Source: Tetramitus jugosus (taxonomy: Eukaryota > Protista > Heterolobosea). Taken from it: a stretch of DNA of 64,000 nt. Shown one piece after another: positions 1 to 64,000 of the stretch. Each line of letters begins with the position of its first letter. Within the stretch, counting starts at the first letter, position 1. The stretch lies in assembly GCA_937625935.1 (NCBI GenBank), contig OW569380.1:124001-188000 (forward strand). Reading direction: 5' to 3'. Made by a program: the position numbers and the translations under genes. The notes beneath the pieces were generated by a model that saw only the letters and a list, made by a program, of their open reading frames with translations, ran no database searches and was not told where the DNA came from.

Positions 1-301
1 ATAAATCAATAAATTCATCAAGAACGAATATTATGAAAAGTGTTTAATCCCTTTACAAAATTTTTTTTGAGGTTTTGGCGCTTTGAATTGAGACGAAGCT
101 CAATAGTTTTATGTACAAACTGCTTGTTTAACAGGTCGGGAGTAATAACTTTTCATAATATCTGAACCCTCAGAGAACGGTATGTTTTCAAGGATCGCGG
201 GAAGTTTAGGAATTCGAAGTGATGCAGAAAAACAAATCTAGTTAATATTTGTCAGTGATTTGAATTGACTTTGTTAAACACTTGTCAAGATGTCCAAAAA
301 A

Positions 302-553
302 TCAATTATTCTTTCGGAACTTATCAGCAGTCTTGCAGGGACATTTTTTGATTTTGCAACTCGATTCACATGTACATGCTCCAGCTGTTCCATTCTGAGA
401 CCCAGATGACCCAGATCTGTCAGATTGTGTAGATTTCCTTTTCTTGGTACTCGGTAGAATTCTGCCAATTGAGTTGAAGGCCTCTTTGCAGCTGCAGTGG
501 ACGTGATTCGGTTCTGTCTCTTTGCAGTTTTTAAAACACACATGAGTGTCCAT
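302..553 (-). pseudogene. Cys-rich (CXC-like) C-terminal fragment, possibly from a DDE integrase/transposase
   Basis: HCSC and CTCESSCKIKKCPCK motifs resemble the CxC-x3-C-x4-CxC tails of Ginger/SCAND3-like integrases. No catalytic core is present here. Confidence 0.3.
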
Positions 554-575
554 CACACACCAAAAAAACGAAAGT

Positions 576-660
576 AGGACATAGTGTGAATCGAACACAC
601 GACCATAGGATGATGTTGCATTATTTGCAATCCCATGCTCTACCGCTGAGCTATATGTCC
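576..660 (-). tRNA. tRNA-Cys(GCA) with 13-nt canonical intron
   Basis: Minus strand GGACATA TA GCTC AGCGGTA GAGC A TGGGA TTGCAA [ATAATGCAACATC] A TCCTA TGGTC GTGTG TTCGATT CACAC TATGTCC T. The intron follows position 37. A T7 Pol III terminator lies at 562-568. Confidence 0.93.
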
Positions 661-725
661 CTGTGCGATCTCAAACCAATAGCAATCCCTGAAAAAACGC
701 GGACAAGTACAAAAAACACGAACAC

Positions 726-1730
726 ATGTCAACACAAGGACCGTCAGCACAGGCGGTAATGATCCGCAGAAGTCAATATGTAGTATGGACAAAGATGAGT
801 AAAGAAGCAGCAATGAAGAGAAATGAAGCAGTTGTCACTGGTAAGTGCAACAATGTGACCCCAGAAGCGATAGTTAATAAGATAGTAGCTAGTTGTTCTG
901 AGTGGGTAGAGAGGGTTCAAGTGATTAGAAGAGGAGAGAGTTACAAGGCGTGGATAATCAGAGGTGACAAAGTGTGGGAATTCATTCAATGGTTTAACTG
1001 CACAAAAGTGTTGAAGGATTCCACGGCGGGGGTCAATGGTAGGATGAGAGCCACACATGACGTCGTCATTACTGGAACTGGAAAGATAAGCAAGGAGGAC
1101 ATTGAGACCTGGGCTGGTCGGGATAATGTACACAGAGTTGAATTGAGAGGAAACTCTGCCATTGTATCCACCAAAAATCCTAGATGTGCAAATACACTTC
1201 TGGAAAAGACACCCATCAACAACACCAAGACAAGAAAATTCGTGCACAAAGCTCTTGGGCCTATGGAGATACTGAAGAGAACTGTGACTCAACTACAGTC
1301 TGATATGAACAAAATGTTGGATGAATACAGAATTAGTGTGGAGCAAATCCGAACTCTTAAGTCAGAATTAATGAAGATGAGACTCAGAGTGAGTAAAATG
1401 GACGGAGCTTACAAGAGAGCTGAATTGGAAGCAACAACACCAAATGTGTTAGTGGAGGAACCACATGAGACAGTGCAAGCGATGGAGGAAACAGTAAACG
1501 CCCCTGTGGCACAGATCAAAAACAGAGGAAAACAATCATTCGATAAGGGACAGAGGAGATTGGATGACTTTGTCAACAACAGAGGTAAGAAGCGAGATGC
1601 CAGAGAAGTGGAGGAAGATGAGATACAAAGAAAGATAATAATGAGAAATTCTCCTGGTGGAACAATTCAAGTGAGCAGCACTCAAGAGAGTGCGGTGTCA
1701 CCCCAAGAGAATGACCAAAGTGAGCAATGA
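726..1730 (+). CDS. Retrotransposon ORF1 protein (334 aa; putative RRM-like repeats plus coiled coil)
   Basis: Intact ORF directly before APE-RT ORF2. Homologous to ORFs at 8768-9259 and 47478-48722 (YxVWT...VVxTG...RVQVI...AW motifs). Heptad region LKRTVTQLQSDMNKMLDEY. Confidence 0.85.
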   Translation: MSTQGPSAQAVMIRRSQYVVWTKMSKEAAMKRNEAVVTGKCNNVTPEAIVNKIVASCSEWVERVQVIRRGESYKAWIIRGDKVWEFIQWFNCTKVLKDSTAGVNGRMRATHDVVITGTGKISKEDIETWAGRDNVHRVELRGNSAIVSTKNPRCANTLLEKTPINNTKTRKFVHKALGPMEILKRTVTQLQSDMNKMLDEYRISVEQIRTLKSELMKMRLRVSKMDGAYKRAELEATTPNVLVEEPHETVQAMEETVNAPVAQIKNRGKQSFDKGQRRLDDFVNNRGKKRDAREVEEDEIQRKIIMRNSPGGTIQVSSTQESAVSPQENDQSEQ

Positions 1731-4285
1731 GCACAACTCTCAAAGTTGTATGGTACAACATCAGAGGATTAGGAAGGAAACGGAATGATGTTGTTGCCAT
1801 GATGAGTCGGTCCCTAGGATCGATGTTTTGATGCTGCAAGAGGCTAGTTGCAAGAACGAGAAGGTCAAGTTGGCTTTCGAAAAGCAGTTGGAGTATGCTG
1901 GGTGTGCGTTGATACACACCAACGCAGTTGACAGGGTGATGAGTATTATCAGAAGAGATAGTATACATGAGTACCGAACGCTGGTGACGAACAATAGATT
2001 TCTGGCAGTAGAGGTTGCAAAGGGAGATCTGCGAGTCACGCTGGTCAACCACTATGGACCTCACAAAAAAGAAGAAGGAGGGCAACACTATGTGAGGGTC
2101 AACGAGCAACTGAGGGAGCTCTCATGTAGGGGTAAATTGTTGTTTGGAGGGGATCACAATACAGTGCTTGCTAGCACTGAAAGAACTTCTGGAAGGCTAG
2201 ACGTCAATAGTGCGCATTTCAAGGCTCTAGTGGAGGGCCTCCAATTGAGCAATGTAAACACGGTGACAGATAGGCCATTTCCACACTTTCTTCAGAGGCG
2301 AGTTTTCTTCACGCATTGACACGGTCTGGTGCAATCCATCTGCAACTGAAATAGTTAGAGATGTGGAGAGGTACACGGCTAATGGAGTAGGGAGCGATCA
2401 CATACCTACTATGGTAGAGGTCTGTTGGACAAAAACGGATGAACAAGAGCCTACAGAGGCGAAAACAAAGTTCCCAAAGAGGGATAACAAGATGTGGGTG
2501 GAGTACTCTAAGGAGGTGGTAGGAAAACTCGATAGGGCCAACCTCTCGGGACTGGAGGCAGAGGAACAATGCAGCAAGATCACTATGATCTTAAAGGAGT
2601 GTGTGGAGATGTTCCCGAAAAGAAAACCAATTACCAAAGGGGTTGATAATCGTAGAGTTAGGCGCTGGTTGAAGGACAGAAAGGTGTTAGTGGAGAGACT
2701 CTCCTCTCAGGATACTGGAGATCAGAAGCTAAGGAGTGTTTGCCAAGCCTACAATGAGGACAGTACTTTGATAGGAGTGATAAAGACACTGAAAGTGGTT
2801 GAGAGGTTGATACAGTTGGAAAGAGCCCGCCGGGCCAACAAGAGATTCAACAAATGGCTGTACAAAGCCAGAACGTCTGAATTTGTTGACCCTCGCTTCT
2901 TCTTCAATGCCGCTACAGGCAAGAAGGCGATGAGACTAAGGTTCAAGTGCTACAAAAGTGGGGAAAAGGTGGTCACGGAACCGGAGAAAGTGGCGGAAGG
3001 AACATGCTGCTAACTATTTTGAAGAGGTTTTCGAGCAGGACTTTGCGAACATGACCTTCCTTGATGAGATGAGATGTAGAACTGAAAGTATGGAAGACAA
3101 ATTTCCTCCTTTCAAGGTTGAGGAGGTTCAACAATCCCTAAAGTGGCTGCAAAATAACAAAGCACCGGGAGTTGATGGAATTTTCAATGAAATGCTGAAG
3201 TTAAGACACACCAAAGAGAGAGACTACAGGTTTGAGCTCGCTGAAACATTAATGGTATTCTTCAACAAAATACTGGAGACGGGGCAATTCCCAAGTGAGT
3301 GGAAGAGATGCATTATCGTTCCAGCATACAAGAAGGGCTGCCCTATGTTGATAGCGAACTTCCGACCTATTTGCCTGTTGAGCGGACTGTCAAAGGTGTT
3401 CACACGGTTGCTGAATCAAAGAGTGTCAGCTGCTGCCGAGATAATGGGTGTCTTTAACAACGCACAAGGCGGAGGCCGCAAAATGCGAGACATAAGAGAG
3501 AAACTGTCGATCATCAGAGGAGTGATCGACCACGCAAATAGGAAGGATAAACAGCTATATCTTCTGCTCACGGATATCTCGAAGGCTTTTGATAGCGTAC
3601 CACATAATGCCGTCACGGCTGCCTATCGGTTTTTCAACTTCCCAGAGCACATCATCATACTTGTCAGGAACATGTTGGAGTCGAATGTGGCAACCATCGG
3701 AACACAACGTGCCTCCAGACCAATCGATATCAACAGGGGTACAAGGCAAGGTGATTCTTTGTCTCCGACGACCTATGTGATTGTTCATCAGTTAGTGCTG
3801 CTGTATGCAAAACTCAGAGCAAGCGGCTACCAAGCTATGAGCCAGAAAATCTGGAACGTGGCTTACGTAGACGACTGTAACCTGTTCAGTGATAAGCTAG
3901 ATGATTTACAGACGATGGCCAATGATATGTACAGAGCACTCAAGTGGATAGGACTTAGCATGCACCTGGATAAGCTGGAGTTCTTCGCTAGGAAAGAGGA
4001 CAAGGATCCGGTGACGATCAGAGTAGCTAACAGAGTAATCACTGCAAAGAACAGACACGCCGGTTTCAGAGCTCTTGGCCTCTTCACAAACCTCAATGGA
4101 GACAGAGGCTCAGAAGAAACAAGCAAAGCAGAAAGTAATGAGAATATTGAATCGGCTGAGGATGCTGAGATTGGGACCTAGTCAAGCAGCTAGAATTGTG
4201 AACACTTGTGTGCATCCTGTATTTCTGTTCGCCTCGGAGTTCACCCACTGGCCTAAGAAGTGGATGAACGAGATAGAAGGTATTG
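1727..4285 (+). pseudogene. Retrotransposon ORF2 (APE endonuclease + reverse transcriptase), frameshifted
   Basis: ATG overlaps the ORF1 stop (ATGA). APE motifs LKVVWYNIRGL, LQE, GGDHN, GSDHIP. RT motifs KAPGVDG, FRPICLL, DISKAFDSV, QGDSLSP, YVDD. Several frameshifts. Confidence 0.92.
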
Positions 4286-5455
4286 CAGATACATCACATG
4301 GATCAGAAGATACTTGTGTACTATCAGTGACATCATTCATTTCAGCATCTCCAGATTCATCAACAGGAGCAGGTGGTCCACCTATCTCATCATCACCTGC
4401 ATCTTTCGGCATTACCATTACCATCTGGATTAAACTCAGTCATCATCACTGTCTGTTGGATCACTTCCATCCTCTGCATCAGCCTTCCATCGAGCACTCT
4501 CAACGAATTTATCATTTCCAAAGTAGAAGTGCTTCAGATCTCTGGCACAGACATAGTAATCTGTTGTAGTCTTTGGTTGTTCACTCTTCTTGAAGCCACC
4601 AGTTTCCAACCATTGCAGTTTGTACTTGTTTATACCTATTCCATCCTTGTCGGTAGCTTCGCTGACAATCATTTCCTTCCGACACCACAAGTAATCACGA
4701 GATGAGCGATCGTACTCTCACTAGAACAATATCTCTCTGCTCATAGTGATCCACACAATTTGGATGCTTCTTCAGATAACGAGATCTGGCAGCTTCTCCA
4801 GCTTTATCATTCTCACGTATTGTGTTGATACAGAAAGCTCTCTGAACCAATTCATCAGAAGTCAATGCTTGCAGATCTAGAACTAGGCACTTAGCCCAAG
4901 CTTCCTTTGGACTCATCCCAATGGTACTGTGTTTGTTCTCCAGATATGTGTTCAAGATATTTGGTAACTCGTTCACCCATCTACTGGTGTTATGAGCTTC
5001 CATGAAGGCAAAGATCACTTCTTGATAGTCTGATTCAGACGTTCAACTACACCCTGCACCCATGGTGAATACGCAGGTCCTTCTTTCTTCTTAATACCAT
5101 ACTTGGCACACGTCTGTAAGATCACCTTTGCAATGAACTCACCACTATTATCTGAACGTAGATACACTTCATGTAATGGTTCTTGACCATCTTCTACTTC
5201 TGGCAATCCAATAGAATCAAAGCCAGAAGTAGAAGATGGTCAAGAACCAGTGGATCATACTTAGAGTTGATCCCTCTCAGTTCCTCAATATCTTCTACTG
5301 ATACTCCTTCATTGAGTTCACATGCTTCTTCTGATAGTTTTCTATACAGATTCCCATCTCGATAGGTATAGATACTTCTTTCATTATCAGATAGCTCAGC
5401 CTGTTTACCATTCACGAATGCAGTTTTCACTCTATTTGCTGTTGTATCTTTGATA
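4286..5455 (-). pseudogene. Disrupted rve-type DDE integrase (Ginger/SCAND3-like DNA transposon or LTR-derived)
   Basis: YLRSDNSGEF...GPAYSPWVQGVVERLNQTIKK / WVNELPNILNTY...HSTIGMSP is the integrase core with a frameshift. The N-terminal catalytic Asp region appears to be deleted. Confidence 0.8.
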
Positions 5456-5597
5456 GGGCGAATACATGACCGGATGACGTGATGATGTTGTTTCTTTTGT
5501 TGTTGAAACGGTTTCTGTTGGCGGGAAAAGGGCGGCATGTAGAAATGACAGAATGCAATGGATACATGATGGAGAAAAGTACACAGCCAATCACATA

Positions 5598-7823
5598 TCA
5601 CATACCTACGATGGTAAAGGTATGGTGGACAAAGGTGGAGGAACGAGGGTCCACGGAAGAAAAGCCCAAGTTCCCAAAGAGGGAAAACAAGATGTGGATA
5701 GAGTACTCAAATGAGGTGGTTGAAGGGCTAGATAAAACCAACATGGCGGAAATGGATGTTGATGAACAATGTGACCGGATCACTATGATCTTAAAGGATA
5801 CAACCGCAGAGTAAGACGTTGGCTGAAGAATAGAATGGTTTTAGTAGAAAACACCGGCTCACCGAAGCTCATGAGGGTTTGCAATGCATAAAAGGAGGAC
5901 TGTACTCTGAGAGGTATTTTGGCATCACTGAAGATTGTCGTTGGACTTGTACAAGTTGAAAGAGCCCGTAGGGCTAACAAGAGGTTTTCCAAGTGGTTGT
6001 ACCACACCAGAACTACAGAATTCCTAGACCCCCGATTCTTCTTCAATGCTGCCACAGGTAAGAAGGCACTGAGGCTAAGATTCAAGAGTTACAAGAGTGG
6101 AGAAAAGGTAATCACTGCCCCGGAAAAGGTAGTTGAGCATGCTGCTGATTACTTTGAGGAGGTGTTTGAACAAGAATTTGCAGACATGACGTTCCTAGAC
6201 GAGATGAGAGTATGGAGGATATATTTCCCCGTTCAAGGTGGAGGAGGTACTGCAATCCTTAAAGTGGCTGCTAAACGGTAAGGCACCGGGAGTCGACAAG
6301 ATAGTCAATGAAATGCTCAAATTGAGACACACCAAGGAAAGAGACTATAGAGTTGAGTTCGCAGATGTGCTGATGACTTTCTTCAATAGAATATTAGAGA
6401 CCGGGCAATTCCCGTGTGAAGTGTTGCTGCATGCAAAGCTAAGAGCAAGCGGCTACCAAGCCATGAGCCAGAGAATCTGGAACGTAGCTTACGCAGATGA
6501 CTGTAACCTTTTCAGTGATGATCTCCAGGACATCCAGTCGACGGCTAATGATATGTACAGGGCGCTCAAGTGGGTTGGTCTGAGTATGCACCCAGACAAG
6601 TTGGAGGTCTTTGCAAGGAAAGTGGGTGAAGCTCCTGTGACGATCAGAGTGGCTGATAAGGTGATTACTGCAAAGGACAAACACACAGGCTTTAGAGCAC
6701 TTGGGCTCTTTACAAACCTCAATGGGGACACAGAGGCCCAGAAGAAACAAGCAAAGCTGAAGGTACTGAGAATCCTGAATCGGTTGAGGATGCTGGGACC
6801 AAGTCAGGCAGCGATAATAGTGAACACCTGCATCCATCCTGTATCCTTGTTTGCTTCAGAGTATACCCATTGGCCAAAGAAATGGCTAAACGAAATCGAG
6901 GGTATTGGACGCAAGGAAGTGAAATATGGATCGAAGAGGGATTCCCTCTTTGCTGCTGTCAGTGGAGAGGGACAAAGGAGGTATTGGACTCAATGATTTC
7001 AAAGAGAGTCAGACGGCTAAGATCTCTGCCTTTGTCGTGGGGATGCTGCATGTAAGAGAGACACGGACACTTCTGTTGGATACGCTTGATGATGTCAATC
7101 ATTCGGTCGAGCATATTTCAATCCAATAATCGTCTTCGTGAGACCAAACACTCATACCTGTCTTGGTGCCAAACTTCTACATGGTTCTAAGGTTAAAGTA
7201 GGTCCCAAAAGGAGATCATGAATGTGAGAAATGCAGTATAGAGTGGCATCTCCCTACGGGAGGCGCAAAACTACTCATTCAAAGTGGAATTACCAAAAAC
7301 TCCCCACTCTTCGATGAGGATGGAAAATGGTAATCCCGTTAAAGGTACTCAAGGATAAGTGCTTACCTGGAAATTCTTGGTAAACCATGCGAAGAGAGAT
7401 GGAGGGAGCTGCGAACACCGAATGACACTCAGGAAGTGTATTGACACACACATGCGCGGGTGCGCCAGAGACGATCAGCCACTTATTGGTGGAATGTGAT
7501 AAGCCAAAAGGGTAAGGAAAGAACTGGTGGAGGAATTTAAAGCCAAATTGGACAAGCTGGAGTTTATGAGACCAGCCAAGCTAAAGATATGGTTCGATGA
7601 AGTGGTTTACGATGACGGGAAATTGGTACCACTAAGCCCAAGCCGAACCACTGAAGAAATCATAGCAAGGTTAATGGGAAAAGAGGATGATCAGAAGGAT
7701 ATATTGATGAAGGAGCTGGTTGTGTATGGTCGCAAGAAGAGGGAAATAAAGGTTAAAAGTCTGGTGAATGCAATGAAGAGGTGCATGGTTACAGTCCTGG
7801 AGATCATCGCTGAAAAGGCGTAA
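5598..7823 (+). mobile_element. Second, decayed subfamily-1 retrotransposon ORF2 (APE end to C-terminus) with internal deletions
   Basis: Paralogous to 2400-4285 (HIPTMV, DPRFFFNAATGKKA, YADD). RT segments are deleted in frame (GQFPCE|VLLHAKL). C-terminal IWFDEV motif. Confidence 0.88.
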
Positions 7824-8240
7824 GAGCAAGCGGCTACCAAGCCAGATCATCTGGAACGATCACATAAGTCATGGGAGACAAGGAGTCTCCTTGGCTCGTG
7901 CCTCTGTTGATATCAATCGACCGAGAGAGATGTGTTTTGTTCCGACTGTTGCCACATTCGATTCCAACATGTTCCTGATGATACCCTCGCATCCATTGTC
8001 ACGTCCAGCCCATCTTAAAATCTCCTCACACTGGACTTACCTGCTCCCACCAGCACCACATCATACGGCTGTTCGGAACAGCTCGCGCACCATTCAACAT
8101 ATTTCTGCAGTTGAACCACTCAACAAATTCCCACACTTTGTCATTCGTTGGGAATATCCACGCTCTAAAATACTCACCCTTTCTGTTCACTTGCATTCTC
8201 TCCACTCTTTCACTACAACCAAAGCTTCATTGTTTTGGGC
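7824..8240 (-). mobile_element. Scrambled subfamily-1 retrotransposon debris (ORF1 and RT pieces)
   Basis: The minus strand encodes pieces like DKVWEFVEWFNC (ORF1) and RNMLESNVATVG...QGDSLSP (RT). A short plus-strand RT piece lies at 7822-7858. Confidence 0.7.
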
Positions 8241-9281
8241 CTTGTAGCTCATCAGATCACCCAGTGTGATCCTAGCACTCCTCTTCTTGTTGTCATTGAG
8301 TTGTGGACTTTGAATCTCCTTTTCGGAGTCGTAGTCCACATCCACAATGACTGGTTCGTCCTCAGTCAAACCATACCTTTTGCGTGCAGCAGCCAGCGCC
8401 ATTGCAGCAATTTCCTTTTTCACCCTGGCGAACACTGGAGAAGTGGCATTCACTTGCTCCAGAATTCGCCGGTTCTCCGCACTGAGCTGCACAACAGGCA
8501 CTGATGGCAGTGGTGTTGCTATAGTCCTCTGTTCTTGTGACTTCACTAGCTCAGTAGCAGTGCTTTGGACATGTTCTTGTTCCGGTATTGGAACCGGTTT
8601 GTTGCCCCCTTGACCCTTTGTCTTTCCCAATTCCTTGGTGAGTTCTGTGACATGTCGACGCAGTCCGTCAACCACCGTAAGCAGCTCCTCGTACATCTTT
8701 GTCAACCTCTTGTTGACAGTCTTGAGAGGATCATGTGGTCTCTCGACGTATCGAGTGACCGTGGCCTTTACCTTGTTCTCTCCACTGAGCACTGCTCGTG
8801 CATAGGTTTCATCACCCATGACCACGAATGCAGTGTCACGCTTCTTGAGCGCACTGGCAACCTTCTCAGGCCCCAGTAGCTTCTTGATGTCGACATGTTC
8901 TTCATGCCATGGACGACCACCTTTCTTGTGCAATCGATACTGCGCTTGGGTGCAGCAGTGCTGTTGCCAGTCCTCTCTTTGTTGAAGAACTCAACAAACT
9001 CATAGATGCGGTCACCCTTGACCGTCACCCATGCAACAAAGCGTTGCTGGCCTTTCCTCTTGATGACTTGGACTCGGTTGAGCCAGTCACCAAACTCCTC
9101 TCCTATCTTTCTTGCCCAAGATGACTGAGAGACACAATTACCGTTGCCAGTAATGACGACCTCTCTGTCACTTGGCGCAGAGCCTTTCCGTGCAGTGGTC
9201 CACACTGCATAACGGCTGTTGCCGTATTCCTTCACCAATTTTGTTGAATCACCAGACATGTGATTCCGTTTGCTTCTGCGT
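8241..9281 (-). mobile_element. Subfamily-2 retrotransposon ORF1 (one frameshift near 8900), upstream of the tRNA-Lys pseudogene
   Basis: ORFs 8768-9259 and 8187-8933 together align with the intact ORF1 at 47478-48722 (EYGNSRYAVWTT, KKRDTAFVVM, QSPQLNDNKKRSARITLGD). Confidence 0.85.
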
Positions 9282-9337
9282 TTTTTGTTTTTTGCTTTAC
9301 TAATTCGGATAATTTGGGAGGGAATGATTATCCAAGC

Positions 9338-9398
9338 CAGTCGGTAGAGCGCAAGGCTCTTAACCTTGTGGTCGAGGGTTCGAGCCCCTCGGTGGGCG
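9338..9398 (+). pseudogene. tRNA-Lys(CTT) pseudogene lacking the 5' acceptor strand
   Basis: CAGTCGGTAGAGC G CAAGG CTCTTAA CCTTG TGGTC GAGGG TTCGAGC CCCTC GGTGGGC G. The GCCCACC partner strand is absent upstream. Confidence 0.85.
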
Positions 9399-9949
9399 TG
9401 TCCTTTTGCCTAATATGACGGATTTTTTTTATTACAATGTATTTACAATAAACACACTATAAAATACAATCAAAAATCAAAAGAAAGAGAACATCTTGTC
9501 ACCATATTGCTGAGCATTGCTCTGGCGACATGGTCGACGACAATTCTGTCTCGCTCATTCATCAGAGCAACTTCTATTCGAATGCACCTTCTCATCCTCC
9601 TTTAGAGCCCTACACCAATTATACTTACCAATGAACCTTTGCCAGGTCTTCAATTCAACGCTCTCCTGCGTCAAAATCAGTTTGATCATCAAATGAAACA
9701 TGAAACATAACATAATCTCGCGCTTCTTAAGCCTTTTATATACCACTTATTTGAACTTTGATCATTACAATATCTAGCGAATCAAATAATAAAGAAGTGA
9801 AGATAAAAGAGAAGTCAATGTTTGACCAATATTTTCGATTCGCCAGATTCTATCAACATAGATCTTGTTGATTTCTGAGTTGTTTTTCTATCAATTTGAC
9901 CTTTTTTAGGAAAAATAGTTTTTTATGGGCGGGATTTTGTGTTTGGATT

Positions 9950-10640
9950 TTTTTTTTCAGGGGGATTTTTTTGCGCTTGTTGTAAAGCGCTGCTCCTTCA
10001 CTCTGGCAGGCATTTAACAACAAGAACAACAAACAGAAACATGACAGAATCGACAGATATTGCTAGCTCATAAACTCCAGGTCGGGAGAAACTGACCACA
10101 TCATCGTGTTAGTTAGTTATTTCCTCCAAGAAGTTTCATTGTAGGTCGATTTTGACCCTCCATGCAGATATGGGAGCATTTTTAAATGATATGTATGATT
10201 GTATATGCACTCTTGGTATGTATGTCGGATAAAATGAAATCGAATTGCTTTCAAGTGGTATCCTTATTGGTCTATTGAGTTAACAGCTCAAAATCGCTTT
10301 TATTTCAGTTATTTATGTGTCATTTGATTCAACATGCATGGACTTCTCTAAAATGTTGATAAAGGACATGAATTCCTTTTTTCTTTGGGTATCATTTTCC
10401 TTTGGGAACATAAAATTCCGACAAGGATTTAATCGATAAGAGAGTTTTTTTTCAATTTCTTGAGGTACCCCTAGATATTACTCATCGAGTAGAACATTGA
10501 ATATAGTAATTTGACCTTTGAGTCTTGTGTCCCTTTCGTAGGTAACCCAGTTTAGATTTTCCCCATCTCGGCCGGTGTTCTATGGATTTTTTACAAGAGG
10601 GATTTTTGGCGCTGTTGTAAGCGTTGTTCATCTGGCAGAT
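9950..10640. repeat. Imperfect ~60-bp direct repeat (about 9950-10012 and 10585-10640)
   Basis: gggattttttgcgcttgttgtaaagcgctg...tctggcag versus gggatttttggcgctgttgtaagcgttg...tctggcag. Confidence 0.5.
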
Positions 10641-11312
10641 CATCCATTGTCGCAAAATTGGGAATGGTCTCTTTTGATCAACGATATATGTGTTTATTGT
10701 CCTTGCTGAACAGATAATGCGAACACGCTTTTAAGTAACAGTATATTTATTCTTCTTCGTCGCTTCTTGCAGGTTCCGCGTCGTCCTTTATGTTTGAACA
10801 TATCTATCTTGTGGAGGAAGGAGGTATCCTAAAGGGTGGGTTTGGGTTTGGTGTTACTGGGTTATTACGAATAGTCCTTGTGTTATACATGTTCTGTTGG
10901 TGTTGTATTTTTTTCTATTTCAATTGTGCAATTGAATTCTGTTGTCAAACTGTTCGAAAATCATTTATATCAAAGACTAGGGATCTGGTTTTGAATGATC
11001 GCTCTTACCATACTCAGAGATGAATATGCAAGTGGATCTAAAGCGCATCTGTGTGTCTAATCTGATATCTGAATGATTTGTAGCTTCTTGTGTGAGAGCA
11101 CTGTGCTGTTGGTTGACGATTGTGTTGCTCGTGTGCAATGCAACTCACAACACGACCCTCTTCATCCTGCAGTATCACAACAAGATGAAGGTGGTGGTGA
11201 TGGGGTGATTTCACATGGTTTGTTGTATGTGGTAGGTTACAAACTCTTTTCCGTTAGTCAACCTTGCTCCTGTATAGGTTATGAATATCTCAGTCCTTGA
11301 CAGCAGAATGTT

Positions 11313-12852
11313 TTACATAAATTCACCAGAACAAACCAATTTAGCCGATCTCTTGAAATACCTGAAGGGTACCAATGAACGTGACCTTGCCAAGTTGTTG
11401 TCATCGACCAACTTGAGACCCTGACACTGTGCTGTGGAGAAGTTCACCAAAATTCCAGCAACTTCATCAATCAAGACATCACTTCCATTTTCAAAGTGTT
11501 CCAAAATTGCACAAATGCCATCTGATATCCGTTAAACTGTTCATCTGTACTCTACACAGCATTAAAGAGTATTATTATCCTTCAAATCAATCAGATAATC
11601 TACAAGTGGAACAGATAACTCTGAAAGAACGAGTGTGTTTGAATCCAAATATTTGCTTCGGTTACCTGAAGTTTCGAAAGTATGGCAAGAGCTAATTTGA
11701 CACTTTCAGACTTCGGAAGTCTGGTTCTCATAGTTCTGGTTGACAATCCTTTCTTTGAGTGCACATCCAATGGATCCCCATAGATCTTGGACATACAGTT
11801 TCTACCAGTACCTCATTTAAGCTGTCAAAATTGGACAAAGAGAGACACAGATACAACAGCCAAGTAAACACCAAAACTATCAAACAGGTGTTGAACCTGA
11901 TGAGGGTTGGAAACACTGTTGGCAGTACAGTTGAAGAACGATAACTCAATAATGAACACAAGATATTTGGCGACTCAATAATGTTAGACATTCTGTACGA
12001 ATACGTACTCATCACATATCCTGAAAAATGACTGATACTCTATGATCTCGCAACTATAGGCATCTCCAGCTAGCAGGTATTGTTGATATACTGGAGTGTC
12101 CATCAAACGTTGAATCACTACTATCTTGTCTGTTGTTCGCAAACTTTTTCCCATTGTCGAGCAACGATGTGTTATGTAAAAGACTACCCGATCTTGTACA
12201 TATGCTTTAGATTCTGAGGAAGGGTATTCCTTGAGAGTTTTGATGCGACCAACAAGAATATTGTCCTTATTGTGTTCACAGAGTGAAAAAATAGTGGGAA
12301 CAAGCAAGCCAAAGGTTTATCCTTGGATGAAAGGCATTCGTATCGCAACTGAAAAGACAAGAATCCTTCTTCAGTTTGATGGTAATGGTTCTGTCCTCGT
12401 TCATCGAAAAGATATTCGTATTGGGATAACGTCATGGAAACGCAAATGTTGACAGGTATATTTTCCACATATCGCCGTTGGAAATTTTTACAAATATCAT
12501 ACTCTTCCTCTTTTTGACAAAGAAGTACCTCAGTTTTAACCATTGCATGTCTGTGAGATTGCAATAGCTTTCCATGAACGTTGCTTTGTTTTCAATTGAC
12601 AATCTCCTTCAAACGCAAAGATAGGACTCTGCTCTCAAAATTAGTACACAGATCATTGATAATACCAGTCACTAAATCATTTGATTTGATAGATGCTGTG
12701 TTTCTAGGAACATTATTAGTATGGCTCGGATACTCTTGCAATCTTCGGGATTGATACGGCTTGCAAACATCCACAAGAGCGACAATACACTGAATAAAGA
12801 AGAACTGGAAGGCTGTTGTTTTGCTGCAACGACACTTTAGGTTTAACGACAT
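11313..12852 (-). pseudogene. Degenerate DNA transposase, probably MULE-related
   Basis: Fragmented ORFs with GILVNFSTAQCQGL...YFKRSA (like the DFSxAQxxG...CxxHFxRS core) and TNN / CRC motifs. Many stops. Confidence 0.45.
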
Positions 12853-14136
12853 TTCAGTTTGAGCGAGGATTTTGGATCGCGTTTCTTTGTCATGATTTTT
12901 CTATGAAAAAACAGGTTCAACACTGCATTATCAGCTATCTGTCCACAAAGACATCAATATGAAGGGACATTTCCCTATTATTACTCTCGACTCAGCGTGA
13001 ACTGCTCAAACAAAGTCAGTCGAAGGAGGAGAATTGAAATTTAATCAACAAGGCAAGGAACAAAACAAGAGAGTTAAGTCTCATCAATTCAAGAATAATA
13101 TAGGGTGAAGACGCTATTGGAGCAGCAAACTTTATTTTCGATAATCACTCCGAGGCAATGAAAGCAAACAATATCAATCAACACAACAACATAGCAATAC
13201 AGACAACGGATAGAAGGCTAGTTTATATCAAGCTCCACAGACCAAGAACTAACTCGACAAAAGTACCACTACGCACTCAGCAAACGACAAATCGACAAGA
13301 TAATGCCTTAACAAGAGAAGAAATCGATGAGATGATCAGGACTTCAATAACCAAGCAATTAAGGGAGGTAGAATTGAACAACGAGAAACAATACAATGAA
13401 AGAATGACCATGATCAATGCATTGGAATCAAATTTCACTGAACTGAATGTTTGTATCACCAATAAAGATCACACCTTTTGCATTGAATTTCATCATTGTT
13501 TTTTGTTTGCGCACTAACTTATGAGTATGTTTCTTTCCACAGCGTTGACCCGAACTTGCAAAAGCGAGCATGCTTCACAACTTATCACCAAGAGCAGTTG
13601 CGCCAGTCTTTGTGGCAACTGAAAGCATCCAACTCTTTAACACCTCTCGCAAAGGAGCCAAACTCGTCAGACATTGACCAGAACCTTCACACACTTGTCC
13701 GTAAGGTCAACCGTCATGTGAGACAGTTCGACTGTCGTTGACTCTGTTCTAGTAAGGTGTAGTGCTCTATGTTCTGTGCAATTGCATGCAAACAAACTCT
13801 TCAATATGAATCATCACTTGAGATTCTTCAATAAAAGAATTTGTTACAAGACACAGTTCATTACACGGAATGAAGCACGACAAATTGGGACGTTCCCATC
13901 AACAAAATCAGTGGACATTGGATATGGCTTCAAACAAGGGTAATTGTCCATACCTTTCAATCAAAGCACGAACATTCCCACCATCTCAAATAAAACCGTG
14001 AATTCTTCCCACCAATCTGTCGCCATCTAAACGATACAAAACATTTGAATTGCATCGCTTGTGGGCATCTTTGTACATGCTTCTGTACTCCACTTCGTGA
14101 CTCTGTGCAAAAATCTCGAAGAAGATGAGAAGGATT

Positions 14137-14502
14137 TCAATTGAGGATATCTACTGCTACGAGATGATTGGCTCTTCTTCGGTGTGGCAATACGATAGGT
14201 TTGCACTCAAACTCGACCAATTTGTCAAATGCTCCCGAACTTTGTTTTGGGGACCATATCCGATCTAAAAACCATTCATCATCCACTAAATAAGTTCCAT
14301 ATCCATCACAAACTCTTGTGGCTTCTCCTACATGGCATAGTTTATGTATCTTCATGGTACACAAAAGTGTAGACCCATACAATGGTTCACACAAATCAAC
14401 AAATGCATCAAGCATTTTATCCAGAATGAACGTGTCAGAATAGTACAGAAATTTCTGATTCATCATCGTGTACAATTGGATAAACAGCTTCAAATGCTCC
14501 AA
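14137..14502 (-). pseudogene. EnSpm/CACTA-like transposase fragment
   Basis: LDAFVDLCEPLYG...CTMKIHKLCHV matches the F..LYG....xxHxLxH segment of EnSpm-type transposases. Confidence 0.5.
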
Positions 14503-14591
14503 TTTTCTTTCGGAAAAACTGAAAAGCAGTTAAAATTTTCTCTAAAGCAGTAAAGTTTTGGCCAAAAAACAACAAAATCACACACAATCAC

Positions 14592-14798
14592 ATGAAGAGG
14601 ACACAATCATCACCAACAAAGACAGGGCTCACACCGAAGAGGACCAGAAGACGAGTATACAAACCTAAATTAAACAACAACACTACTGAACACTCATTGA
14701 GAACAATTTATCATTGGAAATTAATAGATTTAAAGAAACTATGTCAAGAGAGAAGAATTGATGCAACATCAAACACTAAACTCGTACTTATTGCCCAT
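14592..14798 (+). pseudogene. SAP-motif ORF truncated by a retrotransposon tail
   Basis: WKLIDLKKLCQERRIDATSNTKLVLIA fits the SAP consensus. The reading frame then runs into retroelement 3' sequence. Confidence 0.5.
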
Positions 14799-15045
14799 AG
14801 GTCCTACCAACTGGCTAGGACTACGGAACCATCTGACCTCACCAGTGGTGCTCCAGATGGTGGAGACCCTCGCAACGAGTCCCTGAAGAAGGGAATTATA
14901 GCACAACATTCCAAGAAGAGAATGAAACCTGTTGCGTAACCTGCCACTCCACTGGGCAAGTACCACATCATGTTAGACAAGTGAGAGCAGGCAAGCCTGC
15001 TCTCACACATAAGACAAATAAAAGTTCCGAAACGAATTAAAAAAA
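14799..15045 (+). mobile_element. 3'-terminal fragment of the element-A retrotransposon subfamily
   Basis: Near copy of 47380-47615 in reverse complement, including RSYQLARTTEPSDLTSGAPDG, the hairpin tgagagcaggc-aa-gcctgctctca, AATAAA and an A7 tract. Confidence 0.9.
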
Positions 15046-15641
15046 CAACTGGATAAAGTCGCAGAATCATACCAACTGAAAAACGAAAACAATGCACACC
15101 GAATTTCGTCCTTTGTGTGATGAATTGATGAGCAAACTGATTCTTTTAGTGGAATAATGTGGCTCACCAATTTGTGTATCTGTCTCAACAACTCGAACTT
15201 CGAGTCAAAAGCGTCTCAACAACTTAATACTCCCATCTCCTAGCACAAAGAATCTATCCACCCTACTCTATTTTGAAGCAAGTACTTGCAACCCATCCAG
15301 CCCCATCTTCAAAATGTAGCCCTCGTGGAGAGGACCAATGGCAATCAAGGCTCGACATGTTCGCTGATAACAGAGATCGGAACTTAAAGTCAAAGAATTA
15401 ATCAATATTTGACATAAAAAAAATTGTTCAACTGGTTGAGAAGTCTGGAACATTTTGACTAATGATTCGAGAAGATATGAATTCAAAAGACTCAAAATTG
15501 TTGGAGCCTGTTTCTGATCATTTTTTATCTTTTTCTTACAAGTCAGGAACGAACAAAGAACAAACATACTTTATATCCAGATGGCCGTGTGCAAATGAAG
15601 ATCAAATCATCAAACATGTTCTTCAGAGAAGACAAAAAGAT

Positions 15642-15712
15642 CTCGAGCACCGGGAATCGAACCCGGGTCGCCAGAGTGACAGTCTGGAATGCTACCCCTA
15701 TACCATGCCCGA
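15642..15712 (-). tRNA. tRNA-Asp(GTC)
   Basis: TCGGGCA TG GTAT AGGGGTA GCAT T CCAGA CTGTCAC TCTGG CGAC CCGGG TTCGATT CCCGG TGCTCGA G, followed by TCTTTTT. Confidence 0.93.
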
Positions 15713-15768
15713 ATGTTGTTAATATTTGTATGAAAAAAATTCATGAGTACTTTGCCACAACAAAAAGT

Positions 15769-17580
15769 TGGTTTTCCGGAAGGAATTGTAAGACTTGTGA
15801 GTGGAATGGTTAGAGACAATTTTGCGCGAGTGCTCACGTCATCCTTGTCACGGAGGTTCCACATAGGTAAGGGAACGAGACAGGGTGATTCCCTCTCACC
15901 AACAACATATGTGCTGGTACATCAAAAAGTGCTGATGTATGTTAACAAAAGAATGGATGGATACAGGGCTATGTCACAAAGGCTGTGGAATGCTGCATAT
16001 GTAGATGAATGCAACTTGTTCGCTGAGTCCAGAGCAGACATAGAAAGAGCTGCAGAAGCGATGTCCTCAGTTCTCGGATCACTTAGGATGACCATGCATC
16101 CTGACAAGCTGGAACTGTATGTGAGAAAGTCGGAAGACGACAATTGTCATGACATAGCGGTGAATGATGCAGAATGGTTTGATAAAGTAAATTTGCTGGG
16201 CAGAAGTCTAGTGAGGCATGGATCTACTGCTATGCCGCGATTTCCGGTGGATATTCTCTCAGTAGGAGACGAAAAGGGGTTGATGGGCTTGAGGGACATC
16301 GAGGAGACCATCACGACCCGTACTTCGTGGTTCGTGTACTCGATGATAATTGGGAAGAGGGACACCGAGGCTAGACAACTGTTTCTTGGCACGCTTGAGG
16401 AAATCAAGCAAACACAAACATTCCAAAATGAGAATGTATTCCAGTCAAGAAACAGGCTTGAATTTGTCAAGCACTCCTACCTCAAGTGGTGTGCATGCAG
16501 AATGCACAAGCATGAAATACGTGTCACCAAAACTAATCCCTACTGTGATAGTTGTTGGTTGGCCAGGTATGTACCAAGTGCAATTCTCAAGAAGCAGGCA
16601 GGTATCACAAGCCGTGAGCAACTAATGGTGGACGATCACCCACTGTGTCTGAAGGAATTTAAACATATTTTTCCCTCCTGCAAGGTCGGAGCAATGTCGT
16701 TTGAGGTGCTGAAAGTGTTAATATCCCAAATGAGTGGGTGTGGATGCGAAGGGAAGAGGTCCATCGAAGGTGCAGAACCGGACTTGTACAAAGGAAATCT
16801 GCATGTGGAAAGTAGATCGCATCTACAGTCGCTGTTTGATCAAGAAAGAAGTGCAAGAATTGATGAAGACGAGCGATGTTGGCTACAGAGGGCAGCAAAT
16901 AACAGCGGTGCAGATTTTAGCTTCCTCAAATACCCCCATGGTATAGACAGGAAGATGGAATGGTTTCATGCACAGGTACGCAGTGGAACACTCCACACAG
17001 CAGAAGTTGTACGATATCTATACAACACTGGTGAGGAACAGATCATGTGCAGCTGGTGTCAGAGTGAGCCCGAAAGTGTACTACATTGTTTGATCAGGTG
17101 TCCAAGGGCCATTATGATTAGAAGGCAATTGGCTGTGAAAGTGGGGCATGAGCTCAAGAATATGGGAATTCCGGACTCTGCCTACGCCGATGTTTGGTTT
17201 GATGAGGTGCGACTGAAGGAAGGAAAGGTTGTGAGGCAACCAATCAAAAAGTCTAGCCGTGAACTGCTGCAAGGAATGATGGGCATAGAAACGGATGCCA
17301 TCATGGAGGTCGCTGAGGGTCTTATGTCTGGAGGAATGAAGAAGCCACTGGCACAGAAGAAAGCCAAAACATATGTGAACAGTGTCAAGAGGAGATGTCT
17401 TAAGACTCTCCACCACCTGTTCACTACAACGAAGGAGAAATGTAATCAACGGCAATGACGCTCTCCGAGAATCATTGCCTACCAACTGGTAACCAACCAG
17501 GGCCTACGCTCTTCGAGCGTAGGCAAGTGAATAAGCAAGACAATAAAAAGCAACCGAAATGGTTGTATTTAAAAAAAAAA
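15769..17580 (+). mobile_element. 5'-truncated non-LTR retrotransposon with poly(A) and 17-bp TSD, upstream of tRNA-Asp
   Basis: TSD ttgccacaacaaaaagt at 15752-15768 and 17581-17597. A10 tail at 17571-17580. RT motifs QGDSLSP and YVDE (mutant). C-terminal CSWC...HCLIRC zinc knuckle. Stop at 17458. Confidence 0.95.
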
Positions 17581-17597
17581 TTGCCACAACAAAAAGT

Positions 17598-17787
17598 CTG
17601 TCTGTGGACTGTAAAGAGGGCAATTACATCAGCTTACTGGTATTTCGGCTATCCGGAGAGAATCATTTCTCTCATCCAAAATATGCTTGAGTCAAATGAG
17701 TCAAGAATAGGAGCACAGTGTAAGTCCCGAAAGTTCTATGTTGATTGTGGAAATAGGCAGGGCGATTCTCTCTCACCAACCACATAA
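17598..17787 (+). mobile_element. Older 5'-truncated RT fragment stacked behind the 15769-17580 element
   Basis: AITSAYWYFGYPERIISLIQNMLESN...RQGDSLSPTT begins immediately after the distal TSD copy. Confidence 0.85.
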
Positions 17788-19159
17788 AACGGCTGATGGA
17801 CTTTTTGAAGAGTCACGATTGTAATAAGAAAGATTTAACGAAATTTTTCATTGATTCTAACAGAGGTAGAGAAACTTTGTTTGAAAAAAGATCATTTGTA
17901 CTTTTCAAAAAAGTATCACATACAATGCAAGCTCGAAGTTTGAGGTTTTGAACTTTAGAAAAGTTCTATCATCGATTTCAAACATAGTTACTTCGTTTGT
18001 ACGTCATTACCCTGTACGGATTTCTCAAATTTGTATAATGTGCTTCAAAAAGAACACTCTGAAATACCTTTTTCGCTTGATACAGATTTTTTGTACACGA
18101 GAACATAACGGAGAAAACTTAGGAAGGTAGCTTTCCACTATTCAAAAAAGATGATCGTAACTGCAACAAGCACGATCACCACAATATCATTTTCAGCAAA
18201 CTTTTAATGACTCTTTGTTGATGGTGCTGAGAACTCTATTCTACCACCAACACCAATAGCTACTAACCAACAACAATAACAACTTGCTCTCCAAAGCGCC
18301 AAAAAAATGTTAACCTCTGAAAGCAACATACTCTATTAAATAAGTATTTGGTTAACATGTCGTTGAATGAAATCAATCTTAATTCGAGACACGCAAAAAA
18401 ACTTTACTGCTTGTTGCACCAACGAGACACCCAACAGAATGGTGGGTGATACAGTCTTGGACTAGTCTGTGCCTCATTTTGCGTCTAGCTAAGTCCCCCA
18501 TGACTCGACAACCAGGAAGAATACCTTTTTCACTGGAAGGTCGTGCCCCCTTCGACCTTCCAGTGAAAATTGCACTGCTCATCCTAAGCAAACCACGATA
18601 TTTATGAAGGAGTAACAATGCACTCCACACACTTGATTTTCGTTTCCGCACATTGTGATGATATTGAGACATAACCAATTAAAACCAATGAAAATTTTTC
18701 TATAGCATCATAAGATGCAAGGGAAGAACTGGTGATCAGCGCACTTACAAGATTCGTCCTGTGAAAAATAACAGGACATGAAACAGGCCCGCTTGATGTG
18801 AGTTGCGTAGAACTTCAGAGCCAAAAAATTGGTCAGATAAAACTCCGACTGACCGGGTTAAAAACGGTGAAATGGAAATCCGATTTACCGGCAAATTCTT
18901 GGTGAGAATTGAGTGTTGTTTGATAACCATGTCACAACAAGGTTGTTTCGGGTTCTAAACCGAAAAAAAGTGTTTCCATAAGGGAAACACTCGCTGGACC
19001 ATAAAAACGATATTTTTCGGCGCAAAAGAAGATTGCCACTGTTATGACTCGAACACAAGACCTTGTCCACGGCAGTTTGATACTCTTCCATCGCAAATCG
19101 GAACGGATGCTATGGACTCTACAGCTCCACACCAATACCGCTTTATCTCGTTTAACGAA

Positions 19160-20545
19160 GCAGAAAAAACGGCATCACATGTGGTGATTCACAAAATTGG
19201 TGAAGGAATACGGCCACTATGCAGTGTAGATCACTCGCACACGGAAAGGCTCTGCGACAAGTGACAGAGGTTATCATTACTGGTAGTACGATAAGAATGT
19301 GGCGGCTGGCTCAACCGAGTCCAAGACATCAAGATAAGAGTCGAACAACGCTTTTTTGCTTGAGCGACTGTCAAGAGTGACCGCAACTACGAGTTTGTTG
19401 AGTTTTTCAGCAAACATAAGAGAAATGACAACAACACTGCTGCATTCAAGCGCAACTGGAGCCTGAAAAGATTGCTAGTGTACTAAAGAAGCGAGAAACT
19501 ATTTTCTAAATTATGGATAATATTATACACGAGTAGTGCTCAACCAAGATAACAATGAAAATACACGATCAATCAAAATATCGAGAGATCACATGATCCT
19601 TTAAATGATATAAGTAGAGGCTCACCAAGATATAAGAAGCATCGTTGGTAGTGATTGACGGACTGCGTAGTCATGTCGCAGATCTCACCAAGTACTGCAA
19701 AAGACAACGGGTCAAGGGCAAGAGAAGAAGAGTGAGGACGTCACTCACAAAATATAGTCATAAATGCACACATAAATGAGCAATCGTGTGCTTGTGCAGC
19801 AAGCACACATGGCTGTATGAAAATTTTTTTAACGTATCGCATGTCTGAGGTTGGTTAAGGAACAAAAACTAAATGAATAACAACAGTCGTTATGACATTT
19901 GCACCCCTTATCTATTCATTTCTTAATATTCCATGGCATGAAGAACATGGACATCAAGAAGCAGCTGGACCTGAGAAGGTTACCAGCGCACTCAAGAAAC
20001 ATGACACTGCTTTCGGGTCATGGGTGATGAACAAAGACCATTTGAAACGGCGAGAGACTGCATCATCTCGAGGATGTCAACAAGAGGTTGAAGAAGATGC
20101 AAACACACAAAAGGTATGGTTTGATTGAGGACGAATCAGTCATTGTGGATGTAGATGGCTCCGAAATGTTCAGAGCCAAAGCTCAATGACAATAAGAGGA
20201 GTGTTATGATCACACGAAATAATGCACTCACAAGAAAATAACAGATATCTGTGTGTCCATCGAAGAAGAGTGAGTGGCCTACGGGACGTCATTTACAAAA
20301 CTAGTCAATAAACGAGCAATCGTGGTCTTTCTGCGTAAAAGGGCCTTGCAGAAAACGTACAGAAGCTGTAAATACAACAATCGGTTATCTTATTCGAGGA
20401 AGTGGCTTCCTGATTAGAAAGACAGAGATAAGTCTCCTACAACCTAAGAGGGCTAATGTAATCTGCTATTTCTGCTAATATCCAACAATAAAGTTGGAGC
20501 AGGCCAAGAACGCACAACTCAAGTGGTGCGCGGAGAGCACACAAA
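19160..20545 (+). mobile_element. Highly decayed subfamily-2 retrotransposon (ORF1 plus ORF2 remnants)
   Basis: Nucleotide similarity to 8241-9281 (ggtgattcacaaaattggtgaaggaatacgg). ALKKHDTAF motif. APE-start remnant VSYNLRGL near 20435 and LKWCAE near 20520. Confidence 0.75.
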
Positions 20546-20797
20546 ACAAATATTTCCTACATACGGGAAGGAAGTCAATTTTATGAGCAGAAATCTCTCC
20601 CTTGTCTCCAAGAGACCATATGTAGATCAAGCACAGGGAACTTCTTAAAACGAATGGTAACTTTGGTATCAGTGCGATGAGATATCGGAACACTCTCTTG
20701 ACCTCGAAATCTAGGGTAATAGAATGCATGACCACAAAATTCGTTGTCGGCAGAACCACGTTCATTTACTCCGACGACACAAACTCAACAAACAAAA

Positions 20798-23700
20798 ATG
20801 AAAGAGCACTACAAAAAATTAGCGCAAATTGGTGTGCACGTGTTCTCGACCAAAGACATTCAGTCAAAAAAAAGGAGAATATTGTATTCATTGCATAATT
20901 GGAAAGAAATTGAAAAATATGGTAGCACCCTAACTAAAATATTAAATACCCACAATTTTCCTTCTTTTGTAATGACAAAGAAGGATAATTCTGAGTCGGC
21001 AGTCAAAACAAGTAACAACAATCAGAAACATTACATCACTTTTTCAACGCTCTTGTTTTTTGCAAGAAAATTTGATGCCACTGAACTCTGCAAAATCATA
21101 ACAGCGATTGCCGATAGCATAGGAACTAAAATTGCCCCCTTCCAAGTTAGAAACAAGCTTGTACTCCGACAAACTAAAGTAATTCGCAAGAGAAACAAAC
21201 ATCTTGCAGATACCCTGAAACATATAGCGGGCATCATCAAGATTGACACAAAATCTCAAATGCAGAGCAAAGCTCTTTTTGCCTTAGAGAGTTTCTCTAA
21301 ATGCAAACATCTGGCTGGATTAGCACCAGAGGCCCTAGTAATCGCACTCATTGAAAAATTTCAAAATGGAGAGTACATCAAAAAAAGAGAACGAAAGATT
21401 CTAGATGAGTTTGAGAAAGAGATATTAAGTCCAGAGAAACAATGTTTATTGTTCAATGGCATGCCAAAAGGACGAGTGGCACTATGGGAGTTTATGGCTG
21501 CAGTTTGGAATCCTCATAGCCAAAATAGCGAATGGAGATCACCATTTCCAACAGAATTTGGTAACAATCATCATAAATTTCCCAAAATATTTTTAAGCAG
21601 TAGTTCTATTAAGGAGCAGAATAATAGAAGGTATGAAATTATTGACTCAAAATTTCGACAATTCAAGCTGAGTACAAATGACTCCCTTCCAATCATTCAA
21701 AATCAATCTGAGAAGGAAAAAGAGAGAGAAACTTTTATCGAACTCGAAGATGATGCCATATGTCGGATACAGGGACAATCTTCGAACGGAGAATTATTCT
21801 CCGATGTTGTTATGGGACAATCTGTAAATGTCATGCCGCGCAAGGAAAGGCACTTAAGCAATCTCCTGAAAAACACCGACACAGTTACCCAAGACATTGA
21901 CCTCGAGAAACCATTACCAAAGATTACTCAACAAGAAAAAGGAATGTCTTATCCATCAAGTCAATCGTTTGTCATTGAAAGTACCTCCGAAAAAGTTAAG
22001 AAGAAACCTGGTCGACCAAAGAGGACTTCGGATGATAGAACGAAGAATTCCAGATGGGATTCATTTGAGGAGGAAAACCTGAAGAAAGCCTTTGAATTAT
22101 CTGAACACTTGTCTGGGAAGGGTAGGTACAGCGCAATTGAACTGATACTGTTGGAGAAGGGAGTAACCAAATCCATTGATCAGATAATCTCAAAGATCAA
22201 AAATTCAAAGACCAAATGGACTGTCAAAGCGAAAGAAACCATTATCGTTTCGCAGGACAATTCGCAAGGGATTTCTTCAGAACAATCTCCTCTAAAACGA
22301 CCAAGAGAAGACAAACTATCATCCAGCAACAAGCAAAGAAAGGGGAGCGATTCCGTAGATGAAGGCACAGGAATTTCAAGAACAACATCAAGTTTTGTGG
22401 AAATGATGCTACAGTGGTTGGTAGACCCAGACATCACATACAAGCCTCATACAATCACAGTGACAGAGAAGAGATTTCAGGAAATTCTTCAAAAGAATTC
22501 CGAAGTTATGTGGTTGACGAATGTCATTTCTCACCCAGAGAAAAAACAATACACAATAGGAGGTCCACGGGTAGTTAAGAAAGATGAGCTTGATGAGATA
22601 TCACGCAGATATCCAGAGTGCATTGCACATTGCAATGTCAAGAAGGATGACAAAACTGGAAATTACCATATCGCCTATAATTTCGTAGTTGCAGCAGAGT
22701 TTGTGCTTGGAGGTGACTCAACTTCTCTCTTCAAACACGGAAGTAACAACAACAAGAGAAATTTCACTCATTTCACGATCAAAAACCTTCGACAATCATC
22801 TCATTTGATTCATAGAGAGTTCAACCATCGGCTGATTGGGGTATTCGAAGGAAAGGATAAGCTTCCTGCGCTCCTTCAACTTCTGAAGGAGCTTACACCT
22901 CTTATGGCAAAGCACGAGAATGATGGTATTCTAATCAATGGACGACTCTTTGCAATCAAGTATCATTTCATAGGGGATTTGGTTTTTCTTCTGCAAATCC
23001 TTGGATTACGAGGGGTAGGTAGCAAGTGGTGGTGTCCGCGTTGCGAAATAGTGGGAACAACCAACTGGTGGGAGCAATCTACAGAAAGAAATTTAAATAC
23101 TGAATTGGTAACTCTTAGAAGAGGAAAAGAGTTAAAAGGACGATGCTCGTTTCCAGTTTTCGATTCTTGGCCGCTGAGTCGATATCACTTCTGCTCATTA
23201 CACGCTGTTTTAGCATTTGGCAGGGGAATTATAAAATCGTTAACATACAAGTGTATCAGAAGACAATTTCAAGAATCGACATCTGAACTTGAATGTATTG
23301 AAAAACTTAAGGACGTGGAACTGTTATTTCTCAACTATGGAATGGATCTGGAGGAGTTGGAGGGTGTTGCCAATTCTGATGACGCAATGAGAGATCTGAC
23401 GAATTTCTGTCAAAAGTACAGTATTTCTATCCACAAGGAGCTTATGGGGACTGTTGCTGAAATTCAAGAGTGGTACGGTAATTTGAAGAATCATTTGATG
23501 AGGACGATAGACTTTGAATCAGATAGAACCAGTCATCTATCACTTTTTCAATCTCAGTTGAAAATGAAAGGTGTCAATGTTGATTTGATGCAAGTTCTTT
23601 TGGGTGACTCTTTGTCTTTGACAGGAGATCATACCCTGAACCTGTTGCGCAATGTTTCCTATTTCAAAGAAGTTGCAGGACTCTCTGAAGATGAACTGGA

Positions 23701-24103
23701 AATTTTAAGAGATCTTCATGTCATCCTAACGATTTCATTGGAACATAATCCGTCTGCAACTCTTTATTCAGTGAAAGAAACAATTTTGAATGGATGTGAA
23801 CTATTCGTTGAACATGCACAAATTGTTGTGCAAAAGTTTGTTCGTAACTTTCAAATTCATCCATTTCATTATTGTCATATCCTTGTTGTCCACATGGTAC
23901 ATGATATGAAAGAATTTAAGTCATTGGGGATGTTAAATTGTAGTAGTGTTGAAAGAATAGGTGCAGTATTGAAAAATATTTTACGGAAAGAAACAAACAA
24001 GCAACAGAGTCCTGATAAGGTTCATTATCTTCGTCAATGTGTGAGGAGATTCGAATTGAAAGAATTTGCTCTACGTATCCTCCACAACCCATCAAAAGAA
24101 TGA
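20798..24103 (+). CDS. RAG1/Transib-like DDE transposase (~1100 aa) with AT-hook and Myb/SANT-like domain
   Basis: VLGGD (first Asp, 22715); FIGDLVFLLQILGLRGVGSKWWCPRC (second Asp plus CxxC); SLH; HYCHILVVH...SLGMLNCSSVER (HxxxxH and Glu, 23951). Also KKPGRPKR and WDSFEEENLKKA...KSIDQIISK. The first ATG is at 20798. Confidence 0.75.
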   Translation: MKEHYKKLAQIGVHVFSTKDIQSKKRRILYSLHNWKEIEKYGSTLTKILNTHNFPSFVMTKKDNSESAVKTSNNNQKHYITFSTLLFFARKFDATELCKIITAIADSIGTKIAPFQVRNKLVLRQTKVIRKRNKHLADTLKHIAGIIKIDTKSQMQSKALFALESFSKCKHLAGLAPEALVIALIEKFQNGEYIKKRERKILDEFEKEILSPEKQCLLFNGMPKGRVALWEFMAAVWNPHSQNSEWRSPFPTEFGNNHHKFPKIFLSSSSIKEQNNRRYEIIDSKFRQFKLSTNDSLPIIQNQSEKEKERETFIELEDDAICRIQGQSSNGELFSDVVMGQSVNVMPRKERHLSNLLKNTDTVTQDIDLEKPLPKITQQEKGMSYPSSQSFVIESTSEKVKKKPGRPKRTSDDRTKNSRWDSFEEENLKKAFELSEHLSGKGRYSAIELILLEKGVTKSIDQIISKIKNSKTKWTVKAKETIIVSQDNSQGISSEQSPLKRPREDKLSSSNKQRKGSDSVDEGTGISRTTSSFVEMMLQWLVDPDITYKPHTITVTEKRFQEILQKNSEVMWLTNVISHPEKKQYTIGGPRVVKKDELDEISRRYPECIAHCNVKKDDKTGNYHIAYNFVVAAEFVLGGDSTSLFKHGSNNNKRNFTHFTIKNLRQSSHLIHREFNHRLIGVFEGKDKLPALLQLLKELTPLMAKHENDGILINGRLFAIKYHFIGDLVFLLQILGLRGVGSKWWCPRCEIVGTTNWWEQSTERNLNTELVTLRRGKELKGRCSFPVFDSWPLSRYHFCSLHAVLAFGRGIIKSLTYKCIRRQFQESTSELECIEKLKDVELLFLNYGMDLEELEGVANSDDAMRDLTNFCQKYSISIHKELMGTVAEIQEWYGNLKNHLMRTIDFESDRTSHLSLFQSQLKMKGVNVDLMQVLLGDSLSLTGDHTLNLLRNVSYFKEVAGLSEDELEILRDLHVILTISLEHNPSATLYSVKETILNGCELFVEHAQIVVQKFVRNFQIHPFHYCHILVVHMVHDMKEFKSLGMLNCSSVERIGAVLKNILRKETNKQQSPDKVHYLRQCVRRFELKEFALRILHNPSKE

Positions 24104-24751
24104 TGGTATCTCTGTCTGATCAGAGATTCGTTTCGAAGAGTTAGAATTCAGTTCAAATTGACATTCTTGGTGTTTTTTGTTTTCCAATGCCTTTGAGACT
24201 AATTTCTTCTCATACTCAGATGAGATAACTCTCATATCGATCACTGACCCGTCATGTGACCTTGTTTCATATTTCATGGCTATATCAAGTTGTTTTTTGC
24301 GATGGTTGAACATAAATACCACAGGATATTGCATGTTGCATGTGATTCTTGTTTTTGCTATGTTTTTCACTAACTCATCTCCAATGATTTTCTCAAACTG
24401 TTCTTTGCAGAGAATTGCTCTGACATTGTCTGGCAGTATGCCTGACTTTTTAAATCCCTCTCTCAATCCATACACAACAGTGTTCGAAAACAAAATTTGA
24501 AACTCTTTGAGTCTAAAACAGTTGATCACACCTTCAATGTGTTTCCATCCTGTGATACTATGCTTGCTTCTCATTCCTCGCTTCATAGCTCTCAGTATAG
24601 TTTCGCGAAGATCATTTTGTCGCTCATCTCGCGTTACGATAAATGATGCTTTCTTGCTCTGTCTCTGTTTAACTGTTCGCAAATCAATGTCCTTTACGTA
24701 ATCACTGAAATATGCTGGTTGTTTTGTTATTCGGTGAGGTCTTCCTTTCAT
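24092..24751 (-). CDS. Hypothetical 219-aa basic protein convergent with the RAG1-like transposase
   Basis: Intact ATG-initiated ORF whose 3' end overlaps the transposase stop by 12 bp. No recognisable domain. Confidence 0.6.
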   Translation of the reverse strand: MKGRPHRITKQPAYFSDYVKDIDLRTVKQRQSKKASFIVTRDERQNDLRETILRAMKRGMRSKHSITGWKHIEGVINCFRLKEFQILFSNTVVYGLREGFKKSGILPDNVRAILCKEQFEKIIGDELVKNIAKTRITCNMQYPVVFMFNHRKKQLDIAMKYETRSHDGSVIDMRVISSEYEKKLVSKALENKKHQECQFELNSNSSKRISDQTEIPSFF

Positions 24752-24916
24752 TTGTTGTTTCTTCTTGGTTCTTCATGATGTTCATTGTGATGTGGTTGTG
24801 TGTTCTTCTGTTTTGTTGGGAAACGTCGGTTTAAACCGCAAAAAACCTTGTCGTGTTAAAGTTATTGATCATAACAGTGCTCAGTTCAGTCAAAAACTTC
24901 CAATGAAGGTGCAGTT

Positions 24917-25250
24917 AGTCTTCCGAGGGAGATGAACAGAAAGGAAAATTATGGAGAAAAAGATGAATGCGAAGAGAGATGGAAGGAGTTGCGAATGATA
25001 CTCTGGAAGTGTCGGTGGGACACAGCTTTGAGCAACCAAAAGTGCCTAGTGGAACTTCTCGCAGGTGATGGCAACATCGATAGGATCAGATGCTGAATGG
25101 ATATTTGAGGCTGATTTACAGAAAAGGAGTGGAATGAATTTCTAGTGTCCTTTCGGTCTCGAGAGAAAGGAATTGTGGTTTTACCATCAAGTTAGAAGTG
25201 GTACCCTCCACACAAAAACTGTGCTGCGTGACTTGATTGCTACCGACTGA
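24917..25250 (+). mobile_element. Retrotransposon ORF2 C-terminal remnant
   Basis: Encodes ELWFYHQVRSGTLHTKTVLRDL (compare WFHAQVRSGTLHT). The segment atgcgaagagagatggaagg is shared with 7387 and element D. Confidence 0.75.
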
Positions 25251-25387
25251 CACTTCGACAGTCTCCTTCGATGTTGCAGCTCATTTCATCCTTCATTTTT
25301 CCCTGATTAAATCGAATGATGTCTAAGCACGAAAAAGGTTTTTAGGAAAGTGGAAGCATATTTTGATGTTCTATTGTATTGGTGTTC

Positions 25388-27176
25388 TTATAAAGCTGTT
25401 GTTGGCATTTCTGTTGCAGGAGACTCTGGATTCATTGGCCTATATCCATTCCTTCGATGATAATTAATCATGTAAACGGCACAAAAGATGAACATGCAAG
25501 TCAACATGCAACTGAGAATACCACCGGCCAACAATCCAATGAGTAGTCCCTTGGTACCCCTGGGCAACGGATTCCAGAATCCTCCAGCACTCGATGATGC
25601 AACCACTTCGGACAGTGTTGGAATTGGAGTGGGAGTTGAACTGTTGGATGGCACAGGTGAAGGCTCAGCAGGAGTGGAATTGCTGGCAGAAGGGGAAGGC
25701 ATCGGGGAAGGTGAAGGGGAAGGTGAAGGGGAAGGTGATGGAGAAGGCAATGGAGAAGGTGATGGAACAGGCACAACAGGCGAAGGAGCACCAAGGTATT
25801 GGATCTTAATCGGAGAATAGTAGTAACTTGTGGGTAGAACGACCGACAAGTGATACAAGCTTCTCACGGCAACAATATCGTCATCAAACGTGGCAACCAC
25901 ATTCACGACATAGGTTCCATTGACTGGTGCACTGAATTGAGTCACATTTTGATCCATTCTCAAAGATGTGTTCATCATTACAATGTCATTGTGCTGAGAG
26001 AAACCGCACTGAACAGCCAAATTGGCATCGGCTCCAGACACCGACACCAATGTTCCATTGCTCAACTGTTCCTCTTCCAAATGATAATAAATTGTGTACT
26101 TCACACCAGATAGAGCCTGTGTAACATTGCACTGGTTCTGATCATTGTAAGAGATGCACTTGGTCAATGGTTCCCAGGTCAATGACTGATTCTTGGTTGG
26201 TTCATAAACAATTTGAGTCGAGAGATACGCATTGGAGTATCGATTCAAACCTACATTAAGATTTGTGAATAAGATGATTCACACACACTTGAAAAACATG
26301 AAAAACATGAAAAACAACAACAACAATTCTTAATTCAGAAGATGACATACTCTCAAAATCATCATCAGCCACAATCTTGAACACAATCTCTGTCACTTCA
26401 CCACCTTCATCACCTTCATCACTATTCCCTTCATGATGAGTATGATTATCCAACGCTGGTTGCTCCACCGTAATCATCAAAAAATAGACAAAATTTTTCG
26501 AGTCACAAAACACGTTTGCATAATGTGTCGCACTCAACTCCTCTCCATCAACAATCAACAAACTTGAATTCCACTGCTTCAAACATTGATCATTCATAAA
26601 TGTTGTCACTGGTGGATGATTCATTGAATTATCATCATCAGTGTTATTATGACCCAAAAAATAAAAATCATTAAGGGTCAAATTGGTGCGAGAAGGAACA
26701 AACATGACATCCGAATCACAATTATTGTTACTCGTCAAATTTCGATTACAGATACGACCATAGATTCGAATCGTTGAATCAGAGTGAATCGTACAGCTTT
26801 CCAACACTGGAATGAATCGATCAATTGAAGTGTCATTGATTTTTAGATACACGACTGATGTTGTATTACTATTATTATTATGGTTGATGGTATCATTGAT
26901 GTTAATGTTGGTGAGTGAAAAGGAATAGATTTGTCGTTCACTCACTGGTATGAACTGTATATTGGCTTCTTCTTCAACTGCTGTTGTTGATAATTGTTGT
27001 TGTTGTTGTTGTTGAAATTTTGGTGGAGAGCTTTTTGTTGTTGTTGTTTTTGTTTTTGTTGTTGATGAAGAGGAAAAAAAGTGGTTGAAAAAAGAGGTGA
27101 TGGAGAAGGCATGAGAAGGTTGAGGGGTCAAGCTGAAGATCATGATGAAAGTGACCACAATGATCATCATCATCAT
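25388..27176 (-). CDS. Two-exon type I membrane/cell-surface protein with SP-repeat stalk (intron 26251-26350)
   Basis: Signal-peptide-like N-terminus. A GTATGT donor (26350) and TAG acceptor (26251) join the two ORFs in frame (phase 1). (SP)n linker and a C-terminal TM helix. Confidence 0.75.
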
Positions 27177-27447
27177 AGTGGTCGTACGACTATGGATATT
27201 GTTGTTGATCACACGCATTGTTGTCTTTTTTTCTTCACCGTTTGTTGTTGTGATGGAGAATCTGGAATGATTCGAGACAAAATGTTATCTAGACTATTTT
27301 TGGGATACGAGGAATCCTGGAAAACTGGCCACAGTGAAAAGTAGGTTGGTTCTGATACTGGTCGTTGAAGAGTGGACACTACTTTCAATATTCCAAGGTT
27401 CTTTGCCTTTCTAGTTTTAATTTTCCCTCAATCTCAACACGAACAAG

Positions 27448-27750
27448 ATGAGCAAAAATCCAACACCAGCAGATCAATCAGATCCACTCGCTACTTCACA
27501 GGAAGAAGAACAAGATGATGAACAAGAATTGACAGATGAACAATATGATCAGTTGTACAAGAGGCAAGTATCTCAATACAATGCTAAATTGGCTCATATC
27601 TATGAACAGGATCCCAGTTTGAAAGTCCAGGCAAATTGTTTGATGGATCACATGATACGGGAAGGAATCATTGATGAACCAGCCACCAAAAAGACAAAGA
27701 CATCCAATGTTGAAGAACAAGTGATTGCCAATACAACAGAAAACAAATAA
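27448..27750 (+). CDS. Hypothetical acidic 100-aa protein
   Basis: ATG-initiated ORF with protein-like composition. Confidence 0.5.
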   Translation: MSKNPTPADQSDPLATSQEEEQDDEQELTDEQYDQLYKRQVSQYNAKLAHIYEQDPSLKVQANCLMDHMIREGIIDEPATKKTKTSNVEEQVIANTTENK

Positions 27751-27947
27751 AAGAAAATGAATGGAAGTTGGTAGTTCGCTGAACCGGTTCGCGATATTTG
27801 TTCCCATTTGGAAGTCACAAGGTATTTGTAGGACATTACCGTACGAAAATTTAGCTGTCGCAGAGAGAATAGGTACCCGTCTCAAAGCTACACATCGTTG
27901 AAACAAATCCGCAGTGATCGAGAAGAAACAAACTCACGAATTCAACC

Positions 27948-29015
27948 ATGACCCAACTCGATTTCAAGAGTACAGCAACCAACAAATTCACTCTATTCCT
28001 TCTTATCGCACTATCCTTCCTGTTCTATCGCTACTTTGTTCCTGAAGCTGAATTTTCAGATCGATTAGCCAACATTCCTGTAGTTTTGTCACCGATCGAC
28101 AACGATCTATACGACAAGGAAGATAATGCGATGGAGTGGTTCGATCCTGATGGCTTTGCCAGGGGTCTTCACATTTTGAACACTGCAAGAATCGATTATT
28201 TCTACAAGGTTATCAAGACTCACTTTTCGAACGAGCAAAGGCAATCTTTGATTTCAGTGTTGGATGTAGGATGTGGAGGTGGAATAGGTACCGAAAAGCT
28301 GTTCGAGAAGGATTTTGTAAAACTTGAAAATTACAAAACATCTTCTGCTGTAAGCACGAGTCAAGAACCTTCCATATCATTCAAGTTAGGACTGAACGTC
28401 ACAGGAATAGAACCCAGTACAAACTCCATCCATATCGCATCTTCTCACTTTCAAACCACACGGATATCCGAGTTATTGAATCATGAGTCTAATCTGAATT
28501 CAGTGAAGAAACCATCTCTGCGATACACAGTCGGCTCAGCGTATGACTTGTCCGCATATCCAGACGAATCGATTGATGTTGTAATATCTTCTGATGTCAT
28601 GGATCATTTATTCGATCTGAAAACAGCAATCAAAGAAGCGAATCGAGTTCTCAAGAACCAGACCGGTCTCTTTATCTTCGAAACGATCAATCGAACTTAC
28701 TGGAGTTTTTTGTGGGTTCAAAGGTTGGCTGAATGGGCAGGTCTCGTTCCGCACGGCACTCACGACTATCGATTATTTGTGACAGTTGATGAAGTGAGAC
28801 AACTAGTGGAGAAGCATGCCGATATGACGATGAAGGAGGTGAAGGGAACCAAGGTTATTGTAGGACCTGCCATACATTACAAGGAAATTGATTTGTCCTT
28901 CATTCGTCCGAATCTAAAATTCAATTTTCCTTATTTGTGGCCAGCAATGAAGCAGGCATTTATCTCCGATAAGGATCTGAGCGTTGGAATTATTGGTTAT
29001 GCTGTCAAGAACTGA
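27948..29015 (+). CDS. UbiG/COQ3-like SAM-dependent O-methyltransferase with N-terminal hydrophobic segment
   Basis: LHILNTAR, VLDVGCGGG, FETINRT and GTHD motifs. Confidence 0.8.
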   Translation: MTQLDFKSTATNKFTLFLLIALSFLFYRYFVPEAEFSDRLANIPVVLSPIDNDLYDKEDNAMEWFDPDGFARGLHILNTARIDYFYKVIKTHFSNEQRQSLISVLDVGCGGGIGTEKLFEKDFVKLENYKTSSAVSTSQEPSISFKLGLNVTGIEPSTNSIHIASSHFQTTRISELLNHESNLNSVKKPSLRYTVGSAYDLSAYPDESIDVVISSDVMDHLFDLKTAIKEANRVLKNQTGLFIFETINRTYWSFLWVQRLAEWAGLVPHGTHDYRLFVTVDEVRQLVEKHADMTMKEVKGTKVIVGPAIHYKEIDLSFIRPNLKFNFPYLWPAMKQAFISDKDLSVGIIGYAVKN

Positions 29016-29042
29016 GATAATAAGTATATTCTTTCGAACAAA

Positions 29043-31640
29043 TTAACTTGTTGTTTCTTCCTCTCTTTCAGCCTCGAAAGAAGAACTAGTCTTCACTGAC
29101 TCCATTGAATGAAATGTACTGTTTTCCTGTGTGTCTTCGTGAACAGAATGAATATCAGATAACTCTGAGGCAACATCATCACCTTTGTGATGACTTTCTT
29201 CATCAAGCGAACTTTCATGAGACTCCGCTACAGAAGGACCTAACTCTCTTTGCACCTTCTCTACCAAATCTTCTAACTTTTTCGTTCTATTCACCATTGC
29301 TCGATCTCTCGTATGTTGTTCGTCCGATACAGAAGATGTTGGTTTCTTCAAAGATGATACATATGTGCTAATGATACGCTCTTTTTCCTGTAGTAGCCTT
29401 TCCAGGTAATTGATGCAAGCGTCTTCATCGAAGTGCATGCTTTGTTTCTCCAGGGTCTCAATCTGATTCCGAAGCACTGACTCGACCTCTGTCATATCAT
29501 TGATCCTCTTTTGAAGATTGTCATTTAGCCGTTGAAGAGACAGAACCCTATGCATTGAACTCTCAATCGAAAGTTGTTGTACTCTATCCTTCAATGCCTG
29601 ATTTGCTGACAACAGACTATTCGGATCTGATGAACGTAAAATATCCTTCAGTTGACTGATTTCAACCTTTAGCTCAGTGTTTGCAATTTCGATAAAGGAG
29701 ATCTGTCTCTTTAACTCCTCCATTTTGTTAATATATTGGTTTTGGTTTTGCTCGTACTCCTGAAGTTGGCTCACGAGAAATTCAGCCGCTCGCCTCCGCA
29801 TCTCGTTTCCTCCATTGGAGATCTCAGATATCTTTGATGCCCATAGACCTAACTTCTGTTCTTTCTTCATGAGCATAACATTAACATCTGTCATTTGACT
29901 TTGTATGACGGATTGAAGATCAGACACAGTTTTTCGCAGTTGAGCATTTTCACACGTGATGGCATGCCATTCGTTGGCTCTCAGCTTTTCTCGTCTCTCG
30001 TACTCAAATATGACTTTTCGATGTGTATCCAGTTGTTGTAACTGATCCAGGTAAGCAGTCTGCATCTTGCTCTTTGCAACTCCTGAATACATTGAGGTAG
30101 AGATATTAACCAATTCTGCTCTCAATTCTTCTAGTTCTTTGTTCTTTAGCAATAACTCGTCATGCATTGTCTGTACAAGATAACTCTGATCCAAATCTGA
30201 TATTGCTTGATCCCTATCGGTTTGATTTCTTCGTAGTTTAATTTCTAACTGGTGTATTTTGAAATTTGCTTCGTTCAGCTGATGTTGAAGCTCGTTAGCA
30301 TATCGCTCGATGCCCTGGTAGCGCAATATCTTATCGCTTTCTACCTCTCTAGCAATGGTTTGGGCATTCTTAACATTCTTCTTTTTTTGATTGTCATGCA
30401 TAATCTTCTGCTTGATCATTGGACGTTTCTCCTTTGGTTTTTGGTCCAATGTCATCTGGTTAGTCTGTAGAAACCGAAGTATCCTCTTTAAGTTCAATTT
30501 GGACTCTTGCAATTGTTGCACCATTTCTCGTATATCCAAAGTAGACACCAACTCGACTTCCCCTCGTGTTATCTTCAGCTCCTTCATAATGTTATTTGAT
30601 AATACAAATATCGAGTCTGCCAAATGTGCGGCTCGATACTTTTCTTGATCTATTGGCTCGGGCTGTATAGTACAGCTCTCTTTTTGGCTCTTTGCATTCT
30701 CTCGTTGATCCTCTCTATCCCTCAAAGTACGAACAGTTAACTTTAAGGTTTCCTCAATGTTTTGTATGCGTTTTTTCACTTCCTCGATATCATTGTTCAC
30801 ATTTTGCTCTTCCTCAACATTCAACAAGCTCTCATCATGACTATTTACATATCTTAAATTCTCTGGCTTGTTCTTTTCTAGTTTTATCTCTAACTGTTTA
30901 TCTTCCAGTGAGTGTTGAATATAGTTCTCTGAAGTGTGTACATGATAAGAATCATCGTCGTCGCTGTAACTCTCCCCTTCCATAGATTGATTTAAAGGTA
31001 CGGTGAGCGCTCCGTTTGCCGTTGGAAATGTCAGAGATGATACGCCCTCTTCGCCATCCTTCTTTTTCTGTTTTTGAGAAACGATAAGTTGGCTTAACTC
31101 TTTCCGTGACTCTTGTAGCTTCTTCAGTAGTTTTTCGCTTGGTTGAGTCACGGTTGTCTCTACTGGTTTATAGTTCTTTGAATTGGCTTCTGATTTTCTT
31201 TGGAATAGGTCAGAAAGTTCTAACATGTACGACATGGAATCAAAACCAAACTTGATCGTATCTCCATGCTTCAGACGAACACTTCCCGAGTGAATTGCTC
31301 TCGTCTTATTCACCAGTGTTCCATTCATTGAGTTTAAATCTGTCAAGGTAACCCGACGCTTAATTGGATCAATCTCAATGCTTGCGTGAGCCGATGACAG
31401 AGTCTTGCTCGCAATGACAATATCACATTCTGTGGGTGATCGGCCTATCGTCACTTTGGTTTTCGTCAATCGATACTGAAGCTTCTTATCACTTCGCCTT
31501 AATACACCATACACGACTGATGCAGAGGTGTCTTGATCTTTTGCATCTTGTTGTTCTTGTTTATCCTCATCACTCTCCAATAGTTCAACATCCTGTGGCA
31601 ACTTCTCAGCTATATTCTCATCACTATGCACAACTACCAT
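29043..31640 (-). CDS. FHA-domain coiled-coil protein
   Basis: TIGRSPTECDI...SSAHA...DLNSMNGT...GDTIKFG followed by a long coiled coil. The ATG is at 31640. Confidence 0.85.
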   Translation of the reverse strand: MVVVHSDENIAEKLPQDVELLESDEDKQEQQDAKDQDTSASVVYGVLRRSDKKLQYRLTKTKVTIGRSPTECDIVIASKTLSSAHASIEIDPIKRRVTLTDLNSMNGTLVNKTRAIHSGSVRLKHGDTIKFGFDSMSYMLELSDLFQRKSEANSKNYKPVETTVTQPSEKLLKKLQESRKELSQLIVSQKQKKKDGEEGVSSLTFPTANGALTVPLNQSMEGESYSDDDDSYHVHTSENYIQHSLEDKQLEIKLEKNKPENLRYVNSHDESLLNVEEEQNVNNDIEEVKKRIQNIEETLKLTVRTLRDREDQRENAKSQKESCTIQPEPIDQEKYRAAHLADSIFVLSNNIMKELKITRGEVELVSTLDIREMVQQLQESKLNLKRILRFLQTNQMTLDQKPKEKRPMIKQKIMHDNQKKKNVKNAQTIAREVESDKILRYQGIERYANELQHQLNEANFKIHQLEIKLRRNQTDRDQAISDLDQSYLVQTMHDELLLKNKELEELRAELVNISTSMYSGVAKSKMQTAYLDQLQQLDTHRKVIFEYERREKLRANEWHAITCENAQLRKTVSDLQSVIQSQMTDVNVMLMKKEQKLGLWASKISEISNGGNEMRRRAAEFLVSQLQEYEQNQNQYINKMEELKRQISFIEIANTELKVEISQLKDILRSSDPNSLLSANQALKDRVQQLSIESSMHRVLSLQRLNDNLQKRINDMTEVESVLRNQIETLEKQSMHFDEDACINYLERLLQEKERIISTYVSSLKKPTSSVSDEQHTRDRAMVNRTKKLEDLVEKVQRELGPSVAESHESSLDEESHHKGDDVASELSDIHSVHEDTQENSTFHSMESVKTSSSFEAEREEETTS

Positions 31641-31756
31641 GTTCTCAGTCAGTACAAACACACAACGATCAGCTTCAACAAACACTGCTGTGCGCACAAA
31701 AAAATTTCTGTAGTTGCTGGAAAACTTTGTGTTATTGTTGAATCGAACAAAAAAGT

Positions 31757-32509
31757 TCAATCATCAAACCCTTCGTATCGATCAGCCTTAATGCTATAGT
31801 ACTCTGAATTGTTCATATCGAACACTGGTCCTCTACCATACAATAGCATGACTTCACTATCCTCATGATCTCCATACAAGTCCTCTTCTGTTTCATTCCG
31901 TAGCAGTGCATCGATCGACCGGTTCAATGGAGTGCTATGAGCATGTCGACTCGTGATTGCACCTCTAGATGAGAGTGTCTCTTCCTCATATAGTTCTTCT
32001 TCTCCTTCTTGGAGCTCTTGTTGTTGGATTGATCTTGTTATTGAAGGCAAAATCTTGCGTCGATGCACTACATAGTAGCCATCTGACTCTGGATTTTTCT
32101 CCATTCTTGTAAACGTCTTGTATGCATTCATCAGTGGACTTTCATAGACAGACAATGGCATTTCACTCTCACCTGAAACGAACAGGACATCCTTGTCCAA
32201 TGGTGCAGCTCTATTGCGTGTTGCTTGCTTCAACAGTTGATCCTGGACAGAGGGAGGTATCGACTGACGAACCATGACTTTGGTCGGTGCGGGTTCAGAC
32301 ATGAGAGGCAACACGGAACTCTCTTGTGTTGCTTCACCACTGCTTGTAGCTGATGCACCACTAGTGTCAGATGACGACTGATCACTTCCACCACCTGAAG
32401 TGGCAGTTGCGATATTGTACAGAGCAATCACAGCAGATGCAAGAAAACCTGGAGCCACAAAATAGGAAACAACCGCATTGATCAATCGATTGTGGTCATT
32501 TGAGCTCAT
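31757..32509 (-). CDS. Hypothetical protein with N-terminal hydrophobic helix
   Basis: 250-aa ATG-initiated ORF. Confidence 0.6.
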   Translation of the reverse strand: MSSNDHNRLINAVVSYFVAPGFLASAVIALYNIATATSGGGSDQSSSDTSGASATSSGEATQESSVLPLMSEPAPTKVMVRQSIPPSVQDQLLKQATRNRAAPLDKDVLFVSGESEMPLSVYESPLMNAYKTFTRMEKNPESDGYYVVHRRKILPSITRSIQQQELQEGEEELYEEETLSSRGAITSRHAHSTPLNRSIDALLRNETEEDLYGDHEDSEVMLLYGRGPVFDMNNSEYYSIKADRYEGFDD

Positions 32510-33054
32510 TATTTTTCATTCACGTTGTTGTTCATCCGTAACGGTGAAGATTCAATGAGTGTTATTTTTGACTTGGTTTCGAGTTCGTTGTGGGGAGGAA
32601 ATTTCTTCTTTTCGGAGGTTCGTCTGGCAAATTGCACTCTTTTTCGTGTTGAATCGCTTGGAAGCCGTCCTTCGAAAAAGCACTCAAACTGCAACACCTA
32701 GCAACACGTTCGTTTATCTCCACACAAAAAACACATTTTTCTTGTTACCCAAAACTCAACAACAAGACAAAGCAGCAGTACCCTTCTATTGCACACATAG
32801 CTACAACAACAAAAAGCACTCAATTTCTCAATTGAAAACAACAAGGCGACCAATTATAATAACCTAATAATTTTTTTCGCTTGCAAAAAAAAACAAACGC
32901 AACTCATCGCAAACCAACTTTCAACAACCAACCTCAACAACAACAAAAATCAGAAAAAACTCTTTCTAAAGAGCCCTCTGCACGTAACCATTCCATCTCA
33001 ACAACAATCATCACCACAAAACACTACTATCAGTGAACTCCATAAGCTATCACA

Positions 33055-34362
33055 ATGTCTCATAACAACTGCAACAACAACAAGAACAATTCCAACTTTG
33101 CCAACTATTTGGGAGACTCCATCTCCATCAACAATTCACCTTCAGTCGTATCTGTCGGTAGAAACTATCGTCGCTCTGGAGACGGAGATGATGATGACGA
33201 TGATGAGGATGATGATGACAGCAGCAGCAGCAGCAGCAGCAGTGGCAATGCAAGTCTCCCTTCCATTTCATTTATTGAATCACCTCAATACTACTTTGAA
33301 CCACCACCAGTTCAACAACAATATGTTGACTCCATGTTTTCTCAGATGAATGAGCATCAGAGAACAATGGTACCTCAACAACATTATCAACAACAACAAC
33401 AATTGTTACCCTCTTTGCATCAATTGCAATTGTTAAACACCACTAGTGATCCATGGTATATGAGTCCTATTCACATGAACAATCATGGTGGTGGAAGTAT
33501 TCGAAAAATAGTGGCAACCAATGTCGCTACAAAATCAGTAGTAACACCAGCAACAACAACAAAAGCATCTTCGGTGGCACCTCCTCTCTCTCAAAAAGCA
33601 ATCAACAAAATTTTGCACATTAAGAGTTTGTTGCCAGAGAAGGAATTCTCCAGATTTGAACTCTTGTGTGGCCTGTTCAAGAGTGGACTCATTTCGAAAC
33701 AAGTGTTCCACTCTGAGTGCAACCAATTGGTGTCTCCATACAAGAAGAACAAGCAGCATCATCATCATGATCATCATGAGAACAATAATGAAAAGTCATG
33801 TTCTCAAACTGTTGATGTCGATGTTCACTCAATGGACAATAGCAGTGACAATAGTAGTGACAATATTATTCCTACTTCCACTACTACAGTTATTGAAGTT
33901 ACTGCTACTGTGAATGATGTAGTTGCACCTGTTGAACAATCAATCAACAGCAGCAACGACAAGACGGTAACCAATGAGCAAGTCAAGGAATTTATTCAAT
34001 TGTTCAAGACAGCCAAGAGTGCTGAGCAAAAGAGGCAACTAATGCTAGATCATCCACACATGATCCAACACATTGCTGCACACAAGAAGAAGGTCAATGC
34101 ACTCAAGAAGCAACAAGAACAACAAGCACCAACAACAACAACAACATCCTCTTGTCCACCACCATCATTTGACGAATGTAGTGTCACATTGGTCATCAAT
34201 GGAGGAGGAAGAAGAGCTGTTGAGAGAGGAGCAGCATCTCAATTGTCATCCACCACTACGCTGAAGCGTTCCAGAGACATGACAATGAATGCAACACCTT
34301 CTCAAGGTGATTTGGAGTCGTTGGAGCCCTTGTCGAAGCGAAGACACTTGTCTGCCATGTAG
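33055..34362 (+). CDS. Low-complexity hypothetical protein, possibly nuclear
   Basis: 435-aa ORF with D/S/Q/N tracts and short helical segments. Confidence 0.65.
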   Translation: MSHNNCNNNKNNSNFANYLGDSISINNSPSVVSVGRNYRRSGDGDDDDDDEDDDDSSSSSSSSGNASLPSISFIESPQYYFEPPPVQQQYVDSMFSQMNEHQRTMVPQQHYQQQQQLLPSLHQLQLLNTTSDPWYMSPIHMNNHGGGSIRKIVATNVATKSVVTPATTTKASSVAPPLSQKAINKILHIKSLLPEKEFSRFELLCGLFKSGLISKQVFHSECNQLVSPYKKNKQHHHHDHHENNNEKSCSQTVDVDVHSMDNSSDNSSDNIIPTSTTTVIEVTATVNDVVAPVEQSINSSNDKTVTNEQVKEFIQLFKTAKSAEQKRQLMLDHPHMIQHIAAHKKKVNALKKQQEQQAPTTTTTSSCPPPSFDECSVTLVINGGGRRAVERGAASQLSSTTTLKRSRDMTMNATPSQGDLESLEPLSKRRHLSAM

Positions 34363-34583
34363 ATGACGTCCCTCATCAAAGGGAGATGGCGCTCATTCAC
34401 TGACACCCTCATGTTTGTGGATGTGCGGCAGCATCTTTCTTATCCTCATTTAGTAAAACCTGTAAATTTCATGAAACGTTTTTCTTTCTTGTTCTAAAAA
34501 AAAGCAAACCTGATGTTTGTGTGATCTCGTTTGATCTCCCAAACACAAAACAAACACAAGAGTCATTCATCTAATATAGTATC

Positions 34584-37307
34584 ATGTGCAATACACACAG
34601 CAGAGATCAAGAAGGAGGCACGAGCAACCACAAGAAACAAAGATGTTTGTTGCCTACTGACTTTAAACCACATCAGTATGATCTTGTCATCAAGCCTGAT
34701 TTTGTAAACTTTAGCTTTCAAGGAGAAGAGTCCATTAATTTGACGACAACTACATCTGGGTGCCACAAGATTGTTCTTCATTGTGACGACATCCAAATTG
34801 ATGCATCATCTGTTGAGTTGGAGCTGTTGCCTCTGAACAAGGTGAATGAAGAGAGCAAGAAGATCAAGTCAAAGAACATTAGTTATGATTCGATTGAACA
34901 AACTGTGAGCATTGAGTTTGATGAAAGTGAAATGAGCTCTGTTCAGGTCAATGACTCACTTGTTTTGAGAATGAGCTATACTGGTATTTTAAATGACAAG
35001 ATGTGTGGATTCTATCGTAGTCAATATGTCGATGCAAGCACAGGAGAGAGCAAATGGATGGGCACGACACAGTTTGAAGCTGCAGATGCGAGACGCGCAT
35101 TCCCTTGTTTTGACGAGCCTGCACTCAAGGCAACATTCAATGTAACACTCATTGTACCAGATCACATGGATGCCATTAGTTGTATGCCAGTTGTGTCTGA
35201 AGAGAAATTGGAAGGTCATTTGAAGAGAGTCAAGTATGATACGACTCCTGTTATGAGTACCTACCTACTTGCGTTCGTAATTGGCGAGTTTGATTATATT
35301 GAAGAAGTGTCCAAGCACAACAAGAGAGTCAGAGTATACACCCAAAAGGGAAAAACTGAATTAGGAAAGTTTGCTTTACATGTCGCAGTGAGATCTCTCG
35401 ATTTCTTTACAGAATTGTTCGAGTTTGATTATCCAATCTCAAAGATGGATTTGTTGGCCATTCCTGACTTTGCAGCAGGAGCCATGGAGAATATGGGATG
35501 TGTCACATACAGAGAAACTCGATTGTTGATTGATCCTGTACAGTCCAGTCAAGCGACCAAACAAGCTACAGCACGTACTATTGCTCATGAAGTGAGTCAC
35601 ATGTGGTTCGGAAATCTTGTTTCGCCATCGTGGTGGAGATACTTGTGGCTCAAGGAGGGTTTTGCCAGATTCTTGGAGTACTTCTCTGTGGACGAGCTGT
35701 TTCCTGATTGGGACATGTGGACACAGTTTGTACAGGAGGTGTTCAGTGCAGCACAGAATTTGGATTCCTTGAGAAGCAGTCATCCTGTTGAAGTCGAAGT
35801 GTATAATACTGGTGAGATTTCAGAAATTTTTGACTTGATCTCCTATGCCAAGGGTGCATCCTTGAACAGAATGTTGGCCAACTGGGTTGGAATTGGAAAA
35901 GTGAAGACAGGACTTCAAAACTATATCAAAGAATTTGCGTACAGAAGCACGGTAACTGAAGACTTGTGGAAGAGTTTGGAAGATGTCAGTCAGTTGCCTG
36001 TTAAAGAGGTCATGGATACGTTTGTGAAGCAGACAGGATACCCTGTTGTTAGTGTCGAGGAGAAACATGTAGAGGGTGGATTGGAGCTTCATTTGACACA
36101 AACACGATTCTTGCTTGATGGTACAACTGATGACACGAAGTGGATGATTCCTATTCGAGTTACTGCAGGTAGACCAACCATTCTAGCTGAAGAACTAGAC
36201 GAACGAGTTAAGCATCCACTTATTTTGATGAAAGAGAAGCATATGAAGTGTACACTGAAGCATATTGATCAAAATGATTGGATTAAGTTGAATTCTAATC
36301 AATCTGGTTTCTATAGAGTCAAATACTCTAGCTCCTTGCTAAAGAAATTGGCAGAAGCTGTCAGAGAGGGAAAGCTCATTGATCCGGCAGATCGATTAGG
36401 TTTGGTGAGCGATGTTTTTGCATTAGCAAAGGCAGGTCATGGAAGTCTGACTGACTGTTTTGATCTGATTCAAAACTTCAGCAAGGAACAAGAGTACAGT
36501 GTTTGGGCAGTGATTGCTGAGAATGTGTCAACCGTGGAGTCAATTTTTAAGGACGAGTCTATTTCACCAATGATGTACAAGTTTATTATTTCATTGTTTA
36601 AGGGACTATTTCCAAAGTATGGATGGTCTGCCAAACCTGACGAGGGTCATCTCGATGCCCTGTTCAGATCAACAATCATTAGTAAACTATTGGACTCTGA
36701 TGATAAAGATATAACCAAGGAGGCCAAGGAGCTGTTTGACCGAGCATTGAACGGTCAAGAGACCATTGCACCTGATATCAGAGGCACTGTATACAAGAGT
36801 GTGGTGAGAAACGGTGGAAAGGAAGAGTTTGAGAAGGTGTTGAGCATCTATGAAACAAGCAGCTCCCAAGAGGAGAAGGTGCGTGCTCTCGTTGGAATTT
36901 GTGCCACAAAGGATCACGAGCTCATTCAGCGAGCGATCTCATACATCTGGTCCGACAAGGTTCGTCGACAAGATATTTGCTACCCATTGAGTGCCATTGC
37001 AGGCAACACCAAGGGAGAGGAGTTGAGTTGGGCGTATGTCAAGAACAATTGGGATACCATCTATTCGTACTTTGGAGCCGGACACGCAATGCTTGGAGGC
37101 ATCTTGGCAAGTTCTACACGTTCCTTTAATTCTGACGATAAGGCAGCAGAAGTCGAAGAGTTCTTCAAGCGTTCTCAACAAGTGAATCAAGTCAATGGTA
37201 TTGAGAGAGCATACCAGCAAAGTGCAGAGAGAATCAGATACAAGGCAAATCTGATTTCTCGTGAGAGAGACAACTTGCTGCAATGGTTGTCTTTATCATT
37301 CAAATAA
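34584..37307 (+). CDS. M1-family (puromycin-sensitive-like) aminopeptidase
   Basis: TQFEAADARRAFPCFDEP, GAMEN, HEVSH-x18-E and YAKG motifs, plus an ERAP1-like C-terminus. Confidence 0.96.
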   Translation: MCNTHSRDQEGGTSNHKKQRCLLPTDFKPHQYDLVIKPDFVNFSFQGEESINLTTTTSGCHKIVLHCDDIQIDASSVELELLPLNKVNEESKKIKSKNISYDSIEQTVSIEFDESEMSSVQVNDSLVLRMSYTGILNDKMCGFYRSQYVDASTGESKWMGTTQFEAADARRAFPCFDEPALKATFNVTLIVPDHMDAISCMPVVSEEKLEGHLKRVKYDTTPVMSTYLLAFVIGEFDYIEEVSKHNKRVRVYTQKGKTELGKFALHVAVRSLDFFTELFEFDYPISKMDLLAIPDFAAGAMENMGCVTYRETRLLIDPVQSSQATKQATARTIAHEVSHMWFGNLVSPSWWRYLWLKEGFARFLEYFSVDELFPDWDMWTQFVQEVFSAAQNLDSLRSSHPVEVEVYNTGEISEIFDLISYAKGASLNRMLANWVGIGKVKTGLQNYIKEFAYRSTVTEDLWKSLEDVSQLPVKEVMDTFVKQTGYPVVSVEEKHVEGGLELHLTQTRFLLDGTTDDTKWMIPIRVTAGRPTILAEELDERVKHPLILMKEKHMKCTLKHIDQNDWIKLNSNQSGFYRVKYSSSLLKKLAEAVREGKLIDPADRLGLVSDVFALAKAGHGSLTDCFDLIQNFSKEQEYSVWAVIAENVSTVESIFKDESISPMMYKFIISLFKGLFPKYGWSAKPDEGHLDALFRSTIISKLLDSDDKDITKEAKELFDRALNGQETIAPDIRGTVYKSVVRNGGKEEFEKVLSIYETSSSQEEKVRALVGICATKDHELIQRAISYIWSDKVRRQDICYPLSAIAGNTKGEELSWAYVKNNWDTIYSYFGAGHAMLGGILASSTRSFNSDDKAAEVEEFFKRSQQVNQVNGIERAYQQSAERIRYKANLISRERDNLLQWLSLSFK

Positions 37308-37383
37308 ACACTGTAAAACGGTCTTCTCAAATGTACAATGGACAACACTTTATACGAATACAATAAAACGGAATTCGATCGGG

Positions 37384-38190
37384 TTAATCCACCAGCATAC
37401 CGACAAAGTCATACTTGTCATCGTAAAAATTGACCCAGTTATCCACTTCTTGTTGTTCCTCTACTGTCAAGTCATCAATCACATGACTCTTCTCTGTGCA
37501 CTTAAAACTTTCTTCGAAACAACCAGTCACAAAGCTCCTACTTCCATCTCTTCCTGAAAAGAAGTGATAACCACCACCAGGACCATAGAACCCGCGACCA
37601 CGAGTCACATCATACACTCTCTTCTTCAGAGCGATGAGCACTGGGAGATCTGCTTCAACCCCTCGATAGTGCTTCAAATCATCCCGTGTGAACTGAAACA
37701 AGTCCGTTTCATGATCACCTCCAGATTGTCTAAACGGTAACTTGTCCTTCCACAGAGTCATATCCAACCGAGGGAACTCAGAAGGAGCTGCTGAACCGTA
37801 GCCTGAAGTTTTGGCGCCAGCAAAGTAACGCCGGGCAAACCTGGTAGCCAAAAATAAACCTTTATGCCGATACGTGAAAAAGAATTGGAACAGAATCAGA
37901 ATGACTGTCCATGCGATGAACAGGAGAATAAACATCTTGAATCTCGAAGAATTCTTGTTCTCTGACATATCATCATCTTGCTTCTTATGAACTGACTTCT
38001 GATCTTCTACTAGCTTTCTTGTTGTTTGAAAATCACTTGCGATGAATGGCGAGGCTTGTAACGAAGGATCACTTGGTGGTTCTTCGTGGAATTTAATACG
38101 TTTTCGAAGTTCTTCCTCACGGCTCATCTTCTTCGTTGTGTTGTTGTTGGTGATATCGTTTGGTGTGTTGTTGCATGACGAAGAAGACAT
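37384..38190 (-). CDS. Membrane-anchored cytochrome b5-like heme/steroid-binding protein (MAPR family)
   Basis: TM helix, then FTRDDL...VYDVTRGRGFYGPGGGYHFFSGRDGSRSFVTG...W..FY..KY.FVG. Confidence 0.92.
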   Translation of the reverse strand: MSSSSCNNTPNDITNNNTTKKMSREEELRKRIKFHEEPPSDPSLQASPFIASDFQTTRKLVEDQKSVHKKQDDDMSENKNSSRFKMFILLFIAWTVILILFQFFFTYRHKGLFLATRFARRYFAGAKTSGYGSAAPSEFPRLDMTLWKDKLPFRQSGGDHETDLFQFTRDDLKHYRGVEADLPVLIALKKRVYDVTRGRGFYGPGGGYHFFSGRDGSRSFVTGCFEESFKCTEKSHVIDDLTVEEQQEVDNWVNFYDDKYDFVGMLVD

Positions 38191-38309
38191 CACGATTTAT
38201 TTTATTGGCTTGTTTTTCAGATCTGGTGAGCGGCTATTATTGTGGGCAAGAAACAAACAAACGACTCTTCATCCAGCGCCACAACTTTCCAAAGAGCCAT
38301 CTGAAGAGC

Positions 38310-38725
38310 TTTTTTTTTAAATCCAACCATTTACCTCTTTTTATTGTCTTGCTTATTCACTTTGACATAGTATGCCTGGCTAGTTACCGGTTGGTAGGCA
38401 ATGATTCTCGGAGAACGTCATGGCCGATGATTACATTTATCTTTCGTTGTAGTGAACAGGTGGTGGAGAGTCTTAAGCAGTGGCTTCTTCATTCTTCCAG
38501 ACATAAGACCCTCAGCGATCTGCATGATGGCGTCCGTTTCTATGCCCATCATTCCTTGCAGAAGTTCACGGCTAGACTTTTTGAGTGGTTGCCTCACAAC
38601 CTTTCCTTACTTCAGTCGCACCTCATCAAACCGAACATCGGCGTAGGCAGAGTCCGGTCTTGAGCTCATGCCCCACATTTACATCCAATTGCCTTCTAAT
38701 CAGAATGGCCCTTCGACACCTGTCT
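38310..38725 (-). mobile_element. 5'-truncated retrotransposon 3' end (same subfamily as 15769-17580), upstream of tRNA-Glu
   Basis: Reverse-complement near copy of 17095-17580. T9 at 38310-38318. Degenerate flanking repeat 38285-38309 versus 38732-38757. Confidence 0.9.
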
Positions 38726-38798
38726 CGTTCCCTTTCCGAAGTGGCCATCTGGCGTGCAAAATTGGGGAAATATTCACAAAAGATGTAAAATATATCTG

Positions 38799-38871
38799 TC
38801 CCATATAGTCTAGTTGGTTAGGATACATGGCTCTCACCCATGAGACCCGGGTTCGAGTCCCGGTATGGGAG
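38799..38871 (+). tRNA. tRNA-Glu(CTC)
   Basis: TCCCATA TA GTCT AGTTGGTTA GGAT A CATGG CTCTCAC CCATG AGAC CCGGG TTCGAGT CCCGG TATGGGA G, followed by TTTTT. Confidence 0.96.
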
Positions 38872-39114
38872 TTTTTGATCTGTTCCAACATCTTTCTGAT
38901 TGTATCCAATCAAAAAGAATCAAAGACATTTTGAATTACGAAGCAAGAATGTCGACGTCAAAAGAACGAAGCGAAACGTATGTGTCAATTTGAACCTCCT
39001 ATCTTTTGTCCTTGTAGTAGCTCACACATCCTCCAAAATATCCAAACAAAAAACAAACAACAAAAACACGTGCGAGACACGAACAAACAAACAAAACAAC
39101 GAACAATTAAATCA

Positions 39115-40740
39115 ATGATACTCATTGGAAACAATGACAGCGAGATTGAAAATTTAAGCCTGGAAGAATCTCCGAGTCCCATGGTCCCCCAGGAGCGCCT
39201 TTCCAAAATTTTGCTCGTCTACTGCGGAGGAACGATCGGTATGAAACGGTTGGGCGGAGGCGGTTACGCGCCCGTAAAAGACTGGTTTGGCCGACAGCTC
39301 TCACAGCTTTCTCAGTTCCATGACCCAAGCTATCCAGATATTCAAACCATTGAGCGGTTGAATGAAAAAGAGTGGCAAAAGCTAGGAACAGAGGAGGTTG
39401 GCGATGCTCAACCCACATGGTTCATCTCTCCAAAGTCACCTGACAATGTGAGAGCTCTGTATCACTTGTTGGAGTTTGACCCCTTGTTGGACTCTAGCAA
39501 CATGTCTGCGACGGATTGGTGCAAGATTGGAAAAGTGATTAGTGATAACTATGAGGAATTTGATTCGTTTATTGTGTTGCACGGAACGGATACTATGGCC
39601 TATACAGCTAGTGCTCTAAGCTTTATGCTTGAAAATTTGGGAAAAACTGTGATTATCACGGGTTCTCAGATTCCAATTTCTCAGACGCGAAACGACGGTT
39701 TTGATAACTTGTTGGGCGCGCTGATTATTGCAATGCACTATGAAATTCCTGAAGTTTGTCTCTTTTTCAATACAAAGCTCTTTAGGGGAAATCGATCCTC
39801 CAAGGTCAACTCAAGCTCATTGGATGCGTTTGGCAGTGGAAATATGATTCCATTGGTCACCATGGGCATTGAGATTGATGTCAATTGGGCGTTGGTGCGT
39901 AAACCACCGCTTCAATCGTTTAAGCTTCGAGAAATCAAACCGGATTTGAATGTAGCCTGCCTAAAATTGTTCCCAGGTATGACTGATGATGTTCTGCGGA
40001 ATTTTTTGAGACCACCGATGCGTGGTTGTATTCTTCTGACGTATGGAGCAGGAAATGCACCGGATTCAAGAAAGGAATTCTTGCAAGTGCTCAGAGAAGC
40101 CAGTAACAATGGCGTCATTATTGTAAATTGTACACAGTGTGTGCGAGGTATGGTCACAGGGGATTATGCTGCTGGATTGGCACTATATGAGGCCGGTGTG
40201 GTCAGCGGTGGAGATATGACTGGTGAGGCAGCACTAGCAAAGCTCATGTATCTACTGAGTCATGACGATTTGTCACTTGATGAAATCAAGAAGCACATGT
40301 CTGTTAATTTGAGAGGTGAATTGACGGTGAAGCGAAAGAAGACTCGTTTCTCATTGAGAGATTCTGGATTTATTCACTCTGTTGCCCGAGCATTGACCGA
40401 TACGCCTTTGGCTGATCGGAATCTCATGGCCAACATCAAGACAGCCCTGCTACCAGTTGTGTTGTGCTCATTGGCTAGCAATGGAGACGTGGCAGAGATT
40501 AGAAAGCTGTATGAACAGGATGGTGTAAACTTGAATGTTTGTGACTATGATATGAGGTGTGCGTTGCATCTGGCTGTATGCGAGGGCATGTTTGACCTTG
40601 TGAAGTATTTGGTTGACAATGGCGCAGTTGTCAATGTGAAAGATCGATGGGGCCACACTCCATACAGCGAGGCCATACGCTGTGGTTATCCAGATATCGC
40701 AGAGTACTTGGAAATTCACGGCGCCAACACCCAAGAATAA
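39115..40740 (+). CDS. ASPG: Type I L-asparaginase with C-terminal ankyrin repeats (60-kDa lysophospholipase type)
   Basis: GGTIGM, LDSSNM, HGTDTMAY, TGSQ and RGNR motifs. Ankyrin motifs ALHLA and KDRWGHTP. The likely ATG is at 39115. Confidence 0.92.
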   Translation: MILIGNNDSEIENLSLEESPSPMVPQERLSKILLVYCGGTIGMKRLGGGGYAPVKDWFGRQLSQLSQFHDPSYPDIQTIERLNEKEWQKLGTEEVGDAQPTWFISPKSPDNVRALYHLLEFDPLLDSSNMSATDWCKIGKVISDNYEEFDSFIVLHGTDTMAYTASALSFMLENLGKTVIITGSQIPISQTRNDGFDNLLGALIIAMHYEIPEVCLFFNTKLFRGNRSSKVNSSSLDAFGSGNMIPLVTMGIEIDVNWALVRKPPLQSFKLREIKPDLNVACLKLFPGMTDDVLRNFLRPPMRGCILLTYGAGNAPDSRKEFLQVLREASNNGVIIVNCTQCVRGMVTGDYAAGLALYEAGVVSGGDMTGEAALAKLMYLLSHDDLSLDEIKKHMSVNLRGELTVKRKKTRFSLRDSGFIHSVARALTDTPLADRNLMANIKTALLPVVLCSLASNGDVAEIRKLYEQDGVNLNVCDYDMRCALHLAVCEGMFDLVKYLVDNGAVVNVKDRWGHTPYSEAIRCGYPDIAEYLEIHGANTQE

Positions 40741-40877
40741 ATAATAAATACATAATAACTATTTGTTGTATGTTGTCCTTTGCTGAATGGTTTCTCACCT
40801 GCGGAGGTGAGATCATCTTCGAACAGCTGTTGCCTTGTACCACTATTTACTCAGAGTGTACGCGCACGATGTTGCAG

Positions 40878-41531
40878 TTAGAACAAGTTACCGAGTAATT
40901 CATCATCTTCAGATTCATATTGAGGTTCACTTATCACAGGAACAGGTTCAGGAATCAAGGATCCAATCAAGTAAAAGTCCACCTGTTGCTCGTACTGGTA
41001 CTTGTCCTCCTTAGACAGCGCTGCAATCGATTGACTGATATCCTCCCCTCTCAAATGATCCAAAATGAGATGAAATTGTTTGGGATTCCGGTCAATGAAG
41101 ATCTCTCCATCTTCATCTGGTTCAGGTCGAAAATGTTCACTAAACAACGCACTAAAGTACGTATCTTTCTCAGATGTCAAAGTGGCCAATGAAGTCACAA
41201 ACAACTTTCCACCAACATTGAGCTTAATCTTCTGATTCCCTCCACCAATGGTGGTCGACTTCTGTAGCAGCGCTGTCAGCTCTTCCACTTCTTTTTTGCG
41301 CTCTTCCAGTTCCTTTTCTTGATCACAAAACTTGTCCTTTATCTCTTGTTCCAGTGACATTAACCGTTTTGCTTGCTCCTTCACTTTGGTTTCACATTGC
41401 TCCAATTCTTGTGCTCTCGAGTTCAGTTGTCTGAATTGTGACAATACTTGTTGGAATTCTTGTTGTGTTTGGTTCTGTTGTTGGATGAGAAGTTTGATCG
41501 ATATTTCAAGGGCTTGCAGTTGTTTGTCCAT
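40878..41531 (-). CDS. Coiled-coil + BTB/POZ (KCTD/T1-type) protein
   Basis: IKLNVGG..F.TS..TL....YFS.LFS...FIDRNP..F..ILD.LR. The start codon is uncertain (41531 or 41651). Confidence 0.88.
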   Translation of the reverse strand: MDKQLQALEISIKLLIQQQNQTQQEFQQVLSQFRQLNSRAQELEQCETKVKEQAKRLMSLEQEIKDKFCDQEKELEERKKEVEELTALLQKSTTIGGGNQKIKLNVGGKLFVTSLATLTSEKDTYFSALFSEHFRPEPDEDGEIFIDRNPKQFHLILDHLRGEDISQSIAALSKEDKYQYEQQVDFYLIGSLIPEPVPVISEPQYESEDDELLGNLF

Positions 41532-42417
41532 GGCGACTTCTTGTTCGTTTGGTTCACTTAAGTGGTCGTTTGTTTGCTTGAGCCTGTGTTTTTTACAACA
41601 CGTTGCAGTGTTCAAACGAACTCGTGTTGTTCTGGAGTTGCACCTCAACATCGGTATCCTAAAATACCACGAGGGGAATAAACTTACTCCTTACAGTCAC
41701 TTGGACACTACTACACAGATGACAATATGGTGTTCGACTCTTGGTTCCTACGTGTCGCAGCAATATCGGGTGATGAATTTGATGAGGAATCAACCGAAAC
41801 TCTTCTCTTCCAAGAGTTAAAATTGTCTGTACTCTTAAGATTCGCGCGTGACAGGCTGTCCTTCGAAAAAAACAATACTAAGAGTTTGTTAATCAAGTAC
41901 TATGTTTTTTCAATAGAGGAACTTTTATCCATATCTACAGTTCTATCCATAGCTCCGGGTGCATTATGCACAATTCTTAATGGAATTCAACCTCCTTTGT
42001 ACTATCTGTAAACATCTCTCGTGAACTTCTTCAGACTCGTACAACCTCTTGAGCAACACTTCATCTGCTTCTAATGGTAGTGATTGTGGCTGTGGATGGC
42101 ATTGTTGTTCTAGCGTAGAATGGATGAAATCTTAGGTCATCTTAAGTCACTTAATAGGTTGTTTCTTGTTGTGAAAGAACCACCCATTCTCAGAGTGCCC
42201 GATCCTCTAACTGTTCCCATCAACAAATCAGAAACAGAAGCTCTTTCAATCATCTCTATTGTCTGGTGAGGACTATTCCCTGAAGATAAGTGTGACCTAT
42301 GGGGCTTGATTTAAATTCACTGCAGAAAAAATTCGATTGCGAGACATTATTCCGGTTCAGAACTTTTTGACGGAACTCTGTCCCGTCACAAACAAAAACT
42401 GCTCTGAGATTAAACCA

Positions 42418-43632
42418 ATGACACAACTCTCGTCCCATCGCCCAACAGTGACATTGGGGCAACCTGACCAAGTTTTCACTTTCGAAGAAGGATCCAGCTG
42501 TATCGGTCACACCATTCTCGATGGAATCAAAAAAGTTTGTGCGACAGAAAAGAGCACGTTGGTTCTCAGCTGGAGCGGTCGAGTGTATGGCATGGGCACT
42601 CTCGGTGAAGTGAAGCTGTCTCATTTCTCAAAATATCCAGATGAGAGCGATTCACAATTCTCGCTGTTTGACTCTGGTGGCTTCGAAGACAAAATCTTTA
42701 CGGATATTGTGGGTGGAAGAGATATTTTGTTCTTGTTCTCGACAGAGAATGAATTGTTTGCCATTGGACAGAACAATTATGCCATGGTGGGTCAGATTTC
42801 ACCAATATCAATGCCTGAACCAACACGCATTGCGACATTTCTGGATGAGGACGAGTATCCAGTGTTGGCCACTATTTGTTTCAGCAGTGCTCTGATTTAT
42901 ACGAGCAAGAATCGAGTTTTTGTCATGGGCCAAACAACTTGGTTCGGACGTTCTTCAGAATGTGCTCGGCTGACCTATAATTCGAACAAGAGGATTGTTA
43001 GTATGAGTGGAGCTTTCTTTCATGCCAATATGTTGGATGAGGATGGAGTAGCGTACGTCTGTGGTGAGCAATCTCCATGTAACAAGCTCGGTAGTGATGA
43101 GTCAGTGAGAGATCTGGTTCCGTTGACCAATATTAAGGAAAGAGTTGTAATTGCGCACTGTGCTGTCAATCATTCCATCTTTGTCACAGAAAGTCAAAAA
43201 GTATTATTGTGTGGATATGATTTGCCTGGCAATCTATACAACAGTATTCCATTCCTCATTGAACTTGATATGATAGATCGATTGCCCACGACTTTTGTCA
43301 CCCATGTTTCCTCATCAGAGTCAAGAGCGCTTGTGCACACAAATGATGGTGTATTCAGCAATGAGTCCATTGACTATAATCCAGAGTGCTATCTTTTCGG
43401 TTCCATGACATCCAAACTCAAAAGAATACCCAACACTCTCTTTGAGAAAGGATTTAAACATGTCAGAAAAGACATGGTACAATCAATGAGAAGCTCGTGT
43501 ACTGGCCATCGCTTGACCTTTTATACTGCCAGTAACTGTAGTGTCGTCACCATTGTCAGAGCATTTCCTCGACTGTTCACTTACACTACCAAAATGATAT
43601 TGACTAATGTTGATATTATCACCCAAAGGTGA
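42418..43632 (+). CDS. RCC1/BLIP-II-like beta-propeller protein
   Basis: Repeats such as SGRVYGMG, NELFAIGQNNY, FHANMLDEDGVAYVCG and NHSIFVT. Confidence 0.7.
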   Translation: MTQLSSHRPTVTLGQPDQVFTFEEGSSCIGHTILDGIKKVCATEKSTLVLSWSGRVYGMGTLGEVKLSHFSKYPDESDSQFSLFDSGGFEDKIFTDIVGGRDILFLFSTENELFAIGQNNYAMVGQISPISMPEPTRIATFLDEDEYPVLATICFSSALIYTSKNRVFVMGQTTWFGRSSECARLTYNSNKRIVSMSGAFFHANMLDEDGVAYVCGEQSPCNKLGSDESVRDLVPLTNIKERVVIAHCAVNHSIFVTESQKVLLCGYDLPGNLYNSIPFLIELDMIDRLPTTFVTHVSSSESRALVHTNDGVFSNESIDYNPECYLFGSMTSKLKRIPNTLFEKGFKHVRKDMVQSMRSSCTGHRLTFYTASNCSVVTIVRAFPRLFTYTTKMILTNVDIITQR

Positions 43633-43903
43633 TCTAGGTTGGCGGAGTACTCCCAACTCGAACATCTCGATCTTTAAAAGTGCAAAAATTCATGAATACA
43701 ACAACAAAAAGCAAATAAAAGAGATGCCACAAAAATCATCCATTCAAATATCTTTGCCTCCATATTGTGATCAAGAGCCTCTGTGTTGTGAAGGATATCA
43801 AATCAATGATAGGAGAAGAGAAGGTTAAACATGTGGCTATCAACGGAAGCACAGCATTTGTTACGATTCAGTCGTCATCACATACTCTAGCTGCCATGGA
43901 ATG

Positions 43904-44240
43904 TTTTTGTTTTTTCCATACAACGTGAGTTGCCTCTTTATTCATTTCACCTTGTTACTGGGAGTGATGCTGCTCTGCACCGGCACGGGGCAGAGCGCTT
44001 GTTCACTTCCTTACCCTGTCAAGTCCATGAGGACTAGTAGTAGTTGTGTTGCTCTGCACCGGCACGGTGCAGAGCATCGTTTCCCTCCACCTCTCCTTAG
44101 ACGTGATGAACAACTTGTGCAGCTCTTTAACACTCCCTCTTGGTGCAGTCAATTACACTCGCAGCCCTTTTTTCTGCGACCTTCTTTTGCATCCTGTCTT
44201 TATGAGAGCATTGAGGATATCCTCCCTTGTCTCTCCCTGT
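43904..44240 (-). mobile_element. Stack element E (oldest): retrotransposon 3' end with two hairpins
   Basis: Interrupted T-tract at 43904-43915. ORF2 C-terminal remnant (KELHKLFITSKE). Hairpins at 43972-43996 and 44050-44076. Confidence 0.8.
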
Positions 44241-44254
44241 GTGAAGTTAGAATG

Positions 44255-44531
44255 TTTTTTATTTCCATACAACAGTTGTTGCCACTTTAATCTATACACC
44301 ACAGTGAGATATGATTCCGCTCAGCACCGTTAGGTGATGAGCTGTGTTCATCTCTCTTCACAACAGAATTGATATACACCCCAGATTCAATCGATTTTGC
44401 CCTCATCTGCCCGAAATGCTCCTCTAGACCTTCTCTGACATTTGTGTTGCTCAACGCTTTATCACTTATCAACACTTCCAGAGTGTCATTCGTTGTTCTC
44501 CGCTCCTTCCATCTCTTTTCACATGGCTTGG
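44255..44531 (-). mobile_element. Stack element D: short retrotransposon fragment with TSD gtgaagttagaatg
   Basis: TSD at 44241-44254 matches 48750-48763. T-tract, terminal caaca-ac-tgttg motif, and body similar to 7383-7440. Confidence 0.8.
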
Positions 44532-44542
44532 GTGAAGTTAGA

Positions 44543-46145
44543 TTTTTGTTTTTTTTAATACAACACGTAGTTGCTCAATTTATTGTGTATCATTCTTTCA
44601 AATAGTTTCTCTTATTCTCACTGTGCCGCTCTTCGAGCGGCACTTATCTTTCCTTTCAGTAACGCTCGGAGAGCGTTACTGCTGTTTGTAGTCTTTTGAT
44701 TGCTGGTAGAGTTTGTGCAAAGTAACGATGCAGCGACTCTTTACCCAACTAACAAAGCTTCGTGCCTTGCGATGTGCTAGTTCTAACTTCATTCCATTCT
44801 TCACCAATGCATCGATAACTTCGTCAAGAGCTTCACTCTCAATGCCCATCATTCCCGAGAGGTACTCCCGACTGGTCTTCCGGGATCTCGGGAAAAGTAC
44901 CCCGTTTCTGAACACCACCTTGTCAAACCAAAGATTCACAGTCGACCCTCGATGCAATGGGAGTCTGAGCAGTTTGTTATAAACTTCCAACACAAGTTTT
45001 CGACGAGCATCGATTGCACACTTGCACCTGATCAGACAGTGAATGATGGTTTCAGACTCAGTGCCGCACCTTGGACACTGATCCGGTTTGTCATCATCAT
45101 ACAAATCATTACACACTGATCTAGTGTGTAATGTGCCGCTTCTGATCTGTGCATGGAACCATTCCAATTGACGATCTATCACAAAGGGGTTCTTGAGAAA
45201 CTCGAATTGGTTCTTGTGCTCCATTGCGGCAGTTTGCAACCACCACTCTGGATATTGATCAATTGTGGCCTTTCGTTCCCTGAAGAGCATTTCTTTAAGG
45301 TCATCTCGGCCTCTGGCGTATTGTCCATTACATCGGATTATTTGCATAAACCCCTTTGAGGGATGTAAATCCTTACTCATACATTTTGGCATTTCCTTGA
45401 CAGTGAGTATCAACTCCTGATAAGTCTTTAGGCCGAATCCTCTTCCAATCTCAGTTTTTAGTGCCTCGAAACTTCTAACTTCGCCATCTTGCAGCAGTTG
45501 TTGCTTCTGATAGAGTCCCGCTCTGCTCAGTAACCTCAATTGTCTTGTTGTTAGGTAATTTGACAAATTACACCCCTCGCAACGACTATGAGAGTCGTCA
45601 GTGATGATAATTCCCTTCTTGTGCAATCTAACAGCACACCATTTCATAAAGGAGTGTTTGACGCAGTTGATTCTGTGGTCCGATTGGAAGACGTTCTCCA
45701 ATTGGAATGTGTATTGTTGCTTGATATACTCAAGTGAGTCGTACCACAGAATCCTAGCATCCTCATCTCTCTTCCCTCTCATCATAGCCTTCACAAACAA
45801 TGCAGTGCGAATCGTCACTGCTTCAGAGAAGTTCTCAAGACCGATAGAACCCCATTCTGGGCCTACATAGAGTAACTCACTGGGGTATCGCTTCATTGCG
45901 ACTGATTCGTGCTTCACAAGTCTCTTTCCTATGCTCGAAACCTCATCAAGTTGTTTCTTAGTCCACTTGGTGAACTCACATGCATATAGGAAGATGGGTT
46001 GGATGCACACATTTACGATGCGTGCGACTTGTCTCGCACCCAGGTTCATGATTTTGAGTCGCTCAATGACTCTCTGACAGTCTCACGTAAAGTTCCAGTT
46101 TCTTGGGTGCATCTGCATCTTCAAACTAGACAGTAAACTGTTCAT
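44543..46145 (-). mobile_element. Stack element C: 5'-truncated ORF2 (RT end plus CCHC zinc knuckle), TSD gcttgggtgaagttaga
   Basis: ORF 44676-46049 with WFHAQIRSGTLHT and CPRC...HCLIRC. TSD at 44526-44542 matches 48744-48760. Confidence 0.92.
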
Positions 46146-46152
46146 GCTTGGG

Positions 46153-47328
46153 TTTTTTTTTTTTTAATACAACCAACTGGTTGCTCTGTTTTATTATCTG
46201 AATATTTACAATGGATAACGCTCAAAGAGCGTTATCTCCTCCATTACTTCTTAATTCTAACAATGGTGCCCGTAGGGCATCATTGTTTTGTTCCTTCCTT
46301 ATAGGAGGTGTACAATTGGTGAATGGTTTCGACGCACCTCCTTTTCACTTTGTTCACAAATGTTCTGGCTCTCTTTTCCGCAATATCTTTCTTGATTCCG
46401 TTCTTCCTCATCCCTCTCATAATTTGATCCACTGCTTCCTTCTCTACACCCATCATACCTAGGAGGAACTCTTTGCTCGATTTTCGGTTTGGTTGCACAC
46501 TCATCTTACCTCCTTTCCAACACACCGAGTCGAACCATAGGTCTATCTTGTGTTTTGGATGGACTCCCAGACCACTCAGTTCATCACCGACCGACATAGC
46601 CAGTCTTCTTCTAATCAATATGGCTCGTGGACAGCGATGAGACAATGTAGAATAGTCTCTGACTCCTTGTTACATCTTTCACACACGGTTGGAGCTTCAT
46701 TTTTTCCATACAATACCCTCATGACTTCTCGAGTGTGCAAAGTACCACTGCGCACTTGTGCATAGAACCATGCCAGCTTTCTGTCAATCTTGTGGGGGTA
46801 CTTTAGAAAACTAAAGTCTACCCCACCATCCATTGCTTCAACTTGTAACCACCACAGACCACCAATCTCTCTAATCCTGCAGACTCTCATGCTCCATTCG
46901 CAACTGTATTTGCTCTCTGCTCTCGACGGGATATTGTCCTATCATCAAAGTTTGCTCTACAGAGACTCTGGCGTTAGTTTCTAACGTCGAAGTGCACTCA
47001 CATTCATTCATTTGTGACACCATTATTGTCAACAACTCATGAGACCTTGGTCCAATCTTGCATCCTGGGAACTTGTTTTTGATTTCCTTTAAACTCATGA
47101 CTCTCACACCAACCATCAGTTGATTTCTGTTAGTGATTCCACCCTTGAACAGCTTCTTGAGAATAGTTGTTGGAACATACCGGGCAATGTTGTGGTGGGT
47201 GCTCCCATTGTTAAGTGTAATGCCTTGGGTGTGCATCCTTTGCGCACACCACTTAAGGTAAGTGTTCTTGACGTACTCGAGGCGGTTGCTTGACTGGAAG
47301 ACATTCTCATGTTGGAATGTTTGTGTGT
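46153..47328 (-). mobile_element. Stack element B: 5'-truncated ORF2 C-terminus, TSD tgttcatgcttggg
   Basis: T13 at 46153-46165. Frameshifted ORFs with QVRSGTLHT and CERC...HCL. TSD at 46139-46152 matches 48737-48750. Confidence 0.92.
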
Positions 47329-47337
47329 TGTTCATGC

Positions 47338-48731
47338 TTTTTTTTTTTTTTTTTAATACAACAAATGGTGCTGACGCACCACGTTGCGGAACTTTTATTT
47401 TTCTTTTGTGTGAGAGCAGGCTTGCCTGCTCTCAATTGCCTAACATGATTTGGTGCTTGCCCAGTGGAGTGGCAGGCCTACGCAACAGGATTCATTCTCT
47501 TCTTGGAATGTTGTTTTGATCCCTTCTTCAGGGATTCGTTGCGAGGGCCTCCACTACCATCTGGAGCCCCACTGGTGAGGTCAGATGGCTCCGTAGTCCT
47601 AGCCAGTTGGTAGGACCTCCGGAGAGCACCTGACTTGATGCTGGCCAACCTGGCCGGGATCTTGTTGGCAGCAGTGTCACCAACGGTGACACGTGCTGAT
47701 CGCTTCTTGTGTTCGTTGAGTTGGGGACTCTGTAACTCACAGTCGGGGTTACTGAGATCCAACTCAACTGGATCTTCTTCGGTGGTTGTGCTTCTTGCAC
47801 GGTCCACCATGATTGCTCGGGCAGCAATCTCCTTCTTGACTTTCTTGAACACCTCGGAGGTGTTCAATACTAGCTCGAGGATTGCTCTGTTACGAGCATC
47901 CTCATCAATGGTGTTGTTGGTTGGCTCTTGGGTGACCGTAGTTGGAGTGGCGGGATGGGACTCCGGCATGATCGACTCCCAGTCATCGGTCGTAGACGGA
48001 GTCGAAGGTTCGAATTCGGAGATTCGCTCCGGCGTCCTTGGAGACGGGGATGCGAGGGGAATCCGGTTGACGGAAGCCATATCTTTTAACACACTGACTT
48101 GGTGGCGCAGGTCGTCCACCACAGCCAGTAGCTCTTGGTACATCTTGGTCAGCCTCTTGCTGACAGCCTTGACAGGATCACGTGGGCGTGGAAGGAAGCG
48201 CTTTGCTTCCACCTCCACTGGCATGGATTGAACGTTCCGAAGCAAAGCTTCGGCATACGTTTCGGACTCCATCACAACAAAGGCGGTGTCGTGCTTCTTG
48301 AGCACGTTCTTGACCTTTGTTGTGCCAAGCATGGCCTTGATGTCGTCCTCCGTCTTACCTTTGACACCGTGGAGGACGACCTTCTTGGCACAATCTACGT
48401 TGTGCTTGAGTGCTGCCTTGCAGCCACTCATCTTCTTGTTGCGGTTGAAGGATTCAACAAATGGGTAAATGTTGTCATCAACAACAGTTACCCACGCAAC
48501 AAACCTCTTGGGGCCCTTCTTGATGACTTGGACCCTGGTGAGCAAATCACCAAAATCCAAGCCAATCTTCTTGGCCAAGGCAGCCTTGGGAGAGTCATCA
48601 CACTTTCCAGTGATGATGACCTCCTTGCTGCTTGGCGCAGTTCCTCTTGGCGCTGTGGTCCACACAGCATAGCGTGGATTCTCATACTCACGAACAACAG
48701 GGGTGTGTGTTCGTTTTTTCATCGGCGTTTT
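47338..48731 (-). mobile_element. Stack element A (youngest): ORF1-only non-autonomous retrotransposon, TSD tgtgttgttcatgc
   Basis: T17 at 47338-47354. TSD at 47324-47337 matches 48732-48745. A single intact ORF1-type reading frame with no APE or RT. Confidence 0.92.
47478..48722 (-). CDS. Subfamily-2 ORF1 protein (intact)
   Basis: Homologous to 8187-9259 and 726-1730. The track's ATG at 48743 lies inside the TSD, so the element's own ATG is probably 48722 (MKKRTH). Confidence 0.85.
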   Translation of the reverse strand: MKKRTHTPVVREYENPRYAVWTTAPRGTAPSSKEVIITGKCDDSPKAALAKKIGLDFGDLLTRVQVIKKGPKRFVAWVTVVDDNIYPFVESFNRNKKMSGCKAALKHNVDCAKKVVLHGVKGKTEDDIKAMLGTTKVKNVLKKHDTAFVVMESETYAEALLRNVQSMPVEVEAKRFLPRPRDPVKAVSKRLTKMYQELLAVVDDLRHQVSVLKDMASVNRIPLASPSPRTPERISEFEPSTPSTTDDWESIMPESHPATPTTVTQEPTNNTIDEDARNRAILELVLNTSEVFKKVKKEIAARAIMVDRARSTTTEEDPVELDLSNPDCELQSPQLNEHKKRSARVTVGDTAANKIPARLASIKSGALRRSYQLARTTEPSDLTSGAPDGSGGPRNESLKKGSKQHSKKRMNPVA

Positions 48732-48786
48732 TGTGTTGTTCATGCTTGGGTGAAGTTAGAATGTGTCGATCTAAATTAAATATACC

Positions 48787-48859
48787 GCCGAAATAGCTCA
48801 GTTGGGAGAGCGTGAGACTGAAGATCTTAAGGTCGCGTGTTCGATCCACGCTTTCGGCA
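48787..48859 (+). tRNA. tRNA-Phe(GAA)
   Basis: GCCGAAA TA GCTC AGTTGGGA GAGC G TGAGA CTGAAGA TCTTA AGGTC GCGTG TTCGATC CACGC TTTCGGC A. Confidence 0.96.
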
Positions 48860-48895
48860 CACTTTTACGAACAAAAACGGAACAGACATGCATAA

Positions 48896-49957
48896 ATGGG
48901 GAAAGGTTTGTGTGGGTCGAAGAAGACGTTCTTATTCACCACGTACTGTGTTGCAGTAGTACATCACATCTACGATCGATTTGAAAAGAGATTCGATTAC
49001 AAGGATTTTCAACTATTCCAACACGAAACAGGACTTGCCATCAAGAATAAGGAGTTGTACGATCAACTTTTACAAAACTCTGCTGACCAAATGAAACAGC
49101 TCGGAATCAATCAAGAACCACCCTCCTTTACTCATGTAGAGAGTTTGCTGAGACGACGCCAAGACAAGTCTAGAAGCAACACTGCGACAAGCCAGGAGAA
49201 GCCACAAGCAGGGCCCAATGATGAAAGTACTGTGGAATCCTTTTGGCAGCCCACTCAGTCAAACAAGTATATAGATGAAGATACGTTCGCCTATTTGGCT
49301 TCTTTTATTGCTATTCTTGTCTTGACACCAGTGGCGGTCCTGTGGGCAAGACAAACTATCGTGTATGGCCCTCCGATCTTGTATGAATACTTGCACTACA
49401 TAGAGAAGAAACAACTGGAAGAAGTGAAACAAACAGGAAAATACTCAGAAGAAAGAAGTACAACTGACTTTGCAGTCCTTGCTGCGTTGTTGCCTGCATA
49501 TCTACCACTCTGCACTTTGTACTTTCTATCAGAGACACCGCTTGCTTATTCTCTCTTGGGCACCCGAGAGCAGAAGAAACTGGACGATATCTTTTGTGAC
49601 AAGACGACTTATGACCCCAATGTTACCAATTTACAGATTGTCGATCTGAGATTATCGCACGGATCCGTCTTCGATCCAATTGATATTACTAAGCGTGTAC
49701 AACAAGCATCCACCCGTCCATCCAGCCATCAACCCTACACTGATCAGGTCGAGGCATTAGCTCACTATCAAGCAGCTTTGTTTCTCTCCTACTATATGTT
49801 TAAAGCTCAACAGCAGAAGCAAACCATGAGTCCACTACTGAGCTCCACCATCACGCATCACTTTAATGCGGCAATCTCACGTGAAACGAACCTAAAGGAA
49901 GAAATGATTCAGAACAAAAACAGATTTTATGAGTTAAGTTCGAGTCAAATGAAATGA
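48896..49957 (+). CDS. Hypothetical membrane protein
   Basis: 353-aa ORF with two hydrophobic helices. Confidence 0.6.
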   Translation: MGKGLCGSKKTFLFTTYCVAVVHHIYDRFEKRFDYKDFQLFQHETGLAIKNKELYDQLLQNSADQMKQLGINQEPPSFTHVESLLRRRQDKSRSNTATSQEKPQAGPNDESTVESFWQPTQSNKYIDEDTFAYLASFIAILVLTPVAVLWARQTIVYGPPILYEYLHYIEKKQLEEVKQTGKYSEERSTTDFAVLAALLPAYLPLCTLYFLSETPLAYSLLGTREQKKLDDIFCDKTTYDPNVTNLQIVDLRLSHGSVFDPIDITKRVQQASTRPSSHQPYTDQVEALAHYQAALFLSYYMFKAQQQKQTMSPLLSSTITHHFNAAISRETNLKEEMIQNKNRFYELSSSQMK

Positions 49958-50125
49958 CAATGCTTGATAATCTAAGGAGATGACACCAGTGATGATTTTG
50001 GTGCATCTAGTGAGTATGATTCCTCGCGGCCTTGTTTTATTGCTTCACCGTAGGCTACCCATATCGGCAGATATCGGAGTGTATGGTTTATAAAACTCTG
50101 AAAGATCTTCATTTCAAATTTTCTC

Positions 50126-51319
50126 TCATATACCTTTGATCAAAGATTGCGCCTTCTCAAAATCCTTCAATGCTTTGTCTCTGTCATTCAACTCACTGAC
50201 GTATAATGTGCCTCTCATTTGATACAGGAGAGGATTGTTTGGATCGAGTTGAATAGCTCTATTGTAGTCAGCAAGTGCCTTGTGGGCATCCCTTGCTGAA
50301 TACTCTTCCAACAAGTGAATAGAAGCCCGGTGATAATATGCTGCAGCCTCCAGCTTTGCAAATCGTGTGTCATTGGAGGCAATCTGCTTGCTCAAAAGAT
50401 CAATACACTTGCTAAAAGAATCAATAGCCTTCTCGTACATGTCAGTAAAATTAGAATAGTAGAGACCCTGGGACAAGTATCCTGGAGGATAGGCCGAATT
50501 GATTGACAAACACTCTTGAATGTCAGCCTCAATGCCTCGTCGACGTCGCTCATAGTCACTCTTGTCATCAGTCTTTGTCTTGTCATCTGAAGAGAAATTG
50601 ACATCATTCATTCGACCGCTAATAGCAATCATTGCTCTATCATTGTACGCCTGATACATGGATGGTCTTTTGTGAATGGCCCAGTCAATGTACACCAAGC
50701 ACTGAGACATTTCTTCGTCTGTCAGTTGATCCCCTCTCTGCATCCTCTGAATGTACTGCCGCGCAATAAAGTAATCAATTTCACCTGATAGCAATCGATC
50801 GTCGCGTGACACTGATTCACCCTTGGTGACCGAATAGTCACTCTCCAACAAGCTCTTCATCAGCTCTATTACTTGATCCGTGCTCATATTCTGCCTGTTT
50901 ACATAGTATTCAATGAGAAGGCGAATCGTGGTGCGATACTGGATCGATTCACTCACTTGAGACAACCAAACATCCACTTGTTCAACAGTCAACTCAGCAA
51001 ATCGGATCAAGTGAGCGAGTAACTCTACGACTCCAACATGATCCTCATTATGTACCAATTGTTTCAACAGATTGTACTGTTGGTTATTGTTCAGGTTTTG
51101 GTCCTTTGTTCTTGATGGCGCAAAATGAATTGCATTTGACTTGAAGGGCTTGAGATGCACGTGGCACATGCAATGAAAGGACCTTTGCTTTGAAATGGTA
51201 ACAGGCATGAACAGGGATTGAGTTGCAGATTTGACTGGAACAAGTGCAGATCTGTTGCTTTGATGAGCCAATCTGGGTGATAACAACAAGGATTGACGAC
51301 GTGCTGGAAGGAGGATCAT
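50126..51319 (-). CDS. TPR-repeat protein with a mitochondrial-presequence-like N-terminus
   Basis: AYNDRA, AIDSFSKCI, AYYHRA...ALADYNRAIQLDPNN..Y..RG motifs. Confidence 0.85.
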   Translation of the reverse strand: MILLPARRQSLLLSPRLAHQSNRSALVPVKSATQSLFMPVTISKQRSFHCMCHVHLKPFKSNAIHFAPSRTKDQNLNNNQQYNLLKQLVHNEDHVGVVELLAHLIRFAELTVEQVDVWLSQVSESIQYRTTIRLLIEYYVNRQNMSTDQVIELMKSLLESDYSVTKGESVSRDDRLLSGEIDYFIARQYIQRMQRGDQLTDEEMSQCLVYIDWAIHKRPSMYQAYNDRAMIAISGRMNDVNFSSDDKTKTDDKSDYERRRRGIEADIQECLSINSAYPPGYLSQGLYYSNFTDMYEKAIDSFSKCIDLLSKQIASNDTRFAKLEAAAYYHRASIHLLEEYSARDAHKALADYNRAIQLDPNNPLLYQMRGTLYVSELNDRDKALKDFEKAQSLIKGI

Positions 51320-51381
51320 GGATACGTTCTTTTTTTTGCTTTTGAAAATAAGTGAAACAAGGTAAAAATAAATAGGGGTTT

Positions 51382-52464
51382 TTAGTAAGCTTTTTGAGAC
51401 TTCGAATGCTTGGCCTTCTTTGCATTGCGATTGGTCTTGTCTCTATCTCTCTTCGTCGACGATGAAGAACTTGCACTCTTGTCTCCTCTGTCAGAGGATG
51501 AAGATTCCCTTGCTCTGCTCCTGCCACCACTGCTACTACCTCCACCTCTTCTTCTACCACCTCTATGACTGTCACCACCACCATGAGAAATAAATATCGG
51601 TGTCGTCGTTGTAGCTGCAGTAGATGCCTGTGATGTGAAAGCTAAAGCTGAATTTGGTGTAACATGAGTCACACTAATCTCAACTGTTTGCTTATTTGCA
51701 TTTCTTAGCCGAATGCTACGGAATTGATGCACATGCTCAATTCGATCATCCCACATGTGTATCTTGGTTACATGTGGGAAATGTTCTTGAACCAACTGCT
51801 TCAGAGCTTCCATCTTGTAAATCATGGTGCTCGTGCGGCAATCGTTGGGACGAAAAATGGACAATAGAGGCCTCATCTTGTGACTGTTCATGATATTGAA
51901 CACCTTTTTACTGAGGAACTTGGATCGCCCAGTCATCATGATGGTTGCACAGCAATGATCCTTGCTGACAATATCTTGTGCTGTAGCTAATGATGGTTCA
52001 TCATCAACCATAGCTTCCTGATCATCAGCAGAATTTTTCTGCTCTGTTATTTCCACCGTCACCGTAGATGGTGTATTATTTACGCGCGCAAAAGCACTCG
52101 GAATATTAAAATTTGCAATGGAATGGTAAAAATCGGAGTAAGCGGGACCAGGCGTAATCGTAAACACCTTTGTGTCCAAGCTTTCGTGCGATGTCCACCA
52201 ATATTGAGAAACAGGGAGTTCTCGACCAGTAACGCGCTGATAGTGAAGGTTGGCGTGTGGACCTGGTTCAGGCGTATTGAACAATGTGCCATCAAAATCA
52301 AAAATGTGAAGTGCAGTGTAATGAGTAAATGGTAAATCTGGGTGATCGTGTTGTTGTTGTTTTTGATGAGAGGGATGAATGGCTCTGCGAGTGGGAGTCA
52401 ATTGAGTTACAAAGTGACTGGGAAGATTAGGTTGAGACAGTATTTTTGTTGTTGTCTTCATCAT
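51382..52464 (-). CDS. HAD-superfamily phosphatase (Swiss-Army-knife RNA-repair-like HAD) with RG/S-rich tail
   Basis: LHIFDFDGTLFNTP, MMTGR, YKM and MWDDRIEH motifs. Confidence 0.8.
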   Translation of the reverse strand: MMKTTTKILSQPNLPSHFVTQLTPTRRAIHPSHQKQQQHDHPDLPFTHYTALHIFDFDGTLFNTPEPGPHANLHYQRVTGRELPVSQYWWTSHESLDTKVFTITPGPAYSDFYHSIANFNIPSAFARVNNTPSTVTVEITEQKNSADDQEAMVDDEPSLATAQDIVSKDHCCATIMMTGRSKFLSKKVFNIMNSHKMRPLLSIFRPNDCRTSTMIYKMEALKQLVQEHFPHVTKIHMWDDRIEHVHQFRSIRLRNANKQTVEISVTHVTPNSALAFTSQASTAATTTTPIFISHGGGDSHRGGRRRGGGSSSGGRSRARESSSSDRGDKSASSSSSTKRDRDKTNRNAKKAKHSKSQKAY

Positions 52465-52637
52465 TACTTTTTTGTTGTTGTTCGTTGGTTTGCTTGTTCG
52501 TTTTGATGAGAAGCTGTTGCTGGTTTTATTGAAGCTTGGAGGTTGTCTTGGATTTTGATGCGAAAAAAATTCAAGCTCGAGCTTGAAGAAGAATTTATGG
52601 GAAATAGGAGAAAAATTGTTGTTGTTTTGGTTGGCAT

Positions 52638-54353
52638 TTACTCGTCGTGGGTGGTTTGTGGTTCGGTTCCCTCTGTTTGTTGACCAGAACCTGATTCTTC
52701 GACTGTTTCTTCTTGTTTGAGAGAGGATTGATCGTCCAAGTCTTGGTCGTTGGCAGGTGTGTCATTCATCTTGTTTGTGGACTCTTCAATCATGTCTTGC
52801 TTGAACGAGGACTGATCATCCAAATCTTGATCATGAGCAGGGATGTCAGTTGCTTCACCAGTCTCCAACTTGTCATCCTGCTTATTGTCATCTGCTTGAT
52901 TCTGCTTGACAGCAGGCTCTGTCATATCCGTGTTGGAAATGTTGAGATTCTCATCGGTTCTGGCTGTGGATGCCTCAACGTCATCCAACTCGAATGCTGC
53001 ATCATCCAACGCCACATCGTTCATTGACTTTTTTGGTACGGTAGATGTGCTAGCCTCTTCTTGAATCTTCTCATTGATGAGTTCATTGACTCGACTCTCT
53101 CCTTCGTCCAACTTTGCCAACTCTGGATTGAGATGAACGTGATCATTGAGCCAATTATTGATCAATTTGAATGCTTTTTCACGATCCACCTCCAAATGAA
53201 TCGCATGCAAAAAGTTGGCCAAATAATAGTGAGTCTTATCTGCTGAACCAATCAATTCATGAAACTTTTTAGATGCCACTGCATCACTCACATAGTCCTT
53301 GGCACCGTGCAGAATCAAGATTGGTAATTTGAATTGTGCGGCAATCTCTGCATTCATCAACTGTTGAGTCATCTTTTCCAAATCGGTCACATTTCGCGCA
53401 GTCATATCACCCACTCGGAACGTGTCTCTCTGCAACACTTTTTGCATCACAACATCACTTGTCAATCGCTCTACGGCAACGTCCAACTCGATCGTATACG
53501 TCTGGAATCGCTTTGCCAAGAAACCAACCACTTTTTTCTGCCAATTTGGAAAATCAACCTTCAAATAAGGACATGTAGAAACGACACCTGCAATCACTGG
53601 TTCAAATTCCAACAATAACATATTCAAATGACTCAAAATCTGTTCATCGTCCTCGTCCAACTTGATATTGGCCTCCCATCCCATCAATGTAAACAATGTC
53701 AATCTCTCAATCGCCACAACATCACTCTTATTTGAAAAAGAAGCATTTTGTTGTTGTTGTTGTTGATCTCTCATGACAGAGACAATGAGACCCAACACAA
53801 TTTGTCTCACTGATCCAGTACCGTGCCCATAGAGATACACTGGTAATTGAGTCACGCCTTCTCTCGTCATTTCATTCTCCAAATCCTCAATCAAATGTTT
53901 TCTCGTTTGTTGTAGCACAAGGAGCATGTCTACAATGGATTGTAGAGTGTTTTTGACGTGACCTCGTTTGCCTGTGCTTCTGCCTGCACCACGCTGATCA
54001 AACATGCTCACACAAAAATCACAATTCGAAAAACGTTGACCAATGTTTTCTAATTGTCCGACGTGACTCGCAAAGGAATGACTGACGAGAAGAATAGCTT
54101 TTGGTGTGGAGTGTGCTCCTGATAGTTCATTATTGTTGTTTTTGAGAAAAATTTGATAGTATAAGCTTTCCTTGTCGTAGCTCGGAATGATTTGTAAGTG
54201 TTTGGCCTGTGTGTTGGCGTTCAACGGATTTTTTTTCTGTAGAAAGGCGGGCAAATTGTATTGTAAGGTGGGTTGGTTGGAGGATTGTGCTTGGTTGTTG
54301 TTATTGTTGGCGGCATGAGCTTGCTTGCCAAAAAAGGACGCTCTTCTCATCAT
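52638..54353 (-). CDS. Monoglyceride-lipase-like alpha/beta hydrolase with an atypical nucleophile motif
   Basis: FDQRGAGRSTGKRGH, VYLYGHGTG, PILILHGAKDYVS and LHAIHLE motifs. Acidic repeated tail. Confidence 0.8.
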   Translation of the reverse strand: MMRRASFFGKQAHAANNNNNQAQSSNQPTLQYNLPAFLQKKNPLNANTQAKHLQIIPSYDKESLYYQIFLKNNNNELSGAHSTPKAILLVSHSFASHVGQLENIGQRFSNCDFCVSMFDQRGAGRSTGKRGHVKNTLQSIVDMLLVLQQTRKHLIEDLENEMTREGVTQLPVYLYGHGTGSVRQIVLGLIVSVMRDQQQQQQNASFSNKSDVVAIERLTLFTLMGWEANIKLDEDDEQILSHLNMLLLEFEPVIAGVVSTCPYLKVDFPNWQKKVVGFLAKRFQTYTIELDVAVERLTSDVVMQKVLQRDTFRVGDMTARNVTDLEKMTQQLMNAEIAAQFKLPILILHGAKDYVSDAVASKKFHELIGSADKTHYYLANFLHAIHLEVDREKAFKLINNWLNDHVHLNPELAKLDEGESRVNELINEKIQEEASTSTVPKKSMNDVALDDAAFELDDVEASTARTDENLNISNTDMTEPAVKQNQADDNKQDDKLETGEATDIPAHDQDLDDQSSFKQDMIEESTNKMNDTPANDQDLDDQSSLKQEETVEESGSGQQTEGTEPQTTHDE

Positions 54354-55191
54354 GTTATTGTTATTATTGTTGTTGTTGTTGTTGGTTTATCGTACAGGTT
54401 TGTTGGTCGTTTGGTCGTCTTTGTTTTTGTGAAGATCCTCTCGTTCCTTGTGGAATGTCGAACGTGAGATTCCAAGGTGTTTTGTTTTGTGACATCTGAC
54501 TTGGACCATTCTTGACAGCTCCGACTTGACGGTTATCACCTAACTGGCTCTGCCCAGATTTGAAGGCAGGAGCAGGAATAACAACTCCATCATCCTTTCT
54601 CCTCATGCCTTTCTCAGAGCAATGTGCAAGTTGCATCATCAAATTCACGAAGGGATGGTTCTCACTACCGCAGCGATGAAACTTACATGTTTTGAATGAA
54701 CCCAAGATGACCGAGATTTTTTCAACGTTTTTGGACCCACACAGAAAATTGACAATGCCGCCTCCGATTCTCGCATAAATTTTATCGCTTTGCTCGCTAC
54801 CTCACTCTGGCAATCATACATACCTTGCTCAAGGTCGCAGTGATCAAGAAGACTGCGTCTTATCAGTTGGTTATGCTATTGCACTCGAAGCAGAGCAACT
54901 GGTATCATCTCTCACGAGATGTGGAGCGAAATTTCTGGCAGGAGCACCAGTTTACTGGTGCAAAACATTCTAGTAAAAAATTAATAGAAAAGACCTCGGA
55001 AGCAACTATTGTCAAGTCTGAAGTATGCCAGTTGACCAATGCTTTGGAAGATAACAACGAGGGATCATGATTGTTGTGAAAATAATTTATTGGTAGATAA
55101 CAAATAGTGGTTGCTACATGTTCTTTTTGTTCTGTTGTGCTTGAGCACGGAGGAGCCATCGAACTCTAATATCGTACGATAATCAACATGA

Positions 55192-58100
55192 TTACACAGA
55201 AACTTCGTCACTCTTCTTCTTTTTCACCTTTTGATCCTTCTTGTCACCCTTCTTCTGATGAATCTTCTCATGTCTTCTCAAATTCGAGCAAGTTGTGAAT
55301 CGCTTGCCACAACCGTCGTGAGAACAGACATATGGTCTTTCACCAGTATGAATTCTTTGATGCGTGTGCAAGTCACTTCTCCTAGCAAACCTCTTGTCGC
55401 ACCCTGGGTGGCTACAAGCAAATGGTTTGTTGCCATTGTGTAGCTTTGCATGACGTTTCAAGTTTGTGATATGAGTAAAGCTCTTGGGGCACTGTGGACA
55501 CTTGAATGGTCTATCCTCTGCATTTCCATCATCTTCTTCATCGGTAAAATCAGCATCTGACTCAATCTCAGCATCAGGATCAACATCTTCATCAAACGCA
55601 TCATCAATGGCTGCCTGTTGTTGTGCTTGTTGTTGATTCATTGCCACAGAGTTACCATTGTTCACTTCTTGTTGAACATTCATCATGACTCTGGGTGATG
55701 GGCTTGAATTCATGGGGATCACATTGTTTACTACAGCAGCAGTTGGATGTGGTTGGAATGCTGCTGTGTTGGACATGAGAGGTGTTTGATGCTGTTGTGA
55801 CTGCTGTTGCAACAATTGTTGCATAGAGGTCACTGGTTGCGATGATTGCTGTTGTTGCATTTGTGTTGGCATGACTTGCTGTGCCATCATTGCACCATTG
55901 TTGTTCACAAATGCTGGCTGCTGTTGTTGCAGTTGAGGGTGCTGCATTGCATGTTGTTGCTGCTGTTGTTGTTGTTGTTGCAACATGAACATTTGTTGCT
56001 GCTGCTGTTGAGTAGCGAGTGCATTGACTCCTCCGAAAAGGGTTTCCGATGGCCTTCGATTGTTATTCTCTTGCCAAAACATTTGTGTTTGTTGTTGCAG
56101 TTGAGAGGTGAAGGAGTTGTCTTGATGCTGAGGTTGAGCTTGACCGAGCATTCCAGTGAAACTCATGGCAGAAGGATTCTGTACACTAGGATTGCTTCCA
56201 TTTCTACCGAATGGAAAACCGTTGGGGGATAGAATTTGAGGCTGCTGTTGTTGGAACTGATGAGTTTGAACGTGAGCAGTCTTGTTGAACACAAAGGCAT
56301 TATTAGCATTGTTGCCATTGTTGTTCAGGGCCGTGTGGAACATGTTCTGTTGTTGCTGTTGCTGCTGCATCTGATGTTGCTGCATTTGTTGCTGTTGCAA
56401 CTGTTGCTGCTGCTGTTGCTGCAATTGTTGTTGTTGCAACTGTTGTTGGTGTTGTTGGTGTTGTTGTTGCTGCTGCTTGTTTCTGTTTGGCAACATCTTG
56501 GACAGGAAGGTACCAAAGAACTTACCCTTCTTGGATGTTGATACAGCACTTGATGGACTCTCTGTTTCTCCAACATCACCCATGCTGTTATTGTTATGAT
56601 GGCTCATTTGTTGACTCATCGATTGATTACTGAAAGAATGAGTAAACGAGTCATCATGCACATCATCATCGTCATCCATCATGGCATCCTTTGACTTCTT
56701 GTTCGTTGGTCCAACGCCAATGTTGAACGATGCAGACATGAAACGCTTCTTTCCCTTCTTTCCACTTCCGTTCATTTCTGCGTCTTCAGTCTTGATACTG
56801 ATTCCTTCGTCATCCATGGACCACCCGCCTGCATGATTACCACCGTGATTCAAATCATTTGGGTCATCGAATGGGAAAGGATGTCCGTTATGCTGTTGAT
56901 GCTGGTGTTGCTGTTGCAGCATTCTTGAGTGGTAGACTGGATTGGAAAAGGAGTCGTTTTGCATCATAAAATTGGAACTTCCATGAGAGTGCTTAAAATT
57001 CTCAAGATTGATTCCACCTCCGCTGTTGCGATAACCATTGTGTTGTTGATGCTGCTGCTGTTGCTGTGCAGCAACCGTGCTTCCCCTGTTCAACAATGAA
57101 GACAACGAGCTATTGGTGCTATTGTTGTGATTGGAGATGGAATGATGTGCAAAGAATTCATGAGTCGGTGAACTGACCAAATCATCACCTCTGGGTGAGA
57201 GCATGGGTGGCGATGCAATTCCACTGCCCAACGAAGACAATGACAATCGATTCATGCTGCTTCTTGGACTCGTACAAAACAGTGCACTGTACCTGGCACC
57301 ACCGCTTCCGCTACCAAATCCATTCATGATTCCACCGCCGCTTCCAACATTGCCCATACTTCCTATTCCACCACCACCAATGCCACCGCCATTGGCTCCA
57401 CCACTGCTACCAAAGTGAGGAACTTCCAACACGTCGGCCCAATCCATGGACAGACTCGCTCTAAAGGCATTCGAGTTTCGATTATTGTTGAAACTGCTGA
57501 TACTAGAGATGCTCAATCGACCTTCACTATTGTTTCTCGGGAGTCCACCCGTGCTACCAAAACTACCATGCGTATTAAAGAAGCTACCACTGCTTGATCT
57601 TCGATGATGACGCTGTTGTTGTTGCTGGTGCGGATGAGATGGACCGAGATGAGATGGATTTTGAAGGTGGTGAAGATGCCTATTGTTGGATGGTGAGGAT
57701 GGTGTTTGATGCTGGGAGAGTGACTGCGAGGGATGATTTACATTGAGCGATAGGCTGAATCGATTGTTGCTGCTGCTGTTTCGATTGCTCGTGGCACCAC
57801 CGCCTCCACCTGTATTGTAATGAGAGGACGTAATGGAGTAACTCGTCATGGAAGTACTAGAGTTGGATGTGATGGAGTCTCTGTTGCTGTTTGTTCCATT
57901 GTTGTTGTTGTTGTTGTGATGAAAGAACAAGTCACCTGCAGAAGAGTGATGAGAGTGTCTGCTGCTATGCTTTTGTGCATTCTTCCCGCCAAAAAGCGCC
58001 TTTTTGGGCTGTAGTTGATTTTCAAGTCGGATGTCGGAGAATTCTGGTGGGGCATTGGTACAACCAGTGGGTAGTTTAGCCAATGGGAAACAAAGGAATT

Positions 58101-58584
58101 TTCTAGTGGCTTGAAAAACGAGAGCTGCAATCATACTGTACCGAACATCTGAAATCTTCAAATTTTGTGTCTCCAATGAAAGACTTTGATTCGATGGTGC
58201 AAATGGATGAGAGCTAAAGAGTGGACATGGTGTTTCCGTAGCAAATGGAGGTGAAGAAGCAGAGGTTAATGCTGTTGGAGTGGCTGTTGTTGAGCCGTGA
58301 GAGTGTGAGAGACCGTTGGCTCCACTTGATGCGGCAATGGATGAGGCCATTGGTGTCTCAGTGGCCTCGTGATGTTGTTGGTGATTGTTACCTGCTGTCA
58401 TTGTCGTTGGTGATGACAATAGCTTTTGATGAGAAAAGAGAACAGAAGTTCCCTGTTGTTGTTGTTGGTGATGGTGGTGATGCATGGGCGTGTTGGTGTG
58501 AAGTGGTTCAGATGCGGTTGTTATGGCTGTTGGTGAAGACACTCCTTCTTCATCATCAAGCATCATCATGTTGTCATTGTTCAT
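55192..58584 (-). CDS. C2H2 zinc-finger transcription factor (3 fingers) with Q/N/S/H-rich regions
   Basis: CPQC..HAKLH, CSHPGC..HQRIH, TGERPY linker, CSHDGC..HEKIH. Confidence 0.92.
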   Translation of the reverse strand: MNNDNMMMLDDEEGVSSPTAITTASEPLHTNTPMHHHHHQQQQQGTSVLFSHQKLLSSPTTMTAGNNHQQHHEATETPMASSIAASSGANGLSHSHGSTTATPTALTSASSPPFATETPCPLFSSHPFAPSNQSLSLETQNLKISDVRYSMIAALVFQATRKFLCFPLAKLPTGCTNAPPEFSDIRLENQLQPKKALFGGKNAQKHSSRHSHHSSAGDLFFHHNNNNNNGTNSNRDSITSNSSTSMTSYSITSSHYNTGGGGGATSNRNSSSNNRFSLSLNVNHPSQSLSQHQTPSSPSNNRHLHHLQNPSHLGPSHPHQQQQQRHHRRSSSGSFFNTHGSFGSTGGLPRNNSEGRLSISSISSFNNNRNSNAFRASLSMDWADVLEVPHFGSSGGANGGGIGGGGIGSMGNVGSGGGIMNGFGSGSGGARYSALFCTSPRSSMNRLSLSSLGSGIASPPMLSPRGDDLVSSPTHEFFAHHSISNHNNSTNSSLSSLLNRGSTVAAQQQQQHQQHNGYRNSGGGINLENFKHSHGSSNFMMQNDSFSNPVYHSRMLQQQHQHQQHNGHPFPFDDPNDLNHGGNHAGGWSMDDEGISIKTEDAEMNGSGKKGKKRFMSASFNIGVGPTNKKSKDAMMDDDDDVHDDSFTHSFSNQSMSQQMSHHNNNSMGDVGETESPSSAVSTSKKGKFFGTFLSKMLPNRNKQQQQQHQQHQQQLQQQQLQQQQQQQLQQQQMQQHQMQQQQQQQNMFHTALNNNGNNANNAFVFNKTAHVQTHQFQQQQPQILSPNGFPFGRNGSNPSVQNPSAMSFTGMLGQAQPQHQDNSFTSQLQQQTQMFWQENNNRRPSETLFGGVNALATQQQQQQMFMLQQQQQQQQQHAMQHPQLQQQQPAFVNNNGAMMAQQVMPTQMQQQQSSQPVTSMQQLLQQQSQQHQTPLMSNTAAFQPHPTAAVVNNVIPMNSSPSPRVMMNVQQEVNNGNSVAMNQQQAQQQAAIDDAFDEDVDPDAEIESDADFTDEEDDGNAEDRPFKCPQCPKSFTHITNLKRHAKLHNGNKPFACSHPGCDKRFARRSDLHTHQRIHTGERPYVCSHDGCGKRFTTCSNLRRHEKIHQKKGDKKDQKVKKKKSDEVSV

Positions 58585-59389
58585 TGTTAGAATGTTTGGT
58601 ATGTCTGTGTAGTGTTATGATGACAAATGATGAAACAGTTGTTCTTGTTGTTGTTGTTGGTTACTTGCTTCTTGGAACGTTTTGTGCAAAGTATAAATAT
58701 GGAGGATGTTCTTGGTCGTTTCGGTTTTTTTGAGCTTTCGTATTTTTTTTGTTGTTGCGCAACGAATAAAAAAGCTTTTTTGTTTCTTGGGTTGGAAGAG
58801 CTGCTTGTTGTTGTTTTTTTTGCACAAAGGGGTGTGAACTACAGACCGGGTAGGATGAGAGTTGTTGTTGCTCGGTTGCCGTTTTTGTTGTTTGTTTAGG
58901 TGGTCGTGCACAATATATCAAAGCGCGTGTATTGTTTTAGTTGTACCTGGCTACGTTTTGTTAGTTCGTTGCTTGTTGTTGCTCTGCGAATCCGAATCTT
59001 TATCCTGTGACAGGGTTGTCAGTAATGATATTTTTTTGCAGCAATCAGCTATCGTGTCTCTCTGAGCGCTTGGTTTCAAATGCAGATGTCTGGATTGTTT
59101 TTTTTCTAGGAGGATCGTTTTGTTTATGCAGTGCAAAGCCAACACCAACCGACAAAAACACTGGTGTGTGGAATGATAAAAAGTGGGTGACCTAGGAGTG
59201 AACCAAATCCATTGAACAAGGGCACCACCATAAGCAACACCACAGGCAAAAAGAGTTTGCTGCGTGTGACAAGTGAAAGCAAAGATTCGTGTTCTGTCAA
59301 TCAACTCGAGCTTCCCCATATCTGGTCAATAGGCATCCATTCCATTTTGATTGTTCAATCGTAAAATAATAAAAAAAACCCGCCAAAAA

Positions 59390-61045
59390 ATGCAAGCAAG
59401 ACATCTGCTCCTCAGAACGCGCCACGCAACAACACTCACACTACAGTCATCCTTTCATAAAATACACTCAAAGCTCCATCATCATCACCAATACTATGCA
59501 ACAAACAGATTACCAACCATCCATCGATCTCCACTAGAGTCCTATGACAGAGACAAGCACTCTGCTATGCCTCCATTTGAGCTCGTAAGAGACTTTATTC
59601 AAGACTCACTCTATAACCCACAATATGGTTATTTCAATATTCAAGAACCCATTATCTTTACACGTGATGATGATCCTCACATGATGAAAATGATGACTGA
59701 CAATCAAGAAGAACGATTGAAACAATTATTATTACCATTGATTGATTTTAAATCGTTGGATGATCAACATGACTATATACAATCGTTGAAAGCGCTGTAC
59801 GCGAGTAAGAATCAAGTCTGGGGAACACCAGTCGAAGTTTTTCAACCTTGTTTGGCTCAATCCATTCTCAATTACATGCTCGATCGGTATCATCACAATA
59901 GTAATCAACAAGAAGATGATAATAGACCATTTGTGGTGTATGAAGTGGGTGGTGGAACAGGAACATGTGCAATGAATATTTTGGCCACGTTGAAATTGCA
60001 TCATCCATCCATTTATGAACGAACACAGTATCACATTGTTGAGATTAGTAGCGAGTTGCACAAGATTCAAAAGAGTCGGTTGTTGGACGAGTTTTCTGAC
60101 CATGTTCAATGTCATCACATGAGTGTGTTCGATATGGAGAAGCGGAGAGAAGAGTTGTTGAATCAGCAGGAGAAACATCACGCGTTTGTGATTGCACTGG
60201 AAGTCATGGACAATTTGCCACATGATAAAATTGTTCAGAAACCAGATGGTTCCTTCACTCAGATTGGAGTTGTTCATGTGGGTGACAATGAGAGTGGACA
60301 AGCAATCTATCAAGAGATTGAAATGCCAGTGGTGGACGCAGTTATTCAGAGGTACTTGCAGTATACGAGAGATGATTTAATAGTGACATCATCTGGTGAC
60401 AGTGATGCATCTTCGAGCTCAGTAGATGTACTCGATCCTGCACTCATGCTAGATTGTCGACCAAAGAGCAAACTCAAGGCAATTTCAAACAAGTCAACAG
60501 GTTTCATGAGAAAGATGATTGTATCACTAGTGGGACAAGGTGATGAAGTGTTCTATATTCCTACGATGCAGATGCAAATGGTTGAGATTCTGTGTTCGCT
60601 GTTCCCAAGTCATCACATGGTATTGGCCGATTTTGATCATTTGCCCAACCAGGATTTGAACATGTACAGCGAGAGTTCAATTCACAATCAGCCAATCGTG
60701 CAGAGAAAGTTTGAAAAGTCGATCAAGATGGTCAATGACCCTGCATTTAACAAGGAATACCTCAGTGCATCATTCTCCACGTACTTGGTTCCCAAGGGGT
60801 CATGCGACATTTTCTTTGAGACGCAGTTTGAGGATTTACAACGTGTGTATGCTCATTGTCGTCAAAGCCATGGCACAAGCAAGGGCTCCACTGTGATGAA
60901 GATGGCACAGTTCGTCAATCGATTCCTACCTGCAGAAGACATTGACAAGATGACCACAGCATCCGGCTACAATCCAATGCTTCTCGATTATGCAAACTTT
61001 TCCTTCCTCGTGAGTGATGTTGTGGACATGGAAATGCATAAATAA
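59390..61045 (+). CDS. NDUFAF7: NDUFAF7/MidA-family SAM-dependent arginine methyltransferase
   Basis: VRDFIQDSLYNPQYGYF, YEVGGGTGT, IVEIS, ALEVMDNLPHD and CDIFF motifs. Mitochondrial-type N-terminus. Confidence 0.85.
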   Translation: MQARHLLLRTRHATTLTLQSSFHKIHSKLHHHHQYYATNRLPTIHRSPLESYDRDKHSAMPPFELVRDFIQDSLYNPQYGYFNIQEPIIFTRDDDPHMMKMMTDNQEERLKQLLLPLIDFKSLDDQHDYIQSLKALYASKNQVWGTPVEVFQPCLAQSILNYMLDRYHHNSNQQEDDNRPFVVYEVGGGTGTCAMNILATLKLHHPSIYERTQYHIVEISSELHKIQKSRLLDEFSDHVQCHHMSVFDMEKRREELLNQQEKHHAFVIALEVMDNLPHDKIVQKPDGSFTQIGVVHVGDNESGQAIYQEIEMPVVDAVIQRYLQYTRDDLIVTSSGDSDASSSSVDVLDPALMLDCRPKSKLKAISNKSTGFMRKMIVSLVGQGDEVFYIPTMQMQMVEILCSLFPSHHMVLADFDHLPNQDLNMYSESSIHNQPIVQRKFEKSIKMVNDPAFNKEYLSASFSTYLVPKGSCDIFFETQFEDLQRVYAHCRQSHGTSKGSTVMKMAQFVNRFLPAEDIDKMTTASGYNPMLLDYANFSFLVSDVVDMEMHK

Positions 61046-61228
61046 AAGCAAACATGTCATGTGTTCACATCTCTGAGAAAAGAGATAGCCAATGACGTCG
61101 TTTCACTGGCTTGTCCATAATCGGTCATTGGAACCACATGTTCCAAAACACACCAGCAACAGAAAGAGATTTTTCGCTATTTCACAACAAGAACAAAAAC
61201 GAACACGCACATCAGCACCATTCACAAA

Positions 61229-63565
61229 ATGAAAAACTCTCATGACATAGATCTCATCACAAAATTCTCACCTCAACCACATCAACAACCACAACAAACA
61301 GCTCAACAACACCCCCATCACCACTTCACTCCGATTCGAAGCTTCGAAGAACACAACCCACTACAACAAAAGATTATTGACCCATTGATGCTGTCAAACG
61401 ATTTATCATCCATTGACGAAGAGAACGACCCCAATTCACTAGAGGACGACCAAGAGAGAAATGACTTGTTAGAACAATTGTCCTCTTCCAATTCATTTCT
61501 CCTTTCAACTTCCGCCGCAGGAGGTGAGAGTGGTGATGATGACGACTCTGAGATCAAGAACTACACCACGACAGACACGACGAATGACCTCTCCGAGCAT
61601 CCCTACCTGCTACAAGGTGTGTCGTCTCCTCCGCAGGCGATTTGGGGAACGACGCATCACCAAGCGACAATCGGACCAAATACAGCAAAAACGACGGAGG
61701 AATTAATCGGAGATTTACCAACCGACTGGCAGGTGCTGTCTTCGAAAACAAACAACCCTCAACATTATCTTCCGCAACAACAACAACATCAAGTCATAAC
61801 AACAACGACAAATGGTCAGACAATGATGAATCTATTGAATGACAATGTACTTATCCAGAACAACAATAACAATTCCAACAATAGCATAATTTATAATGGT
61901 CAAAACAACAGTAACAACAATAATAGTAATGATAGCAACAATATCAATCATGTGAATAGTAGAAGTAGCAGTAGTAGTAGTAGTAGTATGAATAGTATTA
62001 GTACGAACATTAATAGGATGAACATCAATATAGGAACAACATCAACACCCAATGTACAACAACCACAACAACCCATTCAATATCCTACTACAAATAACCA
62101 TAACAACACTTTTCAACAACAACAACAACAATCTTATTTCAATCAACCGCAACAACAACAATTCAATCAATCAACATCAATAGCATCGTCATCGTCATCA
62201 TCTCAATCTTCATCATCATCATCATCTTCACCGTCCATGGCCTCCTCTCTGTTCATTACACCATCTCAGGTGCATCAACTGAATAATAATCATTACAGTA
62301 GTGGTGGTGGTGGTGGTGGAGCAGCAAGTAACGTACTTTCGAATGACATGCTTTTTGGAAATTCATCAATGATGAGCATGTTAAGTAATAATAACAATAA
62401 CAGTAATACAACGATCACGACACCAGTTAATGATGAAATGTGTACGTGTCCATTGCGTTCACTGTTGAATTGTCCTTGGTATGGCAATAAGCTTTCCTTG
62501 ACGGTTCATTTGGAACAGAGCTGTTTCCCGCGTTTTTTGCGGGAAAATATCACCGCGGCGGAAAATGGTCTCCCCCAACAACCACAGCACATTCTCTTCA
62601 AAGTGCGGGATAATATTGTGGCGGGAATGAACCAGTATTTTTCGCGGGAAACAATACTACGGAATTGCGCCAAGCAGCTCCAAGTGCCAGAGGTAGTGTG
62701 CGCTGAAGTTTGGAAATGGATGCGCTCAAGCAATGAATCCTTTTTTCATGCATATGACATGATTACTCTCGTTGTTGGTCAAATTGAAATTTTTAATGAA
62801 TTAGCGCAGGAGATGCAAGCCAATCAAGACACACGCTATCATTTCAATGATCCCAACGTTGGACTGCTCTTGTCTCAACAACAACAACAACAGCAAACAC
62901 AATCACAAGTGCAGCAGCAACTCCAACCACAGCAACAATTCTTGTTGCAAAATGAGAGTCCAATGGTAGGTCATCAAACAACTGACAGCTCAAATGGTGC
63001 AACATTGTCATTGGATCTATCCAATCAACTGTTGAGACAAAACTATTCTCAAGCTTTGACACAAACCGCAGGTAGTCAACTGCCAAATTCCAATGCTTCA
63101 CAACAGTGGAGTTTGTTGTCACAGTTTCAACAAATGCAGCAACAAACAACACTGGAGAACAATAACAATGGCCGAAGCAGTAGTGCGGCATTGGTCAGTC
63201 CCACAACTGCACTTTCATCGAGAAATCAACAAGTATGGATACCTCAAGCAACAAGCAGCATGACGACCAATCCAATGATGAACAGTGGCATCGCAATGGG
63301 AGGTGCTTCTGCTGTAGGTACAACTACTCCAAGCAATATTTCCCCTTTAATGGTCAATCAGTTCGTTTCTGGTGGAGCCATGGCGAATTCTAGGATGAGA
63401 AAGGATGTCACAAAGTCCAAAGCACTCAAATTCCACAACTATAAGCAACCGACAGCAACCACACCAGGAGGTGGAAGTTCGAGGAGGCGTAGTGAATCAT
63501 CCACACCCATTTCCTTTGTGAATTACAGTGTGGCAAATCCTAGGAACAACAATAACTCACAATGA
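61229..63565 (+). CDS. Low-complexity protein with a central Zn-binding motif (TRAF/SIAH-finger-like)
   Basis: CTCPLRSLLNCPW...HLEQSC within a Q/N/S-rich 778-aa ORF. Confidence 0.65.
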   Translation: MKNSHDIDLITKFSPQPHQQPQQTAQQHPHHHFTPIRSFEEHNPLQQKIIDPLMLSNDLSSIDEENDPNSLEDDQERNDLLEQLSSSNSFLLSTSAAGGESGDDDDSEIKNYTTTDTTNDLSEHPYLLQGVSSPPQAIWGTTHHQATIGPNTAKTTEELIGDLPTDWQVLSSKTNNPQHYLPQQQQHQVITTTTNGQTMMNLLNDNVLIQNNNNNSNNSIIYNGQNNSNNNNSNDSNNINHVNSRSSSSSSSSMNSISTNINRMNINIGTTSTPNVQQPQQPIQYPTTNNHNNTFQQQQQQSYFNQPQQQQFNQSTSIASSSSSSQSSSSSSSSPSMASSLFITPSQVHQLNNNHYSSGGGGGGAASNVLSNDMLFGNSSMMSMLSNNNNNSNTTITTPVNDEMCTCPLRSLLNCPWYGNKLSLTVHLEQSCFPRFLRENITAAENGLPQQPQHILFKVRDNIVAGMNQYFSRETILRNCAKQLQVPEVVCAEVWKWMRSSNESFFHAYDMITLVVGQIEIFNELAQEMQANQDTRYHFNDPNVGLLLSQQQQQQQTQSQVQQQLQPQQQFLLQNESPMVGHQTTDSSNGATLSLDLSNQLLRQNYSQALTQTAGSQLPNSNASQQWSLLSQFQQMQQQTTLENNNNGRSSSAALVSPTTALSSRNQQVWIPQATSSMTTNPMMNSGIAMGGASAVGTTTPSNISPLMVNQFVSGGAMANSRMRKDVTKSKALKFHNYKQPTATTPGGGSSRRRSESSTPISFVNYSVANPRNNNNSQ

Positions 63566-63682
63566 CAGCATCAGAACATAAATGATGGTGGCAGCAATAG
63601 TTTGTTAACGATTTTTTTACAATTCCTTCTCGAATGTATCAGTGTTAGGGTCAAGGAGGATGTTTAGGGCAATCTATTAGCT

Positions 63683-64000
63683 CTACTCTTGAGTTGGAGT
63701 AGACGATGCACCGTTCGGATTCATAATCTGAGTCAAGGTGGGGTGGACAAGGTTGCTAATGAAGCGGTTTCTCTTTGAAACCTCATTGTCCTTATACTCC
63801 AGGTCTCGCTTCAGCAATTTCTTCTTGTTCTTCAATTGTTGAATCTTGTTATTCAATCGAGTCGTCAGGCTCTTCAATTCATTTATCTCGTTCCAGGCCG
63901 ATTCAAGTTGAGACACCTGGTTCTGCATATCAGCGTTCAAGTTATTGATGTGTTCAGAACTTTCATCCAACCTTGAAGCAAGAATCTTGTTCTGTTCTAT
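63683..64000 (-). CDS. 3' end of a coiled-coil protein running off the window
   Basis: Heptad-rich open frame that continues towards the window edge. Confidence 0.55.
   Translation of the reverse strand: MEQNKILASRLDESSEHINNLNADMQNQVSQLESAWNEINELKSLTTRLNNKIQQLKNKKKLLKRDLEYKDNEVSKRNRFISNLVHPTLTQIMNPNGASSTPTQE

What the first reader, a model, noticed from the sequence alone, without database searches (positions are those of the whole stretch)
576..48859. tRNA-gene-targeted non-LTR retrotransposon system: every tRNA locus has a head-to-head insertion just upstream
Seen: all five tRNA loci (Cys 576-660 -, Lys-pseudo 9338-9398 +, Asp 15642-15712 -, Glu 38799-38871 +, Phe 48787-48859 +) have an element of the APE-RT family upstream, always with its 5' end facing the tRNA. 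TSDs map to -40..-56 (Asp) and -42..-55 (youngest at Phe). ORF1 ATGs lie about 65-67 bp from tRNA +1 at Cys, Lys and Phe. The same subfamily hits different tRNAs (Asp and Glu; Lys and Phe) with unrelated TSD sequences, so targeting is positional rather than sequence-specific. Known: Dictyostelium TRE5-A inserts ~50 bp upstream of tRNA genes in this orientation, via an ORF1-TFIIIB interaction. Inference: an independent or previously unreported Pol III-tethered retrotransposon family in a non-dictyostelid, heterolobosean-like protist.
Basis: partly seen in the sequence, partly recalled or inferred. Interest (0 to 1): 0.95.

Follow-up and report, generated by a model that had tools for sequence, protein, structure and literature searches.

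The report
LINEs that home upstream of tRNA genes
A soil protist that is not a slime mould, and is probably a heterolobosean, carries a large, still-active family of LINE-type jumping genes that insert about 40-55 bases upstream of tRNA genes, always head-to-head, a habit so far described only for the TRE5 and NLTR-B elements of dictyostelid amoebae.

Summary
All five tRNA loci in the window carry APE+RT non-LTR copies upstream, each with its 5' end facing the tRNA.

The pattern holds across the genome:
- All 30 best ORF1 loci are linked to a tRNA gene: 24 directly, the rest stacked behind another copy or beside a tRNA remnant.
- 14 of 26 sampled nuclear tRNA genes are occupied, so "every tRNA locus" is true of this window only.
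- 25 target-site-duplication (TSD) pairs put the insertion at a median of -41 to -55.
- By coordinates alone, at least two 5S genes are also hit.

The elements:
- ORF1 folds as two RRM-like domains followed by a coiled coil. ORF2 carries APE, RT and a CCHC motif.
- The 5' UTR is only 6-21 nt. The 3' end is a short hairpin, a conserved tail motif and poly(A).
- Two abundant ORF1-only derivatives of about 1.4 kb are near-identical between copies, so they are young.

Twelve ORF1 lineages share the target rule, some with only about 41% ORF2 identity. The rule is positional and old. Tethering to TFIIIB/Pol III is inferred, not shown.

The host is not a dictyostelid. The best named match of its mitochondrial rps12 is a heterolobosean. 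The RT forms its own long-stemmed clade. Its relation to TRE5 could not be tested.

The scan noted this system on many other windows of this genome (84 unchecked notes).

The parts
576..660 (-). tRNA-Cys(GCA) with a short intron; target gene 1
   Evidence: Rfam 60.5 bits. The loop read directly gives GCA. ARAGORN miscalls it Ala.
693..4335 (+). Element with a full 5' end, of the L001-like lineage. ORF1 is intact (726-1730). ORF2 is frameshifted and cut at about residue 870. The ATG lies 66 bp from tRNA +1.
   Evidence: tblastn gives 77% identity to L001 ORF1 and 73-89% to L001 ORF2. Pfam RVT_1 E = 2.3e-27.
5593..7814 (+). Older, decayed ORF2 copy (residues about 228-1261, with deletions), pushed away from tRNA-Cys by the later insertion.
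8616..9285 (-). ORF1 remnant of the short 'L048-type' lineage. Its ATG at 9259 faces the Lys pseudogene.
9335..9390 (+). tRNA-Lys(CTT) pseudogene with its 5' acceptor strand lost; target gene 2
   Evidence: Rfam 32.4 bits, model positions 9-63. Read directly.
15642..15712 (-). tRNA-Asp(GTC); target gene 3
15769..17580 (+). 5'-truncated copy (3' half of ORF2, from the last part of the RT domain to residue 1285), with 3' hairpin and poly(A). It is flanked by a 17-bp duplication at 15752-15768 and 17581-17597, which is -40..-56.
17620..20889 (+). Older same-strand fragments stacked behind the Asp insert: an ORF2 piece at 17620-17784, an ORF1-type remnant at 19160-20215, and a weak ORF2 piece at 20538-20889.
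   Evidence: No other RNA gene is found there.
38310..38743 (-). Short 5'-truncated copy (ORF2 residues about 1089-1282, then poly(A)). Its decayed duplication lies at about -42..-55 from tRNA-Glu.
38799..38871 (+). tRNA-Glu(CTC); target gene 4
47338..48731 (-). P1, the youngest Phe insert. It is an ORF1-only element of 1.39 kb: 9-nt 5' UTR, intact 414-aa ORF1, 3' hairpin and poly(A). Its 14-bp duplication lies at 48745-48732 and 47337-47324, which is -42..-55.
46153..47329 (-). P2, a 5'-truncated ORF2 copy with stops. Its 13-bp duplication lies at 48750-48738 and 46152-46140.
44543..46145 (-). P3, a 5'-truncated ORF2 copy (residues 814-1285, open frame). Its 17-bp duplication lies at 48760-48744 and 44542-44526.
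44255..44531 (-). P4, the oldest and shortest copy in the stack. Its 14-bp duplication lies at 48763-48750 and 44254-44241.
48787..48859 (+). tRNA-Phe(GAA); target gene 5.

Best explanation
The window holds part of a genome-wide, lineage-specific superfamily of poly(A)-tailed, APE-type non-LTR retrotransposons (LINEs). They integrate by target-primed reverse transcription into a narrow window upstream of RNA polymerase III genes. The targets are tRNA genes of any kind and, less often, 5S genes.

Shown:
- The poly(A) end joins the target at about -41 from tRNA +1.
- The 5' end joins at about -55.
- About 15 bp of target is duplicated.
- The element always points away from the tRNA gene.
- New copies land between the gene and the older copies, which builds same-strand stacks.
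- ORF1-only derivatives of about 1.4 kb keep the 3' hairpin and tail motif and are the most numerous young copies.

Inferred: the site is read from a protein landmark rather than from DNA sequence. The most likely landmark is TFIIIB, or the Pol III pre-initiation complex, which sits just upstream of every active Pol III gene. An element protein would tether to it, as proposed for TRE5-A ORF1. This protein is either the ORF1 tandem-RRM/coiled-coil protein or ORF2. The ORF1-only copies would be moved in trans by ORF2 of the autonomous lineages.
For: Element anatomy:
- ORF2 of 1285-1299 aa carries Exo_endo_phos, RVT_1 and zf-RVT and an invariant Cys2-His-Cys (CCHC) motif near the C-terminus.
- The ORF1 stop overlaps the ORF2 start.
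- The 5' UTR is only 6-21 nt. All copies end in poly(A) and are flanked by perfect duplications.

Position and orientation:
- 25 duplication pairs lie next to tRNA genes. The median proximal edge is -41, the median distal edge -55, and the length 9-22 bp.
- All 30 top ORF1 loci are tRNA-linked.
- 14 of 26 sampled tRNA genes are occupied. All 14 are head-to-head and none has a tail-facing insertion of its own.
- P < 1e-60.

Positional rather than sequence-specific:
- Targets include Val, Ser, Cys, Leu, Gln, Phe, Lys, Gly, Tyr, Thr, Ala, Glu, Asn, Trp, Asp, Ile and Arg.
- The duplicated sequences are unrelated.
- Two 5S genes have elements head-to-head, at about 50 bp (C13) and about 600 bp to the RT match of a 5'-truncated copy (C10), judged by coordinates.

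Age of the rule: 12 ORF1 lineages (21-60% identity) and ORF2 lineages down to 41% identity share it.

Recent activity: at least 12 ORF1-only copies are 98.8-100% identical in protein, with intact frames.

Precedent: TRE5-A ORF1 binds TFIIIB subunits in vitro, and TRE5-A.2 (ORF1-only) is moved in trans (PMC3159450, PMC5911963).
Against: - No protein-protein contact was tested.
- ORF1 has no detectable sequence kinship to anything known, so its role in targeting is argued by analogy only.
- 5S occupancy looks far lower (at least 2 of 47) than tRNA occupancy (about 54%). This may mean that TFIIIC or A/B-box features matter as well as TFIIIB, or only that the tables were incomplete.
- A few old fragments lie away from any recognised Pol III gene (window 14799-15034 and 24970-25235; L023).
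Confidence: 0.85

Rival explanations
1. Open-chromatin targeting. The elements insert wherever DNA is nucleosome-free, and the upstream flank of tRNA genes is simply the most accessible DNA. No specific tether is involved.
For: Regions upstream of Pol III genes are nucleosome-depleted in other eukaryotes (general knowledge; discusses nucleosome arrays upstream of tRNA genes).
Against: - Accessibility alone does not give a nick position fixed to within a few base pairs (17 of 25 distal edges fall at -53..-58).
- It does not give a strict single orientation: 14 of 14 on the tRNA side and 24 of 24 on the ORF1 side.
- None of the ORF1 loci or tRNA loci examined had a copy placed at a protein-gene promoter.
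Confidence: 0.06
2. Retention bias. Insertion is near-random, and selection in a gene-dense 26-Mb genome leaves only copies in harmless spots next to tRNA genes.
For: The genome is compact, with long open frames packed closely in the window.
Against: - The youngest copies (98.8-100% identical, perfect duplications, long A tails) already show the exact position and orientation.
- Selection cannot impose one orientation or a 15-bp-wide window.
- Downstream flanks and other intergenic DNA in the loci examined hold almost no copies.
Confidence: 0.02
3. Sequence-specific endonuclease. The APE domain recognises a DNA motif that happens to lie upstream of tRNA genes, as R1, Tx1 or Keno-type elements recognise their targets.
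For: Site-specific APE-type LINEs exist (own knowledge of the R1/Tx1 groups).
Against: - The duplicated target sequences and the bases next to the nick are unrelated across loci and across tRNA species.
- The one shared feature is the distance to tRNA +1.
- Later insertions use element-derived sequence as their target when stacking.
Confidence: 0.04
4. The tRNA genes belong to the elements, carried as a promoter or spread with them by segmental duplication. On this view they are not targets.
For: The tRNA genes and elements are always adjacent.
Against: - The tRNA lies outside the target-site duplication and on the other strand.
- Each lineage sits next to many different tRNA species.
- Flanks beyond the duplication differ at every locus.
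Confidence: 0.01

Closest known systems
TRE5-A/B/C of Dictyostelium discoideum (tRNA gene-targeted non-LTR retrotransposons)
   Same: - Inserts about 40-54 bp upstream of tRNA genes in the opposite orientation.
- Also hits 5S genes.
- Has ORF1 plus an ORF2 with APE, RT and zinc-finger domains.
- The ORFs overlap.
- Carries an oligo(A) tail and a 3' hairpin needed for mobility.
- Has an ORF1-only non-autonomous form (TRE5-A.2) moved in trans.
- Its ORF1 proteins are highly divergent yet keep the same target rule.
   Different: - The host here is not a dictyostelid and is probably a heterolobosean.
- There are no A/B/C modules. The 5' UTR is 6-21 nt, against a 200-bp promoter module plus a 290-bp B module in TRE5-A.
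- No close sequence kinship was seen: no dictyostelid protein was among the 20 best ORF2 relatives whose source names were looked up, including the ten most AT-rich of the two hit lists.
- A tree with TRE sequences could not be made.
NLTR-B of Polysphondylium pallidum
   Same: A non-LTR element unrelated to the TREs that sits 39-64 bp upstream of tRNA genes. It is the precedent for convergent evolution of this site preference.
   Different: NLTR-B has an RNase H domain in place of the zinc finger and three separate ORFs. The present family has a CCHC motif and no RNase H domain.
Ty3 of Saccharomyces cerevisiae
   Same: Uses TFIIIB bound upstream of Pol III genes as the landmark.
   Different: Ty3 is an LTR element with an integrase. 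It inserts 1-4 bp from the transcription start and can do so in both orientations.
Half-L1 (HAL1) elements of mammals and TRE5-A.2
   Same: LINE derivatives that keep ORF1 and the 3' end but lack ORF2, and that outnumber their autonomous partners.
   Different: - The HAL1 comparison rests on my own knowledge and was not checked here.
- In this genome there are two such families, each about 1.3-1.4 kb.
- The 3' tail motif of each matches one of the two autonomous groups.

Membership tests
APE-type non-LTR retrotransposon (LINE) | ORF2 with an N-terminal AP-endonuclease-like domain followed by a reverse transcriptase | tested here: met
   Exo_endo_phos E = 1.9e-5 (25.0 bits; cut-off 24.5) and RVT_1 E = 1e-24 to 3e-27 in full-length copies.
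APE-type non-LTR retrotransposon (LINE) | Poly(A) 3' end, variable target-site duplication, frequent 5' truncation, no LTRs | tested here: met
   Truncated copies are seen at Asp, Glu, Phe, L025-L028 and L032-L034.
TRE5 (dictyostelid tRNA gene-targeted retroelement, 5' type) | Integration about 40-54 bp upstream of tRNA genes, transcriptional orientation opposite to the tRNA | tested here: met
   The median duplication spans -41..-55. All orientations are head-to-head.
TRE5 (dictyostelid tRNA gene-targeted retroelement, 5' type) | Modular UTRs (A-module promoter, B- and C-modules) | tested here: not met
   Only 6-21 nt lie between the duplication and the ORF1 ATG, and no repeated modules are present.
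TRE5 (dictyostelid tRNA gene-targeted retroelement, 5' type) | RT nests inside the TRE clade | not testable with these tools
   No TRE sequence was returned by any search. The six ORF2 lineages form their own clade (SH-aLRT 100, stem 1.2 substitutions per site) among the 64 best database relatives.
TRE5 (dictyostelid tRNA gene-targeted retroelement, 5' type) | ORF1 protein binds TFIIIB subunits | not testable with these tools
   The host TBP, Brf1 and Bdp1 could not be fetched. No complex prediction was run.
TRE5 (dictyostelid tRNA gene-targeted retroelement, 5' type) | Host is a dictyostelid | tested here: not met
L1/Tx1 superfamily | C-terminal Cys/His (CCHC) motif in ORF2 | tested here: met
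   An invariant Cys2-His-Cys (CCHC) pattern and a zf-RVT match at E = 1.3e-4, below the curated cut-off.
L1/Tx1 superfamily | RT groups with L1 or Tx1 in a tree or by best similarity | tested here: inconclusive
   The only solved structures matched are R2 RTs (E = 8e-23), and no L1 ORF2p chain matched at E <= 0.001. The tree had no labelled references.
L1/Tx1 superfamily | L1-type ORF1 (Transposase_22: coiled coil, then RRM, then CTD) | tested here: not met
   There is no Pfam match. The model shows two RRM-like folds followed by the coiled coil.
Sequence-specific LINEs of small-RNA genes (Keno, Mutsu, Dewa types) | Insertion at one defined sequence inside the RNA gene | tested here: not met
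   Insertions lie outside the genes, in unrelated sequence.

The most novel reading that the evidence does not exclude
These LINEs may have no promoter of their own. Only 6-21 nt lie before the ORF1 start, and the 5' end always lands about 15-25 bp beyond the place where TFIIIB/TBP should sit. Each new copy might therefore borrow the tRNA gene's upstream promoter region for divergent transcription. Targeting would then be needed for expression as well as for safety. The same data also leave open a fully independent, convergent origin of TRE5-like homing in Heterolobosea.
Probability: 0.15. Interest if true: 0.8.

Novelty: new variant of a known kind. Interest (0 to 1): 0.62.

Why it matters
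All Pol III-gene-homing LINEs listed in the surveys read here come from dictyostelid amoebae. The origin of TRE5-type targeting is stated to be unknown, because no such element was found in other amoebozoans (PMC5006619).

A second system is described here. It is large, diverse and apparently active, in an unrelated free-living protist, with the same -40/-55 head-to-head geometry but different proteins and UTRs. This has three consequences:
- It gives an independent test case for how a target-primed LINE can read a protein landmark.
- It shows that 'safe-haven' homing recurs in compact protist genomes.
- It offers twelve divergent ORF1 lineages in which to look for the conserved surface that does the targeting.

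It also matters for annotating this genome. About half of the sampled tRNA genes carry stacks of these elements.

Tried and rejected
- **Bulk fetch of RT loci.** The later 5S search returned coordinates only. The census therefore rests on 30 ORF1 loci, 26 tRNA loci and 6 full-length loci.
- **Read laying.** The run on window 43500-49400 was meant to look for empty sites in four other runs. No read evidence was obtained, and those letters were not sent to any search tool afterwards.
- **Typed-sequence script.** It was redone from the files.
- **Distant relatives.** Environmental contigs L068 and L069 (about 23% identity) show no tRNA gene. They are too short at the 5' side to be informative.
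- **ORF1 kinship.** PDB by sequence and the Atlas by features gave nothing usable.
- **Search for dictyostelid TRE proteins.** Names were looked up for the ten top-ranked and then the ten most AT-rich ORF2 relatives. All were unnamed metagenome proteins or arthropod proteins.
- **Paper search for assembly GCA_037189345.1.** This assembly holds a 58%-identical ORF2. The search found nothing.
- **Complex prediction.** It was not run, because the host TFIIIB sequences were out of reach.
Full report
**1. What is in the window**

ARAGORN and Rfam agree on four tRNA genes: 576-660 (-), 15642-15712 (-), 38799-38871 (+) and 48787-48859 (+). Rfam adds a partial tRNA at 9335-9390 (+).

Read directly:
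- The first gene has the loop U-GCA followed by a short intron.
- The partial gene is a tRNA-Lys(CTT) that has lost its 5' acceptor strand.

I took full-length copies from elsewhere in the genome and searched the window with their proteins. Every one of the five loci has element sequence on the strand opposite to the tRNA, starting a few tens of bases upstream of it.

**2. Anatomy of the element**

Five full-length copies (L001-L005) share this layout:
- A 5' UTR of only 6-21 nt that begins with a run of A.
- ORF1 of 336-463 aa.
- ORF2 of 1285-1299 aa. Its start codon overlaps the ORF1 stop.
- A short 3' UTR that ends in a small hairpin closed by CAAC/GTTG, then TAT, then two G or T residues, then poly(A).
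- A target-site duplication of 9-24 bp.

ORF2 carries Exo_endo_phos, RVT_1 and a weak zf-RVT match, plus an invariant Cys2-His-Cys (CCHC) motif near its C-terminus.

ORF1 has no Pfam, PDB or Atlas kin. A model built from 12 lineages (pLDDT 77.6) shows two beta-alpha-beta-beta-alpha-beta units followed by a long helix. Foldseek matches it to tandem-RRM proteins. ORF1 is thus a plausible RNA-binding, multimerising protein, but it is laid out differently from L1 ORF1p.

In the 3' hairpin, the base pair just inside the invariant stem changes in a compensated way between lineages (C-G, T-A, A-T, T-G). This is modest support for a conserved RNA structure.

**3. The Phe locus is a dated stack**

Reading 44200-48900 on the minus strand shows four nested insertions. 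Each ends in poly(A), and each is flanked by its own duplication:

| Insert | Coordinates | Duplication |
|---|---|---|
| P1 | 48731-47338 | -42..-55 |
| P2 | 47329-46153 | -37..-49 |
| P3 | 46145-44543 | -27..-43 |
| P4 | 44531-44255 | -24..-37 |

Each later insertion used as its target a few bases of the earlier element's 5' end together with the earlier duplication. The order of events is therefore fixed, and every event hit almost the same distance from tRNA +1.

P1 is only 1.39 kb. It has an intact 414-aa ORF1 and the 3' end, but no ORF2.

The Asp insert has a perfect 17-bp duplication at -40..-56. The Glu insert has a decayed one at about -42..-55.

**4. Genome-wide test**

The genome is 26.35 Mb in 56 contigs.

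Element side:
- A profile of ORF1 found at least 98 copies.
- In the 30 best-scoring loci, 24 have a tRNA gene on the opposite strand with +1 lying 57-88 bp from the ORF1 start.
- Five sit directly behind the poly(A) of another copy, so they are members of a stack.
- One (L001) abuts the first 13 nt or so of a tRNA-Trp that something else has cut.
- Even if the genome held 1,600 tRNA genes, the chance of 24 of 30 is below 1e-60.

tRNA side:
- Of the 26 best-scoring nuclear tRNA genes, 14 have an element within 200 bp upstream.
- All 14 are head-to-head.
- The only wrong-strand hits, in L014, belong to a neighbouring tRNA-Gln.
- One odd fragment lies downstream of a tRNA (L023).

Position:
- 25 duplication pairs next to tRNA genes give a median proximal edge of -41, a median distal edge of -55 and a median length of 15 bp.
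- At least 15 tRNA species are hit, and the duplicated sequences are unrelated.

5S genes:
- They are dispersed, with at least 47 copies.
- By coordinates alone, two have an element head-to-head. One is at C13:105984, where an ORF1 ends about 50 bp away. The other is at C10:118604-118723, with an RT match starting about 600 bp away, as expected of a 5'-truncated copy.

**5. Diversity and activity**

Twelve ORF1 lineages below 85% identity were found. They are 21-48% identical to the Phe-type ORF1. The ORF2 lineages are 41-70% identical to one another. Every lineage has at least one copy sitting directly at a tRNA gene. The target rule is therefore older than the split of these lineages.

The Phe-type ORF1-only element has at least 22 copies among the top 30 ORF1 loci. 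Twelve of them are 98.8-100% identical in protein, with intact frames, long A tails and perfect duplications. This points to recent or ongoing activity.

A second short family (the 'L048 type', also about 1.3 kb) accounts for most of the roughly 40 further ORF1 matches. It ends in GTTGTATGG, as do the L001, L002 and L004 autonomous lineages. The Phe-type family ends in GTTGTATT, as do L003, L005 and L006. This fits trans-mobilisation of each short family by one of the two autonomous groups.

**6. Host and relatives**

Host:
- A host M1 aminopeptidase in the window has a 99% match only in a JGI metagenome record. Its best named matches are 40-43% identical and spread over unrelated eukaryotes. 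No dictyostelid is in the top 120.
- The stretch occurs in soil and groundwater runs.
- The mitochondrial rps12 (contig C54, about 20% GC) has many unnamed relatives on contigs of about 50 kb. Its best named match is Pleurostomum flabellatum, a heterolobosean, at 68% identity.
- This is single-gene evidence. I rate 'not a dictyostelid' as firm and 'heterolobosean' as likely.

ORF2 relatives:
- In an exhaustive profile search, the closest hits were fragments 50-97% identical to one or other of the genome's lineages. Those looked up come from environmental or NCBI contigs: P0242 (ENA metagenome), and P0241 in assembly GCA_037189345.1.
- Every full-length relative compared (six) is 22-29% identical.
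- In a tree with the 64 best relatives, the six lineages form one clade (SH-aLRT 100) on a stem of 1.2 substitutions per site.
- The only solved structures matched are R2 RTs.
- No TRE sequence could be obtained, so whether the family is related to TRE5 remains open.

**7. Comparison with what is known**

The 2018 review lists TRE5, TRE3, NLTR-A and NLTR-B, all from dictyostelids, as the only non-LTR elements that target Pol III genes. TRE5 sits at 40-54 bp upstream of tRNA genes and 37-41 bp upstream of 5S genes (PMC5911963). The 2016 survey found no TRE-like element in Physarum, Acanthamoeba or Protostelium (PMC5006619). A search for later reports found none.

Parallels with TRE5-A:
- The same geometry.
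- An ORF1-only derivative moved in trans.
- A 3' hairpin needed for mobility (PMC3159450).

Differences:
- The host.
- The near absence of a 5' UTR.
- No detectable close sequence kinship.

I therefore file this as a new variant of a known kind. It works like TRE5, but membership of the TRE family is not shown, and two of its defining features (modular UTRs, dictyostelid host) are not met.

**8. Mechanism**

Shown:
- Target-primed-type insertion, as indicated by poly(A), duplications and 5' truncation.
- A fixed distance and a fixed orientation relative to Pol III genes.
- Independence from target sequence.
- Stacking of successive insertions.

Inferred:
- Recognition of TFIIIB or the Pol III complex by an element protein.
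- Trans-mobilisation of the ORF1-only families.
- Translational coupling of ORF1 and ORF2.
- Either an internal promoter or a borrowed one.

**9. Limits**

- There is no whole-genome census.
I worked beside them and sent none of their letters to a search tool afterwards.
- There is no labelled RT phylogeny and no binding test.
- First-stage notes of this scan describe the same system on many other windows of this genome. They are unchecked and were used only as leads.

Noticed in passing
window 47338-48731; loci L043-L066: Two abundant ORF1-only element families of about 1.3-1.4 kb (ORF1, 3' hairpin, poly(A), no ORF2). In the ORF1 search table they make up most of the matches, and the RT search returned about as many matches, many of them fragments. 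The 3' tail motif of each family matches one of the two autonomous groups.
   Followed up: partly
L001 8540-8760 (G000:C16, about 364.5 kb): The full-length copy L001 abuts only the first 13 nt or so of a tRNA-Trp, and the rest of the gene is replaced by unrelated sequence. This fits an earlier first-stage note of another element that inserts inside tRNA-Trp.
   Followed up: partly
window 9335-9390: tRNA-Lys(CTT) pseudogene whose 5' acceptor strand is missing, although an element still sits at the usual distance. The gene was probably intact when it was hit.
   Followed up: partly
window 14799-15034: A 236-bp piece of the ORF1-only family (91% identical to 47382-47618), without hairpin or poly(A), lies about 600 bp downstream of tRNA-Asp. 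No Pol III gene lies upstream of it, so it is an off-target or rearranged fragment.
   Followed up: partly
L023 1842-2042 (G000:C17, about 456 kb): An ORF1 fragment lies downstream of a tRNA-Ile on the same strand. It is the only case in 26 tRNA loci that breaks the head-to-head rule. No second RNA gene was found there.
   Followed up: partly
G000:C54 and C56: Two contigs carry tRNA genes at identical coordinates and are about 20% GC. They look like the same mitochondrial genome assembled twice. They encode rps12 and rpl11.
   Followed up: no
G000, many contigs: The 5S rRNA genes are dispersed singly over the chromosomes (at least 47 copies). None of the copies listed is in a tandem array.
   Followed up: no
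window 20744-24103 (+): A 1119-aa open frame with no Pfam match begins inside decayed element remnants at the far end of the Asp stack. Whether it is a host gene or something element-derived was not examined.
   Followed up: no
L069 (Logan ERR11571142 contig, 5553 bp): A very AT-rich environmental LINE with ORF1 plus APE-RT-RNase H-zf ORF2 and a poly(A) end. Its layout recalls the dictyostelid NLTR elements. Only 106 bp of 5' flank is present, so no target could be read.
   Followed up: partly
window 576-660: ARAGORN labels the intron-containing tRNA as Ala(TGC). The anticodon loop reads GCA (Cys).
   Followed up: yes
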